Assembly (NCBI GenBank): GCA_964187785.1
Contig: OZ076409.1
Coordinates: forward strand, 74,898,001-74,962,000
Direction: 5' to 3'
Length of the DNA stretch: 64,000 bases
Source of the DNA: Amphiscolops sp. MND2022
Lineage: Eukaryota
Made by a program: the position numbers and the translations under genes. Positions 1 to 64,000 of this stretch are shown here, piece by piece (within the stretch, counting starts at the first letter, position 1; each line of letters begins with the position of its first letter). The notes beneath the pieces are model-generated. The model saw nothing but the letters and a program-made list of their open reading frames with translations, was not told where the DNA came from and made no database searches.

Positions 1-852
1 GTCTCCCAAATTAAAGAAACTTCCACACAACTAGGATTGCAAGTGGATGCGTGTGGCAAGCCCTATAATTGAAGCGAAAAATGCCGCTTAGAACGTCTCT
101 TTATCGTAACTTGACGTTAACGTATGGTGCTTTGAATGAGAGCTTGATAAGAGATCGAGAAGTCAAAGTGTGTAAATGGTACGTATGTCTCGTCGAAAAC
201 TCATCGGAAAACATGCAATGAACCCCCAATTGTCCTCAATTGCAGTTGCCTACTGCAACAACGTCTTTCAGGGACATTTTACCCATTTTTATAAGTGTCA
301 AAATTATATTTAAATTCAGTTAGCATGAAACACTTGAGTACATTCTCATCTCTCCCCATCGGGTGAGATGAGAATGTTCTTGCTAAAATCCAGATACTAC
401 GGCCCAATTTTGTTTTATTGCGACGTATTCTGTGCTTTAGCACATAGATACTTTTATGTCGTCTCACTTTTTGTAAACACTCTGAGTTGTTGTTATAAAT
501 TTCTCGTCATTTCTTTACATAAACTTACAACCATGAAACGTTATCATCAACGCCACATACATTTAGACGCCCACCATTCCGTAGGTATGTGGAGGCATAC
601 CTGTCGAGTACGTATGTCAAAACGCAAACGCGATAAAATGTGCTGAAATTCTGAAACAGTGAAACATTTTTGACTATTTGACATATGGTAGGTTTTTAAA
701 TGGAACTTACACATCACTGACATTCCACAACAAACCAGCTGACGCCCACATACCAACATCAACGCCCACCGTCCGTGGGCATGCCGAGGCATGCCCTTCG
801 ACGACGTATGGCAATTCCCTTTATATCTACACCCAATTGCGGTAGCGGCTAG
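1..852 (+). mobile_element. Array unit 0, family E, partial (3' part)
   Basis: Similar to 8590-9444; hairpin-2 at about 338-380, core at 759-809, CTAG end. Confidence 0.75.
759..809 (+). other. Conserved subterminal hairpin core (example of 31 copies), putative Rep recognition or termination signal
   Basis: TCAACGCCCACCGTCCGTGGGCATGCCGAGGCATGCCCTTCGACGACGTAT; 9-bp stem at 777-796, roughly 45-56 nt upstream of the unit end. Confidence 0.85.
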
Positions 853-2123
853 GTGGCCGCGTCTTTTAGATGGACTTTTAGCCCTGAGGCGCGGGTAGGG
901 TCCTGCGCCGAGCTGGTGAAAATATACTACGTCCAAATCGCCCGTTCCGGAAACGATCTCGAAAACTGACCGTTAGAAATTCCTGAAAATTTGCATGTGG
1001 CCCCCAATTGGCGAGCAATGAAAAAGTGTAGGAGGTCATTTTTCCCAAATTCCACTGTGAGACGAGATATATGAAAAAAACGGACCCCAAAATGACGGAA
1101 ATTTCACTTTTTGACCATTAATGGGACATTATCTCCCCAGACAAGGCTCGGAGCAAAATTTGTCAGAACCCAAACCTGCAGCAGACTGTTAGAGCAGTAC
1201 ACACAGTAATTTTGAAAGAAATCCGATAATCACATGTTGAGAAATTGACGTTTTTCCGGCGAAATTTCTAGCAAATGCAGTCTATCTCTGCCGTTTTTTG
1301 CCCAAAATTTTTCCGAGACACTCGCCTAAAGGCCTCCCCTGGCCGGTTTACCTCCCAAAAAAACCATTTGGCCCTAAATACGAGGTTTCAGCGTTCTAGC
1401 TTTTCCCAGTAAAAAGTTATGGGACTTAGAAGTTTTTCAAAACTTTTCAAAATTTTTCTAAAAAAGTTCAGGCCGCCCAAAGTGAAGAAACTTCCACACA
1501 ACTAGTATTGCAAGTGAATGCATGTGGAAAGCCCTGCACTTGACGAGAAAAATGCCGTTTAGAACGTCTTTTTATCTCAACTTGATGTTGACTTATGATC
1601 TTTTGAGTAGCGTATAACACGTGATCACAGTAGTGAAAACCCTAATTTTCAAAAATTTTCGAACAATAACGCATGAAAAGAACCTGGAAAAGGTTCCGAT
1701 GGGTCAGTTGGGATGTCTGAAGCTTGTGTACATTCCCGTAGTGTATAGCGGATGTATTTGGGACTTATTAGAAATTGTGATATGTTTTATACAAGTCTTT
1801 GTTTCTCTTAGAATCTTATGCAGTTGAGTACATTCCATCTCCCTCTCAGGGGAGATGTGAATGTACGTTTGTCAAATGCCTTGTATATTTCACATCTTTG
1901 ATGGATTCAAATAACTAAACAAGTGTGATTTGCGTTTGCCGAACCACTGCGACAAAATACCCTAAATCTATAGCGAGATTGTATGGTTTTTGTCTTTAGT
2001 GTTTCGTCTTGTGTAGCCGACTTCCACATCCAAATATCAACGCCCGCCGTCCGTAGGCATGCCGAGGCATGCCTTTCGACGACGTATGCCAAATACCCAA
2101 TGCCACGCTGTCATTATCGCTAG
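853..2123 (+). mobile_element. Array unit 1, family A (1271 bp)
   Basis: Starts GTGGCCGCGTCTTTTAGATGG; near-identical to 35675-36945. Confidence 0.8.
1828..1866. other. Hairpin-2 (example): GTACATTCCATCTCCC-loop-GGGAGATGWGAATGTAC
   Basis: ~16-bp imperfect inverted repeat, usually preceded by CAGTTGA, about 250-277 bp upstream of the unit end in families A, B, C, D, F, G, J, K, N, O. Confidence 0.85.
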
Positions 2124-3391
2124 GTGGCCGTGTCTTTTCGACGTGCTTTTGCATTGAGGAGTGGGTAGGGCCCCGCGACGACCTAGAAGAATTGGATGCT
2201 CACCGAAACGTGCAGAATTCTACGAGATCTCATAGTTTGAGCCATACGATTTTTCTGAAATTTGGCATGTGGCCTGGAATTGGTGAGTAGGTAAAACGTG
2301 CAGGAGGTGATTTTTCCCAAATTCCACTGTGAGACGAGATATGGGCAAATAACGGTCCCAAAAATGGCAAAAATGCACTTTTTTCAACTTTGTCAGCCCA
2401 TATCTCGTTCCCAGGTGCCCGGAGCGGGACGCGTTAAGCTGATAATAAACTCTAGGGTGTTGAGGCTGTACGGGGAAGTCAGGCCCGTTCCGATCGGACT
2501 TGTAGTCTTGGAGAAATAACGGTATTTTTGGGGAACCTTTTCTAACGGTCCAGCTTATCTTTGCCATTTTTTCGAAAATGTACTCGCCTAAAGGCCTCCC
2601 CCTGGCCGAATTTACTCCCAGCAAAACCATTTGGCCCTAAATACGGAGTTTCAGCGTTCCAGCATTCCCGGGCGAAAAGTTGTGGGACTTGGAAAATTTT
2701 CAAAAATTTTCAAAAATTTTTTTTTTCGTTTTCCGGGCCCCCAATGAAGGGGAAACGACCCCCAACCAGTATTTTGAGTGAATTCATGTGGAAAGCCCTT
2801 GTTTTGACGAGAAATGTACCGTTTAGAACATCTTTTTATCTTGACTCAACGTTGACTTATGACGTTTTGAATGTGATGTAAGGATGTAGGAGGCATGTGA
2901 TAAGTTGATGTTTTGAGTCTTTATCTCATATGAAAGCGGTTTAGATGCAAGCTGTCCTGCTCAAAACGTCTTTCGTTGTAATTTTCCAGTGCACCAATAC
3001 CCTTTGGTGTCATATAAACATACTTTTCGTCGATATATTAACAATTTTAATGTATTTATTCCAATTTTTATTATCTTTTAACTCAAAACAGTTGAGTACA
3101 TTTCATCTCCCTTTCGGGGGAGATGAGAATGTACTCGCTAAAGACCTAGCGCCATGACCAAAAGTTTGAAACCCACGTTTTTTATCTTCTTACAGACTTG
3201 TTTTTGTATTTTTTCGGAATTTTTTAAAAATTAATATACTTGAAATACATTACTTGACTTTACTACTACAACCAACCTCCAACGACAACGCTCCCCTGCT
3301 TGCATCAACGCCCACCGTCCGTGGGCATGCCGAGGCATGCCCTTCGACGACGTATGCCAAATGCCCAGTGCCACGCAGTCATTATCGCTAG
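2124..3391 (+). mobile_element. Array unit 2, family B (1268 bp)
   Basis: Starts GTGGCCGTGTCTTTTCG; hairpin-2, core, CTAG. Confidence 0.8.
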
Positions 3392-4676
3392 GTGGCCGTG
3401 TCTTTTCGACGTGCTTTTGCATTGAGGAGTGGGTAGGGCCCCGCGACGACCTAGAAGAATTGGATGCTCACCGAAACGTGCAGAATTCTACGAGATCTCA
3501 TAGTTTGAGCCATACTATTTTTCTGAAATTTGGCATGTGGCCTGGAATTGGTGAGTAGGTAAAACGTGTAGAAGGTAATTTTTCCCAAATTCCACTGTGA
3601 GAGGAGATATGGGCAAATAACGGACCCAAAAATGGGGAAAATGCACATTTTTCAACTTTGTCAGCCAATATCTCTTTTCCAGGTGCCCGTAGCGTTCCGC
3701 ACGTGGACATCAATATTGCTCAGCGCTGTCGGAAGAGTGCGTGGACAAATTTTGGTTTAAATCGGACTTAAACTTGACGAGAAATTAACGGTTTTTTGGG
3801 CGTTTCCGGGGTAAATTTTTTAACGGTCCAGCTTATCTTTGCCATTTTTTCGAAAATGTACATGCCTAAAGGCCTCCCCCTGGCCGAATTTACTCCCAGC
3901 AAACCCATTTGGCCCTAAATACGGAGTTTCAGCGTTCCAGCATTCCGGGGCGGAAAGTTGTGGGACTTGGAAAAATTTCAAAATTTTTTCAAAAAATTTT
4001 TTTCCCGTTTTCCGGGCCCCCAATGAAGGGGAACGACCCCCCAACCAGTATTTTGAGTGAATTCATGTGGAACGCCCATGTTTGGAGGAGAAAAATGCCG
4101 TTTAGCACATCTTTTTATCTTAACTTGACATTGACTTATGACGTTTTGAATGTGATGTTAGGATATATGAAGCATGTTAAAAGTTGAAGTTTTGAGTCTT
4201 TATCTCATCGGAAAACCATTGAGATACAAGCAGTTTTGCTAAAAACGATTTTCATTGTAGGTTAGCAGAGTATTAGTACACTTTGATGTCATTTGAGTAT
4301 TTTTTTCTTCTATATAATAACTGTTTTTATGTATTTATTCCAATTTATCTCATCTTTTAACATCAAGCAGTTGAGTACATTTCATCTCCCTTTCGGGGGA
4401 GATGAGAATGTACTCGCTAAAAACCTAATGCTATGGCGCCAATGTTTGGATGGGAAGTTTTCTATGCTTTGAAAAAAGTTATTTTTAATTACTTGATTTT
4501 TTATAACAATAATTAACATGAAGTACATTACTTGCTCCTACTACTACTACCACCATACATCTCTAACGTCAACGCCCCCTGCTTGCATCAACGCCCCATC
4601 GTCCGTGGGCATGCCGAGGCATGCCCTTCGACGACGTATGCCAAATGCCCAGTGCCACGCAGTCTTTCCCCGCTAG
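3392..4676 (+). mobile_element. Array unit 3, family B variant (1285 bp)
   Basis: First ~290 bp near-identical to unit 2, then diverges. Confidence 0.8.
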
Positions 4677-5979
4677 GTGGCCACGACCATGGTTTCTTGC
4701 GTATCTTGTCGAATCCTTTGTCGTTGCCGGCCGGGGAGGGACCCGTTTGCCGGCGTGTGTAGTGTGGGGCCCCCATACCCAAAAAGTGGTATTTTTTTCA
4801 GAGATCTCAAAATCGGCCCGTCAGAATTGCCTGAAATTTGGCATGAGGCTCCCAATTGGGGAAAAAATAAGAAGTGTAGAAGGCGACTTGTTCGGGTAAA
4901 TATTGTATGTTGACTTTTGGCCAAAATAGTGTTCCCCCCCAACATGGGCAAAATCACATGAGGTGTAAAAATATGATCACAACTTTTGAACCTTTGGATT
5001 TAGGGGTACGGTCGTGGACTACATTAAGCAAGAGCTTTGGTGCGCGGGTAGGATAGATGGGTTTTGATCCCAGTACCTTCAACCACTTTTGAGAAATTAA
5101 CGTTTCAAACAAACATCCGGGAGGTATATGTAGCCCCTGAAGGCAGGTTTTTCGCCATTTTCAATGTGAAGGAGTGGGTTTAGCGCAACGTGAGTGGGGT
5201 GCTTTTTTGTTGCCCGTGTGCGGAGCGTTGTATAGAGGTGCTGGTTGTTGAAATTGGAAAAGTTGGTAAAAAGTTATACCTTTACCCCCCCTACTGTCTC
5301 TGCCATTCAATTTTTTTTTCAACTTCAGGCCTCCCAAAGGTGAGAAACTTCCACACAACTAGTATTGCAAGTGAATGCATGTGGAAAGTACTCGGATAGA
5401 CGAGAAAAATGAGCTATAGAACGACTCTGTAGCTCAACTTGACGTTGACTTATGACATTTTGAGTGTGAGCTTGCTATGTGAGAAAAAAATTCAAAATTG
5501 AAAATCGAAGTAAGTCTCATCCAAAACTCATCGAAATACGTTCAATCCATCCCAAAGCGGATTAATTCCAGATATATAGTGCAGCAACACTATTCAAGAC
5601 CATTTGACACAATTTTACTAGTTTTGACATTGTATTATTCATCCGAGAGCACAAAACAGTTGGGTACATTCCATCTCCCTTTCGGGGGAGATGAGAATGT
5701 ACCCGCTAAATGACACGCACCATGGTCTAAATTTTACCGTTATGCGACGCTTTCTAGGCTTTCGCGCAAGCCCACTAATATTTAGACTGGTTTCGTTCTC
5801 TTTCACTCCAAACATTCCGTCCGTACTAACCACCTTACACACCACCAGCAGCTCAACGACACATCTGTAACGTCAACGCCACATACTCGCATCAACGCCC
5901 ACCGTCCGTGGGCATGCCGAGGCATGCCCTTCGACGACGTATGCCCGTTGTCACAACAGGGCGCCCCTACATTCTCTAG
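4677..5979 (+). mobile_element. Array unit 4, family C (1303 bp)
   Basis: Unique 5' half; segment after hairpin-2 resembles family F. Confidence 0.75.
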
Positions 5980-7250
5980 GTGGCCGGGAATGTTTTTTTC
6001 CAACCAATTCGATGCCAACTGGGGGAGGGGCCCCTGGTGGCTGTTACCCGAAATACATACCTACTAAATTCCGGTCGTCTGAGTACGATCTCGAAAACCA
6101 CCCAGTAACTTTTTCTGAAACTTTGCATACAGGCTTAGAATCAAATCCTAAGAACTATTTCCTACTGGCGTTTTTCCGAATTTTTTCAAAAAGTTGGTCA
6201 AAAATGCAACAAAAGTTGCCATTGGACATAAAAAACGCAACTTTTGGACTTTGAGGGCTAATAACTTTTTCCAGAGTGCCCGGAGCGGTTCGCACGTGGA
6301 CCACAATATTGTTCAGCATTGTCGGGGGAGTGCGTGGACAAATTTTGGTTTGAATCGGATGAAAATTGACTGAGAAATAAACGCAAATTTTCGTGCATTT
6401 GTTGCAAATACCAGTCTATCTCTGCCATTTTCGCCCATAATTTTTCCCAGAGCCTTTACAGGAGGCAACCCCTGCCCAAATTTTTGCCGAACAAACCCAT
6501 TTGGCCCTAAATACGGGGTTTCAGCGTTCCAGCATTCCCGGGCGAAAAGTTGTGGGACTTAGAAAATTTTCAAAAAAACGCAAAAATTGTAAAAAGTAAC
6601 TTCAGGCGCCCCAAAGTCACAAAACTTCCACACAACTAGTATTGCAAGTGAATGCATGTGGAAAGTACTTGGATAGACGAGAAAAATGAGCTATAGAACA
6701 ACTCTGTAGCTTAATTTTACGTTGACTTATGACATTTTGAGTGTGAGCATCCTATAGGATTTTAATTTCAAAAATGAGATTTTGTAAGTCATGTCTCATC
6801 AAAAACTCATCGGAATACGTTCAATCATCCCCATAGCTGTTCAATTACCGTGGCTTAGTAGAGCAACACCATTTAATGTCTTTGCACCCATTTTTAAAAT
6901 TTTCGAAATCGTCGTATTCGTCCGATATCACGAAACAGTTGAGTACATTCCATCTCCCCCTTGGGGGGAGATGAGAATGTACTTGCCAAAGACCTAATAT
7001 AATGGCTCATATTGTTTTTTATTTAACCTTTCTCACAATATTGCACACGGATAGCTGTGTTTGGTAAACGTTTTCCTTTGCACCATACCTCCAAAAGCTA
7101 AACCACTTCTTTAGCTTATTACTTCTACTCAAACATCACTAACGTCAACGCAACATACTTCAATCAACGCCCACCGTCTGTGGGCATGCCGAGGCATGCC
7201 CTTCGACGACGTATGCCAAATAGCGCCACCTGGCGCCAAATTTTAACTAG
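5980..7250 (+). mobile_element. Array unit 5, family D (1271 bp)
   Basis: 5980-6941 homologous to 38334-39293. Confidence 0.8.
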
Positions 7251-9444
7251 GTGGAGGTTATTTTATAATAATTAATGTGTTTTTTTCCGGAGTTTGTGGC
7301 TTTGGAAAAAACAAAAGGCGAGAAATCGGGCACTCCGGGCTGAACCGTATACACTCAAATTTCGCCCATTTTTTATACGATCTCGAAACTCAGCCGTACG
7401 ATTTGGCTGAAAATTTGCATGCGGCTACAAATTGAGATTCTAAGAACTATTTCCTGGTGACATTTTTTTGAAATTTTTGTGTACGTTTCCCCCCCGCCCC
7501 CTAAAGGGGCCAATTTTCCCCACTTTTGCACTTATGAGTCAAATTCTCAAAACTGGTGGATCTGAGCGTATTCCCGCCGGGGACAACTTTTAACAAGCGC
7601 TCCTCAGTAGACCTTCATGACTTTTTACTTTGGTGGTACGTTCACCCCCCGAGGAGGAAATTGCGTTTTTGTGACTTCCGGTCGAGGCTTTTTTCACCCA
7701 AAAATTAGATTTAAGCCAGTTTTGAGCAGGAAGGAGTGGATTTAAAGTGCCTGTACCCTGCTAAAAATTTGTTGGGCTTGTAGCGATATATCTCATACCA
7801 AGTCTGGTTTTCACCCCCAAACCCCCCTTGAGACCAAAATTCACCCAAAGTTTTTTACCTCTGTTTGTAGTTTTTTTTACCGAATATCGTCATTTCCATG
7901 GGTAAGGAGTTGAATTAGGGGCTCCTAATAGGGTACCAATGTTCAAGTACACTTGCAGTGCAACTGATTGACCCTTTTTGGGCCTCTCCTGTGTTCGGCA
8001 AGGACCGGAAGCGGTGTAACCCCCCCTTTTTTGACGTTTGTTGACCTTGAGACTCGCGCTTAGATGACGTTTATGTCGCGCGAATCCTACAAACAAGTAT
8101 TAGGATGACATGCTAGCCAACTAGAGAGCAGTAAGGGAAACAATATTATACCGGAAGTAACCCCCCGTGACCGGAAGTTGTCATTTTTGACCGCAAATGG
8201 TCCAAAACCTAGCGTAAAAGCAGTTTTTCATTGCTTTTAAAGTCAACTTCTTACATTTTTCAATCTGCGCGAGCTTTTCTTCAGGTTCGTTTTTGTTGCC
8301 AGTGCACAGCAACGAATATACAACTGTAAAATTTTCGCTATAAAATTGTCGGAGAGAGAAATAACGGATTATTTGGACTTTTTTTCAAAAATATTAGTCT
8401 ACATCTGTCATTTTTACCCAATGTTACTCAACAGTAGAACCACAGGTTTTATTCTCTGCCCAAAAATATGCCTAACAAATTCACCTGTCCCTTTGGTTGC
8501 AGTTTGAGCATTCTAGCTTTACCTGGTCACAAGTTAGGGGACTTGAAAAAGTTTCAAAAATTTTTCCGAAAAATTTTTCTAAACGTCATGTCTCCCAAAG
8601 TTAAGAAACTTCCGCACAACTAGGATTACAAGTGAATGCACGTGGTAAGACCTATAATTGGAGAGAAAAATTCAGTTTGGAACGTCTCTTTATCGTAACG
8701 TGACGTTAAGAGAAGTTGCTTTGAATGCGAGCTTGATGAGACGTCGAGAAGTAACAGTGTGTAAATGGAACCTATGTCTCGACAAATACTCATCGGAATA
8801 CATGAGATGAACCCCAATTACCCTCAATTTCAGTTGCCTAGTACAACAACGTCTTCCAAGGACCCTTTAATCTTTTTGATAAGCGTTGAAGTCATCATTA
8901 GCTTGAGTTCGCAAGAAACAATTGAGTACATTCTCATCTCTCCCCATCGGGTGAGATGAGAATGTTTTTGCTAAAAGCCAGGTACTACGGCCCAATTTTG
9001 TTTTATTGCGACGCATTCTGTGCTTTAGCACATAGATACTTTTATTCCGTCTCACTTTTTGTATACACTCTGATTTGTTGTTATAAATTTCTCGTCATTA
9101 CTTTACATAAACTAATTACCATAAAACTTTAACGTCAAAGCCACATTCATTTAGACGCCCACCATTCCGTAGGTATGCCGAGGTATGCCATTCAAAGATG
9201 TATGTCAAACGCAAATGCGATAAAATTAGTGCTGAAAATCGGAAACAGTGACAAACAGTTTTGACTTTTTGATATTTGTTAGGTTTTCATATGGAACTTA
9301 CACATCACTGACAATTCAAAACATTCCAGCTGACGCTCACATACAAACATCAACGCCCACCGTCTGTGGGCATGCCGAGGCATGCCCTTCGACGACGTAT
9401 AGCAAATTCCTTTAATATCTACACCCAATTGCGGTAGCAGCTAG
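7251..9444 (+). mobile_element. Array unit 6, family E (2194 bp), chimeric
   Basis: ACCGGAAG-rich 5' half related to family L (8150-8230 vs 25992-26072); hairpin-2-type 3' half; extra degenerate core at 9154-9208. Confidence 0.75.
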
Positions 9445-10715
9445 GTGGCCGCGTCTTTTAGATGGACTTTTAGCCCTGAGGCGCGGGTAGGGTCCTGCGC
9501 CGACCTGGTGAAAATATACTCCTGGCAAATGGCCCGAATCGGAGACGATCTCAAAACTGGCCCGTACGATTTTCCTGAAAATTTGCATGTGGCCCCCAAT
9601 TGGCGAGCAATGAAAAAGTGTAGGGGGTCATTTTCTCCTGGTTTCATTGTGAGACGAGATATATGAAAAAAACGGACCCCAAAATGACGAAATTTTCACT
9701 TTTTGACCAAAAATGTGACATTATCTCCTCAGACAGGGCTCGGAGCACAATTTTTCAGGACCCAAACCTGCAGCAGACTGTTAGAGCAGTGCACACAGTA
9801 AGTTTGAAGGAAATCGGATAATCACATGTTGAGAAATTGACGATTTTCCGACAAATTTTTTTGCATTTGCAGTCTATCTCTGCCGTTTTTTGCCCAAAAT
9901 TTTTTCGAGACCCTCTCCTAAAGACCTCCCCTGGCCGGTTTACCTCCCAAAAAAACCATTTGGCCCTAAATACGAAGTTTCAGCGTTCTAGCATTCCCCA
10001 GTGAAAAGTTATGGGACTTAGAACTTTTTCAAAAATTTTCAAAATTTTTCTAAAAAAGTTCAGGCCGCCCAAAGTGAAGAAACTTCCACACAACTAGTAT
10101 TGCAAGTGAATGCATGTGGAAAGCCCTGCACTTGACGAGAAAAATGCCGTTTAGAACGTCTTTTTATCTTAACTTGATGTTGACTTATGATCTTTTGAGT
10201 AGCGTATAACACGTGATCACAGTAGTGAAAATCCTAATTTTCAATAATTTTCAAACAATAACGCATGAAAAGAACCTGGAAAAGGTTCCGATGGGTCAGT
10301 TGGGATGTCGGAAGCATGTGTACATTCCCGTAGTGTATAGCGGATGTATTTGGGACTTATTAGAAATTGTGATATATTTTATACAAGTCTTTGTTTCTCT
10401 TAGAATCTTATACAGTTGAGTACATTCCATCTCCCTCTCAGGGGAGATGTGAATGTACGTTTGCCAAATGCCTTGTAAAGCTCACAATTTTGATGGATTC
10501 AAATAACTAAACAAGTGTGATTTGCGTTTGCCGAACCACTGCGACAAAATATCCTAAATCTATAGCGAGATTGAATGGTTTTTGTCTTTAGTGTTTCTTC
10601 TTGTATAGCCGACTTCCACAACCAAATATCAACGCCCACCGTCCGTGGGCATGCCGAGGCATGCCCTTCGACGACGTATGCCAAATACCATATGCCACGC
10701 TGTCATTATCGCTAG
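9445..10715 (+). mobile_element. Array unit 7, family A (1271 bp)
   Basis: Homologous to unit 1. Confidence 0.8.
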
Positions 10716-11986
10716 GTGGCCGCGTCTTTTAGATGGACTTTTAGCCCTGAGGCGCGGGTAGGGTCCTGCGCCGACCTGGTGAAAATATACTCCTGGCAAA
10801 TGGCCCGAATCGGAGACGATCTCAAAACTGGCCCGTACGATTTTCCTGAAAATTTGCATGTGGCCCCCAATTGGCGAGCAATGAAAAAGTGTAGGAGGTC
10901 ATTTTCTCCTGGTTTCATTGTGAGACGAGATATATGAAAAAAACAGACCCCAAAATGACGAAATTTTCACTTTTTGACCAAAAATGTGACATTATCTCCT
11001 CAGACAAGGCTCGGAGCAAAATTTTTCAGGACCCAAACCTGCAGCAGACTGTTAGAGCAGTGCACACAGTAAGTTTGAAGGAAATCGGATAATCACATGT
11101 GGAGAAATTGACGTTTTTCCGGCGAAATTTTTCGCAAATGCAGTCTATTTCTACCGTTTTTTGCCCAAATTTTTTTCGAGACCCTCTCCTAAAGGCCTCC
11201 CCTGGCCCAATTTCCTTCCAACAAAACCATTTGGTCCTAAATACGAGGTTTCAGCGTTCCAGCATTCCCCAGTGAAAAGTTATGGGACTTAGAAATTTTT
11301 CAAAAATTTTCAAATTTTTTCTAAAAAAGTTCAGGCCGCCCAAAGTGAAGAAACTTCCACACAACTAGTATTGCAAGTGAATGCATGTGGAAAGCCCTGC
11401 ACTTGACGAGAAAAATGCCGTTTAGAACGTCTTTTTATCTTTACTTGATGTTGACTTATGATCTTTTGAGTAACGTATAACACGTGATCACAGTAGTGAA
11501 AATCCTAATTTTCAATAATTTTCAAACAATAACGCATGAAAAGAATCTGGAAAAGGTTCCGATGGGTCAGTCGGGATGTCTGAAGCATGTGTACATTCCC
11601 GTAGTGTATAGCGGATGTATTTGGGACTTATTAGAAACTGTGATATATTTCATACAAGTCTTTGTTTCTCTTAGAATCTTATGCAGTTGAGTACATTCCA
11701 TCTCCCTCTCAGGGGAGATGTGAATGTACGTTGCCAAATGCCTTGTAAAGTTCACATGTTTGATGGACTTAACTAAGTAAACAAGTGTGAGTTGCGTTTG
11801 CCGAATCGCTACAGCAAAAAATACTAAAACTTTAGTCAGATTGAATGGTTTTTGTCTTTAGTGTTTCTTCTTGTTTAGCCGACTTCCACATCCAAACATC
11901 AACGCCCACCGTCCGTAGGCATGCCGAGGCATGCCTTTCGACGACGTATGCCAAATACCCAATGCCACACAGTCTTTCCCCGCTAG
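10716..11986 (+). mobile_element. Array unit 8, family A (1271 bp)
   Basis: Homologous to units 1, 7, 17. Confidence 0.8.
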
Positions 11987-13274
11987 GTGGCCGGAAATTT
12001 TTTTTTTCATCAAAATCTTTGCCATTGGGGGAGGGGCCCCGGATGGCCAGTAGTACGGGATAGCTCCCTACGGAATCCAGGCGGAAAAAACGTGATTTTG
12101 GAAACTAGCCGTCAGAATTTGCTCAAATTTTGCATACGGCTTCCTATGACAATCCTAAGAACTAATCCCTACTGGCATTTTGCCCAAAAAACGCAAAAAG
12201 TTGGTCAAAATCTTAGTTTTTTGGTCAAAAAAAGGCAATTTTTCGAAAAAATTTTTTTTCAGAGACAATTACTCGTAACTGGTTCACCCAGCGCAAAAAC
12301 GCCTAGCTGATTTATTGTTGGGCACTTCATGAGGAGTGCGTATACAAATTTTCGTCCAGATCAGAAAAAAAATGACTAAGTATTAGCCGGAATTCGGACG
12401 CATTTTTTCGCAAATTTTTGAAAACCTAGTCTATCTCTGCCGTTTTTTGCCCAGATTTTTTTCCAGGTCCTCTCCTAAAGGCCTCCCCTGGCCGGTTTAC
12501 TTCCCAGAAAAACCATTTGGCCCTAAATACGGAGTTTCAGCGTTCTAGCATTCCCGGGCGAAAAGATGTGGGACTTAGAAAAAATTCAAAATTTTTCAAA
12601 AAATTTTTTTTTCGTTTTCCGGCCCCCCAATGAAGGGGAACGACCCCCCAACGAGGATTTTTGGTGAATTCACGTGGAAAGGCCTTGTTTTGTGGAGAAA
12701 ATTGCCGTTTAGAGCGACTTTTTATCTTAAATTGACGTTGACCTCTGTCGTTTTGAATTTGATATTAGTATGTGTTGAGCATGTGAAAAGTTGATGATTT
12801 CAGTTGTTCTCTCGTGTTCAAGCCATTGAGAAACAAGCGGTAGTGATCAAAATGTGATTTATCGCAATTTGGTGGTGCTTTTGGTGTATTTTGATTCTTT
12901 TAAATAAAAAGTTGTTCTTTATATATTTGGTGTATTGATTCAAATGAACAAGAAACAGTTGAGTACATTTCATCTCCCCCCTTGTGGGGGAGATGAGGAT
13001 GTACCCGCTAAATGACACGCACAATGGCCCAATTTTATTTTTATGCGACGTTCTTTAGGCTTTTGCGCAAGCCCACTAAAATTTAGACTGGTTTCCTTTT
13101 CTTTTACTCCAAAATTTTCCGTACTAACCACCTTACGCACCACCAGCTCAACGTAACATCTGTAACGTCAACGCCACACACTCTCACTAACGCCCACCGT
13201 CCGTGGGCATGCCGAGGCATGCCCTTCGACGACGTATGCCAAATAGCGCCACAGGGCGCAAACTTGTCCGCTAG
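11987..13274 (+). mobile_element. Array unit 9, family F (1288 bp)
   Basis: Near-identical to 18735-20022. Confidence 0.8.
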
Positions 13275-14552
13275 GTGGTCGTTAGCATGGGATTTTCTTT
13301 ATGAGCGTAGTCCACTTTTTTTAGGCCGGGGTAGGGTCCCGGGCCGTTACCAATTTCTTACGGAGGAAAAATGTGAAAATCTGCGAGTTTAAAAAATTGG
13401 CCCGTACGATTTGGCTGAAAATTGGCACACAGCATCGTCTTGGTAAACAAATGACTTTGTCCTAGTGACATTTTGCCCAGAAAATTCAAAAAGTTGGTCA
13501 AATTGAAAATTTTTTGACCGTCTAAGGCTAAAATTTGACTTTTTCGCTTTTTTTGGTCAATTTCCTCAGAACTGGTTGATTTTGGTGAAGTAAGTCATAA
13601 GAGGTTATAAGGTCTGCAAATAGCCATCAATTGGCTTGCATAATCAGATTTTGTCAAAAGTGTTTAGTTTTTTTAAAATTCCACACTTTTTTTTCATGTC
13701 AGTGTTTTTTGATACAATTTATTGAATTTTTACTAAGTTCCACTAAATATTTTTAAAATGTTTTTAAAAAACCTTTTTTTGCACGTTTTTGATGTTTTTT
13801 GCTCTCCCATATAGGTTTTCGCATACGGGGAACCTGAATCTGACAACGAAATAATTTTATTCCGCAGTTCAACTTACGCCATTTTTAATAGTGAAAAATC
13901 ACTCATTTTCAATCTAACGAGTGAAAATATCAGAATTTAAAAACCTAAAGTTGAGTTTAAGGCGACTTACAGGTAGAAACAAATGCTCAGAAACAAACTG
14001 ATTTCTTGTATTAGCTAAAGAAAGCCTTTAAAATTCTTTTTACTTTCTTTAAATCAAAATTCGACACTTTTCATGAAATTTGTCAGTGGAAAAAATTTAT
14101 CATTTTTTAAATTAAAAACTTGCTTTGTTGGTCATTTCCGTTAGTCATTAGTAGCTGTGTAATGCTCCAAAGCCTTTCAAGTTCTTTTGACCCTATTTGA
14201 AAATTTTTGATACTGCATAATCAATCCGAGAGAACGAAACAGTTCTGTACATTCCATCTCCCTCTTGGGGGAGATGAGAATGTACTTCCTAAAGTCCAGG
14301 TACTACAGATCATATTTGGTTTTATGCGACGCCCTCTATGCTAGTGCATATAAATACAAGTTGTTTGGCTGGATTTTGCTTCTGACTTGACGTATACTGT
14401 ACGTTTGGTACTGACAATACCCATCATTTACATAACAAACGTCAACGCCACATACCCTTACCAACGCCCATAGTCCGTAGGCATGCCGAGGCATGCCTTT
14501 CGACGACGCGCGCCAAACACAAGCGCGCCCGCACTTTTGCGGTAGCAGCTAG
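13275..14552 (+). mobile_element. Array unit 10, family G (1278 bp)
   Basis: Unique AT-rich body; hairpin-2 ends at 14285; core and CTAG present. Confidence 0.75.
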
Positions 14553-17344
14553 GTGGCGGGGGGCTGTCCCCAATAGAATATAGTGAGGTAGGGTAGGGTT
14601 CCCTACCGAACATTCAGTACTGAAAGACTCTTGTAGTATGAAAATTTTTCGATGTTTTGAGACCGATTTCGGATTCCACCCGTCAGAAGTTTATGATTTT
14701 TTGGCCCCCACCCAGATTTTGGGCACTGATCGCCCCCCACCAGGTTCCATACCCGTGGTTTCGTTGTGACGGGTACACGAGCGACCGTTAGGGGTCAATC
14801 AGGGGGTAAAATTTATAAAAGTGTGAATAACTTTTCCCCCCGTCGTTTTAGCAGGTCCGGTCACTAGTAAAGGTTTGTTGGGCATCATGCAGTGGGTACG
14901 GGGGGCCAAACAAAAATTTTCTATCTTGCACCGTTACGGACTTGGCCCCCCGCCCAAACCGCTATTTTACCGGAAATTGCACTTTTTGACCGGGAAGGAG
15001 TCGTCTGAGCGCGGAGTCGTTTGGTAATGTTTTGTAGAGCATCTGGAGACGTGGTGGGGGACATGTAGTTTGCCGACCCCAGTTTACCCCTCGGACGGGA
15101 AATGACCGTTATGTGAGTTTCAAAAATGCCCCCCTCCAGTTTTCCCCGCAATTTCCGGTGTGAAGGAGTCGGAATAGCGTGTCGAGTGCTATATATCAAA
15201 AGTAGCTTTAAACAAGGACCTATCAGAAACATGTGGTTTGGGACCCTTTGAACGGACCCGTTAGCCGGAAATAGGGTGACCGCCTCCTTTTTTGGGTGGT
15301 AAAACCGTAAAACGGGCATTAAAGTGTAATTATCTCGTGAACGCGTGGAGCAATCGTGTCCATCACTCCTACAAAGTTTCATACCCATGACATGGTGCCT
15401 TCAGGGGGGCAAACAGATCAGCGCTATCTATCACCGTTACGGACTTTGCCCCCCAGCCTAACCGCTATATTACCGGAAATTGTCCTTTTTGACCGGGAAG
15501 GAGTCGTCTGAGAGTGGAGTCGTTAAGTAATGTTTTGTAGAGCATCTAGAGACGTGTTGGGGGACATGTAGTTTGCCGACCCCGGTTTACCCCTCGGACG
15601 GGAAATTACCGTTATGTGAGTTTTAAAATTGACCCCCTTCAACTTTCCCCGTTATTTCCGATGTGAAGGAGTGAGGGTAGTGCGTCGGGTGTCATATATC
15701 AAAAGTAGGTTAAGACAAGGACCAACCGGGAACATGTTGTTTGGGACCCTCTGGCCCAACCCGTTAGCCGTTATAAGGGTGATCGCCTCCTTTTTTTACT
15801 GCTAAAACCGGAAAACGGGCATTGAGGGGTAAATATCTCGTGAACGCGTGGAGCAATCGTGTCCATCAGTACTACAAGGTTTCATACCCATGATACGGTG
15901 CCTTCAGGGGGGAAAACAGATTACCGCTATATATCACCGTTATGGACTTGGCCCCCCAGCCTAACCGCTATGTGACCGGAAATGTCATTTTTTGAGCCAA
16001 AAGGGTTGGTCCCAGCGTGGGAACGTCAGGTAACTTTATGTAGAACTCAATGAGACGAGTTGGGGGATATAGTTTCAGTCACCCCCCGTTGACCCGTTAG
16101 ACCGGAAACGACCGTTATGTAGTGAAAAATGTTATTTTTATACTTTTTGAAGGCCATTTAGGGCAGGAAGTATCGGTAATATGTCTTTGGACAGTATACA
16201 ATGAAAGTTTTGGTGTGAAACGAGCAATCTGAAATAACCGTTATTATGATTCGGAAGTCACACTAACAGCGAAAATGACCGTTATGTAGTGAAAATTTTT
16301 TTTCCAATTTTTTTTGCTTTCGATAGGTCCTTCAAGCCAAGAAGTAGCTGTATTAGGTCTTTGGTCACTTTATGATGATTGTGGTGTTGTGAGTTGACCG
16401 TACGAACTTGACCGTTATAATGCCCATGAAGTTGCGGCGGCACGAGAAATTTCAGAAAGTTTGTCTTTTCTGTGTTTTTGTTGGAATAAACGTGTAATTT
16501 CATCAAACCAAAGTGCATTCAGGGTGTCAGAAAGCTTCAAGAAAAGAATTTGACAGGAAACATGAGGTGAGAAATACGAAAATGCCACGGAAATCCAACC
16601 CGTTGGGGAGTAAAGATAATAAATTGGTTTGGAAGTGCCAATCGACGTGTAATTGCGGATCATAGCTACAATATTGTCTCTTTTTGTTTGTTTTTGAAGA
16701 CTTTGAACATTTTTACTTTATCAGCTTGAAGTTTCGACTCTATATACTTAATAACCGTTACAATATGATAGCCCTCAAGTTGACCTTGTGTCAACTTGAA
16801 AGGGCTATCCTTTCACAACTGCGCAGCGACAGTGTGATTGAGTTTTTTTGTTATTATCCATAGCCAATTTGAACTTCAACAAAAATTTAACCATAGGTAA
16901 AAAATTTCATATGATTCTTTTAAAAGGATAAGTAAGAAACAAATGTTTGACAAAAAACTTTCAACCTTTAATTTGTGGACTGAATATCAGGAAAACCATG
17001 TCTCCTAACGTTGTTGGATGAAATTCAACATGATTCTTTTAATAGGATAACAAAGTTTGACAAAATATTTTTTTTATTCTTTCGTTGGTGCTCTACATTT
17101 TAGGAAAACGAATTTTCCAACAAATATTGTTGGCTGATGCCCGTTCATAGTGGCTTGAAAATTTCACCAACTGTAATGCTTTTTATCAAAGCTGAAACCG
17201 CACCTTACCGTCGCATAATGTAACTCAACCCGACGCCCACATTGCAACATCAACGTCCACCGTCTGTGGGCATGCCGAGGCATGCCCTTCGACGACGTAT
17301 GCCAAATAAGCCTTACCCGCACTCTCAAGTGCGGTAGCAGCTAG
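14553..17344 (+). mobile_element. Array unit 11, family H (2792 bp) with internal 503-bp tandem duplication
   Basis: CACCGTTA(C/T)GGACTT recurs at 14929, 15432, 15935; hairpin-3 at 16767-16809. Confidence 0.75.
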
Positions 17345-18734
17345 GTGGTCGGGGCGGTCCCCAGAACGCACATGGAGGCGCGGGGAGGGTCCTGCGCCGA
17401 CGTAGAATAATTTCATAAAATACTATTATCCTACATGAGTGTTTTGGAAGCGATTTTGGAACCTACCCGTCAGATTTGGATAATTTTTTGCATGCAGCCA
17501 TAACTCGAAATTCTAAGAACTTTTTCCTACTGTCATTTTCCCCGCAAATTGTTTTTTGTTGACTTATGGCCGAAAAACCGGAAATAACGTCCTTTTTAGA
17601 CGTTATATCCGAAGTGTCGTCATAACTTTTTTCCAGGGCATGCTAGCGTTCTCCTTCACTTTTACACTTTGTTTTAGCATCTCAAAATACAACTGGTGGA
17701 AAATTTTGGTTGCATTCGGATCACCCCCCACCGAGATAGAAGGGTTCCCCCCTCCAGTTTTACCCCCCAATACTGAGAAAATACCAATTTTGAGCATGAA
17801 GCCGTGGATTTAGCGAATCCTCACCCCCCTGATGTTTTGTCGGACATGTTAGGGTCAATCTGGTGACATGTGTGGTTTTCACCCCCAACCCCCCCTGGGA
17901 CCGGAAATGACACTTTTTTGTGTTTTTTGACAAAAATGAGCCTTTTTGATTAGTAGGGAGTCGTTTTTGGGCCTCCTAGCAGGATATCGAAGTTGAAATA
18001 CAACTTGATCACAACCCAGTGACAACATGTTGGCCAGTTGCAGGTACCATCATGACCGGAAGTGGGGTCAAACCCCCCTTTTTGTGACCGCTTTTTGACC
18101 TTGTGCACCAAAATGCCAACAACTTGAGGCCTAATGACGCATTCAAATCTGTACAAAGATAGAACGTTAGACAACGGAAGTCCCGCAAGCTCTTTAGCAT
18201 ATACCGGACGTCACCCCCCATGACCGGAAGTTGTCCAATATGACCGGAAATGGTCCAAAAATTCATGTAAAATTAACTTTTTCACTTATTGAAGACCACT
18301 TCGTTGAACATTTTCAATCCCAAAACTAGCGTACTAGCTGGTGGCGTTGAATTTATGGAAATTGAGGAGCTTTATCACCCCCGATAGCCTTCGAAGTTGA
18401 CCTTGCGTCAACTTTGGAGGCTATCGATTCTGAAAATGAACAACAAAGTACTTTGTTGCTCTCGTTTTTTTTCCGTTTTTTTCCTCAAATATTGTTGAGA
18501 CATACACATGGCCGTTAGTTAAAATCAATATTTTAGCCCATGTTATAGCGTGAGTAACGAAGCGTTACACAGGCTGGTGTGGTTTTGAACTGTAATTATT
18601 TTAAAATAAAAAAAGACCCTCTTAGTCAACTCCACACATTCATACCAACGCCCACCGTCTGTGGGCATGCCGAGGCATGCGCTTCGACGACGTATGACGA
18701 ATCCATTCCAACGACACCCGCAGTCCTCAGCTAG
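17345..18734 (+). mobile_element. Array unit 12, family I (1390 bp)
   Basis: Homologous to units at 34287, 36946, 54608; hairpin-3 at 18382-18426. Confidence 0.8.
18382..18426. other. Hairpin-3 (example): CGATAGCCTTCGAAGTTGAC-CTTGC-GTCAACTTTGGAGGCTATCG
   Basis: 20-bp stem with two G-T pairs; replaces hairpin-2 in families H, I, L (8 copies seen). Confidence 0.85.
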
Positions 18735-20022
18735 GTGGCCGGAAATTTTTTTTTTCATCAAAATCTTTGCCATTGGGGGAGGGGCCCCGGATGGCCAGTA
18801 GTACGGGATAGCTTCCTACCAAATCCAGATGGAAAAAACGTGATTTCGGAAACTAGCCGTCAGAATTTGCTCAAAATTTGCATACGGCTTCCTATGACAA
18901 TCCTAAGAACTAATCCCTACTGGCATTTTGCCCAAAAAACGCAAAAAGTTGGTCAAAATCTTAGTTTTTTGGTCAAAAAATAGCGTTTTTTCGAAAAAAA
19001 AAATTTTCAGAGACAATTACTCGTAACTGGTTCACCCAGCGCAAAAACGCCTAGCTGATTTATTGTTGGGCACTTCATGAGGAGTGCGTATACAAATTTT
19101 TGTCCAGATCGGAAAAAAAATGACTAAGTATTAGCCGGAATTCGGACGCATTTTTTCGCAAATTTTTGAAAACCTAGTCTATCTCTGCCGTTTTTTGCCC
19201 AGATTTTTTTCCAGGTCCTCTCCTAAAGGCCTCCCCTGGCCGGTTTACTTCCCAAAAAAACCAATTGGCCCTAAATACGGAGTTTCAGCGTTCTAGCATT
19301 CCCGGGCGAAAAGATGTGGGACTTAGAAAAAATTCAAAATTTTTCAAAAAATTTTTTTTTCGTTTTCCGGCCCCCCAATGAAGGGGAACGACCCCCCAAC
19401 GAGGATCTTTGGTGAATTCACGTGGAAAGGCCTTGTTTTGTGGAGCAAATTGCCGTGTAGAGCAACTTTTTATCTTAACTTGACGTTGACCTCTGTCGTT
19501 TTGAATTTGATATTAGTATGTGTTGAGCATGTGAAAAGTTGATGATTTCAGTTGTTCTCTCGTGTTCAAGCCATTGAGATACAAGCGGTAGTGATCAAAA
19601 TGTGATTTATCGCAATTTGGTGGTGCTTTTGGTGTATTTTGATTCTTTTAAATAAAAAGTTGTTCTTTATATATTTGGTGTATTGATTCAAATGAACAAG
19701 AAACAGTTGAGTACATTTCATCTCCCCCCTTGTGGGGGAGATGAGGATGTACCCGCTAAATGACACGCACAATGGCCCAATTTTATTTTTATGCGACATT
19801 TTCTAGGCTTTTGCGCAAGCCCACTAAAATTTAGACTGGTTTCCTTTTCTTTTACTCCAAAATTTTCCGTACTAACCACCTTACGCACCACCAGCTCAAC
19901 GTAACATCTGTAACGTCAACGCCACACACTCTCACTAACGCCCACCGTCCGTGGGCATGCCGAGGCATGCCCTTCGACGACGTATGCCAAATAGCGCCAC
20001 AGGGCGCAAACTTGTCCGCTAG
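18735..20022 (+). mobile_element. Array unit 13, family F (1288 bp)
   Basis: Near-identical to unit 9, with different neighbours. Confidence 0.8.
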
Positions 20023-21309
20023 GTGCCGGGATTTCTATTCGTTCGAGTATGTGGCGCGTGTGGGTAGGGCCCCTGGCGCGCTCTTGTGTTTGGGGGTTTC
20101 CTACTTCTAAATCACGTTCAGATTTCCGGGATCTCGTAAACTATCCATACGATTTGGCTGAAATTTGGCACACGTACCCCCCTCGGCACGGTGAAGATGA
20201 CTTCCTACTGACGTTTTTCCCGCTAAACATTTTTTGTTGACCAAATTAACGGTTTTTGGTGGAAAATTTTTGATTTTTTTTAAATTTTATCTTATATCTC
20301 GCCACGGGTCCACGCTAGCGCTTCCAAACCCTGCTGACGAAACCTCGCAAACTGTCTCAGGAATGCTGTGTGAAATTTTCAGCTCAATCGGACTTAAACT
20401 CGGGGAGATATAGCGTTTTTCCGGAGCGGGGGGGTTTCATTTTTCTAACGGTCCAGCTTATCTTTGCCATTTTTTCGAAAATGCACTCGCCTAAAGGCCT
20501 CCCCTGGCCGGTTTTACTCCCAAAAAAACCATTTGGCCCTAAATACGGAGTTTCAGCGTTCTAGCATTCCGGGGCGAAAAGTTGTGGTACTTAGTAAATT
20601 TCAAAAATTTTCAAAAATTTTTTTTTCGTTCTTTGGGACCCCAAAGTGGGGAAAAGACCCCCCAACCAGTAATTTGAGTGAATTCATGTGGAAAGGCCAT
20701 GTTTAGCGGCGAAAAATGCTTTTTAGATCGTCTTTTTATTTTAACCTGTTGTTGACTTATGTTGTTTTGAAGGTGATGTTTGGATGTGTGAAGCATGTGA
20801 AAAGGTAATTTTTTTGTGTCTTTATCTCTTCTAAAAGCCATTGAGATGCAATCTGTTTTGCTCAAAACGTAATTCAATGCAATTTGGCAGTCAATGAACA
20901 CAATTTGGTGTCTTTTGTTATATTTTTCTGTTGATATAATAAAAAATTTTGTGTCTTTATTAATTTTTTTTAAATAAAATAACTTGAAACAGTTGAGTAC
21001 ATTCCATCCCCCCTTCCGGGGGAGATGGAAATGTACTCGCTAAAAGCCGCGAACAAGAGCCCATACCTTCCTGCGCTACGCAGTATAAAGATTGCATGTT
21101 GGTTCCGACTTTTTGGTAGTGTTATATCTTGGTAATTTGACTGAATATGGAGAAAAATCAGCAAGTGCTCTTTTATAGCAAATTGCTGACAACGACAATT
21201 TTTTTATATCAACGCCCCCATATTTATCAACGCCCCCCGTCCGTGGGCATGCCGAGGCATGCCCTTCGACGACGTATACCAAAATATGCGTTAGCGCGGT
21301 AGCCGCTAG
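20023..21309 (+). mobile_element. Array unit 14, family J (1287 bp)
   Basis: Starts GTGCCGGGATTTC, like units at 57276, 58549, 59836. Confidence 0.8.
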
Positions 21310-22580
21310 GTGGCCGGAAATTTTTTTTCATCAAAATCTTTGCCATTGGGGGAGGGGCCCCGGATGGCCAGTAGTACGGGATAGCTTCCTACCAAATCCA
21401 GATGGAAAAAACGTGATTTTGGAAACTAGCCGTCAGAATTTGCTCAAATTTTGCATACGGCTTCCTATGACAATCCTAAGAACTAATCCCTACTGGCATT
21501 TTGCCCAAAAAACGCAAAAAGTTGGTCAAAATCTTGATTTTTTGGTCAAAAAATGACGTTTTTTCGAAAAAAAAATTTTTCAGAGACAATTACTCGTAAC
21601 TGGTTCACCCAGCGCAAAAACGCCTAGCTGATTTATTGTTGGGCACTTCATTAGGAGTACGTATACAAATTTTCGTCTAAATCGGATGAAAATTGATTGA
21701 GAAATAACTAAAAATTTGAGGCATTTTTTTGGAAATTTTTGAAATCCCAGTCTATCTCTGCCGTTTTTTGCCCAGATTTTTTTCCAGACACTTTCCTAAA
21801 TACCTCCCCTGGCCGGTTTACCTCCCAGCAAAACCATTTGGCCCTAAATACGGAGTTTCAGCATTCCAGCAAACCCCGGGTAAAAGATAAATGACTTAGA
21901 ATTTTTTCGAAAAATTTTCAAAAAATTTTTTTTTCAAATTCAGGCCTCCCAAAGTCAAGAAACTTCCACACAACTAGGATTGCAAGTGATAGCATGCGGA
22001 AAGTGCTTGAATAGACGAGAATAATTAGCTATTATACGACTCTGTAGCTTAACCTGACGTTGACTTATGATAATTTTAGTGTGAGCTTCGTATGTGCTGA
22101 AAAAATCAAAAAAACCTAAAAGTCTTTTAAAAGTAATCAGAATACGTCCAATCAACCCCAGAGCTGTTAAATTGCTGTTGTGCAGTGGAGCAACACCATT
22201 TAGAGTGTTTTGACCCATTTTGATAAGTTTTGATACCGTCTTGTTCATCCGATAGCACAAAACAGTTGAGTACATTCCATCTCCCTCCTTGTGGGGGAGA
22301 TGAGAATGTACTCGCTAAAAGTCAGGCACTATAGCGCCCATTTTGTTTTATTCGACGCTAGTGATGCTATTGCACACGAATACAATAGTTTTGTCAAATC
22401 ATGTTTGACATGATGAATCTTACTATACCTTTAGTTTACGTTAACCTACTACTACAACATCACATCCGTAACGTCACCGCCACATACTCGCATCAACGCC
22501 CACCGTCCGTGGGCATGCCGAGGCATGCCCTTCGACGACGTATGCCAAATAGCGCCACAGGGCGCAAACTTGTCCGCTAG
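21310..22580 (+). mobile_element. Array unit 15, family F 5' end with a different 3' half (1271 bp)
   Basis: First ~350 bp match units 9 and 13, then switches. Confidence 0.75.
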
Positions 22581-23851
22581 GTGGTCTGTCCCGGTTAGGA
22601 CATTAAAATAGGGCGAGGCCGGGGAGGGTCCCGTGCCGAGTTTTGGGTAGCGCGGAGCAGGGTCCAACATCTTACGTACCCCCGACCAAAAAACGACGAT
22701 CTCGAATCCCACCCGTACGATTCGGCTGAAATTTGGCATGCGGCTTCCTCTAGCGATTCTAAGAACTTTTCCCTACTACCATTTTGCCCAGAAATTATTT
22801 TTTGTTGACTTTTAGACTATTTTAGGGTCAGGAAGGAGCGTTTTTTCAAAAAAATTTTTTTCAAGAGCCCATATCTCGCTCCCACGTGCTCGGAGCGGGT
22901 CGCATGTGGACGTTGATATTGCTGGGCACTTCGTAAGGAGTCCGTAGACAAATTTTCGTCCAGATCGGATAAAAATTGTTTGAGTAATAGCCGCAAATCG
23001 GACGATTTTTCTCGAAAATTTTGGTACATCTAGTCTATCTCTGCCGTTTTTTGCCCAGATTTTTTTCCAAGACCTCTCCTAAAGACCTCCCCTGGCCAGT
23101 TTACCTCCCAAAAAAACCATTTGCCCCTTTTGCCGCAGTTTCAGCGTTCCAGGATTCCCCGGGTAAAAGATAAATGACTTAGAATTTTTTCAAAAATTTT
23201 TCAAAATTTTTTTTTTAAACTTCAGGCCTCCCAAAGTCAAACAACTTCCACACAACTAGTATTGCAAGTGAATGCATGTGGAAAGTACTTGGATAGACGA
23301 GAAAAATGAGCTATTATAAACTTCTGTAGCTTGACCTGACGTTGACTTATGACAATTTTAGTGTGAGCTTGCTATGTGAGAAAAAATTCAAAAATTGAAA
23401 ATCGAAGCTAAGTTTCATCTAAAACTCATCGGAATCCGTTGAATCCATTCTAAAGCGGTTCAATTCCAGCTGTTTAGTGCAGCAATACCATTCAAGGTCG
23501 TTTGACTCATTTTCATAAGTTTTGACACCGTCTTATCCATCCGAAAATTCGAAACAGTTGAGTACATTCCATCTCCCCTCCGTGGGAGATGGTAATGTAC
23601 TCGAAAAAAGCCAAAGTCCTACCGCCCCATTCTACCCGGAGTGGTGCTAGCTATGCAGTAGCGTGAGCTCCAGGTTGTTTGCAGTACCCTTTACGTATGT
23701 TGTGACTATGTATTACAATTATATCTCTTTAACTAAACATGAAAAAATTGTTTCAATCCCAAAATTTTTTTTTTCAACTTTAGTATGTATATACATATAC
23801 AACATTATACAGTGTCGCCCTACTTGCCATCACAGTCATTGCCTGCACTGG
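22581..23851 (+). mobile_element. Array unit 16, family K (1271 bp), coreless, ends CTGG
   Basis: Hairpin-2 at 23560-23602; no GGCATGCC core; followed exactly by a family-A start. Confidence 0.75.
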
Positions 23852-25121
23852 GTGGCCGCGTCTTTTAGATGGACTTTTAGCCCTGAGGCGCGGGTAGGGT
23901 CCTGCGCCGACCTGGTGAAAATATACTCCTGGCAAATGGCCCGAATCGGAGACGATCTCAAAACTGGCCCGTACGATTTTCCTGAAAATTTGCATGTGGC
24001 CCCCAATTGGCGAGCAATGAAAAAGTGTAGGAGGTCATTTTCTCCTGGTTTCATTGTGAGACGAGATATATGAAAAAAACAGACCCCAAAATGACGAAAT
24101 TTTCACTTTTTGACCAAAAATGTGACATTATCTCCTCAGACAAGGCTCGGAGCAAAATTTTTCAGGACCCAAACCTGCAGCAGACTGTTAGAGCAGTGCA
24201 CACAGTAAGTTTGAAGGAAATCGGATAATCACATGTGGAGAAATTGACGTTTTTCCGGCGAAATTTTTCGCAAATGCAGTCTATCTCTACCGTTTTTTGC
24301 CCAAATTTTTTTCGAGACCCTCTCCTAAAGGCCTCCCCTGGCCCAATTTCCTTCCAACAAAACCATTTGGCCCTAAATACGAGGTTTCAGCGTTCCTGCA
24401 TTCCCCAGTGAAAAGTTATGGGACTTAGAAATTTTTCAAAAATTTTCAAATTTTTTCTAAAAAAGTTCAGGCCGCCCAAAGTGAAGAAACTTCCACACAA
24501 CTAGTATTGCAAGTGAAAGCATGTGGAAAGCCCTGCACTTGACGAGAAAAATGCCGTTTAGAACGTCTTTTTATCTTTACTTGATGTTGACTTATGATCT
24601 TTTGAGTAACGTATAACACGTGATCACAGTAGTGAAAATCCTAATTTTCAATAATTTTCAAACAATAACGCATGAAAAGAACCTGGAAAGGTTCCGATGG
24701 GTCAGTCGGGATGTCTGAAGCATGTGTACATTCCCGTAGCGTATAGCGGATGTATTAGGGACTTATTAGAAAATGTGATATAATTTATACAAGTCTTTGT
24801 TTCTCTTGGAATCTTATGCAGTTGAGTACATTCCATCTCCCTCTCAGGGGAGATGTGAATGTACGTTTGCCAAATGCCTTGTAAAGTTCACATGTTTGAT
24901 GGACCTAACTAAGTAAACAAGTGTGATTTGCGTTTGCCGAATCGCTACAGCAAAAAATACTAAAACTTTAGTCAGATTGAAAAGTTTTTGTCTTTAGTGT
25001 TTCTTCTTGTATAGCCGACTTCCACATCCAAATATCAACGCCCACCGTCCGTGGGCATGCCGAGGCATGCCCTTCGACGACGTATGCCAAATACCCAATG
25101 CCACGCTGTCATTATCGCTAG
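23852..25121 (+). mobile_element. Array unit 17, family A (1270 bp)
   Basis: Homologous to unit 8. Confidence 0.8.
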
Positions 25122-26524
25122 GTGGTCGGGTATTTTTTTTTACTCGTATATGACGTTTGCGAGGCTTTGGGGAGGGCCCCGTGCCGAGCCTGTTCCGAAA
25201 ATCGCCACATGTAGAAATCTGGCACTAAAATGCGAGATCTCAAAAAGTAGCCGTTAGAATTCTCTGAAATTTTGCATGTGGCTCAGAATTAATGAGTAAT
25301 GAAAAAGTGTAGGAGTGAAGGTCGCTGAAAAAATGGTCCTTGTTGCACTTTTTGCGCAATTTTTGTCTGATTGTTGCGTTTTTTATGTCATTTTGGACTT
25401 TTCAAGCAAAAAACTCATGGATGCTTTGTTCCTAGCGCATCAAGTGTGGAGCACGAAAAGTTGCAGCATCTCCAAGTGCGTATGCTGAGAAAATTTGGTT
25501 GCCGTCGGGTTACCCCCCACAGAGCTAGAGGGGTACTTCCGGTTATTTTTGACCCCCTAAATTAGGTAAACTGCTAATTTTTGTAATGAAGCCGTAGATT
25601 TAGCATGTCCGCACCCTGCTGAAGTTTTGTTAAACATTTTGAGAGAGACCCAATGACATGTGTTCAGTTCACCCCCCATCACCCCCTTGACCGGAAATGA
25701 ACGTTTTTGTGCACTTTCAGACCGGATGTCTCCATTTTCACCGGTAAGGAGGCCTTGTACGACCAAATAGCCGGATATCAAAATTGAAGTATAACCCAGG
25801 GTCAACTTAATGACCACGTGTTGTCCAGTCATGGGTTTTACTATGACCGGAAATGGGCTCAAAACCCCACTTTTAGTAGTTTTTTATCAATTTGAATAGT
25901 GTTTGGTCCACATTCAGGTGGCGTAAGTCACTTGCACCAGTGTGAGTATTAACTGCATGTTCCCTGCGTAGACGTAACTGACACTGTCAGATACCGGAAG
26001 TAACCCCATGTGACCGGAAGTGGTCAATTTTGACCGGAAATGGTCCAAAAAGTAGCGTAAAAGCAGTTTTTCACTACTTTTTAGGGACAATTTTTTACTT
26101 TTTTTCAATCTGAATGCCTCCTTTATACTACCAAAGCTAACATCGTTGCCTGTTTTGCTAAAGATTTGGTAATTGATTACCTTTATCAACCCCGATAGCC
26201 TTCCAAGTTGACCTTGGGTCAATCTTGAAGGCTATCTATACTTAAAACGAAAAATCGAGATAAGTTGTTTTCTCCATTACGTTGATAATTTTTCCTTGAT
26301 GTCAAATTGTTAAGCAAAGACTTTTAAGCAAATTAATGATCTGAATCTTGTTCAGAGGTCTCACCCTGAGGAAGATTATTTGAGATTGAAGTAAACTGAG
26401 AATGAGGTTAGTATTTGTCAACATCAGAGAATCTTATCAACGCCCACCGTCTGTGGGCATGCCGAGGCATGCCCTTCGACGACGTATGCCAAATAGCGCC
26501 ACAGGGCGCCCACACTTTTGCTAG
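25122..26524 (+). mobile_element. Array unit 18, family L (1403 bp)
   Basis: Homologous to 29595-31012; hairpin-3 at 26194-26236. Confidence 0.8.
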
Positions 26525-29500
26525 GTGGTCAGTGCTGTTGCGTTCATTTTTTTCCGGCCGTGGGGGAGGGCCCCTCTGAGGCCGGTCATTTTTCAGGTAA
26601 CAGCTTTCTTATACAAAAAAGCGGGAAAAAACCTCAGTGCTCAAATCCCAACCGTCAGAATGAGCTGAAATTTGGCATGTAGCTAGTGCATTGCAAATGA
26701 TTAGGATGGGTTATAACGCTATGTTTGGCAAAATTGGTTTTGTTGCATTTTTTTTGTCATATAAGGCCAAAAATGGCCTTTTTTGCGTATTTTTTGCTTG
26801 ACTAGCTAATAACTCGCGTTGGGTTGGTACTAGCGATACGGGTGTGGGGTATGGAATTGAAAGATTACCAAGTACCTTGCTGATCACGTTATTTGATTTC
26901 CGCTCACATCACCCCCCACGCCGGAAATGCCCAATTTGTCACTTCCGGTCGCAATTTTTGACTTTTTTGGATGGAGTTAAAACCCATTTCCGGTGTGAAG
27001 GAGTGGGTTGAGCGCTTCGACCCCAATATACTAAAAGTAGGTTTAGACAAAGTCCTATTAGGAAAAAAGTAATGTAAGCCCGTACCTATCACCCCCTCAC
27101 CGGAAATAGGGGTCACGCCTCCTTTTTCTGTGTTGCAAAAGTGACATGTGCACATTTGTCCAACTCCGAAGCCCCGGAGCACCGTGGGACCCTTATACTT
27201 TCTAAACACCTATCCCACACGCTACCGGAAGTGACCGGAAGTTTCACCGGAAATGACATCCTTGGACCGGAAATGGTCAAAAAATGACTTTTCAATGCAA
27301 AATAGACACATTTGGTGCGATTTTTAGGCAAAAAGCATAGTTCGTGAAACGCTTGTTGCAGTTGGAAGGGCCATTGTTCAGCAAGAATGCGTACAGCATT
27401 ACGTAGCACATCAAGTAGTTGATACTTTTTCGTCCATAATATCCTTAGGACCGGAAATGGCCATTTTGAATCGGAAACTTCTTCAGCTTGATTTTTAACA
27501 GGTTTTTCCGCAATATTAGCGTAGGAATTGCTCGTCGGATGCTGTAGGTCTATTTTAAAACTAGCTAACTGCTTCTTAGAAATGTATTTCAGAAGTCCCA
27601 ACCAATTCCAGAATACCGGAAATAAGAGTAATTGCCTCCTTTATGACCTTTGAATAATAAATTGTTAAAATCCGCATATTATTTTTTTCCACACTTGTTG
27701 CTGAGATTATATCTAAGCAATAACATGTGCTTGTCATGAAGTGCTGTAATGTGGCAGTTACGAATATTGCTATTTAAGAGTATTACATACGTGAATATCC
27801 GCCGTAATAAAGATTTTTTAAAACAACCACTTTTGAAGTCCTATAGATTGTCCGCACACCCGAAACAATTCAAGTTTCTAGTTTCGATTTTAAGGCTTCC
27901 GCGACTATTTAGTTGAGATGATAGTTTTCACGTTCTCTGCAAAACGTGCATTTCATTGTGTTTTTGACATTTATTGGGCTGTTTCACATTGTAATTCAAA
28001 ACTAATTGATTATACAATTTGGAACAATTGAAAATTTTCAATTGAACATTAAATGTTTTAATAGTTTCTCTTTCGTTGAAGATACTATTTTGTGGCCATT
28101 AGAACAGGTTGAATTAGTTGAATAAGTAGCCAGTGCGATACATCGTTTAATACATAGCGTTTGACATCGGTTTTTTTGCGAACAAAGACAAGCATGATTT
28201 GTTGAAAGTTTTTACCATATCGCTTCAAATCGGGTGTGACAAACAAGGAATTTCTCGTTTTATGTGCTACTCCGAAAGCAACCTGAAAACGCAAATCGAT
28301 CTATTGAATTATCGAGATGAAACTAAGCATTTCAAGTCTGGATTTCAATTTAATTCTATCACTCCGGTCTATTTTTATGTCGCAAGAGTGATAAAGCGTG
28401 TTAGCAAGGTTAAACACATCGAACAATTTTAATAATAAAGCCTCCGGAAAGGGAAGAAAAAATGAGTTTTCCTGTCAAAACTATGATAACCACGTACGAA
28501 ACATCAAGTTTTTGTATTTTTCAATAGTCCAAAACGTGAATGAAGTTTTTAAATATCCAAGCGTTTCTAATCAAGCATGCGTTTCAAATGTCTGACAGGG
28601 CAGCATCGTTCTCAAAAAACATTGCTTTCAATGTGGTTTGATACCAGCAAAACGAACGTAGGCACAACCAGATTCTCAAATTTCTTGCAAAACAGCCGAT
28701 TTCTTTGAAAATCCTAATTGATTTCACAGGGTATATGGTGAAACCCTGTTGGATTCCAAAAATGAAAAGCTGATTTCTTGGGTTTGCGAGATAAAAGACA
28801 ACGGGAATCTGAAAGCAAGTCATCTCAATAAAATACCTGTTGCTCTTTAAACAAATGGACTTTAGTAGTCGAAATTTTTTCTCAGACACTTTCGATCAGA
28901 GAATGTTTGAGTCCTAACGTTCGAATCAGGTTGGTTTCAGGTGGCTCGAAGTGCCAGCTGAACCAACCTTTCAAATAAAGAAAAACCCCACATCTCCCTT
29001 CATGCCACGCTGCCCCGTATAGCGTTTCAACTTGACAGAAGTTGGAACGTTTGATTTTGGCATCGCTTGGGATTGACACACCAGTGTTGATACTAAATTT
29101 GGCAAAGAGAAATCGCAGAAATGATTGTTTCTTTTTTTCCCTTTGATTTAGTCTGTCGAGCGTACAAAGCAGTTTGGGAAACTAACTTGCATTTCCACTG
29201 AACGAAAAAAAGTAGTAGCCTTGCAAACTCCTGGAAGAAATTGAGTCAGGTTTTCCTATTTGTGAGATCAGCTGTCACTCAATTATCAATTACTTTTTTA
29301 AAAATTTTTAGGAACAACTAACCTAACTCTGCTCGACTCTCTTGAATAATGCAACAATCGTTTACTGATCTGTACTCGTGAGAAAAAAATCAACTGCAGG
29401 TCCAAAAACAATCTATATATCTTTGGTTTATTCCGTGCAAAGCTTTTTTTCACACCATGTGACTCAACTATAACATGTATGTAATGAAACCAATAACACC

Positions 29501-29594
29501 TTCAACTATCAACGCCCACCGTCCGTAGGCATGCCGAGGCATGCCTTTCGACGACGCGCGCCGGAAACAATCTAACGGCGCCACCCGCTTCTGG
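26525..29594 (+). mobile_element. Array unit 19, family M (3070 bp), with ~1.8 kb of unique cargo, ends CTGG
   Basis: Typical 5' motifs; unique sequence at about 27650-29500; core at about 29509-29556. Confidence 0.7.
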
Positions 29595-31012
29595 GTGGTC
29601 GGGTATTTTTTTTACTCGTATATGACGTTTGCGAGGCTTTGGGGAGGGCCCCGTGCCGAGCCTGTACCGAAATTGGCCACATGTAGAAATCTGGCACTAA
29701 AATGCGAGATCTCAAAAAGTAGCCGTTAAAAATGTCTGAAAATTTGCATGTGGCTCTGAATCAATGAGTAATGAAAAAGTGTAGAAGTGACCATCTCTGA
29801 AAAAATGGTCCTTGTTGCACTTTTTGCGCAATTTTTGTCGCATTGTTGCGTTTTTTATGTCATTTTCGACTTTGGAGGCAAAAAACTCATAGATGCTTTG
29901 TTCCTAGCGTACCAAGTGTGGAGCACGAAAAGTTGCAGCATCTTCAATTACGTATGCTGAGAAAATTTGGTTGCCCTCTGGTTACCCCCCACAGAGATAG
30001 AGGGGTGCTTCCGGTTACTTTTGACCCGCTAAGTTTGGGAAACTGCTAATTTTCGTAAAGAAGCCGTAGATTTAGCGTGTCCACCCCCTGCTGAAGTATT
30101 GTTAGTCATTTTAAGATAGATCCGATGACATGCGTTCAGTTCACCCCCATCACCCCCTGGACCGGAAATGCACTTATTTGTGTACTTTCAGACCGGAAGT
30201 CTCCATTTTCACCGGTATTAGGTCCTTGTATGAGCAACTAGCAGGACATCAAAGTTAAAGTACAAACTGGGGTTAACTTAGTGACCACGTGCTGTCCAGT
30301 CATGGGTTCCGCTATTACCGGAAATGGGTTCAAAACCCCCCTTTTGGTCTGTTTTTCATCAATTTGACTAGTGTTTGGTCCACATTCAAGTCGCGCAAGG
30401 CAGTTGCAACAGTTTGAGCTCAAACTGCATGTTAACTGCGTAGATGTAACTGACAATGTCAGATACCGGAAGTAACCCCCTGTGACCGGAAGTTGTCATT
30501 TTTGAGCGGAAGTGGTCCAAAAAGTAGAGTAAATGCAGTTTTTCACTGCTTTTTAAGGCAAAGTTATTACTTTTTTCTATTAAAGTTATTACCTTTTTCT
30601 ATCTTATTGTTTTTTCCTACTCACAAAACTCACATTGTAGCTTGTTTGGGTAAATTCTGGAAAATCATTACCTTTATCACCCCAGATAGCCTTCCAAGTT
30701 GACCTTGGGTCAATCTTGAAGGCTATCTGTTCAGAAAACGAAAAATAGTGGAAATTGGGTTTCTCGTTTCTCGTTGTTATTTTTTCCATAAAGTTAATTT
30801 GTTAAATAAGGCTTTTGTTCAATTGAGTGATCTGAAATTTGTCCAGAGGTGTCACACAGACGAATACCATTTCAAGTTGAAGTAAACATATGATGGTAAT
30901 ATTAGACAACATCACACACACTTACCAACGCCCACCGTCCGTGGGCATGCCGAGGCATGCCCTTCGACGACGTATGCCAAATAGCGCCACAGGGCGCCCA
31001 CACTTTTGCTAG
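29595..31012 (+). mobile_element. Array unit 20, family L (1418 bp)
   Basis: Homologous to unit 18; hairpin-3 at 30683-30729. Confidence 0.8.
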
Positions 31013-32292
31013 GTGGCCGGAAATTTTTTTTTTCAGCAAAATCTTTGCCATTGGGGGAGGGGCCCCGGATGGCCAGTAGTTCGGCTTGGCTACCTGCAAA
31101 ATCAGGTACAAAAAAACACGATCTCAAAATTGGCCCGTCAGAATTCGCTCATTTTTTGCATGCGGCCCTAGAATCAATATATAAGAACAAAGTCCTGCTG
31201 ACGTTTTGCCGAAAAAACATTTTTTGTTGACCAAAAATAACATTTTTCATGCCAAAATGACCGTTTTTTCACATTTTTCAACTTTGAGAGCTCATATCTC
31301 GTTCCCAGGTGCCCGGAGCGGTTCGCACGTGAACTGCAATATTGCTCAACGTTGTTAACGGAGTGCGTGGACAAATTTTGGTCCAAATCGGACTTAAACT
31401 CGGGGAGATATAAACGGATTTTTGGGGGTTTCCGGGGTAAATTTTTTAACGGTCCAGCTTATCTTTGCCATTTTTTCGAAAATGTACTCGCCTAAAGGCC
31501 TCCCCCTGGCCGAATTTCCTCCCAGCAAAACCATTTGGCCCTAAATAAGGAGTTTCAGCGTTCTAGCATTTCCGGGTGAAAAGTTGTGGGACTTAGAAAA
31601 AATTCAAAATTTTTCAAAAAAATTTTTTTTTCGTTTTCCGGCCCCCCAATGAAGGGGAACGACCCCCCAACTAGGATTTTTGGTGAATCCATGTGAAAAG
31701 GTCTTGTTTAGTGGAGAAAAATGCCGTTTAGAGCGACTTTTTATCTTAACTTGACGTTGACTTATGTCGTTTTGAATTTGATATTAGTATGTGTTGAGCA
31801 TGTGATAAGTTGAATATTTCAGTTGTTCTTTCGTGTTAGCCATTGAGATACAAGCTGTAGTGATCAAAATGTGATTTTTCGCAGTTTCGTGGTGCCTTTG
31901 GTGTATTTTGATTCTTTTGATAAAAAGGTTGTTCTTTATTTTTTGACAATTTTGGTGTATTGATTCAAATGAACATGAAACAGTTGAGTACATTTCATCT
32001 CCCTCTTGGGGGAGATGAGAATGTACTCGCTAAAGTCCCAGTACTATGGCCCATTTTTGTTTTTTTCAGACGCAGATACTGCCAACCGATACTTTTTGTT
32101 GGTGCAACTTTCCTGTGCACAATGTCTTTAGAAGCTAGAAAACTCTATGTCTCTAGCTTACTTCTCCTACAAATTCGTCACCGACGTCAACGCCACACAC
32201 TCTCACTAACGCCCACCGTCTGTGGGCATGCCGAGGCATGCCCTTCGACGACGTATGCCAAATAGCGCCACAGGGCGCCCAATTTTGTCTAG
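31013..32292 (+). mobile_element. Array unit 21, F-related mosaic (1280 bp)
   Basis: F-like first ~70 bp, B-like middle, F-like region before hairpin-2. Confidence 0.75.
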
Positions 32293-34286
32293 GTGCGGGG
32301 GGGTAACCCCTACAAAGATATTGGAGGATTCGGGTAGGGTCCTGAATCCGAGTTCAGTGCTGCCAGCTATCGTTAGGGATTTGAGAAAATTTTGCCGATC
32401 TCGTGATCTAACCGTAGGATTTTAAAGTTGGAGCGGCCCCCACCAGATTTTCCAAAGTTATTCGCCCCCCACCGGGTTCCAGCGTGATTGAAATATTTTG
32501 ACGGGGTACACGGGCGACCGTTAGGGGTCATTTTGGGGGTAAAATTTATATCCGGTCGCATAACTTTTTTCCTGTTGGTTTAAAACTTTAGGACCCTGCT
32601 AAAAGTTTCTTGACCATGTTGCAGGGGCCCCGGAGGTCCAAACCAAATTTTTCTATCTTGAAGCTATCTCCAAGTACCCCCCCGCCCAAACCGTTATTTT
32701 TCCGGAAACGCCGGTTTTTGACCCGGAAGGAGTCGTCTGAGCGCGGGGTCGTTAGGTGATGTATTGGGGACGGCCTTGAGACGAAGCGGGGGATATATAG
32801 TTTGCCGACCCCAGTTTACCCCCCGCACGGGAAATGACCGTTATATGAGCGGGAAAAATGCCCCCCTCCGCGTTTTACCGCTATTTCCGGTGTGAAGGAG
32901 TGGGAGTAGCGCGTCGGGTGTTATATAACAAAAGTAGGTTTAGACAAGGACCTATCGGAAACATGTAGTTTGGGACCCCCTGGTCCAACCCGTTAGCGGG
33001 AAATGGGGCTTCCGCCTCCTTTTTTTACTGCTAAAACCGTAAAATGGGCATTGAGGGGTAAATATCTCGTGAACGCGTGGAGCTACGGTGTCCATCACTA
33101 CTACAAGGTTTCATACCCATGATATGGTGCCTTCAGGGGGGCAAACAGATTTCCGCTATCTATCACCGTTACGGACTTGGCCCCCCAGCCTAACCGCTAT
33201 GTGACCGGAAATATCACTTTTTGAGCCCAAAGGGTCGGTCCCAGCCGGGGAACGTTAGGTAACTTATTATAGTACTCATTGAGACGAGTTGGGGGATACA
33301 GTTTCAGTCACCCCCCGTTACCCCTTGGGACCGGAAATGACCGTTATGTGGGTAAAATTGCCATTTTTGTCCTATTTGGATGGCATTTAGGTGCGGAAGG
33401 AGTGGTAATAGGTGCTTGGACACTATATGATGTAAAAGAGGACGTGATGCGAGCATTCGAAATTAACCGTTATGTTGACCCCTAAGTCCCCCTGGTACCG
33501 TAAATGACCGGAAATGGTCTAATTTTGTGTTTATTGGGTACAAATGTTTGGTATTTTATGAATTAAAGTACATGGAAGGTGTTTCAAAGGCCTCCAGAAG
33601 TGAACATCGTCATGAAACCTTGTGGGGGGTAACGGTATATAACACCGGAAGTCCAAACCGTTGGTCACAGAATAGGTTTTTTGGTTTCAAAATGTCTTTA
33701 GGCGTAGTTTTATGGGTTGAATCGTCATAATATCAACTATTACGGACATTTTTCGGAAAAAAAAAATTTTTCACATTAGTTTCAGAGACCTCCAATGCTT
33801 CAGTCAACATAACCGTTACATTTTGATAGCCTTTCAAGTTGGCCTGGCGTCAACTTGGAAGGGCTATCCTTCTAAAATCGTTAATCAAGAGTGTTTTTGG
33901 GTAGGTATATGTTGCATTAGTACCAATTAGAGCTTCATCAACAGTTTGCCAACGGCAAAAACGATGTCGTGATAATTCCGTTATAAGAATATTAATTAAA
34001 AAATTGTTTACAAAGTTGATTTTTTTCATTTAAAATGTGTCCTAATGCCACCAAATTGAATAAAATAATAAATGGTATTGACTAAAACTAAATAACATTG
34101 AAAAAGAAGATCAACATTTTTATTAGGTCTCATTATGGAAGCTGAAACCTCACGTTTTAACTTGATTAACGTCAACGCCACATACTTTACATCAACGCCC
34201 ACCGTCTGTGGGCATGCCGAGGCATGCCCTTCGACGACGTATACCAAACAACCTCCATATCTACACCCGATTGCGGTAGCGGCTAG
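32293..34286 (+). mobile_element. Array unit 22, family H variant (1994 bp)
   Basis: Related to unit 11 with one fewer ~503-bp repeat; hairpin-3 at 33825-33868. Confidence 0.75.
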
Positions 34287-35674
34287 GTGGTTGGGGCGGT
34301 CCCCAGAACGCACAAGGAGGCGCGGGGAGGGTCCTGCGCCGACGTAGAATAATTTCATATAATACTAGTATCCTACATGGGTGTTTTAGAGGCGATTTTG
34401 GAATCTAACCGTAGGATTTGGATAATTTTTTGCATGCGGCCATAACTCGAAATTCTAAGAACTTTTTCCTACTGTCATTTTTCCCGCAAATTGTTTTTTG
34501 TTGACTTATGGCCGAAAAACCGGAAATAACGTTCTTTTTAGACGTTATATCCGAAGTGTCGTCATAACTTTTTTCCAGGGCATGCTAGCGTTCTTGTTCA
34601 CTTTTACACTTAGTTGCAGCATCTCAAAATACAACTGGTGGAAAATTTTGGTTGCATTCGGATCACCCCCCACCGAGATAGAAGGGTTCCCCCCTCCAGT
34701 TTTACCCCCCAAATTTGCGAAAAAGCCAATTTCGAGCATGAAGCCGAGGATTTAGCGTACCCGCACCCTTCTGATGTTTTGTCGTACAAATTGGGGTCAA
34801 TCGGATGACATGTGTGATTTTCACCCCCAACCCCCCTGGGACCGGAAATGACGTTTTTTTGTGTTTTTTGGCAGAAATTAGCCTTTTTCATTATAAGGCA
34901 GTCGTTTTAGGGACTCCTAGTAGGATATCGAAATTGAAATACAACCTGATCACAACCCAGTGACAACATGTTGGCCATTTGGAGGTACCATCAAGACCGG
35001 AAGTGGGGTCAACCCCCCTTTTTGTGACCGCTTTTTGACCTTGTGCACCAAAATGCCAACAACTTGAGGCCTAATGACGCATTCAAATCTGTACAAAGAT
35101 TGAATGTTAGACAACCAAAGTCCCGGAAGATCTTTAGCATATACCGGAAGTTACCCCCCATGACCGGAAGGTACCCAATGTGACCGGAAATGGTCCAAAA
35201 AGTAATGTAAAGTTGAATTTTTAACTATTTCCAGACCACTTCATTGAACATTTTCAATCCCAAAACTAGCGTACTGGCTTGTTTTGCTGAAGTTATGGAA
35301 ATTGATGAGCTCTATCACCCCCGATAGCCTTCGAAGTTGACCTTGCGTCAACTTTGGAGGCTATCGATTCTGAAAATGAACAACAGAGTTCATTGTTGCT
35401 CTCGTTTTTTTCCGTTGTTTTTCCTCAAACATTCTTGAGACATATACATGGCAGTTAGTTAAAATCAATTTTTTAGCCCATGTTATAGCGGGAGTAGCAA
35501 AGCGTTACACGGGCTAGTGTGGTTTTGAACTTACATTATTTTAAAATAAAAAAAGACCGTCTTAGTCAACGCCACACTTTCATAGCAACGCCCACCGTCT
35601 GTGGGCATGCCGAGGCATGCCCTTCGACGACGTATGACGAATCCACTTCCACGACGCCCGCAGTCCTCAGCTAG
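34287..35674 (+). mobile_element. Array unit 23, family I (1388 bp)
   Basis: Homologous to unit 12; hairpin-3 at 35322-35366. Confidence 0.8.
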
Positions 35675-36945
35675 GTGGCCGCGTCTTTTAGATGGACTTT
35701 TAGCCCTGAGGCGCGGGTAGGGTCCTGCGCCGAGCTGGTGAAAATATACTACGTCCAAATCGCCCGTTCCGGAAACGATCTCGAAAACTGACCGTTAGAA
35801 ATTCCTGAAAATTTGCATGTGGCCCCCAATTGGCGAGCAATGAAAAAGTGTAGGAGGTCATTTTTCCCAAATTCCACTGTGAGACGAGATATATGAAAAA
35901 AACGGACCCCAAAATGACGGAAATTTCACTTTTTGACCATTAATGGGACATTATCTCCCCAGACAAGGCTCGGAGCAAAATTTGTCAGAACCCAAACCTG
36001 CAGCAGACTGTTAGAGCAGTACACACAGTAATTTTGAAAGAAATCCGATAATCACATGTTGAGAAATTGACGTTTTTCCGGCGAAATTTCTAGCAAATGC
36101 AGTCTATCTCTGCCGTTTTTTGCCCAAAATTTTTCCGAGACACTCGCCTAAAGGCCTCCCCTGGCCGGTTTACCTCTCAAAAAAACCATTTGGCCCTAAA
36201 TACGAGGTTTCAGCGTTCTAGCTTTTCCCAGTAAAAAGTTATGGGACTTAGAAGTTTTTCAAAACTTTTCAAAATTTTTCTAAAAAAGTTCAGGCCGCCC
36301 AAAGTGAAGAAACTTCCACACAACTAGTATTGCAAGTGAATGCATGTGGAAAGCCCTGCACTTGACGAGAAAAATGCCGTTTAGAACGTCTTTTTATCTC
36401 AACTTGATGTTGACTTATGATCTTTTGAGTAGCGTATAACACGTGATCACAGTAGTGAAAACCCTAATTTTCAAAAATTTTCGAACAATAACGCATGAAA
36501 AGAACCTGGAAAAGGTTCCGATGGGTCAGTTGGGATGTCTGAAGCTTGTGTACATTCCCGTAGTGTATAGCGGATGTATTTGGGACTTATTAGAAATTGT
36601 GATATGTTTTATACAAGTCTTTGTTTCTCTTAGAATCTTATGCAGTTGAGTACATTCCATCTCCCTCTCAGGGGAGATGTGAATGTACGTTTGTCAAATG
36701 CCTTGTATATTTCACATCTTTGATGGATTCAAATAACTAAACAAGTGTGATTTGCGTTTGCCGAACCACTGCGACAAAATACCCTAAATCTATAGCGAGA
36801 TTGTATGGTTTTTGTCTTTAGTGTTTCGTCTTGTGTAGCCGACTTCCACATCCAAATATCAACGCCCGCCGTCCGTAGGCATGCCGAGGCATGCCTTTCG
36901 ACGACGTATGCCAAATACCCAATGCCACGCTGTCATTATCGCTAG
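35675..36945 (+). mobile_element. Array unit 24, family A (1271 bp)
   Basis: Near-identical to unit 1. Confidence 0.8.
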
Positions 36946-38333
36946 GTGGTTGGGGCGGTCCCCAGAACGCACAAGGAGGCGCGGGGAGGGTCCTGCGCCG
37001 ACGTAGAATAATTTCATATAATACTAGTATCCTACATGGGTGTTTTAGAAGCGATTTTGGAATCTAACCGTAGGATTTGGATAAATTTTTGCATGCGGCC
37101 ATAACTCGAAATTCTAAGAACTTTTTCCTACTGTCATTTTCCCCGCAAATTGTTTTTTGTTGACTTATGGCCGAAAAACCGGAAATAACGTCCTTTTTAG
37201 ACGTTATATCCGAAGTGTCGTCATAACTTTTTTCCAGGGCATGCTAGCGTTCTCGTTCACTTTTACACTTAGTTGCAGCATCTCAAAATAAAACTGGTGG
37301 AAAATTTTGGTTGCATTCGGATCACCCCCCCACCGAGATAGAAGGGTTCCCCCCTCCAGTTTTACCCCCCAAATTTGCAAAAAAGCCAAATTTGAGCATG
37401 AAGCCGAGGATTTAGCGTACCCGCACCCTTCTGATGTTTTGTTGTACGTATTGGGGTCAATCTGACGACATGTGTGGTTTTCACCCCCAACCCCCCCTGG
37501 GACCGGAAATGACACTTTTTTGAGTTTTTTGGCAGAATTTAGCCTTTTTCATTACTAGGCAGTCGTTTTATGGACTCCTAGCAGGATATCGAAATTGAAA
37601 TACATCCTGATCACAACCCAGTGACAACATGTTGGCCACTTGGAGGTACCATCATGACCGGAAGTGGGGTCAACACCCCTTTTTGTGACCGCTTTTTGAC
37701 CTTGTGCACCAAAATGCCAACAACTTGAGGCCTAATGACCCATTCAAATCTGTACAAAGATAGAATGTTAGACAACTGAAGTCCCGCAAAATCTTAGCAT
37801 ATATCGGAAGTTACCGCCCATGACCGGAAGTTACCCAATGTGACCGAAAATGGTCCAAAAATTAATGAAAAGTTGAAGTTTTCACTATTTCAAGAGCACT
37901 TCATTGAACATTTTCAATCGCAAAACTTGCGTACTGGCTTGTTTTGCTGAATTTATGGAAATTGATGAGCCCTATCACCCCCGATAGCCTTCGAAGTTGA
38001 CCTTGCGTCAACTTTGGAGGCTATCGATACTGAAAATGAACAACAAAGTACATTGTTGCTCTCGGTTTTTTCCCGTTGTTTTTCCTCAAACAATCTTGAG
38101 ACATATACATGGCCGTTAGTTGAAATCAATATTTAACCCATGTTATACCTGGAGCAGCGAAGCGTTACACAGACTAGTGTGGTTTTGGAATTACATTATT
38201 TAAATTAACAACAGATCGTTTTAGTCAACTCCACACATTCATACCAACGCCCACCGTCTGTGGGCATGCCGAGGCATGCCCTTCGACGACGTATGACGAA
38301 TCCACTCCAACGACACCCGCAGTCCTCAGCTAG
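36946..38333 (+). mobile_element. Array unit 25, family I (1388 bp)
   Basis: Homologous to unit 23; hairpin-3 at 37982-38026. Confidence 0.8.
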
Positions 38334-39448
38334 GTGGCCGGGAATTTTTTTCTGCTCAATTCTTTGCCAACTGGGGGAGGGGCCCCTGGTGGCTGTTACC
38401 CAAAATACATACCTACTAAATTCCGGTGCTCTGAGTACGATCTCGAAAACCACCCGACAGATTTTTCTGAAAATTTGCATACAGGCCTAGAATCAAATCC
38501 TAAGAACTATTTCCTTCTAGCGTTTTTCCGAATTTTTTCAAAAAGTTGGTCAAAAATGCAACAAAAGTTGCCAATGGACATAAAAAACGCAACTTTTCGA
38601 CTTTGAGGGTCTATAACTTTTTCCAGAGTGCCTGGAGCGGTTCGCACGTGGACCACAACATTGCTCAGCATTGTCGGAGGAGAACGTGGACAAATTTTGG
38701 TTCGAATCGGATGAAAATTGACTGAGAAATAAACGAAAATTTTCGTGCATTTGTTGCAAATACCAGTTTATCTTTGCCATTTTCGCCCAAAATTTTTCCC
38801 AGAACCTTTACAGGAGGCAACCCCTGCCCAAATTTCTGCCGAACAAACCCATTTGGCCCTAAATACGGTGTTTCAGCGTTCTAGCATTCCCGGGCAAAAA
38901 GTTGTGGGACTTAGAAAATTTTCAAAAAAACGCAAAAATTGTAAAAAGTAACTTCTGGCGTCCCAAAGTCAAGAAACTTTCACACAACTAGTATTGCAAG
39001 TGAATGCATGTGGAAAGTACTCGGATAGACGAGAAAAATGAGCTATAGAACAACTCTGTAGCTTATTCTGACGTTGACTTATGACATTTTGAGTGTGAGC
39101 ATCCTTTTGGATTTTATTGTCAAAAATGAGATTTTGTAAGTCATGTCTCATCAAAGACTCATCGGAATACGTTCAATCATCCCCAAAGCTGTTCAATCAC
39201 CGTGCCTTAGTAGAGCAACGCCATTTAATGTCTTTCGACTCATTTTGAAAATTTTCGTTACCGTCTTATTCGTCCGATATCACGAAACAGTTGTTAAGTT
39301 TTTTTATATGGCTTGTCCAGACGCCCCAGTTGGTGTGTCGCGCTTTTCAGCACCGCGTTTCCTGAAGCCGCTGAGATTCTAACTCTGTCTGTACTCTGCG
39401 TTTTAGATTTACTATTTTAGGCATTGGTTTCCTGAATCGCGTTTTCTT

Positions 39449-39790
39449 GGCTTAGGTTTCTAGTGCCTTGGTTTTAGGCTTGCATATGTTAGGCTTAGGC
39501 TTCTCTGGATTAGGTTGCATAGGCTTATGTTTCCTAAGTTAGGTTTCTTCGGCTTTGCTTTTTTTTACCGTTATATTCATTAGGCTTAGGTTTATTAGGC
39601 TTAGGGTCCTTAGGCTTAGATTAATTAGGCTTAGGTTTCTTAGGAGATAAGTTTCTTAGGCTTAGGTTTTTTGGCGTTTAGGTTTCGTAGGATTAGGTTT
39701 CTTCGGCTTAGGTTTAATAGGTTAGGTTTCTTAGGCTTCGCTTTTTTAGGCTTTGGTTTATAGTTTAGGTTCCTTAAGCGTAGGGTTTCT
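39449..39790 (+). repeat. Degenerate TTAGG-containing minisatellite (about GGCTTAGGTTTCTTA, ~15-bp period)
   Basis: Many TTAGGC/TTAGGT words in tandem. Confidence 0.8.
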
Positions 39791-40435
39791 AAATTAGCTC
39801 TTTAGTGTGTTTTTCATTGTTTCCGTTATGGGTTCATTAAATATTTAACTCGTATATAATTCAATGTTTTTTACACAGGTTCTCTGCAGAGTCAAGAAGC
39901 ATTCCACATAATCAAGTTTTACACAACGTTCCAGATTTACACAACATTGTTCACTATTTTCAAGATGAAGTCTTCAAAATCAAAATTCAAGATTATAAAA
40001 CATCAAAAAGCACTACGATAACCTTTACAACATCGAGCTAAGTTTTCTTCATCTAAAAATTCATCTTTGCATTAACTTTTCTTGTTTTCAGGAGAGGGGT
40101 CTACTACTTTGGTTGTACATGCCTTCAAGTTGTGGCTTTCTCAAAGTACATTTTGAGGAGTGCATTGTGCTTGTTTGTTCTGTGCGGGCATGTGATGTGA
40201 TGGTCTCATTTCTGATTGTCTCGTGGTTAGAGAATGTAGTGTATTAGTATGATTTTGGAATTTTAGACAATTTTGTGCTGTTCGGTCTCTTGTTTGTGCT
40301 GTGCTGGAGGCTCTTGTTCTGTATGTTCTGATTCAGTAAGTGTCATGTATAAGAACCAATGTTACAAATGTTTCGCACTTACCAGTTATCTTTATGTATC
40401 TTTACCAGTTCTTAGATAACGTTGTCTTCGTTCTC

Positions 40436-40660
40436 TGTGTTATTAGCATACGGGTGTGTTTGTGTGTGCTTGTGAGCGTGGAATGAGGTTGTGTCGGTGT
40501 GCTTTTGTTTGTGGTGTGTGTTATTAGCATACGGCTGTGTTTGTGTGTGCTTGTGAGTGTGGAATGAGGTTGTGTCGGTGTGCTTTTGTTTGTGGTGTGA
40601 AGTTTTGTGCGCGTGTGTGTGTGTGTGTGTCTGGGTTTGTTGTGTGTATGTGTGTGTGTC
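40436..40660 (+). repeat. 81-bp tandem duplication followed by a TG-rich microsatellite
   Basis: TTATTAGCATACGG at 40440 and 40521; (TG)n at about 40613-40630. Confidence 0.85.
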
Positions 40661-42831
40661 AGTTTTTATGTTTTTAATACCAAAATGAACAAAGCATTGA
40701 TTTTTGTTCAGATATCCTATCATTGTCGTGAAGGAATCAAATCGAGATAAAAGTGCGCGTGAAAGAGCAAAATCAAGACACAACAACGTGGTCATTTTTC
40801 ACAAAGCCTTTTCAAAAACTACTGTGTGTTTGAAAATATTGACTTAAAATGGACAACTCATTGACATTCCACAAATTACTGCAACTGCCAACCGGGAGAA
40901 GATGTTTTGGTTTTGCATGTCGCCACGCTCTGTGTCTGCTGAAATACCAAAAGGCAACTTCTTCAAGTTATTAACCCAAGTTGTTACATCAATCAATTCA
41001 CATCAACTGTAAATAGTTAACACGATATTTGTTCGTACTGTGTGCCATAATTATCCATAAGCTTCAATTATTACATCCGATATAATCATGTTAAATACAA
41101 ATCTTTCAATGTCTAAATGAACTAAACATATAGCATTGATTATGTGTTACAAACACCAATGAAAAAACATTTAGCATTGACATTAGTTTTCAAATTAAAC
41201 CTATTGTGCACTGCTTTTGCATTTGAAGCTTTTGAGTTAAGTAGCAACAAATAAAAAGACGAAATGATAAAACTTCCGAAACAACGCAGCGGTCTTCATA
41301 AAATTTTGCAATACTGTCGACATGCACTACTTTGTTCAATGATTGAGTTATTGAAAAAGTCGATTGTAGCCATCAGTGGTAGTGAATACTTGAACGTTTT
41401 GGTACAATTTATAGTTTTTATATTGCTTCGAAGAGAATTTTCAAACACTCAACTTGGGTATTTAGTTTTTGCTAATCAATGATATCATCGATTCAATTAC
41501 AACATGTTGTAAGATGTCCAAGAAATTAGTAGTTTCTTTTGTCTATCAAATCATCCTTCGGATCCAAACTTTGGGAAAAAAAATTTGAACTACAATTTTC
41601 CTAATTTTTCCTTTTTGAAGAAAGTTTGTTCACACATTTTATCTGCATCAATGTTTTAGTACCGTAAAATTTATTTCGTTCAAATTGTCAGCAAAATGTT
41701 TTGTAAGAAAGTTCAAGAATCTAAGCAATCAACATCAGAAGTCTCTAACAAGCTCTTCAACCAGGAACTTTAGAGATGGTTTCCATGTGTTATTTTCAAT
41801 AGGTATTGGATATGATTCCTTCGACAAATATTTGAGATGATTCCTCACCTATAAATAGTCTCGTCCCTTATCTACGTATACCATTGAACATTGCTAGAAA
41901 AATCTGTTTCGGTGAAAAGTATGATTTTGATATTCTTTTTCCAACAATAACATTTTATGTGTCAACAAGCCATTGTCCATTGTTGTGAAAGATTTCGTTT
42001 TCTCTTTAGTAAAAACCTTTAGTAAAAAAAACCCAAAAGCAAGTGGATTAATTCTTAGATTTGAAGCCAAATTTCTTGAAGAGAGCTTTGAATACTCAAA
42101 TGGATATCATCGCGCGTACCACAGAAAATCTTCGTTGTTGAATCCAACGAACTAAATGTTGTTCTCAACTCTGTGTTGTCTTATTTTCCACTTGTCGGTG
42201 TTTGATATTTTTCTACTTATTTCTAGATTATCTGATGTGACTTTCATGTCAAAAAATGGGCAACAAGAAAGTGAGTTATTCTTAAATTTTTAGAATTTGT
42301 ACATTATTTTATCAACTGTCATGTAAATATATTTTACTTCAGAGAAAAAGCGTAAGCAAATGCGGCGTTTGCGCTAGGATTGTGTCAAGGAATGTATCTT
42401 TCTGCGACTTACACCAAGAAGAAAGTGGTTCAGTTGTAAGTTTAAAAATAGACTAAAAATTTACACGAGTTGATAGCCTTTCCAGTCGTTAACGTTTCAA
42501 CTTTTTTGTTTAAAGAACCAGATAGATGAAACTAGTCCCCCTGCCGAGAAAAATCAGAGGCGTTGTGGTTAGTAATTCTGTTCATGATGTAGATCTCCAC
42601 TCATTTCGGTAAAAGCTGCTTTCAAATTACTACAGGTCATATTCCGCTAATTGTAAAAACAAAATAATTGTAGAGCCGTTTGTCGCTTCCAATTTATTGT
42701 CTCATCCGTGTTTCCCTTGATAAGGTACCATTCTTCTTGTGTTCCGTCCTTGTTCCACAACCCAGATTGCTTTTGTTTAAGGCTCCAATCTTGCAGGAAC
42801 TTCATCAGTTGTTCCAGATGCAAACTTTTCT

Positions 42832-45800
42832 TTGTCGTCAGAGCACCTTCCGATCGAGGAATCTTTACCACAAACTGCTTGTGTTGGATCTCTCGAACAC
42901 CACGACCACACTGACACTGCCCCTTCCACAATATTCGCAACTCCACCTTCTGACTCCCACGATGACCACTTCAACTTGAAACAAAAGCTGAAGAAACATT
43001 TAGTTCTCAACACCGGTGAAACGATTAACACCAACAGCATGTCTTTCAATGGTCCTACCTGTGACAAGTGTTTGAGGAAATCAACCGAGTCCTACGACAT
43101 TGGCGTTTGTACTTACGATTCCTCTGAACTTCACATTAGGAAAAGAAAATTTGGCCAAAAACTTTCCTCAAATGGCCGCATCAGTCTTTGTACATCTTGT
43201 ATTACCTATACGACAACTGACGCCCGTTCATTCAAAACCGCATGGCCCAGTATTCTATGTTCCTATTGGGTTAGTGAAGACAAAGATGAGGCCATTTTAG
43301 AGAAACTTATTTCTTTACTTCCTTGTACAATTCTTGAAATGTATTGTCATTCCATGGAAAAATACAGTCAAGTATTCAAAAGTGTTCTTGAACGCACTAA
43401 ATTGGTGGTAGCAGACAGAACATCTGACAGAAGTCTTCTCCTTCTGAACAATGTTGAGCTGAAGGGTGCTGATTTGAAACGGAATTATGACAAATTTCCC
43501 CTTCCTGATGTAGTTTGTCCATGGGGCTGCTGGGACTTCGTAGAAAAATGTCAAACACTGTCGTTTGAATGTTTCCTTGCTAACATTGATTCTGATTTCC
43601 GCAATTGGACCCACAAAGAATCGTTGTTAAGAGGTGTTACATCCAATTTTCCACAAGGTTTTACTTTGCTCCAAAAATTTGAGATTACACCCGCTGTAAT
43701 CATAGAAGAAGATGGTCATTTAGCATATCTTACTTGTTCGAAGCACTCGGGCGAAACTTTGCAGTATTTACATCCCCCTCGAAACCCAATACTTAGCAGT
43801 GTGTCACCCAACAAACCCGAACGACTGGCCCTAACTCAACAGCAACTGAATATTGTTAAAACTGGGAAACCGAAGTTTAACTCTCATTCTAGTCACTTAA
43901 TCGAAGAAAAAGGAAGTTTTACCGGCATCAGCAGTAGTACTCTTCAATTCCCCACGTTTTTAGACCGTTCAACTCTACTGAACGACCTTTCCGAGTCTGT
44001 TATCTCAAAAGGACGTTCCGATGTAAACCCACTCGTCGAATATTATTTAGAAAACAATATCGTCGATCAGAACTTTGTCGACTATTTGTTCAACAGTAAC
44101 TTCAATCTCACCACACATGAAATTGAAGTTGCAATTTCAAACTCAACGAATGTTTCTCTCTACGACGCCTTCAAGTTGCAGATGCATTTGAATGAAAACC
44201 AGAATACTGATGAGCTGCAGATTTTTTCTCCTGTCTACGCCCACAACCTTGGAAAAAAATCTGATTATGGTTGTGTGCCACCATGTCTTTTCACAACAGG
44301 AACTATCGCAAAAGTATTCGAATGTTTGGTTCGTTTTACTGCGTCATTTCTCCCGAGTTTGCGTAATTCTGATGACGACTCTCTTCGCCAACTTTCCAAT
44401 AGCTTTTGCAATCTTTTGTTTTTGACGGCGTCAAAAAAAAGCGCAATTAACGATGCCAGAGCTAAAGTTTTGAGGATTACCGAAAACATCACCGAACAAT
44501 ATTCCAACAATTCTCCGTCGTTGAATAAATTCTTCGATTATCTCGTTGCCGGAAATTTAGCTGCCTTCAAAGTTCCATCTCGTTCATTCACAAGTATTCC
44601 GACGACTGCCACAAGCTCTGTCGAAGGGCCTCTTTTTGTTTTTGCTCCCTCCCGGTCAGAGCGTGATAGTAATATACCCATAGACACTTTGACACATAAT
44701 TCGAAAACATACCAACTTGTTTTCTTGAGCAAAAACTTCTGGAAAGCTGAATTTTACTGCCGCCATCAAAGAACTAATTCCGCATGGTTCGAGTCCTTCT
44801 CTTGTTCGAACTCATTCACAGAAACCAGTTTTGGGAACTTTTACGATTTCGCAGCTAAAGGGACTTGGGATTGTGCTGTCTACGAGAAGCTGGAGACGTC
44901 TGATAGCCAAACGATGCTTGGAACATTTTTGAAGAGTATCGGGGGCCAGGGCAACATTTCATGCGAAAGACACAATTGTCTCTTGATTCAAAAGAATCCA
45001 ATGGATACTTTGACTTGCTTCAAGACTTTATGCAGGAAGAAAGCCAAATGGATATGCCCGAAAGTAGAATGCAATACTGGAGTGTGCAAACAACATTCAG
45101 AAGCGCTGATAATCGAGCCTTCAATGTGTGCAATTTCAAGTACTAAAGAACGAACTGCCCCTAGCTTCAGTGAGAACTTGGAAGACCAAAATGACCATAG
45201 TTTTGACAACGAAACACTTTTCGAACGTAACAGTCTCCAAGAACATGAGCTGAACCTAATTTTTGAACCAGACAACTATTTGACAATGTCTGTTGATACC
45301 TCAGACCAGGCCCTTCCCTTTTCGTCGAATTCTGGTGTTCCTTTAGTAACTTACTCCAAAGAAGAAACCCACAAGAACAGAGTACCAACAAAAGTACTTC
45401 TCAACAATTATTTGAACGTTCTCCAACGCACCAAAGTACCTCTTTGGACAACTAATGCTCACAAAAATTTCTTGCAGAGCATTGTTAGCAGAGTTCCTAA
45501 TACGTCTGTGCCACTTTTATACCCAGAAGCGCTCTTATTTCCGAGTATTTTTTGGAAGCAACAAGAAGATGGTTCCTTTGCGGGTGCTTTACCATCGTGT
45601 TTACTCCAGTCAGACGAACTCAATACCAAACTTGGTTTCGCAACTGTTTCGAAACATCTCTGGAATAGACTAACGAATGGCAGCTTGCTTACGTCGACCA
45701 GTATTGGATATGCCAGTTTTGCTTTTGACATTAAAATGAATCAAGAGCTCAATAGGAGTCATAGCAACTACATTGTGTTCAAAAGAGGTTTCGAAGATTA

Positions 45801-48800
45801 CTTGGGTGCAGATGAAGCCTTGAAACTCCCTAACTGTGCCATCAAATGGGATGGACTTGACAGCTCCAAGAGAGTCCAAGAAGTCGCAGCTGCCTGTGCA
45901 GAAGAAAGCCCACATTACTTTTTCACATTGACGTGTTCAATGGCGGGTCAATTTGGTGTTCGTCCACTGTTTGAGGCTCTGAAGGAAACATATGGTAACG
46001 AGAACAAGGATGTTTATGAAGCAGTTGTCCAGAGTTTCATGGGATTGTTTGTACGTATGTGGGAAAGGATGTCTTCTGTTGTGATGGAGTACATAGAGAA
46101 TTCCAGCGAAAAGCCATTGGGACATGTGTCAAGAATTTGGTGGAGGTACGAATTTCAGACGAGTCAAGGCAATTTGCCTCATATCCACTGCTTGCTTTGG
46201 GTTAATGAACTGAAATCGTCAGAGTCTTTCCAGAATCGAGTTGTGCTCAAAAAGTCCCAACTTTTGTTCTCTCTTGAAGACCCATTTCTAAAGACAGTAG
46301 GCCTTGTTAAAGACGCAGATCATGCTTTCAAGCTTTATAAAGATGCTGTCAAAATACATTACCACTCTTGCGCAGCAACAAACTTCAGATGCCACAAGAG
46401 AACAGATGAGAATGGACAAAGTTTTTGTCGCTATCCCGTTTACCCAACAAGCGCAGAATATCATTTGGAAGAAGTGGATGTCAACCATTCGGAAGAAGCT
46501 TTTCATGTTTTGTCATTATGCCAACTGGCTAAAGAAAAGATTGGTAATGTCGACACGATGTGTGTAACAGAAGAATTGAAAGCTGGCCAGTGGTTTTATC
46601 CAAGCCAAAAAAATCAAAATGTAACACCAATGAATCCATATCTTTTTGTCCTCACAGAATCTCAGAACAACCTTTTGATCTGTGACAAGTACCTCTCTGC
46701 TCGTTATATAGCAAAGTATGCTGCCGGAGCAGAAGAGAAGGCTAACGTTTCAATAACTGCTGGCAAAAATCATAATGAGTTGCATGTTGATGTCGGAAAC
46801 ATCGAAAACAACAAAATCGCAAGTGTCCAACATCGCTTGAGAAAGGAAGAACAACAGCAGCGAAAAGGATCTTGTCAAGCAAAGCACATTTGTATCACCG
46901 AATGTTATTGGCACCTCTTTGATTTGCCTTTTGTCCGATCCTCTTTCTCGAGTATATGCCTGAACACAAATGAAATGGAAAACAGACCTGGAGTGAAGCT
47001 AACCCATCAAAGACGACGTCTTGCAACCCACAGCGAGAGCCAGTTTACTTCACCTCTAATTACTGTTCGTGATCAATTGCCAAACTGGCGACAATTCACC
47101 GAAAGTCAAAAACGGATCGTCCAGCTACACTGTGAAAGCAACATTTCTGTGAGTAACATCACTGCTCACAGTGCGCGACCTCCGGAATTGTTGTTCATCA
47201 AAAACCCTAAACAATATTTTTGGCTTTTTTCACGGGAAACTATCAAGAAACCGACTACGTCTCAGCTTTGCCAAATGTTAAGATCCAACAGAATGGTTTG
47301 GATTGATGGATTCGGGAAACAAATATTGGTTCGAAGAAACCGTGTCCCTCAATTTCTCGACATTTTGCAGAATTCTACGGAAAGAAGTGCCTTATCTCTC
47401 AGAGCTGCTATTGAAACTGAAGAAGACATGGCCTCTTTAACATCAAAAATCACGGACTCCAGAAGCAATATAGTAGTGTACTTTTCAAAAATATATCCTT
47501 CTGATGCAGGAAAGTTCTTGATACACCTCCTTCTTTCCATGGGCGAATTCGAAACCGAATTCGATCTCTTCAACTGTAGAAGTTTATTGGACAGTTTCAA
47601 AAAAGCAGGACTCTGGACGGAATCTTCTGTTCGGCAAAACATTTTGAAACTCACGAAGAAGTACATTTTAGAGGAGGCTCAATTTCTGCCGGGTTCCACC
47701 AGGATGTTCAACAAAAACGTGGTTCAGTGTTTTCAAACACTGACAGAGTTTTTTGAAAACGGTTCCATTGATTATGTAGAGCTACCCCGTGTTCTTTTAT
47801 CATCAGTGCAAGCTGCTGTCGACAGTAAAGTGGACGTTTTTCTAAAACAGGCACGTGTGAACATTGCCAAAGGGTTGATTGCCAGCGGCAAAGTGCCGAA
47901 TTGTCCAAGTGAGTTGCAAATTGCCCAGGCTACGACTGCGACTTGTTTTCCTTTCTCTCCCACTCTTGCCACTTTGCCAACTCAAACTGCGACCAGCTAC
48001 GGGAAGCAAAAAGCTGTCCTTAATCTATTTATCAATGCCATCGACCAATATCTGTCAGGTTCGAAAGTTTTTGTGCCGCATCACTTCGCTCTGGGAAAGC
48101 CAGGAACTGGCAAGTCCACTATCACTCTCGTGGCCACTTGCTATGCCATGTGCAAAGGACTCTGTTGTATGCTTACCACATTGGCCGGTGAGAAAGCAGC
48201 CCAGTTTGGAGGAATGCACCTCCACCGACTTATTCCCATTCCTGTCAAAACAAGTCTACCAGTTATGAAGCAAGTAGAGTCCACCGTTCAGCGGCTATAC
48301 CACGACCCTCTGAGACTAACGTTTTTGAAGCGATTGGATGTACTGGTAATTGAGGAAGTTGGAATGTTGAACTCTGAGCAGTGGAGTGTTTTAGACCACA
48401 CACTTCGTTTTGTGAACAACTCAAACGTTCCGATGGGTGGTATTTTGGTGTTGGGAAACGGCGACCCAAAACAACTCAGACCTCCTTCAGGACCACTGCT
48501 TTGGATTTCTCCGATTCTTTATACTAACTTTAAACTCTTCTACCTGGCAGAGTACATCAGGATGATTGACCCTTTAGGAGCAAGGCTCTTAACGTTACTG
48601 GATAGACTTGAGGTCACTGATGCCGAAGCAGAGGAAATTGTAGAGATCCTTTCCAATAACAGTACGTTTGTCGAAAAATGGTCGGACATTCGAAACGATG
48701 AGGCCATTTTGAGAGTTGTGCCAACAAAACAAGCAGAAAAGAAATTAGTCAATGAAAAGTACAATCTGATTAGAAGTACAAACAACTATCACATAACTTT

Positions 48801-49890
48801 CAACTCAACCGACGAAGTTTCCCGACGCGGACAAAACCTGTGGTCGAAAACAGAAGACGCCAAGTGCATCACGCACTTGAATCGAAACTGCTTAGAACCG
48901 AACTTACTTCTCATATACGAAGGTGCACCTATGAGGATCACTAGAAATATTCAAGACTTACTGGTTACTCAAGGTCAACTGTGTGTAATTCGACACGTTC
49001 CAGAAGCTGACTCTACTTCACTTGACTTATTTGTAGCACCACCTTGTGTGCGAAGCTTGCCACCTGTACAACTTGATGGATCGCGAAATTTTGTACATTC
49101 TGGATGGCGAACTGTGAGTGTAAGAAGAATGGAGGGATTGCCTCAGAATTTTAGAAACCATTCATCTCTGCGACGAACACAGTTCCCGTTAAAACCTTTC
49201 CAAGCCTCAACAATACATAAATGTATCGGCGACGATGTCCCTCTGCTAGCAACACAGATAGCCTCGACTGATCCCTCTGAGCGGAAAATGTTTAAGTTAT
49301 GGGAAAAGAACCAGCTGCTTGTTTTGGTGAGTCGTGTTAAAGAACTCAAAGATCTGACGTTTGTGGGAAGTAAATCCGCAACGTTGAAAACAATTAAAAA
49401 CATTGCAACATCCACCAGCCAGTGGGACTATTTTGTTCACGAATTCGTGGAAGCATTATCGCAACAAGACTTGTCAAAGCCCCTTGCAACGTTTCCTGTC
49501 TCCCAACATATTTATTCGATGTCCTGCCAATCCGTTCCACAAGACAGTTGCGCTACAGTGTTCTGCCTGATGTCATTGAAAGACGGAACTATTGCTGTCG
49601 CCGCTTGTACCAACATCAGAAAAACACTGCAACAGAAAAATTCATTCGATGTGACTGATAACAATTTGACTTGCAACAAGAAACCTTGGGCTCTTCTTTG
49701 TGCTGCCTTTCACCCAACTGTTTCCACCTTAGATGACTCTGTGCGAGCGTTGGAGTGCCATTGGAACAATAGCCTTCCACATGACGAAAAACCCGATCCA
49801 CCGAAAATTGTGCGTCTGTTACAAGATACCACACTATCATTCACCAGCTTCTATCAAACTATTAACTTTGTTTCATTTGTAAACCCATAA
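42832..49890 (+). CDS. Helitron-like Rep-helicase: N-terminal Cys/His clusters, HUH (Y2) endonuclease, PIF1/SF1B helicase, degenerate C-terminal GIY-YIG-like domain
   Basis: Uninterrupted 2352-codon ORF (frame open from 42781, first ATG at 43039, true start uncertain). Rep motifs: YPEALLFPSIFW, YFFTLTCS (45916), YEFQTSQGNLPHIHCLLW (46147-46200), YIAKY (46705). Helicase motifs: GKPGTGKS (48094), VIEEVGML, GDPKQLRP, RTQFPLKPFQASTIHKCIG, QLLVLVSRV. Confidence 0.93.
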   Translation: MSSEHLPIEESLPQTACVGSLEHHDHTDTAPSTIFATPPSDSHDDHFNLKQKLKKHLVLNTGETINTNSMSFNGPTCDKCLRKSTESYDIGVCTYDSSELHIRKRKFGQKLSSNGRISLCTSCITYTTTDARSFKTAWPSILCSYWVSEDKDEAILEKLISLLPCTILEMYCHSMEKYSQVFKSVLERTKLVVADRTSDRSLLLLNNVELKGADLKRNYDKFPLPDVVCPWGCWDFVEKCQTLSFECFLANIDSDFRNWTHKESLLRGVTSNFPQGFTLLQKFEITPAVIIEEDGHLAYLTCSKHSGETLQYLHPPRNPILSSVSPNKPERLALTQQQLNIVKTGKPKFNSHSSHLIEEKGSFTGISSSTLQFPTFLDRSTLLNDLSESVISKGRSDVNPLVEYYLENNIVDQNFVDYLFNSNFNLTTHEIEVAISNSTNVSLYDAFKLQMHLNENQNTDELQIFSPVYAHNLGKKSDYGCVPPCLFTTGTIAKVFECLVRFTASFLPSLRNSDDDSLRQLSNSFCNLLFLTASKKSAINDARAKVLRITENITEQYSNNSPSLNKFFDYLVAGNLAAFKVPSRSFTSIPTTATSSVEGPLFVFAPSRSERDSNIPIDTLTHNSKTYQLVFLSKNFWKAEFYCRHQRTNSAWFESFSCSNSFTETSFGNFYDFAAKGTWDCAVYEKLETSDSQTMLGTFLKSIGGQGNISCERHNCLLIQKNPMDTLTCFKTLCRKKAKWICPKVECNTGVCKQHSEALIIEPSMCAISSTKERTAPSFSENLEDQNDHSFDNETLFERNSLQEHELNLIFEPDNYLTMSVDTSDQALPFSSNSGVPLVTYSKEETHKNRVPTKVLLNNYLNVLQRTKVPLWTTNAHKNFLQSIVSRVPNTSVPLLYPEALLFPSIFWKQQEDGSFAGALPSCLLQSDELNTKLGFATVSKHLWNRLTNGSLLTSTSIGYASFAFDIKMNQELNRSHSNYIVFKRGFEDYLGADEALKLPNCAIKWDGLDSSKRVQEVAAACAEESPHYFFTLTCSMAGQFGVRPLFEALKETYGNENKDVYEAVVQSFMGLFVRMWERMSSVVMEYIENSSEKPLGHVSRIWWRYEFQTSQGNLPHIHCLLWVNELKSSESFQNRVVLKKSQLLFSLEDPFLKTVGLVKDADHAFKLYKDAVKIHYHSCAATNFRCHKRTDENGQSFCRYPVYPTSAEYHLEEVDVNHSEEAFHVLSLCQLAKEKIGNVDTMCVTEELKAGQWFYPSQKNQNVTPMNPYLFVLTESQNNLLICDKYLSARYIAKYAAGAEEKANVSITAGKNHNELHVDVGNIENNKIASVQHRLRKEEQQQRKGSCQAKHICITECYWHLFDLPFVRSSFSSICLNTNEMENRPGVKLTHQRRRLATHSESQFTSPLITVRDQLPNWRQFTESQKRIVQLHCESNISVSNITAHSARPPELLFIKNPKQYFWLFSRETIKKPTTSQLCQMLRSNRMVWIDGFGKQILVRRNRVPQFLDILQNSTERSALSLRAAIETEEDMASLTSKITDSRSNIVVYFSKIYPSDAGKFLIHLLLSMGEFETEFDLFNCRSLLDSFKKAGLWTESSVRQNILKLTKKYILEEAQFLPGSTRMFNKNVVQCFQTLTEFFENGSIDYVELPRVLLSSVQAAVDSKVDVFLKQARVNIAKGLIASGKVPNCPSELQIAQATTATCFPFSPTLATLPTQTATSYGKQKAVLNLFINAIDQYLSGSKVFVPHHFALGKPGTGKSTITLVATCYAMCKGLCCMLTTLAGEKAAQFGGMHLHRLIPIPVKTSLPVMKQVESTVQRLYHDPLRLTFLKRLDVLVIEEVGMLNSEQWSVLDHTLRFVNNSNVPMGGILVLGNGDPKQLRPPSGPLLWISPILYTNFKLFYLAEYIRMIDPLGARLLTLLDRLEVTDAEAEEIVEILSNNSTFVEKWSDIRNDEAILRVVPTKQAEKKLVNEKYNLIRSTNNYHITFNSTDEVSRRGQNLWSKTEDAKCITHLNRNCLEPNLLLIYEGAPMRITRNIQDLLVTQGQLCVIRHVPEADSTSLDLFVAPPCVRSLPPVQLDGSRNFVHSGWRTVSVRRMEGLPQNFRNHSSLRRTQFPLKPFQASTIHKCIGDDVPLLATQIASTDPSERKMFKLWEKNQLLVLVSRVKELKDLTFVGSKSATLKTIKNIATSTSQWDYFVHEFVEALSQQDLSKPLATFPVSQHIYSMSCQSVPQDSCATVFCLMSLKDGTIAVAACTNIRKTLQQKNSFDVTDNNLTCNKKPWALLCAAFHPTVSTLDDSVRALECHWNNSLPHDEKPDPPKIVRLLQDTTLSFTSFYQTINFVSFVNP

Positions 49891-50354
49891 ACTTCTCTCT
49901 ATGATGTCCTTTCATCTGTTTGTTCCGGGACAAATTAGTGCCCAAATGTCTGAAGAAATGAAAAAAAACTCTCAGAAAAAAATACTATGGGAAAAAAATT
50001 AAACTGCCGAGAGTTTTAAAAAAACCGAAACTCATCCTCATTAGACAAAAACCTGTTGACAGAAACCGTTCTTTTTTCTACACAGACAAAACTCATCAGT
50101 CGAAGCCGAGTTTGCCAAACTTTCCTTCCTGCAAAACATCTTCCGCTTTTTCAGATTGTTATTGAACTTTTGTCGAAATGCAATGTTTCAAAAGTTCTAT
50201 CCCGTCGAAGAAGCCGGACACCCGGCTACGGCAAAACATGCACTTCGAATCTTCGGGACTTTGAGATTTGTGCCTTGGCATTCGCGAGGAATAGAATACC
50301 TGCAACTTCCCTTCGCTCAACAGGTTTCCACTATGTCCTTACTAGAGTCTGTGG

Positions 50355-50391
50355 AACACTGATTGGCTGCCACCAGCAGCCAATCAGTGTT
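50355..50391. promoter_or_regulatory. Perfect 16-bp inverted repeat containing two opposed CCAAT boxes
   Basis: AACACTGATTGGCTGC-CACCA-GCAGCCAATCAGTGTT; the palindrome is certain, its function is inferred. Confidence 0.5.
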
Positions 50392-50509
50392 TCCTGTCTG
50401 GCATTTTTCAAACTGATACCTTGAAATCATATTTGGCTCTTGTCTTTTAACTGCACTATCGTGTTTTGTGTTATATGAATCAAAAATTCCCAAATTGCCG
50501 TTGATTTTC

Positions 50510-51620
50510 CATTGGTTTCGAGTTTAGGTTATGCTCTTTTGTTGGAGTGATTTCGTGGTGCAAGTTGGTCCTAAATTATTATGTGTAAATGATGACATCG
50601 CTGGTTGTCTGGCTCTACATAACACACTAACTGTAGGGCACTAACAGCTGCCGGCTCACGTGTCATCAAATACACAGTATAATTTCGGACCAGTTTCTAC
50701 ACCAAAAGAACCCTATCAATTGACGCTAGGCAGACACTCGTTTCGACTCCCAGCTTTGTGTAATTTTCAATGTGATGTTTCGTTGTGTGTTACACTTTGT
50801 TCGGCTGTTGGTTTCGAGTTACAGCTATGCTCTTTTGTTGGAATGATTTCGTGGTGCAAATTGGTCCTAAATTATTATGTGTAAATGATGGCATTGCTGG
50901 TTGTCTGGCTCGACAGAAAACACAAACTGTTGGGCGCTAACAGTGGCCGGCTCACATATCATCAAATACACAGTATAATTTCGGACCGGTTTCCACACCG
51001 AAAACATTCTGACAATTGATGCTAGGCTGTCACTCTTGTCGATTCCGAAACTTGTGTTGTTTTCATAAGATCCCTCTTTGTGTGTTACAATTTTGTTTGG
51101 CTGTTGGTTTCAAGTTACAGCTATGCTCTTTTGTTGGACTGATTTCGTGGTGCAAATTGGTCCTAAATTATTATGTGTAAATGATGGCATTGCTGGTTGT
51201 CTGGCTCTACATAACACACCACATGTAGGGCACTAACAGCTGCTGGCTCACGTGTCATCAAGTACACAGAATAATTTCGGATCAGTTTCCACACCGAAAA
51301 CAATCTATCAACTGATGCTAGGCTGTGACTCCTGTCAACTCCAAACTATGTGTCATTTTCGATGAGACATTTCGTCGTGTGTTTCTTTTTGTTTGGTTGT
51401 TGGTTTCGTGTTTTGGCTAGGCTCTCTTGTTGCAAATATTTCGTGGTGAAAGTTGGTCCTAAATTATTATGTGTAAATGATGACATTGCCGGTTGTCTGG
51501 CTCGACAGAAAACACAACCTGTTGGGCGCTAACAGTGACCGGCTCTCATGTCATCAAATACACAATACAACTTCAGACCAGATTCCACACCGAAATTATT
51601 TACATCAATTGTAACTAGGC
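50510..51620 (+). repeat. 296-bp tandem repeat, about 3.8 copies, alternating A/B variants
   Basis: GGTCCTAAATTATTATGTGTAAATGATG at 50567, 50863, 51159, 51455. Confidence 0.9.
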
Positions 51621-52620
51621 CATTACTGTTTTTCAATATTGCCAAACTACATAAGCAACCCTAAAATATAATAATTTATTGTATCTCAAAACTTAGTATA
51701 GTATTTGCATAGGTTCGATTTCATTTCTAAATTCAAAAACTTGCTTCTAAGATATTAATACAAAATAATAGGGTGTTTTTAAGGCTTAGGTAACCTTGGG
51801 ATTATCATGATAAAAACGAAGGATGTCTGGTTCAGTGTTATGTATGAAAAGCTTAAAAACTAGCTGTTCCGTTTCGCCAATATAGATGAACACTGAGCAC
51901 TTACAGCTTCCTCATACGAATGACCTAAAACATAAGGTTATATATTGCATCCGAGGTTCTCTTGCAAACCTGCGTTAAATTAGTGTAGTTCTAGTAACAA
52001 CAGCTGATAGCATCTCTCACAGTGTGGTTCCGGAAAACACGATGCGAGAAACCAATTGAGAAGAAAACAAATGTCACAGGAGAAACACCAGTTCAAATTA
52101 TGTCTTGATTGAGAAATTCTTTTAAACAAACAAATACACTTTTCTAGAAGAAAATGAAATTGATTTCACAACAAAACAATTATTTAACACTTAGGTGAAA
52201 ATGAAATAATAATTTTTGTTTTTTTTGCATGAAATTACATTAGTTTCTTCTTCGAATGAATTTCATACTAAATATGTTTTTGTTTCCTGCCAAACTGGTG
52301 TTCCTCATGACGCTATATGCACTTAAGAATACGATGCTTCAAGAAAATGGGAAATCGAAGAAAATGGGAAATCGAAGGTAAAAGTCTCGGATCAACAAGT
52401 ACCTGTGACGGTTGTTGCAAAGACTGCACTGTTTCCAGCGATGACAACGACGACTACTACTACGACGATGATTGCAACAGGTTAGAATTAAGATGTGTCA
52501 GCATGTTGCGATGTTTGGTTTCGTGTTGTTATGTATGGGCTGTTTTGTGACTTGTTGTGTGTAGGTGATTGCGTGAATTTGGGTTCCTTGTGTGTGTGTG
52601 AGTGCGAGGTTTGTGCTGGC

Positions 52621-52710
52621 GTGTGTGGTGTGTATGTGTGGTGCGTGTATGTGTGGTGCGTGTATGTGTGGTGCGTGTATGTGTGGTGCGGGTGCGTGTT
52701 TGTGTGGTGG
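52621..52710 (+). repeat. 15-bp GT-rich minisatellite (GTGTATGTGTGGTGC)n
   Basis: About 5 tandem copies, 3 exact. Confidence 0.85.
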
Positions 52711-53334
52711 GGAGTGTTGGTGTTTGTAGATTTTCAATCCAATTCCGTTATTCATTTCTGTTCTGTGCTCTTTATGTAACTTTCGGATTGTTAAACTCAC
52801 TTTTCCTAAGTTTCTCGCTCTAATATTTCTATTCCATTCTTTCCTGTTTTGATCTTGCTTGTGTTGTCTTGACAAATAATCATATACCTGTTTCCTCTAT
52901 ACTTCCATCAAATCCTTGTCAACACAAGTAATTTGATCAGTTAGCAATGAGTACTTTTTAAATGTAAATTCACAGTTTTAAAGTTGGGAAAAATATAATA
53001 CTTAGTCAATACTTGTGTTTTCAATCAATATAGGTTCCAGGTGGATTGCAGATAGTTATACTGGCAGCTCTTTTACATCCTAGACAAATTTATCCCCGAA
53101 TCAACTTATCGGATAAATATTTGTCCTACAGAGAACGTTTGATTAATGTCAGTGCGCTTGTTTTTCGTGTGAAGATTTAAACACTGAATAGCCAATAAAT
53201 CAGAGGAAAACCGTTTCCGCAATTTCAATAAACGTAAAACCTGACATCAACGCCCACTGTCTGTAGGCATGCCGTGGCATGCCTTTCGACGACGTATGCC
53301 AAATACATATAGCCCCGCTGTCTTTCCCCGCTAG

Positions 53335-54607
53335 GTGGCCGCGTCTTTTGTCGAACTTTAACCATGGAGGCGCGGGTAGGGTCCTGCGCCGACTTAGTGC
53401 CTTTACTATGATACAAAAATAGGTACCTGAGTAAACGATCTCGAAGATGAGCCGTCAGAAATTCCTGAAAATTTGCATGTGGCCCCCAATTGGCGAGCAT
53501 ATGAAAAGTGTAGGAGGTCATTTTTCCCAAATTCCACTGTGAGACGAGATAAACGCGAAAAATGAGGTAAAAAATGGACCCATTTTTGATAAATTTTGCA
53601 ATATCTCGTTCCAGAGGCATCGGAGGTACCGTATACCTGACGTGGAAAATGCTCGGCATGTGAAGGGGGTTACGTGGACAAATTTTCGTCCAAATCGGAT
53701 AAAAATTGACAGAGTAATAACAAATTTTTTTGTGCATTTTGGCGACTTTTTCAGAAAACCCAGTTTATCTCTGCCGTTTTTTGCCCAAAATTTTTTCGAG
53801 ACCCTCTCCTAAAGACCTCCCCTGGCCGGTTTACCTCCCAAAAAAACCATTTGGCCCTAAATACGAAGTTTCAGCGTTCCAGCATTCCCCAGTGAAAAGT
53901 TATGGGACTTAGAACTTTTTCAAAAATTTTCAAAATTTTTCTAAAAAAGTTCAGGCCGCCCAAAGTGAAGAAACTTCCACACAACTAGTATTGCAAGTGA
54001 ATGCATGTGGAAAGCCCTGCAATTGACGAGAAAAATGCCGTTTAGAACGTCTTTTTATCTTAACTTGATGTTGACTTATGATCTTTTGAGTAGCGTATAA
54101 CACGTGATCACAGTAGTGAAAATCCTAATTTTCAATAATTTTCAAACATTAACGCATGAAAAGAACCTGGAAAAGGTTCCGATGGGTCAGTTGGGATGTC
54201 GGAAGCATGTGTACATTCCCGTAGTGTATAGCGGATGTATTTGGGACTTGTTAGAAATTGTGATATATTTTATACAAGTCTTTGTTTCTCTTAGAATCTT
54301 ATGCAGTTGAGTACATTCCATCTCCCTCTCAGGGGAGATGTGAATGTACGTTTGCCAAATGCCTTGTAAAGTTCACATGTTTGAAGGACTTAACTAAAAA
54401 AACAAGTGTGAGTTGCGTTTGCCGAATCGCTACAGCAAAAAATACTAAAACTTTAGTCAGATTGAATGGTTTTTGTCTTTAGTGTTTCTTCTTGTATAGC
54501 CGACTTCCACATCCAAATATCAACGCCCACCGTCCGTAGGCATGCCGAGGCATGCCTTTCGACGACGTATGCCAAATACCCAATGCCACACAGTCTTTCC
54601 CCGCTAG
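53335..54607 (+). mobile_element. Array unit 27, A-related mosaic (1273 bp)
   Basis: Divergent first ~420 bp, family-A sequence from about 53760. Confidence 0.75.
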
Positions 54608-55996
54608 GTGGTTGGGGCGGTCCCCAGAACGCACAAGGAGGCGCGGGGAGGGTCCTGCGCCGACGTAGAATAATTTCATATAATACTAGTATCCTACATG
54701 GGTGTTTTAGAGGCGATTTTGGAATCTAACCGTAGGATTTGGATAATTTTTTGCATGCGGCCATAACTCGAAATTCTAAGAACTTTTTCCTACTGTCATT
54801 TTCCCCGCAAATTGTTTTTTGTTGACTTATGGCCGAAAAACCGGAAATAACGTCCTTTTTAGACGTTATATCCGAAGTGTCGTCATAACTTTTTTCCAGG
54901 GCATGCTAGCGTTCTCGTTCACTTTTACACTTAGTTGCAGCATCTCAAAATACAACTGGTGGAAAATTTTGGTTGCATTCGGATCACCCCCCACCGAGAT
55001 AGAAGGGTTCCCCCCTCAAGTTTTACCCCCCAAATTTGCGAAAAAGCCAATTTTGAGCATGAAGCCGAGGATTTAGCCTACCCGCACCCTTCTGATGTTT
55101 TGTTGTACGTATTGGGGTCAATCGGACGACATGTGTGGTTTTCACCCCCAACCCCCCCTGGGACCGGAAATGACATTTTTTTGTGTTTTTTTGGCAGAAA
55201 TTAGCCTTTTTCATTATTTGGCAGTCGTTTTAGGGACTCCTAGCAGGATATCGAAATTGAAATACAACCTGATCACAACCCAGTGACAACATGTTGGCCA
55301 TTTGGAGGTACCATCATGACCGGAAGTGGGGTCAACCCCCCTTTTTGTGACCGCTTTTTGACCTTGTGAACCAAAATGCCAACAACTTGAGGTTTAATGA
55401 CGCATTCAAATCTGTACAAAGATAGAATGTTAGACAACCAAAGTCCCGGAAGATCTTTAGCATATACCGGAAGTTGACCCCCATGACCGGAAGTTACCCA
55501 ATGTGACCGGAAATGGTCCAAAAAGTAATGTAAAGTTGAATTTTTCACTTTTTAAAGACCACTTCATTGAACATTTTCATTCCCAAAACTAGCGTACTGG
55601 CTTGTTTTGCTGGATTTATGGAAATTGATGAGCTCTATCACCCCCGATAGCCTTCGAAGTTGACCTTGCGTCAACTTTGGAGGCTATCGATACTGAAAAT
55701 GAACAACAAAGTACATTGTTGCTCTCGGTTTTTTCCCGTTGTTTTTCCTCAAACATTCTTGAGACATATACATGGCCGTTAGTTGAAATCAATATTTAGC
55801 CCATGTTATAGCTGGAGCAGCGAAAGGTTACACAGACTAGTGTGGATTTGAAATTACATTATTTAAATTAACAACTGACCGTCTTAGTCAACTCCACACA
55901 TTCATACCAACGCCCACCGTCTGTGGGCATGCCGAGGCATGCCCTTCGACGACGTAGGACAAATCCACTCCAACGACACCCGCAGTCCTCAGCTAG
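54608..55996 (+). mobile_element. Array unit 28, family I (1389 bp)
   Basis: Homologous to units 23 and 25; hairpin-3 at 55645-55689. Confidence 0.8.
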
Positions 55997-57275
55997 GTGC
56001 GCCGGGGTTATGTCCCCATCCTAAAAGTGGCGGCTAGGGTAGGGCCCCGTGGCCGCCTTCACCCCACCGAAGGTTAAACTATCTAGGCCAAACTGTAGCT
56101 CTCTGGTATCGATCTCGAAGATGAACCGTAGGAATTGGCTAATTTTTTGCATGCAGCCCTAAAATCGCAATACAAGACGAAAGTCCTAGTGGCATTTTGC
56201 CGAAAAAATATTTGGTCATGCCGAAAAACCCTATTTTTTTGAGAAAAAACGACTTTTTTTCAATTTTTTCTAATTTAAGCGATTATAACTATGTTTAGAG
56301 TGCTCGGAGCGATTCGGACGTGGAGCACAATATTGTTAAGCGGTTCGCGAAGAGTACGTAGGGCAATTTTGATGCGGATGGAACGAATAGTCGAGGAGAA
56401 ATAGACAGATTTCTACGAATTTTTTTCAAAAAAAAATTTTTTTTTCTACATTTTTGCCCAAAAATCTAAAAAATACACTCATATGGGCTCATGGGGGATA
56501 ACCTCTGTCCATATTAGTAGCGTACAGGACCTTTTGGACAATTTGCTACAGTTTCAGCGTTCCAGCATTCCCCTGTGAAAAACTATGTGACTTCCAATAT
56601 TAACAAAAAAAAATTCTCTCCTAATCAGAAGCTTTTTTCAACTTCAGGCCGCCCAAATTCAGGAAACTTCCACACAACTAGGATTGCAAGTGGATGCACG
56701 TTGGAAAGTACTCGGATAGACGAGAAAATTGAGCTATAGAACGACTCTGTAGCTTAAGTTGACGTTGACTTATGATAATTTTAGTGTGAGCTTGTTGTGT
56801 GAGACAGAATGTCAAAAAATGAAAATGGAACTTAAGTCTCATCGAAAACTCCTCGGAAAACGTTGGATCAACCACAGAGCTGTTCAGTTACCGGCATTGA
56901 GTGCAGGAACACTATTTAAAAGTTTTTTGACCCACTATTAGAGATTTTGATACTGTATTAATCATCGCATAGCACAAATCAGTTGAGTACATTCTCATCT
57001 CCCTACGGGGGAGATGAGAATGTACTCTCGAAAGGCCAAGAACAATTACTCTTTTGGGGCCTAAAGGAACGTTTTAACGATTGTATAACATGCTGCAAAA
57101 GAAATTCGACATTGGAAATGATTTTTAGACAGGTTACACTAGCGACTATGTTGAATTACTTAACGTTGAGAAATTGTTTAACGGCATTATTGTTACCAAA
57201 ATTAATATGTCTTCAGTCGACGGTTGTGCATCTATCCACTTTATCTAGTGATTAGTTCTGAGCTGTCATCGCTAG
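55997..57275 (+). mobile_element. Array unit 29, family N (1279 bp), coreless
   Basis: Hairpin-2 at 56985-57027; no GGCATGCC core; CTAG|GTGC end. Confidence 0.75.
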
Positions 57276-58548
57276 GTGCCGGGATTTCCATTCGATAAGG
57301 AATTCTGCGCGTGTGGGTAGGGCCCCTGGCGCGCTCCTGTGTTTTCGGTTTTCCTACTCCTAAATAGACCCCCTGAATTCCGGGATCTCCTAAACTATCC
57401 ATACGATTTGGCTGAAATTTGGCACACGTACCCCCCTCGGCACGGTGAAGATGATTTCCTACTGACGTTTTTCCCGCTAAACATTTTTTGTTGACCAAAA
57501 TAACGGTTTTTGGGGTAAAATTTTGAACTTTTTTTAAATTTCATCTTATATCTCGCCACGGGTACACGCTAGCGCTTCCAAACCTTGCTGACGAAAGTTT
57601 GCAAACTGTCTCAGGAATGCTGTGTGAAATTTTCAGCTCAATCGGACTTAAACTCGAGGAGATATAGCGTTTTCCCGGAGCGGGGGGGTTTCAATTTTCT
57701 AACGGTCCAGCTTATCTTTGCCATTTTTTCGAAAATGCACTCGCCTAAAGGCCTCCCCTGGCCGGTTTTATTCCCAACAAAACCATTTGGCCCTAAATAC
57801 GGAGTTTCAGCGTTCCAGCATTCCCGGGCGAAAAGTTGTGGGACTTAGAAAAGTTCAAAAATTTTCAAAAAAAATTTTTTCCGTTATTTGGGCCCTCAAA
57901 GTGGGGGAAAAGACCCCCCAACCAGTAAAGCAAGTGAATGCATGTGGAAAGCCCTTGTTTAGACGAGAAAAATGCCGTCTAGAACGTCTTTTTATCTTAA
58001 CTTGACATTGACTTTTGTCGTTTTGAAGGTGACCGTTAGATACGGAAAATTGATGTTTTGAGTATTTATCCCATCTGAAAGCCATTGAGATACAACATGT
58101 TTTGCTCAAAACGTGTTTCATTGCAGTTTCGCTGTCCATTATCACCCTTTGGTGTCTTTTCACGTAATTTTCGTTTCTATAATAACAATTTTTTTGTGTA
58201 TTTATTCATTTTATTCTCATCAAATAACTTGAAACAGTTGAGTACATTCCATCTCCCTTCCCGGGGGAGATGAGAATGTACTCGCTAAAGGTCAGGAACT
58301 ACGGTCTATATCTTCCACAACACAAATGGGATTGCAAATGGTTTCAGTTTGTCGCAGAAAACTTCTTTTTGCCCTCTGTGACTCGACAAAATGAACGTTT
58401 CTTACTTACTTTGAAACTCAGCATACCACAACTCATCTCTAACGTCAGCGCCCCCCTACTTGCATCAACGCCCACCGTCCGTGGGCATGCCGAGGCATGC
58501 CCTTCGACGACGTATACCAAGATATACCTGGAGCGCGGTAGCCGCTAG
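57276..58548 (+). mobile_element. Array unit 30, family J variant (1273 bp)
   Basis: J-type start; hairpin-2, core, CTAG. Confidence 0.8.
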
Positions 58549-59835
58549 GTGCCGGGATTTCTATTCGATAAGGTATGTGGCGCGTGTGGGTAGGGTCCCT
58601 GGCGCGCTCTTGGGTATGGTGTTCACCAGCTAGGAAACAGGGGTCGATTTTTCGGGATCTCCTAAACTAGCCACACGATTTGGCTGAAATTTGGCACACG
58701 TACTCCCCTCGGCATGGTGAAGATGATTCCCTACTAGCGTTTTGCTCGCAAAATTTTTTTTGTTGTCCAAAATAACGGTTTTTGGGGTAAAATTTTTAAT
58801 TTTTTTTAAATTTTATCTTATATCTCGCCACCGGTTTACGCTAGCGCTTCAAAACCCTGCTAAAGAAAGCTTGCAAACTGTCTCAGGAATGCTGTGTGAA
58901 ATTTTCAGCTCAATCGGACTTAAACTCGGGGAGATATAGCGTTTTTCCGGAGCGGGGGGGTTTCATTTTTCTAACGGTCCAGCTTATCTTTGCCATTTTT
59001 TCGAAAATGCACTTGCCTAAAGGCCTCCCCTGGCCGGTTTTATTCCCAGCAAAACCATTTGGCCCTAAATACGGAGTTTCAGCGTTCCAGCATTCCCGGG
59101 CGAAAAGTTGTGGGACTTAGAAAAGTTCAAAAATTTTCAAAAAATTTTTTTTTCCGTTTTCCGCCCTCCCCCCCTAGGGGAAAAGACCCCCCAATCAGTA
59201 ATTTGAGTGAATTCATGTGGAAAGGCCATGTTTAGAGGAGAAAAATGCCGTTTAGAACGTCTTTTTATCTTGGCTCAACGTTGACTTATGACGTTTTGAA
59301 GGTGATGTTTGGAGGTGTAAAGCACGTGAATAGTAAACGTTATGAGTATTTATCTGATCTGAAAGCCATTGAGATGAATATGGTTTGCTCAAAACGTAAT
59401 TCATGGCAGTTTGGCACTCAATCAACACCCTTTGTTGTCGTTTGACATACTTTTTTGTTGATATAATAAAAAATTTTGTGTATTTATTCATTTTTTTCTC
59501 ATCAAATAACTTGAAACAGTTGAGTACATTCCATCCCCCCCTTCCGGGGGAGATGAGAATGTACTCGCAAAAAGCACCGAACTACGGCCCTTACCTTCCC
59601 GAGCTACGCAGTATAAGGATTACATATTGGTTCCGACATTTTCATAGAGTTAAATCTTGGTAATCTGTCTGGATATGCAGAAAAACCAGCACGTGCTTTT
59701 TTATACCAAGTTGCTTACAACGACAATTATTTTATATCAACGCCCCCATATTTATCAACGCCCCCCGTCCGTGGGCATGCCGAGGCATGCCCTTCGACGA
59801 CGTATACCAAGATATGTTCGAGCGCGTTAGCCTAG
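58549..59835 (+). mobile_element. Array unit 31, family J (1287 bp)
   Basis: Homologous to units 14 and 32. Confidence 0.8.
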
Positions 59836-61124
59836 GTGCCGGGATTTCTATTCGATAAAGTATGTGGCGCGTGTGGGTAGGGTCCCTGGCGCGCTCTTGG
59901 GTATGGTGTTCACCAGCTAGGAAATAGGGGTCGATTTTTCGGGATCTCCTAAACTAGCCACACGATTTGGCTGAAATTTGGCACACGTACCCCCCTCGGC
60001 ACGGTGAAGATGATTTCCTACTGACGTTTTTCCCGCAAAATTTTTTTTGTTGTCCAAAATAACGGTTTTTGGGGTAAAATTTTGAATTTTTTTTAAATTT
60101 CATCTTATATCTCGCCACGGGTTTACGCTAGCGCTTCAAAACCCTGCTAAAGAAAGCTTGCAAACTGTCTCAGGAATGCGGTGTGAAATTTTCAGCTCCA
60201 TCGGACTCAAACTCAGGGAGATATAGCGTTTTTCCGGAGCGGGGGGGTTTCATTTTTCTAACGGTCCAGCTTATCTTAGCCATTTTTTCGAAAATGTAAT
60301 CGCCTAAAGGCCTCCCCTGGCCGGTTTTATTCCCAGCAAAACCATTTGGCCCTAAATACGGAGTTTCAGCGTTCTAGCATTCCCGGGCGAAAAGTTGTGG
60401 GACTTAGAAAATTTCAAAAATTTTCAAAAAATTTTTTTTCCGTTTTCCGCCCTCCCCCCCTAGGGGAAAAGACCCCCCAACCAGTAATTTGAGTGAATTC
60501 ATGTGGAAAGGCCATGTTTAGAGGAGAAAAATTTCGGTTAAATCGTCTTTTTATCTTTATTCAACGTTGAATTATGACGTTTTGAAGGTGATGTTTGGAG
60601 GTGTGAAGCACGTGAAAAGTAAACGTTATGAGTATTTATCTGATCTGAAAGCCATTGAGATGCAACCTGTTTTGCTCAAAACGTAATTCATATCAGTTTG
60701 GTAGTCAATCAACACCCTTTGTTGTCATTTGACATCTTTTTTTGTTGATATAAGAAAAAATTTCGTGTATTTATTCATTTTTTTCTCATCAAATAACTTG
60801 AAACAGTTGAGTACATTCCATCCCCCCTTCACGGGGGAGATGAGAATGTACTCGCAAAAAGCTCCGAACTACGGCCCTTACCTTCCTGAGCTACGCAGTA
60901 TAAAGATTGCATATTGGTTCCGACATTTTGATAGAGTTATATCTTGGTAATCTGTCTGGGTATGCAGAAAAACCAGCACGTGCTTTTTTATACCAAGTTG
61001 CTCACAACGACATTTATTTTATATCAACGCCCCCATATTTATCAACGCCCCCCGTCCGTGGGCATGCCGAGGCATGCCCTTCGACGACGTATACCAAGAT
61101 ATACATAAGCGCGGTAGCAGCTAG
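59836..61124 (+). mobile_element. Array unit 32, family J (1289 bp)
   Basis: Homologous to unit 31. Confidence 0.8.
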
Positions 61125-62388
61125 GTGGTCGGGGCATCTCCCAACCTCTTCCGGCCGCCCGGGGAGGGTCCTGATGGCGGCCCCCTTCTACGGAATACTT
61201 ACTGTCTTGAAATTTCTGGGAGAAATGCGATTTTCCAAACTACCCGATAGATTTTGCTCAAAATTTGCATACGGCTTCCCAATGAAGGTACAAGAACAAA
61301 TCCCTACTGGCATTTTGCCGGGAAACGTCAAAAATTTGGTCAAAATCACTATTTTCTGACTAAAAAATGGTCATTTTTCAACTTTTTCAACTTTTAGCGG
61401 CTATTACTCCACATAGGGTGCCCGGAGCGATACGGTACCGGACGGCAATATTGTTCAACACTTCGAGTAGAACCTATAGACGTATTTTCGTGCTATTCGG
61501 ATGAAAATTGATTGAGTAATAACCGAAATTTTGACGATTTTTTTCGAAAATTTTTCACACCCTAGTCTATCTCTGCCGTTTTTTGCCCAGATTTTTTTCC
61601 AGGACCTCTCCTAAAGGCCTCCCCTGGCCGGTTTACGTCCCAGAAAAACCATTTGGCCCTTTTGCCGCAGTTTCAGCGTTCCAGGATTTCTTGAGTAAAA
61701 GATAAATGACTTAGAATTTTTTCGAAAAATTTTTAAAAATTTTTTTTTCAACTTCAGGCCCCCCAAAGTCAAAGAACTTCCACACAACTAGTATTGCAAG
61801 TGAATGCATGTGGAAAGAGCTCGAATAGACGAGAAAAATGAGCTATTATAAAACTCTGTAGCTTAACCTGACGTTGACTTATGACAATTTTAGTGTGAGC
61901 TTGCTATGTCGTAAAAATGAAAAAAAAACTCAAAATCGAAGCTAAGTCTCATCCAAAACTCATCGGAATACGTTCAATCAACCCCAGAGCTGTTCAATCA
62001 GCGCTGTTTAGTGCAGCAACGCTATTTAGGGCCTTAGGACCCATTTTGGTAAGTTTTGAAACCGTCTTATCCTTCTAATAGCACAAAACAGTTTCGTACA
62101 TTCCATCTCCCTCTCGGGGGAGATGAGAATGTACTCACAAAAAACCAAGTATGACACCCCCAATCTACCAGCAATGGCGTTATGAAGGCAGCAGCGTGAG
62201 CTTTACAGTAGTCTCTACGTGTGTTGACTCTGAGCTAGTAATGTATTTATATCACCAAACGTGAATGAAATGTTTTACTCCAAAATTATTTTACATTTAA
62301 TATGTCATCAATGCACGCATTTCAATCTATCTACAACTACTACTACTACCTACCCCCGTGCTAGTCACGCACAAGCCTGCAGCGCTAG
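61125..62388 (+). mobile_element. Array unit 33, family O (1264 bp), coreless
   Basis: Hairpin-2 at 62097-62134; 3' part related to unit 16; CTAG|GTGG end. Confidence 0.75.
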
Positions 62389-64000
62389 GTGGTCCGGGGC
62401 TGTATTGTGCCCCACAGTAGTCCTTGCGAGGCCGGGGAGGGTCCCGATTGCCGAGCGCATTATCCAAAATACATCACTAGTCCACCGGGTCGGATTTCGG
62501 CGATTTTGGAATCTAACCATACGATTTAAATAAAACTTTGCACACATACCTAAAATCAAATTATAAGAACTTTTTTCCCCTGACGTATCATCATTGAAAC
62601 ATTTGTTGAAAAGTTATGTGCAAATGATCGTGTTTTTTGGCACTTTTTCGCATTTTTCACACAGTAGCTCCACACTTTACGCTATGCATTTGGCCCATTT
62701 TTTGCGTGCGAGGCATAAATGATGTCATGTTCACACATGCCAAAAATTATTTCTCAATTCGCAACAGGAGTGGAGATATGGCGGATAATATAGGCGGAAA
62801 AAATAACGAATACGAAAATTTGCACATATTTGGCCAACATTTGTTTGAAAAATGAGAAAAAGTAAAAAGTACGCGGATTGCTTTGAAACTTGGCACACAG
62901 GTAGTAGAACAAATTCTAAGAACTTTTTTCTTCTGACGTTTTTCCGAAAAATTGCATCTTCAACCTATATTTGCAATATTTCGGGTTTTTTGATTCAACG
63001 TGATTTATCACTCACATATTCAAAGTCCATTTTCAGCATGAAGCAACGCAGATACCGGCAATGAGCACATATTGCAAAATCATCAACGGCCAACGGTCTA
63101 CCGAACAGTCCAAAAAAATTTTGCCCTCGGGCCCAATCAAAGTGGCCAAAGGTGCCAAAATGTTTTTTCTAACAGTATCACCATTACAAAATTGATGATT
63201 TGACCAGGAGGAACGGTCCGCACGGTCTCGGACCATAAGGTGAAAAAGTGTCAGTGAGTTATGGTGACGACCAAAATGACATCGGTAGACCTCTAGGAGG
63301 CCTCTGAAAAAAAATTGATTTTTTTGAGTCACGGTCCGAGTTGATCTGTTACGTTGTATGAACATTTCATAATCATGTTACTCATAACCGGGTGCAGATA
63401 GCACCGTTGGTCATCTTTATCAAAATGAACATTGGGCAGCGGTCTAACGATTGAGTGTAAAAAATATACCTTAGTTGCTATTGTGAAAGAAAAAAATTCT
63501 CAGAAGTGTTGTTTTCGATTTTTCATGTCGACTCGCAGTTACAAAAAGGTGATTTTCTCTTCAGGAACGGTCCGAACGGTCTAGGACCATAAGGTCAAAA
63601 ATTGTCAGTGTGACATGGTGGCGCCCAAAAACCCATCAGAACACTTGTAGGAAGCTTCTGAAAGAATATCGGATTTTTACGTGGGTCCGAGAGTTATACT
63701 GTCACATCGTAACAACATTTCGGGTATGCATATCTCCTGACAGAGTACAGATAGCATCATGGGTCACCTTTTCGAAAAAGAACGTGGGCCACTGGTCTAT
63801 CGATTGGTCATAAAAAGTTTTCAGTCACTGCTGCACGGCGTGCACAATATGCCAATATGGGGTATTTAGCATTTTTTTGCACGACTCGGACCTACAAAAG
63901 TCCCATTTCTGCTCCACCAACGGTCCGTACGGTCTTGAACCATAAGGTCAAAAAGTGTCAGTGTGCTATGGTGACGCCCAAAAACCCATCAGTACACTTG
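62389..64000 (+). mobile_element. Array unit 34, family P, partial, with internal ~354-bp tandem repeats
   Basis: GGGGAGGGTCCC at 62434; AACGGTCCG..ACGGTC..ACCATAAGGT at 63212, 63566, 63919. Confidence 0.65.

What the first reader, a model, noticed from the sequence alone, without database searches (positions are those of the whole stretch)
1..64000. Cassette-like shuffled array of non-coding units built around an HUH Rep-helicase element: candidate self-targeting rolling-circle system
Seen: about 16 different unit families abut with no spacer, all in one orientation and all joined at CTRG|GTGS. The order is aperiodic (E A B B C D E A A F G H I F J F K A L M L F' H' I A I D+Rep A' I N J J J O P). 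The one coding unit shares the same termini and encodes an intact Rep-helicase. Known: Helitrons end in hairpin+CTRR, form head-to-tail circles and can make tandem arrays of one element; HUH relaxases such as TrwC can recombine two copies of their nick site. Inference: circular units are integrated by the Rep into existing head-tail junctions, giving a eukaryotic array with integron-like architecture but HUH chemistry. Unequal crossing-over at the shared terminal core could also contribute to shuffling.
Basis: partly seen in the sequence, partly recalled or inferred. Interest (0 to 1): 0.92.

Follow-up and report, generated by a model that had tools for sequence, protein, structure and literature searches.

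The report
Self-stacking rolling-circle transposon arrays
This window is a slice of a roughly six-megabase chain of complete jumping-DNA elements from an apparently undescribed branch of rolling-circle (Helitron-like) transposons, which appear to insert precisely at one another's ends and so pile up into huge mixed, one-direction arrays instead of scattering through the genome.

Summary
Confirmed. The window lies in a ~6-Mb one-strand array (C1 70.5-76.5 Mb); smaller arrays exist on most large contigs. Units are non-autonomous and autonomous copies of a divergent Rep-helicase lineage: HUH(Y2)-Pif1-GIY-YIG, fold closest to Helraiser (Z 16.1), on its own branch apart from HLE1-like and HLE2-like Helitrons. 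Away from arrays, elements insert precisely at CTNG|GT, a copy of their own head-tail junction, without duplication (3 of 3 empty-site tests), as IS91 does. Yet 1416 of 1474 copies of one 3' tail abut another unit's start, neighbours of one family are not each other's closest relatives, and tails travel with their own unit. Arrays therefore look built by repeated independent insertion at resident junctions, not by concatemer copying or crossing-over in the core. Circles, nicking and the cause of junction preference are inferred, not shown. 'Integron-like' fits the layout only: no integrase, no cargo genes. Pairs of head-to-tail Helitrons are in print; this clade's target rule and megabase mixed arrays were not found in eight searches.

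The parts
1..852 (+). 3' part of an E-type unit (starts upstream of the window)
853..2123 (+). unit A, 1271 bp, non-autonomous
888..909 (+). example of the 5' subterminal hairpin (family-specific stem, conserved G-rich loop); native arms fold better than arms swapped between families
1364..1600 (+). example of the conserved internal block about 510-750 nt from the 5' end, shared by the 1.27-kb families and several autonomous elements; no covarying RNA structure
1826..1870 (+). example of the internal hairpin about 960-985 nt from the 5' end
2056..2073 (+). example of the 3' palindromic core about 50-70 nt before the CTRG end; 4733 exact 29-mer copies genome-wide, control 0
2120..2127 (+). example of the CTAG|GTGG junction (3' end of one unit, 5' end of the next)
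2124..3391 (+). unit B, 1268 bp
3392..4676 (+). unit B variant, 1285 bp (same 5' type, different 3' body)
4677..5979 (+). unit C, 1303 bp (young family, copies 97-99% identical)
5980..7250 (+). unit D, 1271 bp; shares its 5' end with the Rep element family
7251..9444 (+). unit E, 2194 bp, with a second degenerate core at 9173
9445..10715 (+). unit A, 1271 bp
10716..11986 (+). unit A, 1271 bp
11987..13274 (+). unit F, 1288 bp
13275..14552 (+). unit G, 1278 bp
14553..17344 (+). unit H, 2792 bp, with internal duplications
17345..18734 (+). unit I, 1390 bp
18735..20022 (+). unit F, 1288 bp
20023..21309 (+). unit J, 1287 bp
21310..22580 (+). unit with F-type 5' end and a different 3' body, 1271 bp
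22581..23851 (+). unit K, 1271 bp, no 3' core, ends CTGG
23852..25121 (+). unit A, 1270 bp
25122..26524 (+). unit L, 1403 bp
26525..29594 (+). unit M, 3070 bp, ends CTGG; 160 5' ends and 149 3' ends genome-wide; family used for the flank tests
29595..31012 (+). unit L variant, 1418 bp
31013..32292 (+). unit F', 1280 bp
32293..34286 (+). unit H', 1994 bp
34287..35674 (+). unit I, 1388 bp
35675..36945 (+). unit A, 1271 bp
36946..38333 (+). unit I, 1388 bp
38334..53334 (+). autonomous-type element, 15,001 bp, D-type 5' end and core-type CTAG 3' end; relatives of 19-21 kb carry extra sequence after the first ~960 nt
39449..39790 (+). degenerate TTAGG/TTAGGC-like repeats inside the autonomous element
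42781..49890 (+). stop-free frame of 2369 codons (first ATG at 43039): Cys-rich N-terminus, HUH Rep, Pif1 helicase, degenerate GIY-YIG
46180..46200 (+). HUH motif (HIH)
46705..46719 (+). two-tyrosine motif (YxxxY)
48094..48117 (+). Walker A of the Pif1-type helicase
49558..49780 (+). GIY-YIG-like domain, catalytic signature eroded in this family, intact in other array Reps
50512..51595 (+). 296-bp tandem repeat (3.7 copies) inside the autonomous element
53335..54607 (+). unit A', 1273 bp
54608..55996 (+). unit I, 1389 bp
55997..57275 (+). unit N, 1279 bp, no 3' core
57276..58548 (+). unit J variant, 1273 bp
58549..59835 (+). unit J, 1287 bp
59836..61124 (+). unit J, 1289 bp
61125..62388 (+). 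unit O, 1264 bp, no 3' core
62389..64000 (+). 5' part of unit P (4899 bp in all, ends CTGG downstream of the window)

Best explanation
The array is a pile-up of a divergent Helitron-like rolling-circle transposon lineage and its gene-less partners, built mostly by one-at-a-time insertion at the junctions of resident copies. SHOWN from sequence: each unit runs GTG...CTRG with hairpins near both ends; naive targets read CTNG|GT, are opened between the fourth base and the GT (one shared G leaves a 1-base ambiguity) and are neither duplicated nor deleted; the head-tail junction CTRG|GTG is therefore itself a perfect target and is regenerated on both sides of every insertion; almost all ends sit at such junctions. 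INFERRED from Helraiser and IS91: the Y2 HUH domain nicks at the GTG end, the Pif1 helicase peels one strand, the second nick after the 3' hairpin closes a circle with a CTRG|GTG junction, and strand transfer joins it into a chromosomal CTNG|GT. INFERRED and least certain: resident junctions are favoured far above the million bare hexamers because they carry the Rep-binding hairpins on both sides, with some preference of each Rep subfamily for its own end class. The array then works as a self-made safe harbour where insertions never break one another and intact Reps persist.
For: Target: 11 of 11 element starts in non-element DNA follow CTNG (5 CTTG, 4 CTGG, 1 CTCG, 1 CTAG); 17 element ends in non-element DNA are followed by GT 11, AT 3, TT 2, GA 1. 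Empty sites: two 2-unit mini-arrays (4475 and 4356 bp) lift out exactly against paralogous repeats, 9 of 9 paralog loci spanning the site in each; a ~16-kb array does likewise in 10 of 11 paralog loci, though homology runs only 10-12 bases past the site. Junction preference: 1416 of 1474 genome-wide copies of one 3' tail are followed by GTG[GC]; 28 of the first 30 (of 160) M starts follow another unit's end; about 1.0 million CTNGGT sites are expected genome-wide (136 in 145 kb) against about 5,700 units (estimate). Independent events: 96 distinct types among 104 heterologous adjacencies, 16 family pairs in both orders, same-family neighbours 27 versus 22.7+-2.9 in within-region shuffles, and 24 adjacent same-family pairs only 85-98% identical; in 10 of 10 M-M pairs the neighbour ranks 4th-26th of 29 in similarity; 12 M-C junctions pair diverse M ends (72-99%) with uniform C copies (98-99%). 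Breakpoint at the junction: tail type tracks its own unit (AMI 0.63) rather than the next (0.17), n=134. End-class preference: CTGG-ending units follow CTGG in 9 of 17 cases, CTAG-ending ones in 6 of 138. Enzyme: HUH, YxxxY and Walker motifs conserved; model matches Helraiser 7LCC, E 2.4e-7, Z 16.1, rmsd 4.1 over 296 residues, next Z 6.3; dN/dS 0.14-0.18 between the three diverged ORF pairs; all 10 fully bounded Rep elements fetched are themselves GTG...CTAG units inside arrays.
Against: No circle, nicking or de novo insertion was observed. Copy counts are not insertion counts, and dispersed copies may have been purged or have decayed past the exact patterns used. Local composition is patchy (2-kb families dominate three of the four 30-kb blocks' order lists differently from the window) and M follows M in 10 of 30 cases, which local hopping or block duplication could also give. 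The M-C junction exists 16 times, so the M+C mini-array could have moved as one read-through block; in the M+L mini-array the M copy is 99.8% identical to an array copy, also compatible with that. 6 of 60 units of the 1.27-kb class have discordant 5' and 3' halves, so internal recombination does occur. Relatives in metagenome contigs do not show these termini, so the target rule is shown for this genome only.
Confidence: 0.63

Rival explanations
1. The Rep recognises only the short CTNG|GT hexamer; arrays arise because elements hop locally or favour a chromatin domain already full of junctions, while dispersed copies are purged or decay.
For: Solo and mini-array insertions at bare hexamers exist; family make-up differs by region; 7 of 7 verified solo Rep copies are broken against 28 of 35 long frames in the C1 array, and four of five M copies at naive sites are more diverged (best hit 0.95-0.97) than most array copies.
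Against: Units also hold internal CTNG|GT sites, yet the sampled arrays parse wall to wall into full units at ends only; neighbours are not the closest relatives, as local hopping would predict; canonical Helitrons in the same genome are dispersed over many contigs, so dispersal as such is tolerated.
Confidence: 0.17
2. The order is scrambled mainly by Rep-driven precise excision, read-through and re-insertion of multi-unit blocks inside existing arrays (an integron-like shuffling engine), not by single-unit immigration.
For: Precise deletions and block moves between two nick sites would also give exact new junctions; M-C occurs 16 times among about 149 M ends; C-M-C-M runs exist; termination failure is 1-14% in IS91-family elements (PMC13181058, passages).
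Against: No three-unit word of three different families recurs among the 155 units; the 12 M-C junctions examined have unrelated M partners and at least 8 different downstream neighbours.
Confidence: 0.13
3. Ordinary tandem-repeat turnover: rolling-circle concatemers plus unequal crossing-over and gene conversion in shared blocks made and mixed the array.
For: Tandem Helitron arrays are known (PMC5876387 and PMC12001565, passages); mosaic units exist, 6 of 60; tails are shared between some families (18 tail types for 37 body types).
Against: Adjacent same-family copies are 85-98% identical, like copies from different regions (median 89%), and same-family adjacency is not above shuffle (201 of 2000 shuffles reach it); tails follow their own unit; homologous exchange cannot create 96 junction types at one base position.
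Confidence: 0.05
4. Assembly artefact: repeated ends were stitched together in arbitrary order.
For: Orientation flips within the C2 and C3 clusters and arrays on small unplaced contigs show that these regions are hard to scaffold; no reads could be examined.
Against: Short mixed arrays sit in unique-enough flanks with exact empty paralogs; neighbouring units differ by 2-15% and shared ends are under 150 bp; the same architecture recurs on many contigs.
Confidence: 0.02

Closest known systems
Canonical Helitrons (HLE1; Helraiser, PDB 7LCC)
   Same: Y2 HUH Rep fused to a Pif1 helicase; 3' hairpin and CTRR end; no target duplication; RPA-like accessory gene; head-to-tail junctions. A single heterologous head-to-tail pair from consecutive insertion is described in maize (PMC2267711, passages).
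   Different: 5' end GTG not TC; target CTNG|GT not A|T; separate branch; C-terminal GIY-YIG; about 96% of ends in mixed arrays of thousands of full-length units rather than rare pairs or short same-family tandems (2-7 copies in Xenopus, PMC12001565).
HLE2 (Helitron2/Helentron)
   Same: Hairpins at both ends; OTU domain in some relatives; one HLE2 family with a captured GIY-YIG is reported (PMC11417382, passages); 5'-truncated copies with variable duplications (PMC3627910) resemble one solo here.
   Different: No DUF6570 in the window protein or 18 relatives scanned, present in 5 of 5 long HLE2-like frames from the same genome; target not T|T; separate branch.
IS91 family (IS91, IS801, IS1294)
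   Same: Insertion next to a tetranucleotide (CTTG/GTTC, minor CTCG, CTGG) that resembles the element's own terminator tetranucleotide (CTCG), two palindromes at the target-adjacent end, one at the other, no duplication (PMC13181058, passages). Naive targets here are CTTG, CTGG, CTCG, CTAG.
   Different: Bacterial, no helicase, small; no megabase mixed arrays known to me; the Rep fold here is Helitron-like.
Paramecium third-clade Helitrons (PMC13085455; abstract, sections 14, 15, first part of 18, passages, one supplement part)
   Same: Very long divergent RepHel ORFs under purifying selection; a target (C4A2 repeats) whose last bases equal the element's CCAA end; strict orientation; internal satellites; a distinct genomic compartment.
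   Different: Target is telomeric repeat, not the element's junction; the text never mentions GIY-YIG; in the one copy read by eye the HUH spacing is canonical and no C-terminal GIY-YIG was seen.
Self-clustering retroelements: Drosophila HeT-A/TART/TAHRE arrays and Dictyostelium DIRS-1
   Same: Mixed one-direction head-to-tail arrays of autonomous and non-autonomous elements (PMC6581046, passages); preference for existing copies, forming centromeric clusters (PMC5633606, passages).
   Different: Retrotransposons; HTT add at chromosome ends; DIRS-1 inserts without apparent sequence preference and so nests, whereas here insertion is at the exact junction and leaves residents whole.
Bacterial integrons (definition recalled, not from a call)
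   Same: Aperiodic, one-direction array of discrete units joined at one short core.
   Different: No tyrosine recombinase, no single attI entry site, no promoterless gene cassettes; many mobile Rep genes sit inside the array as units.

Membership tests
Helitron-like elements (RepHel superfamily) | Y2 HUH Rep fused to SF1B/Pif1 helicase | tested here: met
   Pfam hits; motifs; profile aligns to Helraiser HUH and tyrosine motifs, E 0.0059; fold Z 16.1
Helitron-like elements (RepHel superfamily) | insertion without target-site duplication | tested here: met
   3 of 3 empty-site comparisons; one 5'-truncated solo has a ~19-bp flanking duplication
Helitron-like elements (RepHel superfamily) | circular head-tail intermediate | not testable with these tools
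   needs circle sequencing or outward PCR
HLE1 (canonical Helitron) | 5'-TC start | tested here: not met
   155 units start GTGG 113, GTGC 41, GTAC 1 (the finder required GT); 30 of 30 M starts and 11 naive-site starts agree
HLE1 (canonical Helitron) | 3' hairpin and CTRR end | tested here: met
   CTAG 138, CTGG 17 of 155; palindromic core 50-70 nt upstream in 129 of 155 as exact 29-mer
HLE1 (canonical Helitron) | A|T target | tested here: not met
   CTNG|GT consensus
HLE1 (canonical Helitron) | Rep falls in the HLE1 clade | tested here: not met
   23 clade rows separate from 5 HLE1-like rows, SH-aLRT 99, quick unrooted tree with long branches; HLE1-like rows were labelled by Pfam score, not by named references
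HLE2 (Helitron2/Helentron) | T|T-type target | tested here: not met
HLE2 (Helitron2/Helentron) | DUF6570 marker and HLE2 clade | tested here: not met
   absent in 19 of 19 clade proteins scanned, present in 5 of 5 long HLE2-like frames; separate branch
HLE2 (Helitron2/Helentron) | 5' hairpin | tested here: met
   33 distinct 5' types: native arms -8.3 kcal/mol versus -5.9+-0.3 swapped, 0 of 200 shuffles
HLE2 (Helitron2/Helentron) | short asymmetric terminal inverted repeats | not tested
   no long inverted hits in the window, but 8-15-bp repeats were not searched
Paramecium third Helitron clade | Rep/Hel branch membership | tested here: inconclusive
   no Paramecium protein in the tree; one ORF read by eye differs in motif spacing and C-terminus
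Paramecium third Helitron clade | insertion into telomeric repeats | tested here: not met
   flanks are other units or unrelated repeats
IS91 family | target tetranucleotide next to one end resembles the terminator tetranucleotide at the other | tested here: met
   CTNG before 11 of 11 naive starts; units end CTRG
IS91 family | Y2 transposase without helicase, in bacteria | tested here: not met
   Pif1 helicase fused; 1.07-Gb eukaryote-type assembly
Integron | tyrosine-recombinase integrase beside the array | tested here: not met
   only one long + strand frame in the window, a RepHel; other frames in autonomous units are OB-fold-like or SGNH-like; the whole 6-Mb array was not read
Integron | units carry cargo genes | tested here: not met
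   no + strand frame of 150 codons in any small unit of the window; no Rfam or tRNA hit
Satellite DNA / higher-order repeat | periodic order with neighbours most alike | tested here: not met

The most novel reading that the evidence does not exclude
A third major, widespread branch of eukaryotic rolling-circle elements (HUH-Pif1-GIY-YIG) whose Rep acts as a junction-specific integrase and excisionase, running megabase arrays as living cassette systems in which units are added, removed and reordered at one nick site, with the conserved ~1-kb left module or the array itself serving a host role (for example a centromere, pairing or small-RNA locus).
Probability: 0.15. Interest if true: 0.95.

Novelty: new variant of a known kind. 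Interest (0 to 1): 0.8.

Why it matters
How Helitron-type enzymes choose and join targets is poorly resolved; here the target is a defined hexamer equal to the circle junction, with natural full-length, recently copied Reps (two copies differ by dS 0.007) and dozens of natural substrate ends, so the strand-transfer step becomes directly testable. It links eukaryotic Helitrons to the IS91 target rule, shows a way for a DNA transposon to build its own safe harbour of about 1% of a genome (estimate), and marks a broad lineage (190 clusters at 50% identity with E below 1e-30) that TC...CTRR and inverted-repeat finders would miss. A scarless, orientation-fixed, repeatable insertion site that is regenerated after each event would also interest people who stack DNA in genomes.

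Tried and rejected
Non-coding RNA genes: no Rfam family at gathering score, no tRNA; the conserved internal block gave 18 predicted pairs with 0 compensatory changes in 14 sequences. Sequencing runs: none was listed, so expression, circles and read support were not examined. My first reading that the window's Rep unit is a chimera of D and an unrelated element was dropped when 19-21-kb relatives proved to start with the same D-type end. A 3'-over-5' excess of ends (one-ended transposition) was not seen for M: 149 versus 160; one truncated solo with a short duplication is a single case. Crossing-over in the terminal core as main shuffler rejected. Viral contigs: 30 pattern matches, none confirmed. 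[quoted passage not shown] The OB-fold model was low confidence (pLDDT 47.5), so that label is a lead. The first tree held only two HLE2-like rows and was rebuilt (5 proteins left out because the motif cutter missed them). Centromere identity could not be tested; several arrays per contig argue against a simple one-per-chromosome centromere. Earlier notes of this scan held nothing for this genome.

Full report
1. Observation. A self-comparison of the window gives 807 off-diagonal hits, all on the same strand. The motif CT[AG]G|GTG[GC] occurs 34 times on the + strand and twice on the - strand, against 1.6 per strand in resampled sequence. Most are 1.26-1.42 kb; one is 15,001 bp and holds a 2369-codon frame at 42781-49890. 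No Rfam family or tRNA is present.

2. Extent. The window is C1:74,898,001-74,962,000 of a 1.07-Gb assembly. The 3' core occurs 4733 times exactly, control 0, and the first 100 places listed are almost all in same-strand runs. Since 129 of 155 parsed units carry the exact core, the total is about 5,700 units (estimate). A 300-residue Rep query gave 133 matches (lower bound); 35 copies lie on the + strand of C1 between 70.5 and 76.5 Mb, with further clusters on C2, C3, C4, C7, C8 and others. Twenty kilobases on each side of the window and four 30-kb blocks taken at 72.0, 72.5, 73.2 and 75.3 Mb all parse wall to wall into units. The 155 units parsed from about 425 kb form 53 groups at 85% identity, ending CTAG (138) or CTGG (17). 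The whole 6 Mb was not read.

3. Anatomy of a unit. The 5' end is GTG, followed by a small hairpin and a second hairpin whose stem differs by family around a conserved G-rich loop; over 33 distinct types native arms fold at -8.3 kcal/mol against -5.9+-0.3 when arms are swapped between families (0 of 200 shuffles). Many units share an internal block at 510-750 nt and a hairpin at about 970 nt; the block shows no compensatory pairing. Most 3' ends have the palindromic core, then a variable tail and CTRG. All 10 fully bounded Rep-bearing elements fetched (12-21 kb) are GTG...CTAG units with units on both sides; seven share 93-99% of their first 300 bases with a small family. The small units are thus gene-less partners. 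The window's element lacks about 6 kb that its 21-kb relatives carry after the first 960 bases.

4. The enzyme. Pfam finds PIF1 and, weakly, Helitron_like_N. HUH, YxxxY, Walker A and B are conserved across 26 aligned proteins. A model of the Rep region matches Helraiser (7LCC) alone at E 2.4e-7, Z 16.1, rmsd 4.1 over 296 residues, next Z 6.3. 11 of 13 relatives scanned have a C-terminal GIY-YIG hit, five an OTU-like one; in the window's family the GIY-YIG signature is eroded. dN/dS is 0.14-0.18 for three diverged pairs and two copies differ by dS 0.007. The lineage is broad: 190 clusters at 50% identity reach E below 1e-30, with ENA, Logan, JGI and NCBI sources and one Perkinsus name. In a quick unrooted tree 23 members stand apart from 5 HLE1-like and 6 HLE2-like Reps of the same genome (SH-aLRT 99; long branches; labels from Pfam, DUF6570 in 5 of the 6).

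5. The target. Where a unit meets non-element DNA, 11 of 11 starts follow CTNG and 17 ends are followed by GT (11), AT (3), TT (2) or GA (1). So CTRG belongs to the unit's 3' end, GTG to its 5' end, and the naive target CTNG|GT mimics the head-tail junction. Two 2-unit mini-arrays lift out exactly against paralogous repeats, with no base gained or lost; a ~16-kb array does too, with only 10-12 bases of homology beyond the site. This is the IS91 rule: target CTTG next to oriIS, terminator cut at CTCG, no duplication (PMC13181058, passages), and not the A|T or T|T rule of HLE1 and HLE2 (PMC11417382, passages).

6. Preference for junctions. Genome-wide, 1416 of 1474 copies of one tail are followed by GTG[GC]; a few of these may be naive GTG flanks. 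Of the first 30 of 160 M starts (all on C1, so not a random sample) 28 follow a unit end: 10 M, 18 other families. Bare CTNGGT sites number about a million, so junctions are under 1% of candidate targets.

7. Insertion, copying or crossing-over? Of 131 adjacencies 104 are heterologous and these are of 96 types; 16 family pairs occur in both orders; same-family neighbours (27) do not exceed a within-region shuffle (22.7+-2.9; 201 of 2000); 24 adjacent same-family pairs are 85-98% identical, like distant copies (median 89%). In 10 M-M pairs the neighbour is never the closest relative (rank 4-26 of 29), and 12 of 16 M-C junctions examined pair diverse M ends with uniform young C copies. The tail between core and junction tracks its own unit (AMI 0.63) more than the next (0.17). 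These results fit independent insertion at the exact junction and argue against concatemers, tandem duplication and exchange in the core. Against a pure version: mosaics exist (6 of 60), composition is patchy, CTGG-enders favour CTGG neighbours (9 of 17 versus 6 of 138), and both mini-arrays could have moved as read-through dimers. Long frames persist in the C1 array (28 of 35 at 2150 codons or more) whereas 7 of 7 verified solo Rep copies are broken; of 12 isolated loci fetched, 7 were solos, 1 lay in an array and 4 showed no end, and I knew their frame lengths when choosing them.

8. Mechanism. Most likely (0.63): Rep nicks at the GTG end, peels one strand, closes a circle at CTRG and transfers it into a chromosomal CTNG|GT, as shown for Helraiser circles and junction cleavage (PMC5876387, passages). 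Each insertion regenerates two junctions, and junctions, flanked by the Rep-binding hairpins, outcompete bare hexamers. Ends, target and precision are shown; circles, polarity and the cause of preference are inferred. Rivals: hexamer-only targeting with local hopping and purging (0.17), block excision and reshuffling (0.13), ordinary tandem turnover (0.05), misassembly (0.02). No sequencing run was available to test the last directly.

9. Comparison and novelty. It works like IS91 in target logic and like Drosophila telomeric retrotransposon arrays or DIRS-1 in self-clustering (PMC6581046, PMC5633606, passages), and it is a member of the RepHel superfamily but fails the defining tests of HLE1 and HLE2. 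Known precedents are smaller or different: one heterologous head-to-tail pair in maize (PMC2267711, passages, reached through earlier finding e1-7176608), same-family tandems of 2-7 (PMC12001565), single-family subtelomeric expansion in Hydractinia (PMC11934779, first sixth of the text), nested self-insertion in Fusarium (PMC5148889, passages), helicase-less Replitrons (PMC10288648, passages) and telomere-targeted Paramecium Helitrons (PMC13085455). PMC4224331 and a centromere atlas preprint (10.64898/2026.09.17.752431) were checked by passages and added nothing. Eight library searches found no description of a HUH-Pif1-GIY-YIG clade with a CTNG|GT target or of megabase mixed arrays. Limits: Repbase, Dfam and subscription journals were not searchable; HELIANO reports unclassified elements in 19 genomes that may include this clade, and its supplements were not read; two Paramecium supplements were too large to open; the plant centromeric Helitron array paper (Xiong 2016) is known to me from reference lists and recall only.

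10. Verdict. Real and unusual: a new variant of a known kind, interest 0.8. The boldest reading not excluded, a living cassette system with excision, reordering and a host role, has probability about 0.15.

Noticed in passing
units from window and fetched loci: Unit lengths cluster tightly despite about 30% sequence divergence: 1035-1073, 1262-1315, 1376-1418, 1971-2009, 3052-3073, 4761-4899 bp. Shared ancestry, a spacing constraint or a circle-size constraint could explain it.
   Followed up: no
window 1364-1600 and equivalents: A ~250-bp internal block at a fixed distance from the 5' end is kept between elements whose Reps are only 33-43% identical; it shows no RNA covariation, so it may be a promoter, origin or protein-binding module.
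   Followed up: partly
L031:3973-4986, L035:4449-5846, L033:6979-8127, L028:4157-5128: Several autonomous elements carry a conserved downstream ORF (25-30% identical) whose nearest look-alikes are OB-fold single-strand-binding proteins (POT1, CTC1, RPA, baculovirus LEF-3); no Pfam hit; not seen as a long frame in the window's element.
   Followed up: partly
L033:5313-5969: SGNH/GDSL-hydrolase-like ORF in some autonomous elements (Atlas 0.92-0.93).
   Followed up: partly
window 39449-39790 and 5' hairpin loops: Telomere-like TTAGG(C) repeats inside the autonomous element, and a G-rich GGG[T/G]AGGG loop in nearly all 5' hairpins; with the POT1-like accessory protein this hints at telomere-type single-strand binding, which is speculation.
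   Followed up: no
L001:2400-2435 and 5155-5175: A 5'-truncated M-like solo is flanked by a ~19-bp near-perfect duplication that begins right after a CTGG, like truncated Helitron2 copies in Chlamydomonas (PMC3627910).
   Followed up: partly
G000 C1:71601603-71615683 and C4:77151376-77165455: Two 14-kb stretches with M-type ends enclose a 2545-codon Rep frame: the likely autonomous partner of unit M (read from coordinates).
   Followed up: no
L074 insertion site: The host is a tandem repeat whose units mostly read CTGG followed by GA, AA or TA; the insertion sits in the unit that reads CTGG|GT.
   Followed up: yes
protein tables: Divergent Reps share the same longest-contig length in public assemblies (four at 1,297,008; two at 656,643), which hints at clustering there too; one named relative is from Perkinsus olseni (37%).
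   Followed up: no
L171:9240-9416 and 17960-18133: A 177-bp, 93% direct repeat brackets a metagenome relative's ORF 8.7 kb apart; it may mark unit boundaries in another host.
   Followed up: partly
G000 C2:102.0-103.9 Mb and C3:2.4-3.9 Mb: Large clusters switch strand once (near C2:102.68 Mb and C3:2.6 Mb) and the C2 cluster runs to within 30 kb of the contig end; inversion or scaffolding flip.
   Followed up: no
G000: The genome also holds dispersed HLE1-like and DUF6570-bearing HLE2-like Helitrons.
   Followed up: partly

Follow-up and report, generated by a model that had tools for sequence, protein, structure and literature searches.

The 64 kb of DNA described here carry an array of units of a divergent Helitron lineage, whose transposase, RepHel, probably copies one non-autonomous unit at a time into existing internal CTRG|GTG joints. 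That RepHel drives the mobility of the units is very likely. Unit boundaries inside a 7-base core, common end structures, a mixed order of unit families and an intact open reading frame (ORF) with Helitron domains are directly supported by the data. Head-to-tail Helitrons are already in print; what sets the present array apart is its scale, a 7-base core that is non-canonical, and the lineage to which its transposase belongs.

A continuous array joined at a 7-base core

The window, i.e. the whole stretch of 64,000 nt that was analysed, is filled from end to end (1..64000, plus strand) by one continuous head-to-tail array of 33 complete units and 2 units that are cut by the window edges. Its GC content is 41%. 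Units were assigned by hand to ~18 families on the basis of an identity matrix; all of them lie on one strand, with zero spacer between them. The core sequence CTRGGTG is found at each of the 34 junctions (CTAG in 32 and CTGG in 2 cases), and no host base is duplicated. Counting both strands, CTRGGTG occurs 39 times versus 9.05 ± 3.0 expected, a number reached in none of 100 shuffles, and the 34 matches on the plus strand each lie at a unit boundary. Internal plus-strand cores were not observed versus 2.6 expected; this absence is not significant, as 18 of 200 shuffles also contained none. We placed the left boundary of a unit after CTRG by analogy with the CTRR ends of Helitrons, the array alone fixing the cut only within 7 bases. 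With this cut 22 of the 33 complete units measure 1264–1303 bp and six measure 1388–1418 bp; the remaining five have lengths of 1994, 2194, 2792, 3070 and 15,001 bp. Neither an array end nor a solo copy lies within the 64-kb window, so that targets other than joints may exist as well. No recognisable foreign transposon ORF breaks up the 64 kb, which suggests that the array is young or fast-turning.

Written in family letters, the 35 units read E A B B C D E A A F G H I F J K L A M N M O H I A I D A I P J J J Q R. Same-family neighbours, in the runs A-A, B-B and J-J-J (units 30–32), occur four times versus 1.9 expected from shuffled orders (p = 0.11), and three mixed neighbours are repeated versus 1.3 expected (p = 0.12): E-A, H-I and A-I, each found twice. 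The order looks random by these tests, though their power is low. Given the three recurring adjacencies, occasional copying of two units is possible. A more general movement of multi-unit blocks, in which read-through past a joint would yield circles of two or more units and single-unit moves would be part of the traffic, could explain the same adjacencies, and bypass of the end has been described for canonical Helitrons (PMC5148889). We nevertheless regard it as very unlikely, as the excess of repeated neighbours is not significant and the halves of repeated pairs have diverged unequally (86% and 94%; 85% and 96%).

Identity between related units ends at the junctions

Unit 24 (35675..36945, plus strand) is a non-autonomous unit of family A with a length of 1271 bp, bounded by CTAGGTG cores at 35671..35677 on its left and 36942..36948 on its right (both plus strand). 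It is identical to unit 1 (853..2123, plus strand, likewise family A) at 1270 of 1271 positions: the sole substitution is C at 1355 and T at 36177, and there are no gaps. Exact identity continues for 5 bases upstream (GCTAG) and 4 bases downstream (GTGG). Unit 1 lies in the order E-A-B and unit 24 in the order I-A-I. A first-pass annotation of the window had reported the single substitution, the GCTAG and GTGG bounds and the different neighbours, and our alignments and family calls agree with it on all of these as well as on coordinates and numbering. It had also named units 9 (11987..13274) and 13 (18735..20022; both family F, plus strand) as a second case of the same pattern. Here the ends are indeed sharp (exact runs of 5 and 3 bases beyond them) and the neighbours differ (A-F-G versus I-F-J), but the two copies, with 28 mismatches and 97.8% identity, are less close than units 1 and 24. 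In neither pair does identity run past the junctions into the bodies of the neighbours, the point on which the annotation had let its reading depend: these are 52% and 52% identical for units 1 and 24, and 52% and 55% for units 9 and 13. The BLAST match of units 1 and 24 spans 760–2127, ~90 bases further upstream, because most units end in one common terminal block; the family-specific tail between this block and CTAG differs. That assembly or polishing made the identity or the neighbours is highly improbable: units 1 and 24 are told apart by one base and other copies by 2–15%, the units are merely 1.3 kb long, and a locus from a separate assembly (L007, see below) has an identical joint.

The neighbour test covered 25 of the 30 unit pairs with an identity of 82.7% or more; the five pairs left out involve unit 27 or are the pair 30/32. 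Both neighbour bodies were at background (63% or less) in 20 of these 25 pairs, the exceptions being 1/7 (left neighbours 87%), 25/28 (left neighbours 91%) and three pairs with the J family. When only the upstream family is shared between two junctions, the identity of the tails (30 bases before CTRG) is 0.86 (n = 29), compared to 0.53 for junctions with the downstream family alone in common (n = 28) and 0.52 for those with neither (n = 500). For the heads (after GTG) the corresponding values are 0.48, 0.90 and 0.50. The sequence of a tail goes with the family upstream of the junction and that of a head with the family downstream of it, which places the switch within the invariant 7-mer; homologous crossover would instead be expected to fall in the longer terminal block that most tails have in common. 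An overlap of 7 bases is too short for ordinary homologous recombination.

Within family A the informative sites demonstrate that units are block mosaics of one another; unit 27, for example, is first unit-1-like, then unit-7-like and then unit-8-like. Recombination or conversion between family A copies is thus real, and whole-unit gene conversion alone could yield the 1270/1271 identity of units 1 and 24. A third copy, beyond the window, may also have given rise to both units 1 and 24. The annotation had concluded on recent, precise movement of single units, a reading that our results support. Unit-exact ends, mixed neighbours and a matching transposase with the same ends in the array argue for such movement; that it was recent is an interpretation with which conversion could compete.

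Conversion is also part of an alternative in which the array goes back to an old rolling-circle concatemer or satellite whose units diverged where they stand: it would have been reordered and homogenised by gene conversion together with unequal crossover, and units 1 and 24 would represent a conversion tract that ends where homology ends. The mosaic blocks of family A are consistent with this, as are the same-family runs together with the three repeated mixed neighbours, and homogeneous tandem Helitron arrays have been published (PMC5876387, PMC12001565). A crossover in the common terminal block, however, would move the 35-base tail with the downstream unit, whereas the tails follow the upstream family. 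Moreover, neighbouring families are mostly 52–72% identical and stand in a random-looking order, and units 29 and 33 have a tail type like that of L007, whose RepHel lineage differs, yet the core is identical. We consider diversification in place unlikely, and favor the copying of single units into joints by RepHel.

Hairpins, lengths and phasing of the units

A 5′ hairpin is predicted at 35710..35731 in unit 24 (plus strand); its loop, (G/T)AGGG, is conserved while its stem differs from family to family, and the loop motif is present in 33 of 34 heads, 39–59 nt from the unit start. Support for this fold is moderate: z-scores range from −3.8 to +1.2, and the native arm beats a swapped arm in 233 of 306 comparisons while 73 of the 306 swaps fold as well. 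The internal hairpin is strong, and in unit 24 it is predicted at 36650..36688 (plus strand, about 17–20 bp). All 33 non-autonomous units that reach a 3′ end possess one, in three unrelated sequence types; in the 1.3–1.4-kb units it is located about 290–350 nt from the end. The respective 46-nt windows fold at −13.0 to −21.5 kcal/mol, compared to −10.3 kcal/mol for the best of 24 shuffled bodies, and G-T pairs in 25 related hairpins favour the plus strand 15 to 3. At the 3′ terminus a hairpin of the form (G/A)GGCATGC-CGAG-GCATGCC(C/T) is predicted (36877..36896 in unit 24, plus strand), which was found in 31 of 34 tails, 43–57 nt before the end; its closing pair is G-C in 23 cases, A-T in 7, with both bases changed in concert, and broken in 1. 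Units 16, 29 and 33 bear a different tail type. We rejected the idea of co-adapted ends, as a unit's own tail and head fold no better together than the tail with a foreign head (−2.30 versus −2.40 kcal/mol).

The longest stop-free frames in nine small units comprise 79–175 codons. Nine ORF translations (8 minor ORFs and the N-terminal part of RepHel) gave no Pfam match above the cut-off, and an Rfam search gave none at gathering score. AAA/TTT tracts are phased in 28 small units, with autocorrelations of 0.12, 0.08 and 0.06 at lags of 10, 20 and 31 and of about 0 in the ORF. These 28 units of 1264–1418 bp combine an A/T phasing of ~10.3 bp with tight lengths although their families are mostly 55–72% identical; bent DNA, the positioning of nucleosomes or a constraint on circle size may lie behind both properties. 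Some units deviate in their internal structure: the 5′ loop motif is missing from unit 6 (7251–9444), in which a second, degenerate copy of the terminal block at 9173 precedes the intact copy by 197 bp, and internal duplications were observed in unit 11 (14921–16120; ~500-bp period, 83%) and unit 34 (63184–64000; ~355-bp period, 71%).

A candidate autonomous unit with a Helitron transposase

Unit 26 (38334..53334, plus strand) is a candidate autonomous element of 15,001 bp with the head, tail and junctions of the other units, including the common core, the 5′ loop motif and the 3′ hairpin block. The internal hairpin type of the small units is absent from it. Its first 960 bp (38334–39293) are 93% identical to unit 5 (5980–6941), and the match stops exactly before the internal hairpin of unit 5. 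We rejected small units as simple deletion derivatives of unit 26, given the missing hairpin type and the restriction of the unit 5 match to these 960 bp.

The RepHel ORF (42832..49890, plus strand) is uninterrupted over 2352 codons, and its first methionine at 43039 gives a protein of 2283 aa. It is the only ORF above 170 aa in the window, on which grounds a cassette system based on a tyrosine or serine recombinase was rejected. Pfam identified Helitron_like_N (PF14214, 6e-7) and PIF1 (PF05970, 1.8e-8), both above the cut-off. Rep motif I (45916), the HUH motif (HIH, 46180), YIAKY (46705), Walker A (48094) and Walker B (48349) follow one another on the plus strand, and the catalytic motifs, the two tyrosines (Y2) and the Walker motifs are intact in the alignment. 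A decayed GIY-YIG-like tail is located near 49558 (plus strand). The best match of the Rep model, a model of low confidence (mean pLDDT 53.9), is Helraiser (7lcc) with a Foldseek E of 7e-5 and a VIA Z of 12.5 (rmsd 3.1, 206 residues; next Z 6.2). At the sequence level RepHel resembles Helraiser over about 135 residues of the helicase only (25 bits), and a Rep profile searched against PDB sequences gave no match at E ≤ 10. The N-terminal 780 aa (43039–45378) contain Cys/His patterns that are conserved across relatives and have no Pfam match; a weak USP-like Atlas lead (score 0.82) is below the Atlas threshold. A second RepHel, 99.4% identical, is found on another contig, which suggests recent copying or a second haplotype.

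Beyond the transposase gene unit 26 contains a long hairpin (50352..50397, plus strand, −20.2 kcal/mol) about 460 nt past the ORF stop, and repeats: a degenerate 15-bp TTAGGCTTAGGTTTC satellite (39449..39790, plus strand) and a 296-bp satellite in 3.7 copies (50512..51595, plus strand), alongside which the tracts 40436–40665 and 52622–52709 are listed. One satellite of unit 26 is TTAGG-like.

Relatives of RepHel and the core at a second locus

We found 345 relatives of RepHel (representatives of 50% clusters) at E ≤ 1e-30. Named ones come from Styela clava (tunicate; several full-length proteins), Myxine glutinosa (hagfish), Perkinsus olseni and Attheya (diatom). Eight of 17 scanned relatives carry a GIY-YIG domain and some relatives carry OTU or Ulp1 domains. 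DUF6570 or an apurinic endonuclease was found in none of 18 proteins; the Atlas look-alike clusters at ranks 7 and 19 carry DUF6570. Viral contigs gave no relative, neither by protein (29 candidates, none confirmed) nor by the terminal-block pattern. A co-location of RepHel proteins (28 of 55 hand-listed ENA entries, by indirect contig matching) is not counted as support, as there is no null model for it.

At 40 related metagenome loci, within the sequence covered at each, the junction was seen once. This locus, L007, encodes a RepHel that is 32% identical and has an intact GIY-YIG motif; its ORF is followed after 3.4 kb by CTAG|GTGG and the same looped hairpin as in the window, where the contig ends. 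The joint could lead to another unit or to the element's own head. Over 66 nt the region is 83% identical to the window junction at 61120, and its tail resembles that found in units 29 and 33. A tree that contained no labelled Helitron references placed L007 together with P0069 and separate from the RepHel of the window, an indication that the core serves more than a single transposase lineage. A second ORF of 356 codons (stop to stop) lies between RepHel and the CTAG end of this locus (L007:4032–5102). At two further loci, L020 and L021 (25%), the loop motif precedes the match by about 2.2 kb, and no such core was seen. In L023 and L029 the strongest hairpin is located just past the end of the RepHel match; given this position, the long internal hairpin of the units might also serve as an RNA 3′ element.

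Comparison with known Helitron groups

The array shares with the Helitron-like superfamily a fusion of an HUH Y2 Rep and a PIF1-like helicase, as judged by Pfam, the motifs and the best fold match (7lcc), and non-autonomous next to autonomous elements with common termini. Helraiser forms plus-strand-derived circles with a precise right-left junction, and such RTS-LTS junctions are cleaved precisely in vitro (PMC5876387); each joint of the array is a junction of this kind. Likeness to Helraiser and the HLE1 group as they are described (PMC5876387, PMC11417382) comprises the fused Y2 HUH Rep and PIF1 helicase, the 3′ CTRR, a 3′ hairpin, short non-autonomous partners with the same ends, the lack of a target duplication and the right-left junction as substrate. 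The 3′ CTRR is present with the assumed cut (CTAG in 32 and CTGG in 2 of 34 junctions). However, the 5′ TC of HLE1 is absent, CTRG being followed by GTG at 34 of 34 junctions. HLE1 elements have a hairpin of 16–20 bp at 10–15 nt before the 3′ end; in the array the conserved hairpin is 43–57 nt away, and short family-specific stems occur nearer to the end in some tails. The units also have extra 5′ and internal hairpins. Insertion at A|T is not seen either: with the assumed cut the joints are G|G in 34 of 34 cases within the window, outside which the array ends lie, and the core contains no AT step.

HLE2 elements (Helitron2/Helentron, DINE-1/HINE; PMC11417382, PMC4067079) resemble the array in their hairpins at both ends and in the OTU or Ulp1 domains of some RepHel relatives. 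Their asymmetric terminal inverted repeats of about 12–16 nt have no counterpart here: the longest exact inverted match between head and tail averages 5.3 nt (maximum 8) in 33 units versus 5.5 nt with tails of other families. There is also no TT within the core that could correspond to T|T insertion, and the DUF6570 or apurinic endonuclease reported for the group is lacking in the 18 proteins mentioned above. Replitrons combine a Y1 Rep with the lack of a helicase (PMC10288648), in contrast to the Y2 motif and fused PIF1 of RepHel. The Helitrons of Paramecium, a third clade, share with the array a divergent RepHel, a proposed sequence-specific and strictly oriented insertion, satellites in autonomous copies and ORF-less derivatives (PMC13085455). 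Compared by ends and layout, they differ in that they end in CCAA and have telomeric repeats on both flanks, whereas the array units end in CTRG and abut directly (PMC13085455).

RepHel might also move single units but add them at one array end only, i.e. before the newest head or at the chromosome end, and not into internal joints. The fly elements HeT-A and TART are an analogous case of addition at a chromosome end. Such polar stacking would yield an equally mixed order on a single strand, and the TTAGG-like satellite of unit 26 would suit it. Insertion beside an existing Helitron has been proposed for a maize pair (PMC2267711), and the Paramecium Helitrons are oriented at chromosome ends (PMC13085455). 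On the other hand, units 1 and 24 are one base apart with 22 units between them, all of which would have arrived in a very short time; telomeric repeats are found at none of the 34 joints, unlike in Paramecium; and the heads start with GTG, lacking the initial T by which canonical Helitrons can stack at A|T. We assign a rather low probability to addition at one end and retain insertion into internal joints.

Head-to-tail Helitrons have been described as a dissimilar pair in maize, read as consecutive insertions (PMC2267711), as three elements in Metarhizium (PMC5148889) and as arrays of 2–7 repeats in Xenopus (PMC12001565). Their tail-to-head joints are likewise perfect, but in the published accounts they consist of two or three elements or of repeats of one, with canonical ends; the present array spans a minimum of 64 kb, in which at least 35 units from about 18 families are joined by a single 7-base core. 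Arrays of bat and plant Helitrons have reportedly been published as well. In the literature searched, with Repbase, subscription papers and supplements outside its scope, no paper was found that describes a CTRGGTG core or a many-family array of such size.

A model for insertion into joints

By analogy with the biochemistry of Helraiser, RepHel would nick the plus strand at one joint, the helicase would peel this strand off up to the next joint, and a second nick would close a circle one unit long, with CTRG|GTG once more at its joint. In the present array the circle would then be transferred into another joint, probably recognised together with the flanking hairpins. Each insertion would recreate two joints, so that the array would grow as a landing site common to many families, and homologous recombination between units of the same family would afterwards mix their interiors. 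Such a cycle of nicking, peeling, circle formation and insertion would account for the single strand, the missing spacers, the mixed order and the unit-exact identity.

A broader version is conceivable, and we put it forward tentatively. A widely spread and so far undescribed Helitron lineage, often with a C-terminal GIY-YIG domain, would have turned into a sequence-specific, self-targeting integrase with the hairpin-flanked CTRG|GTG joint as its sole target, and dozens of unrelated passenger families together with several transposase lineages would assemble arrays of cassettes that are held in common and can be reshuffled. The passengers, constrained in length and phased at 10 bp, would then be optimised minicircles, each with its own hairpin for second-strand synthesis or processing.

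For the most part, known Helitrons integrate into dinucleotide sites dispersed across the genome. If the proposed mode of insertion is true, a lineage that targets its own junction would spare genes and assemble mixed arrays of large size. How a eukaryotic HUH transposase chooses its target could then be tested in a natural case; the accounts of Helraiser consulted do not settle this step. A target of 7 bases plus hairpins that accepts kilobase cargo would be of interest for building integration tools. The named relatives, in particular those of Styela clava, make the prediction of arrays checkable in a public genome. Should the arrays prove to be subtelomeric or centromeric, they would have a bearing on how transposons build such regions.
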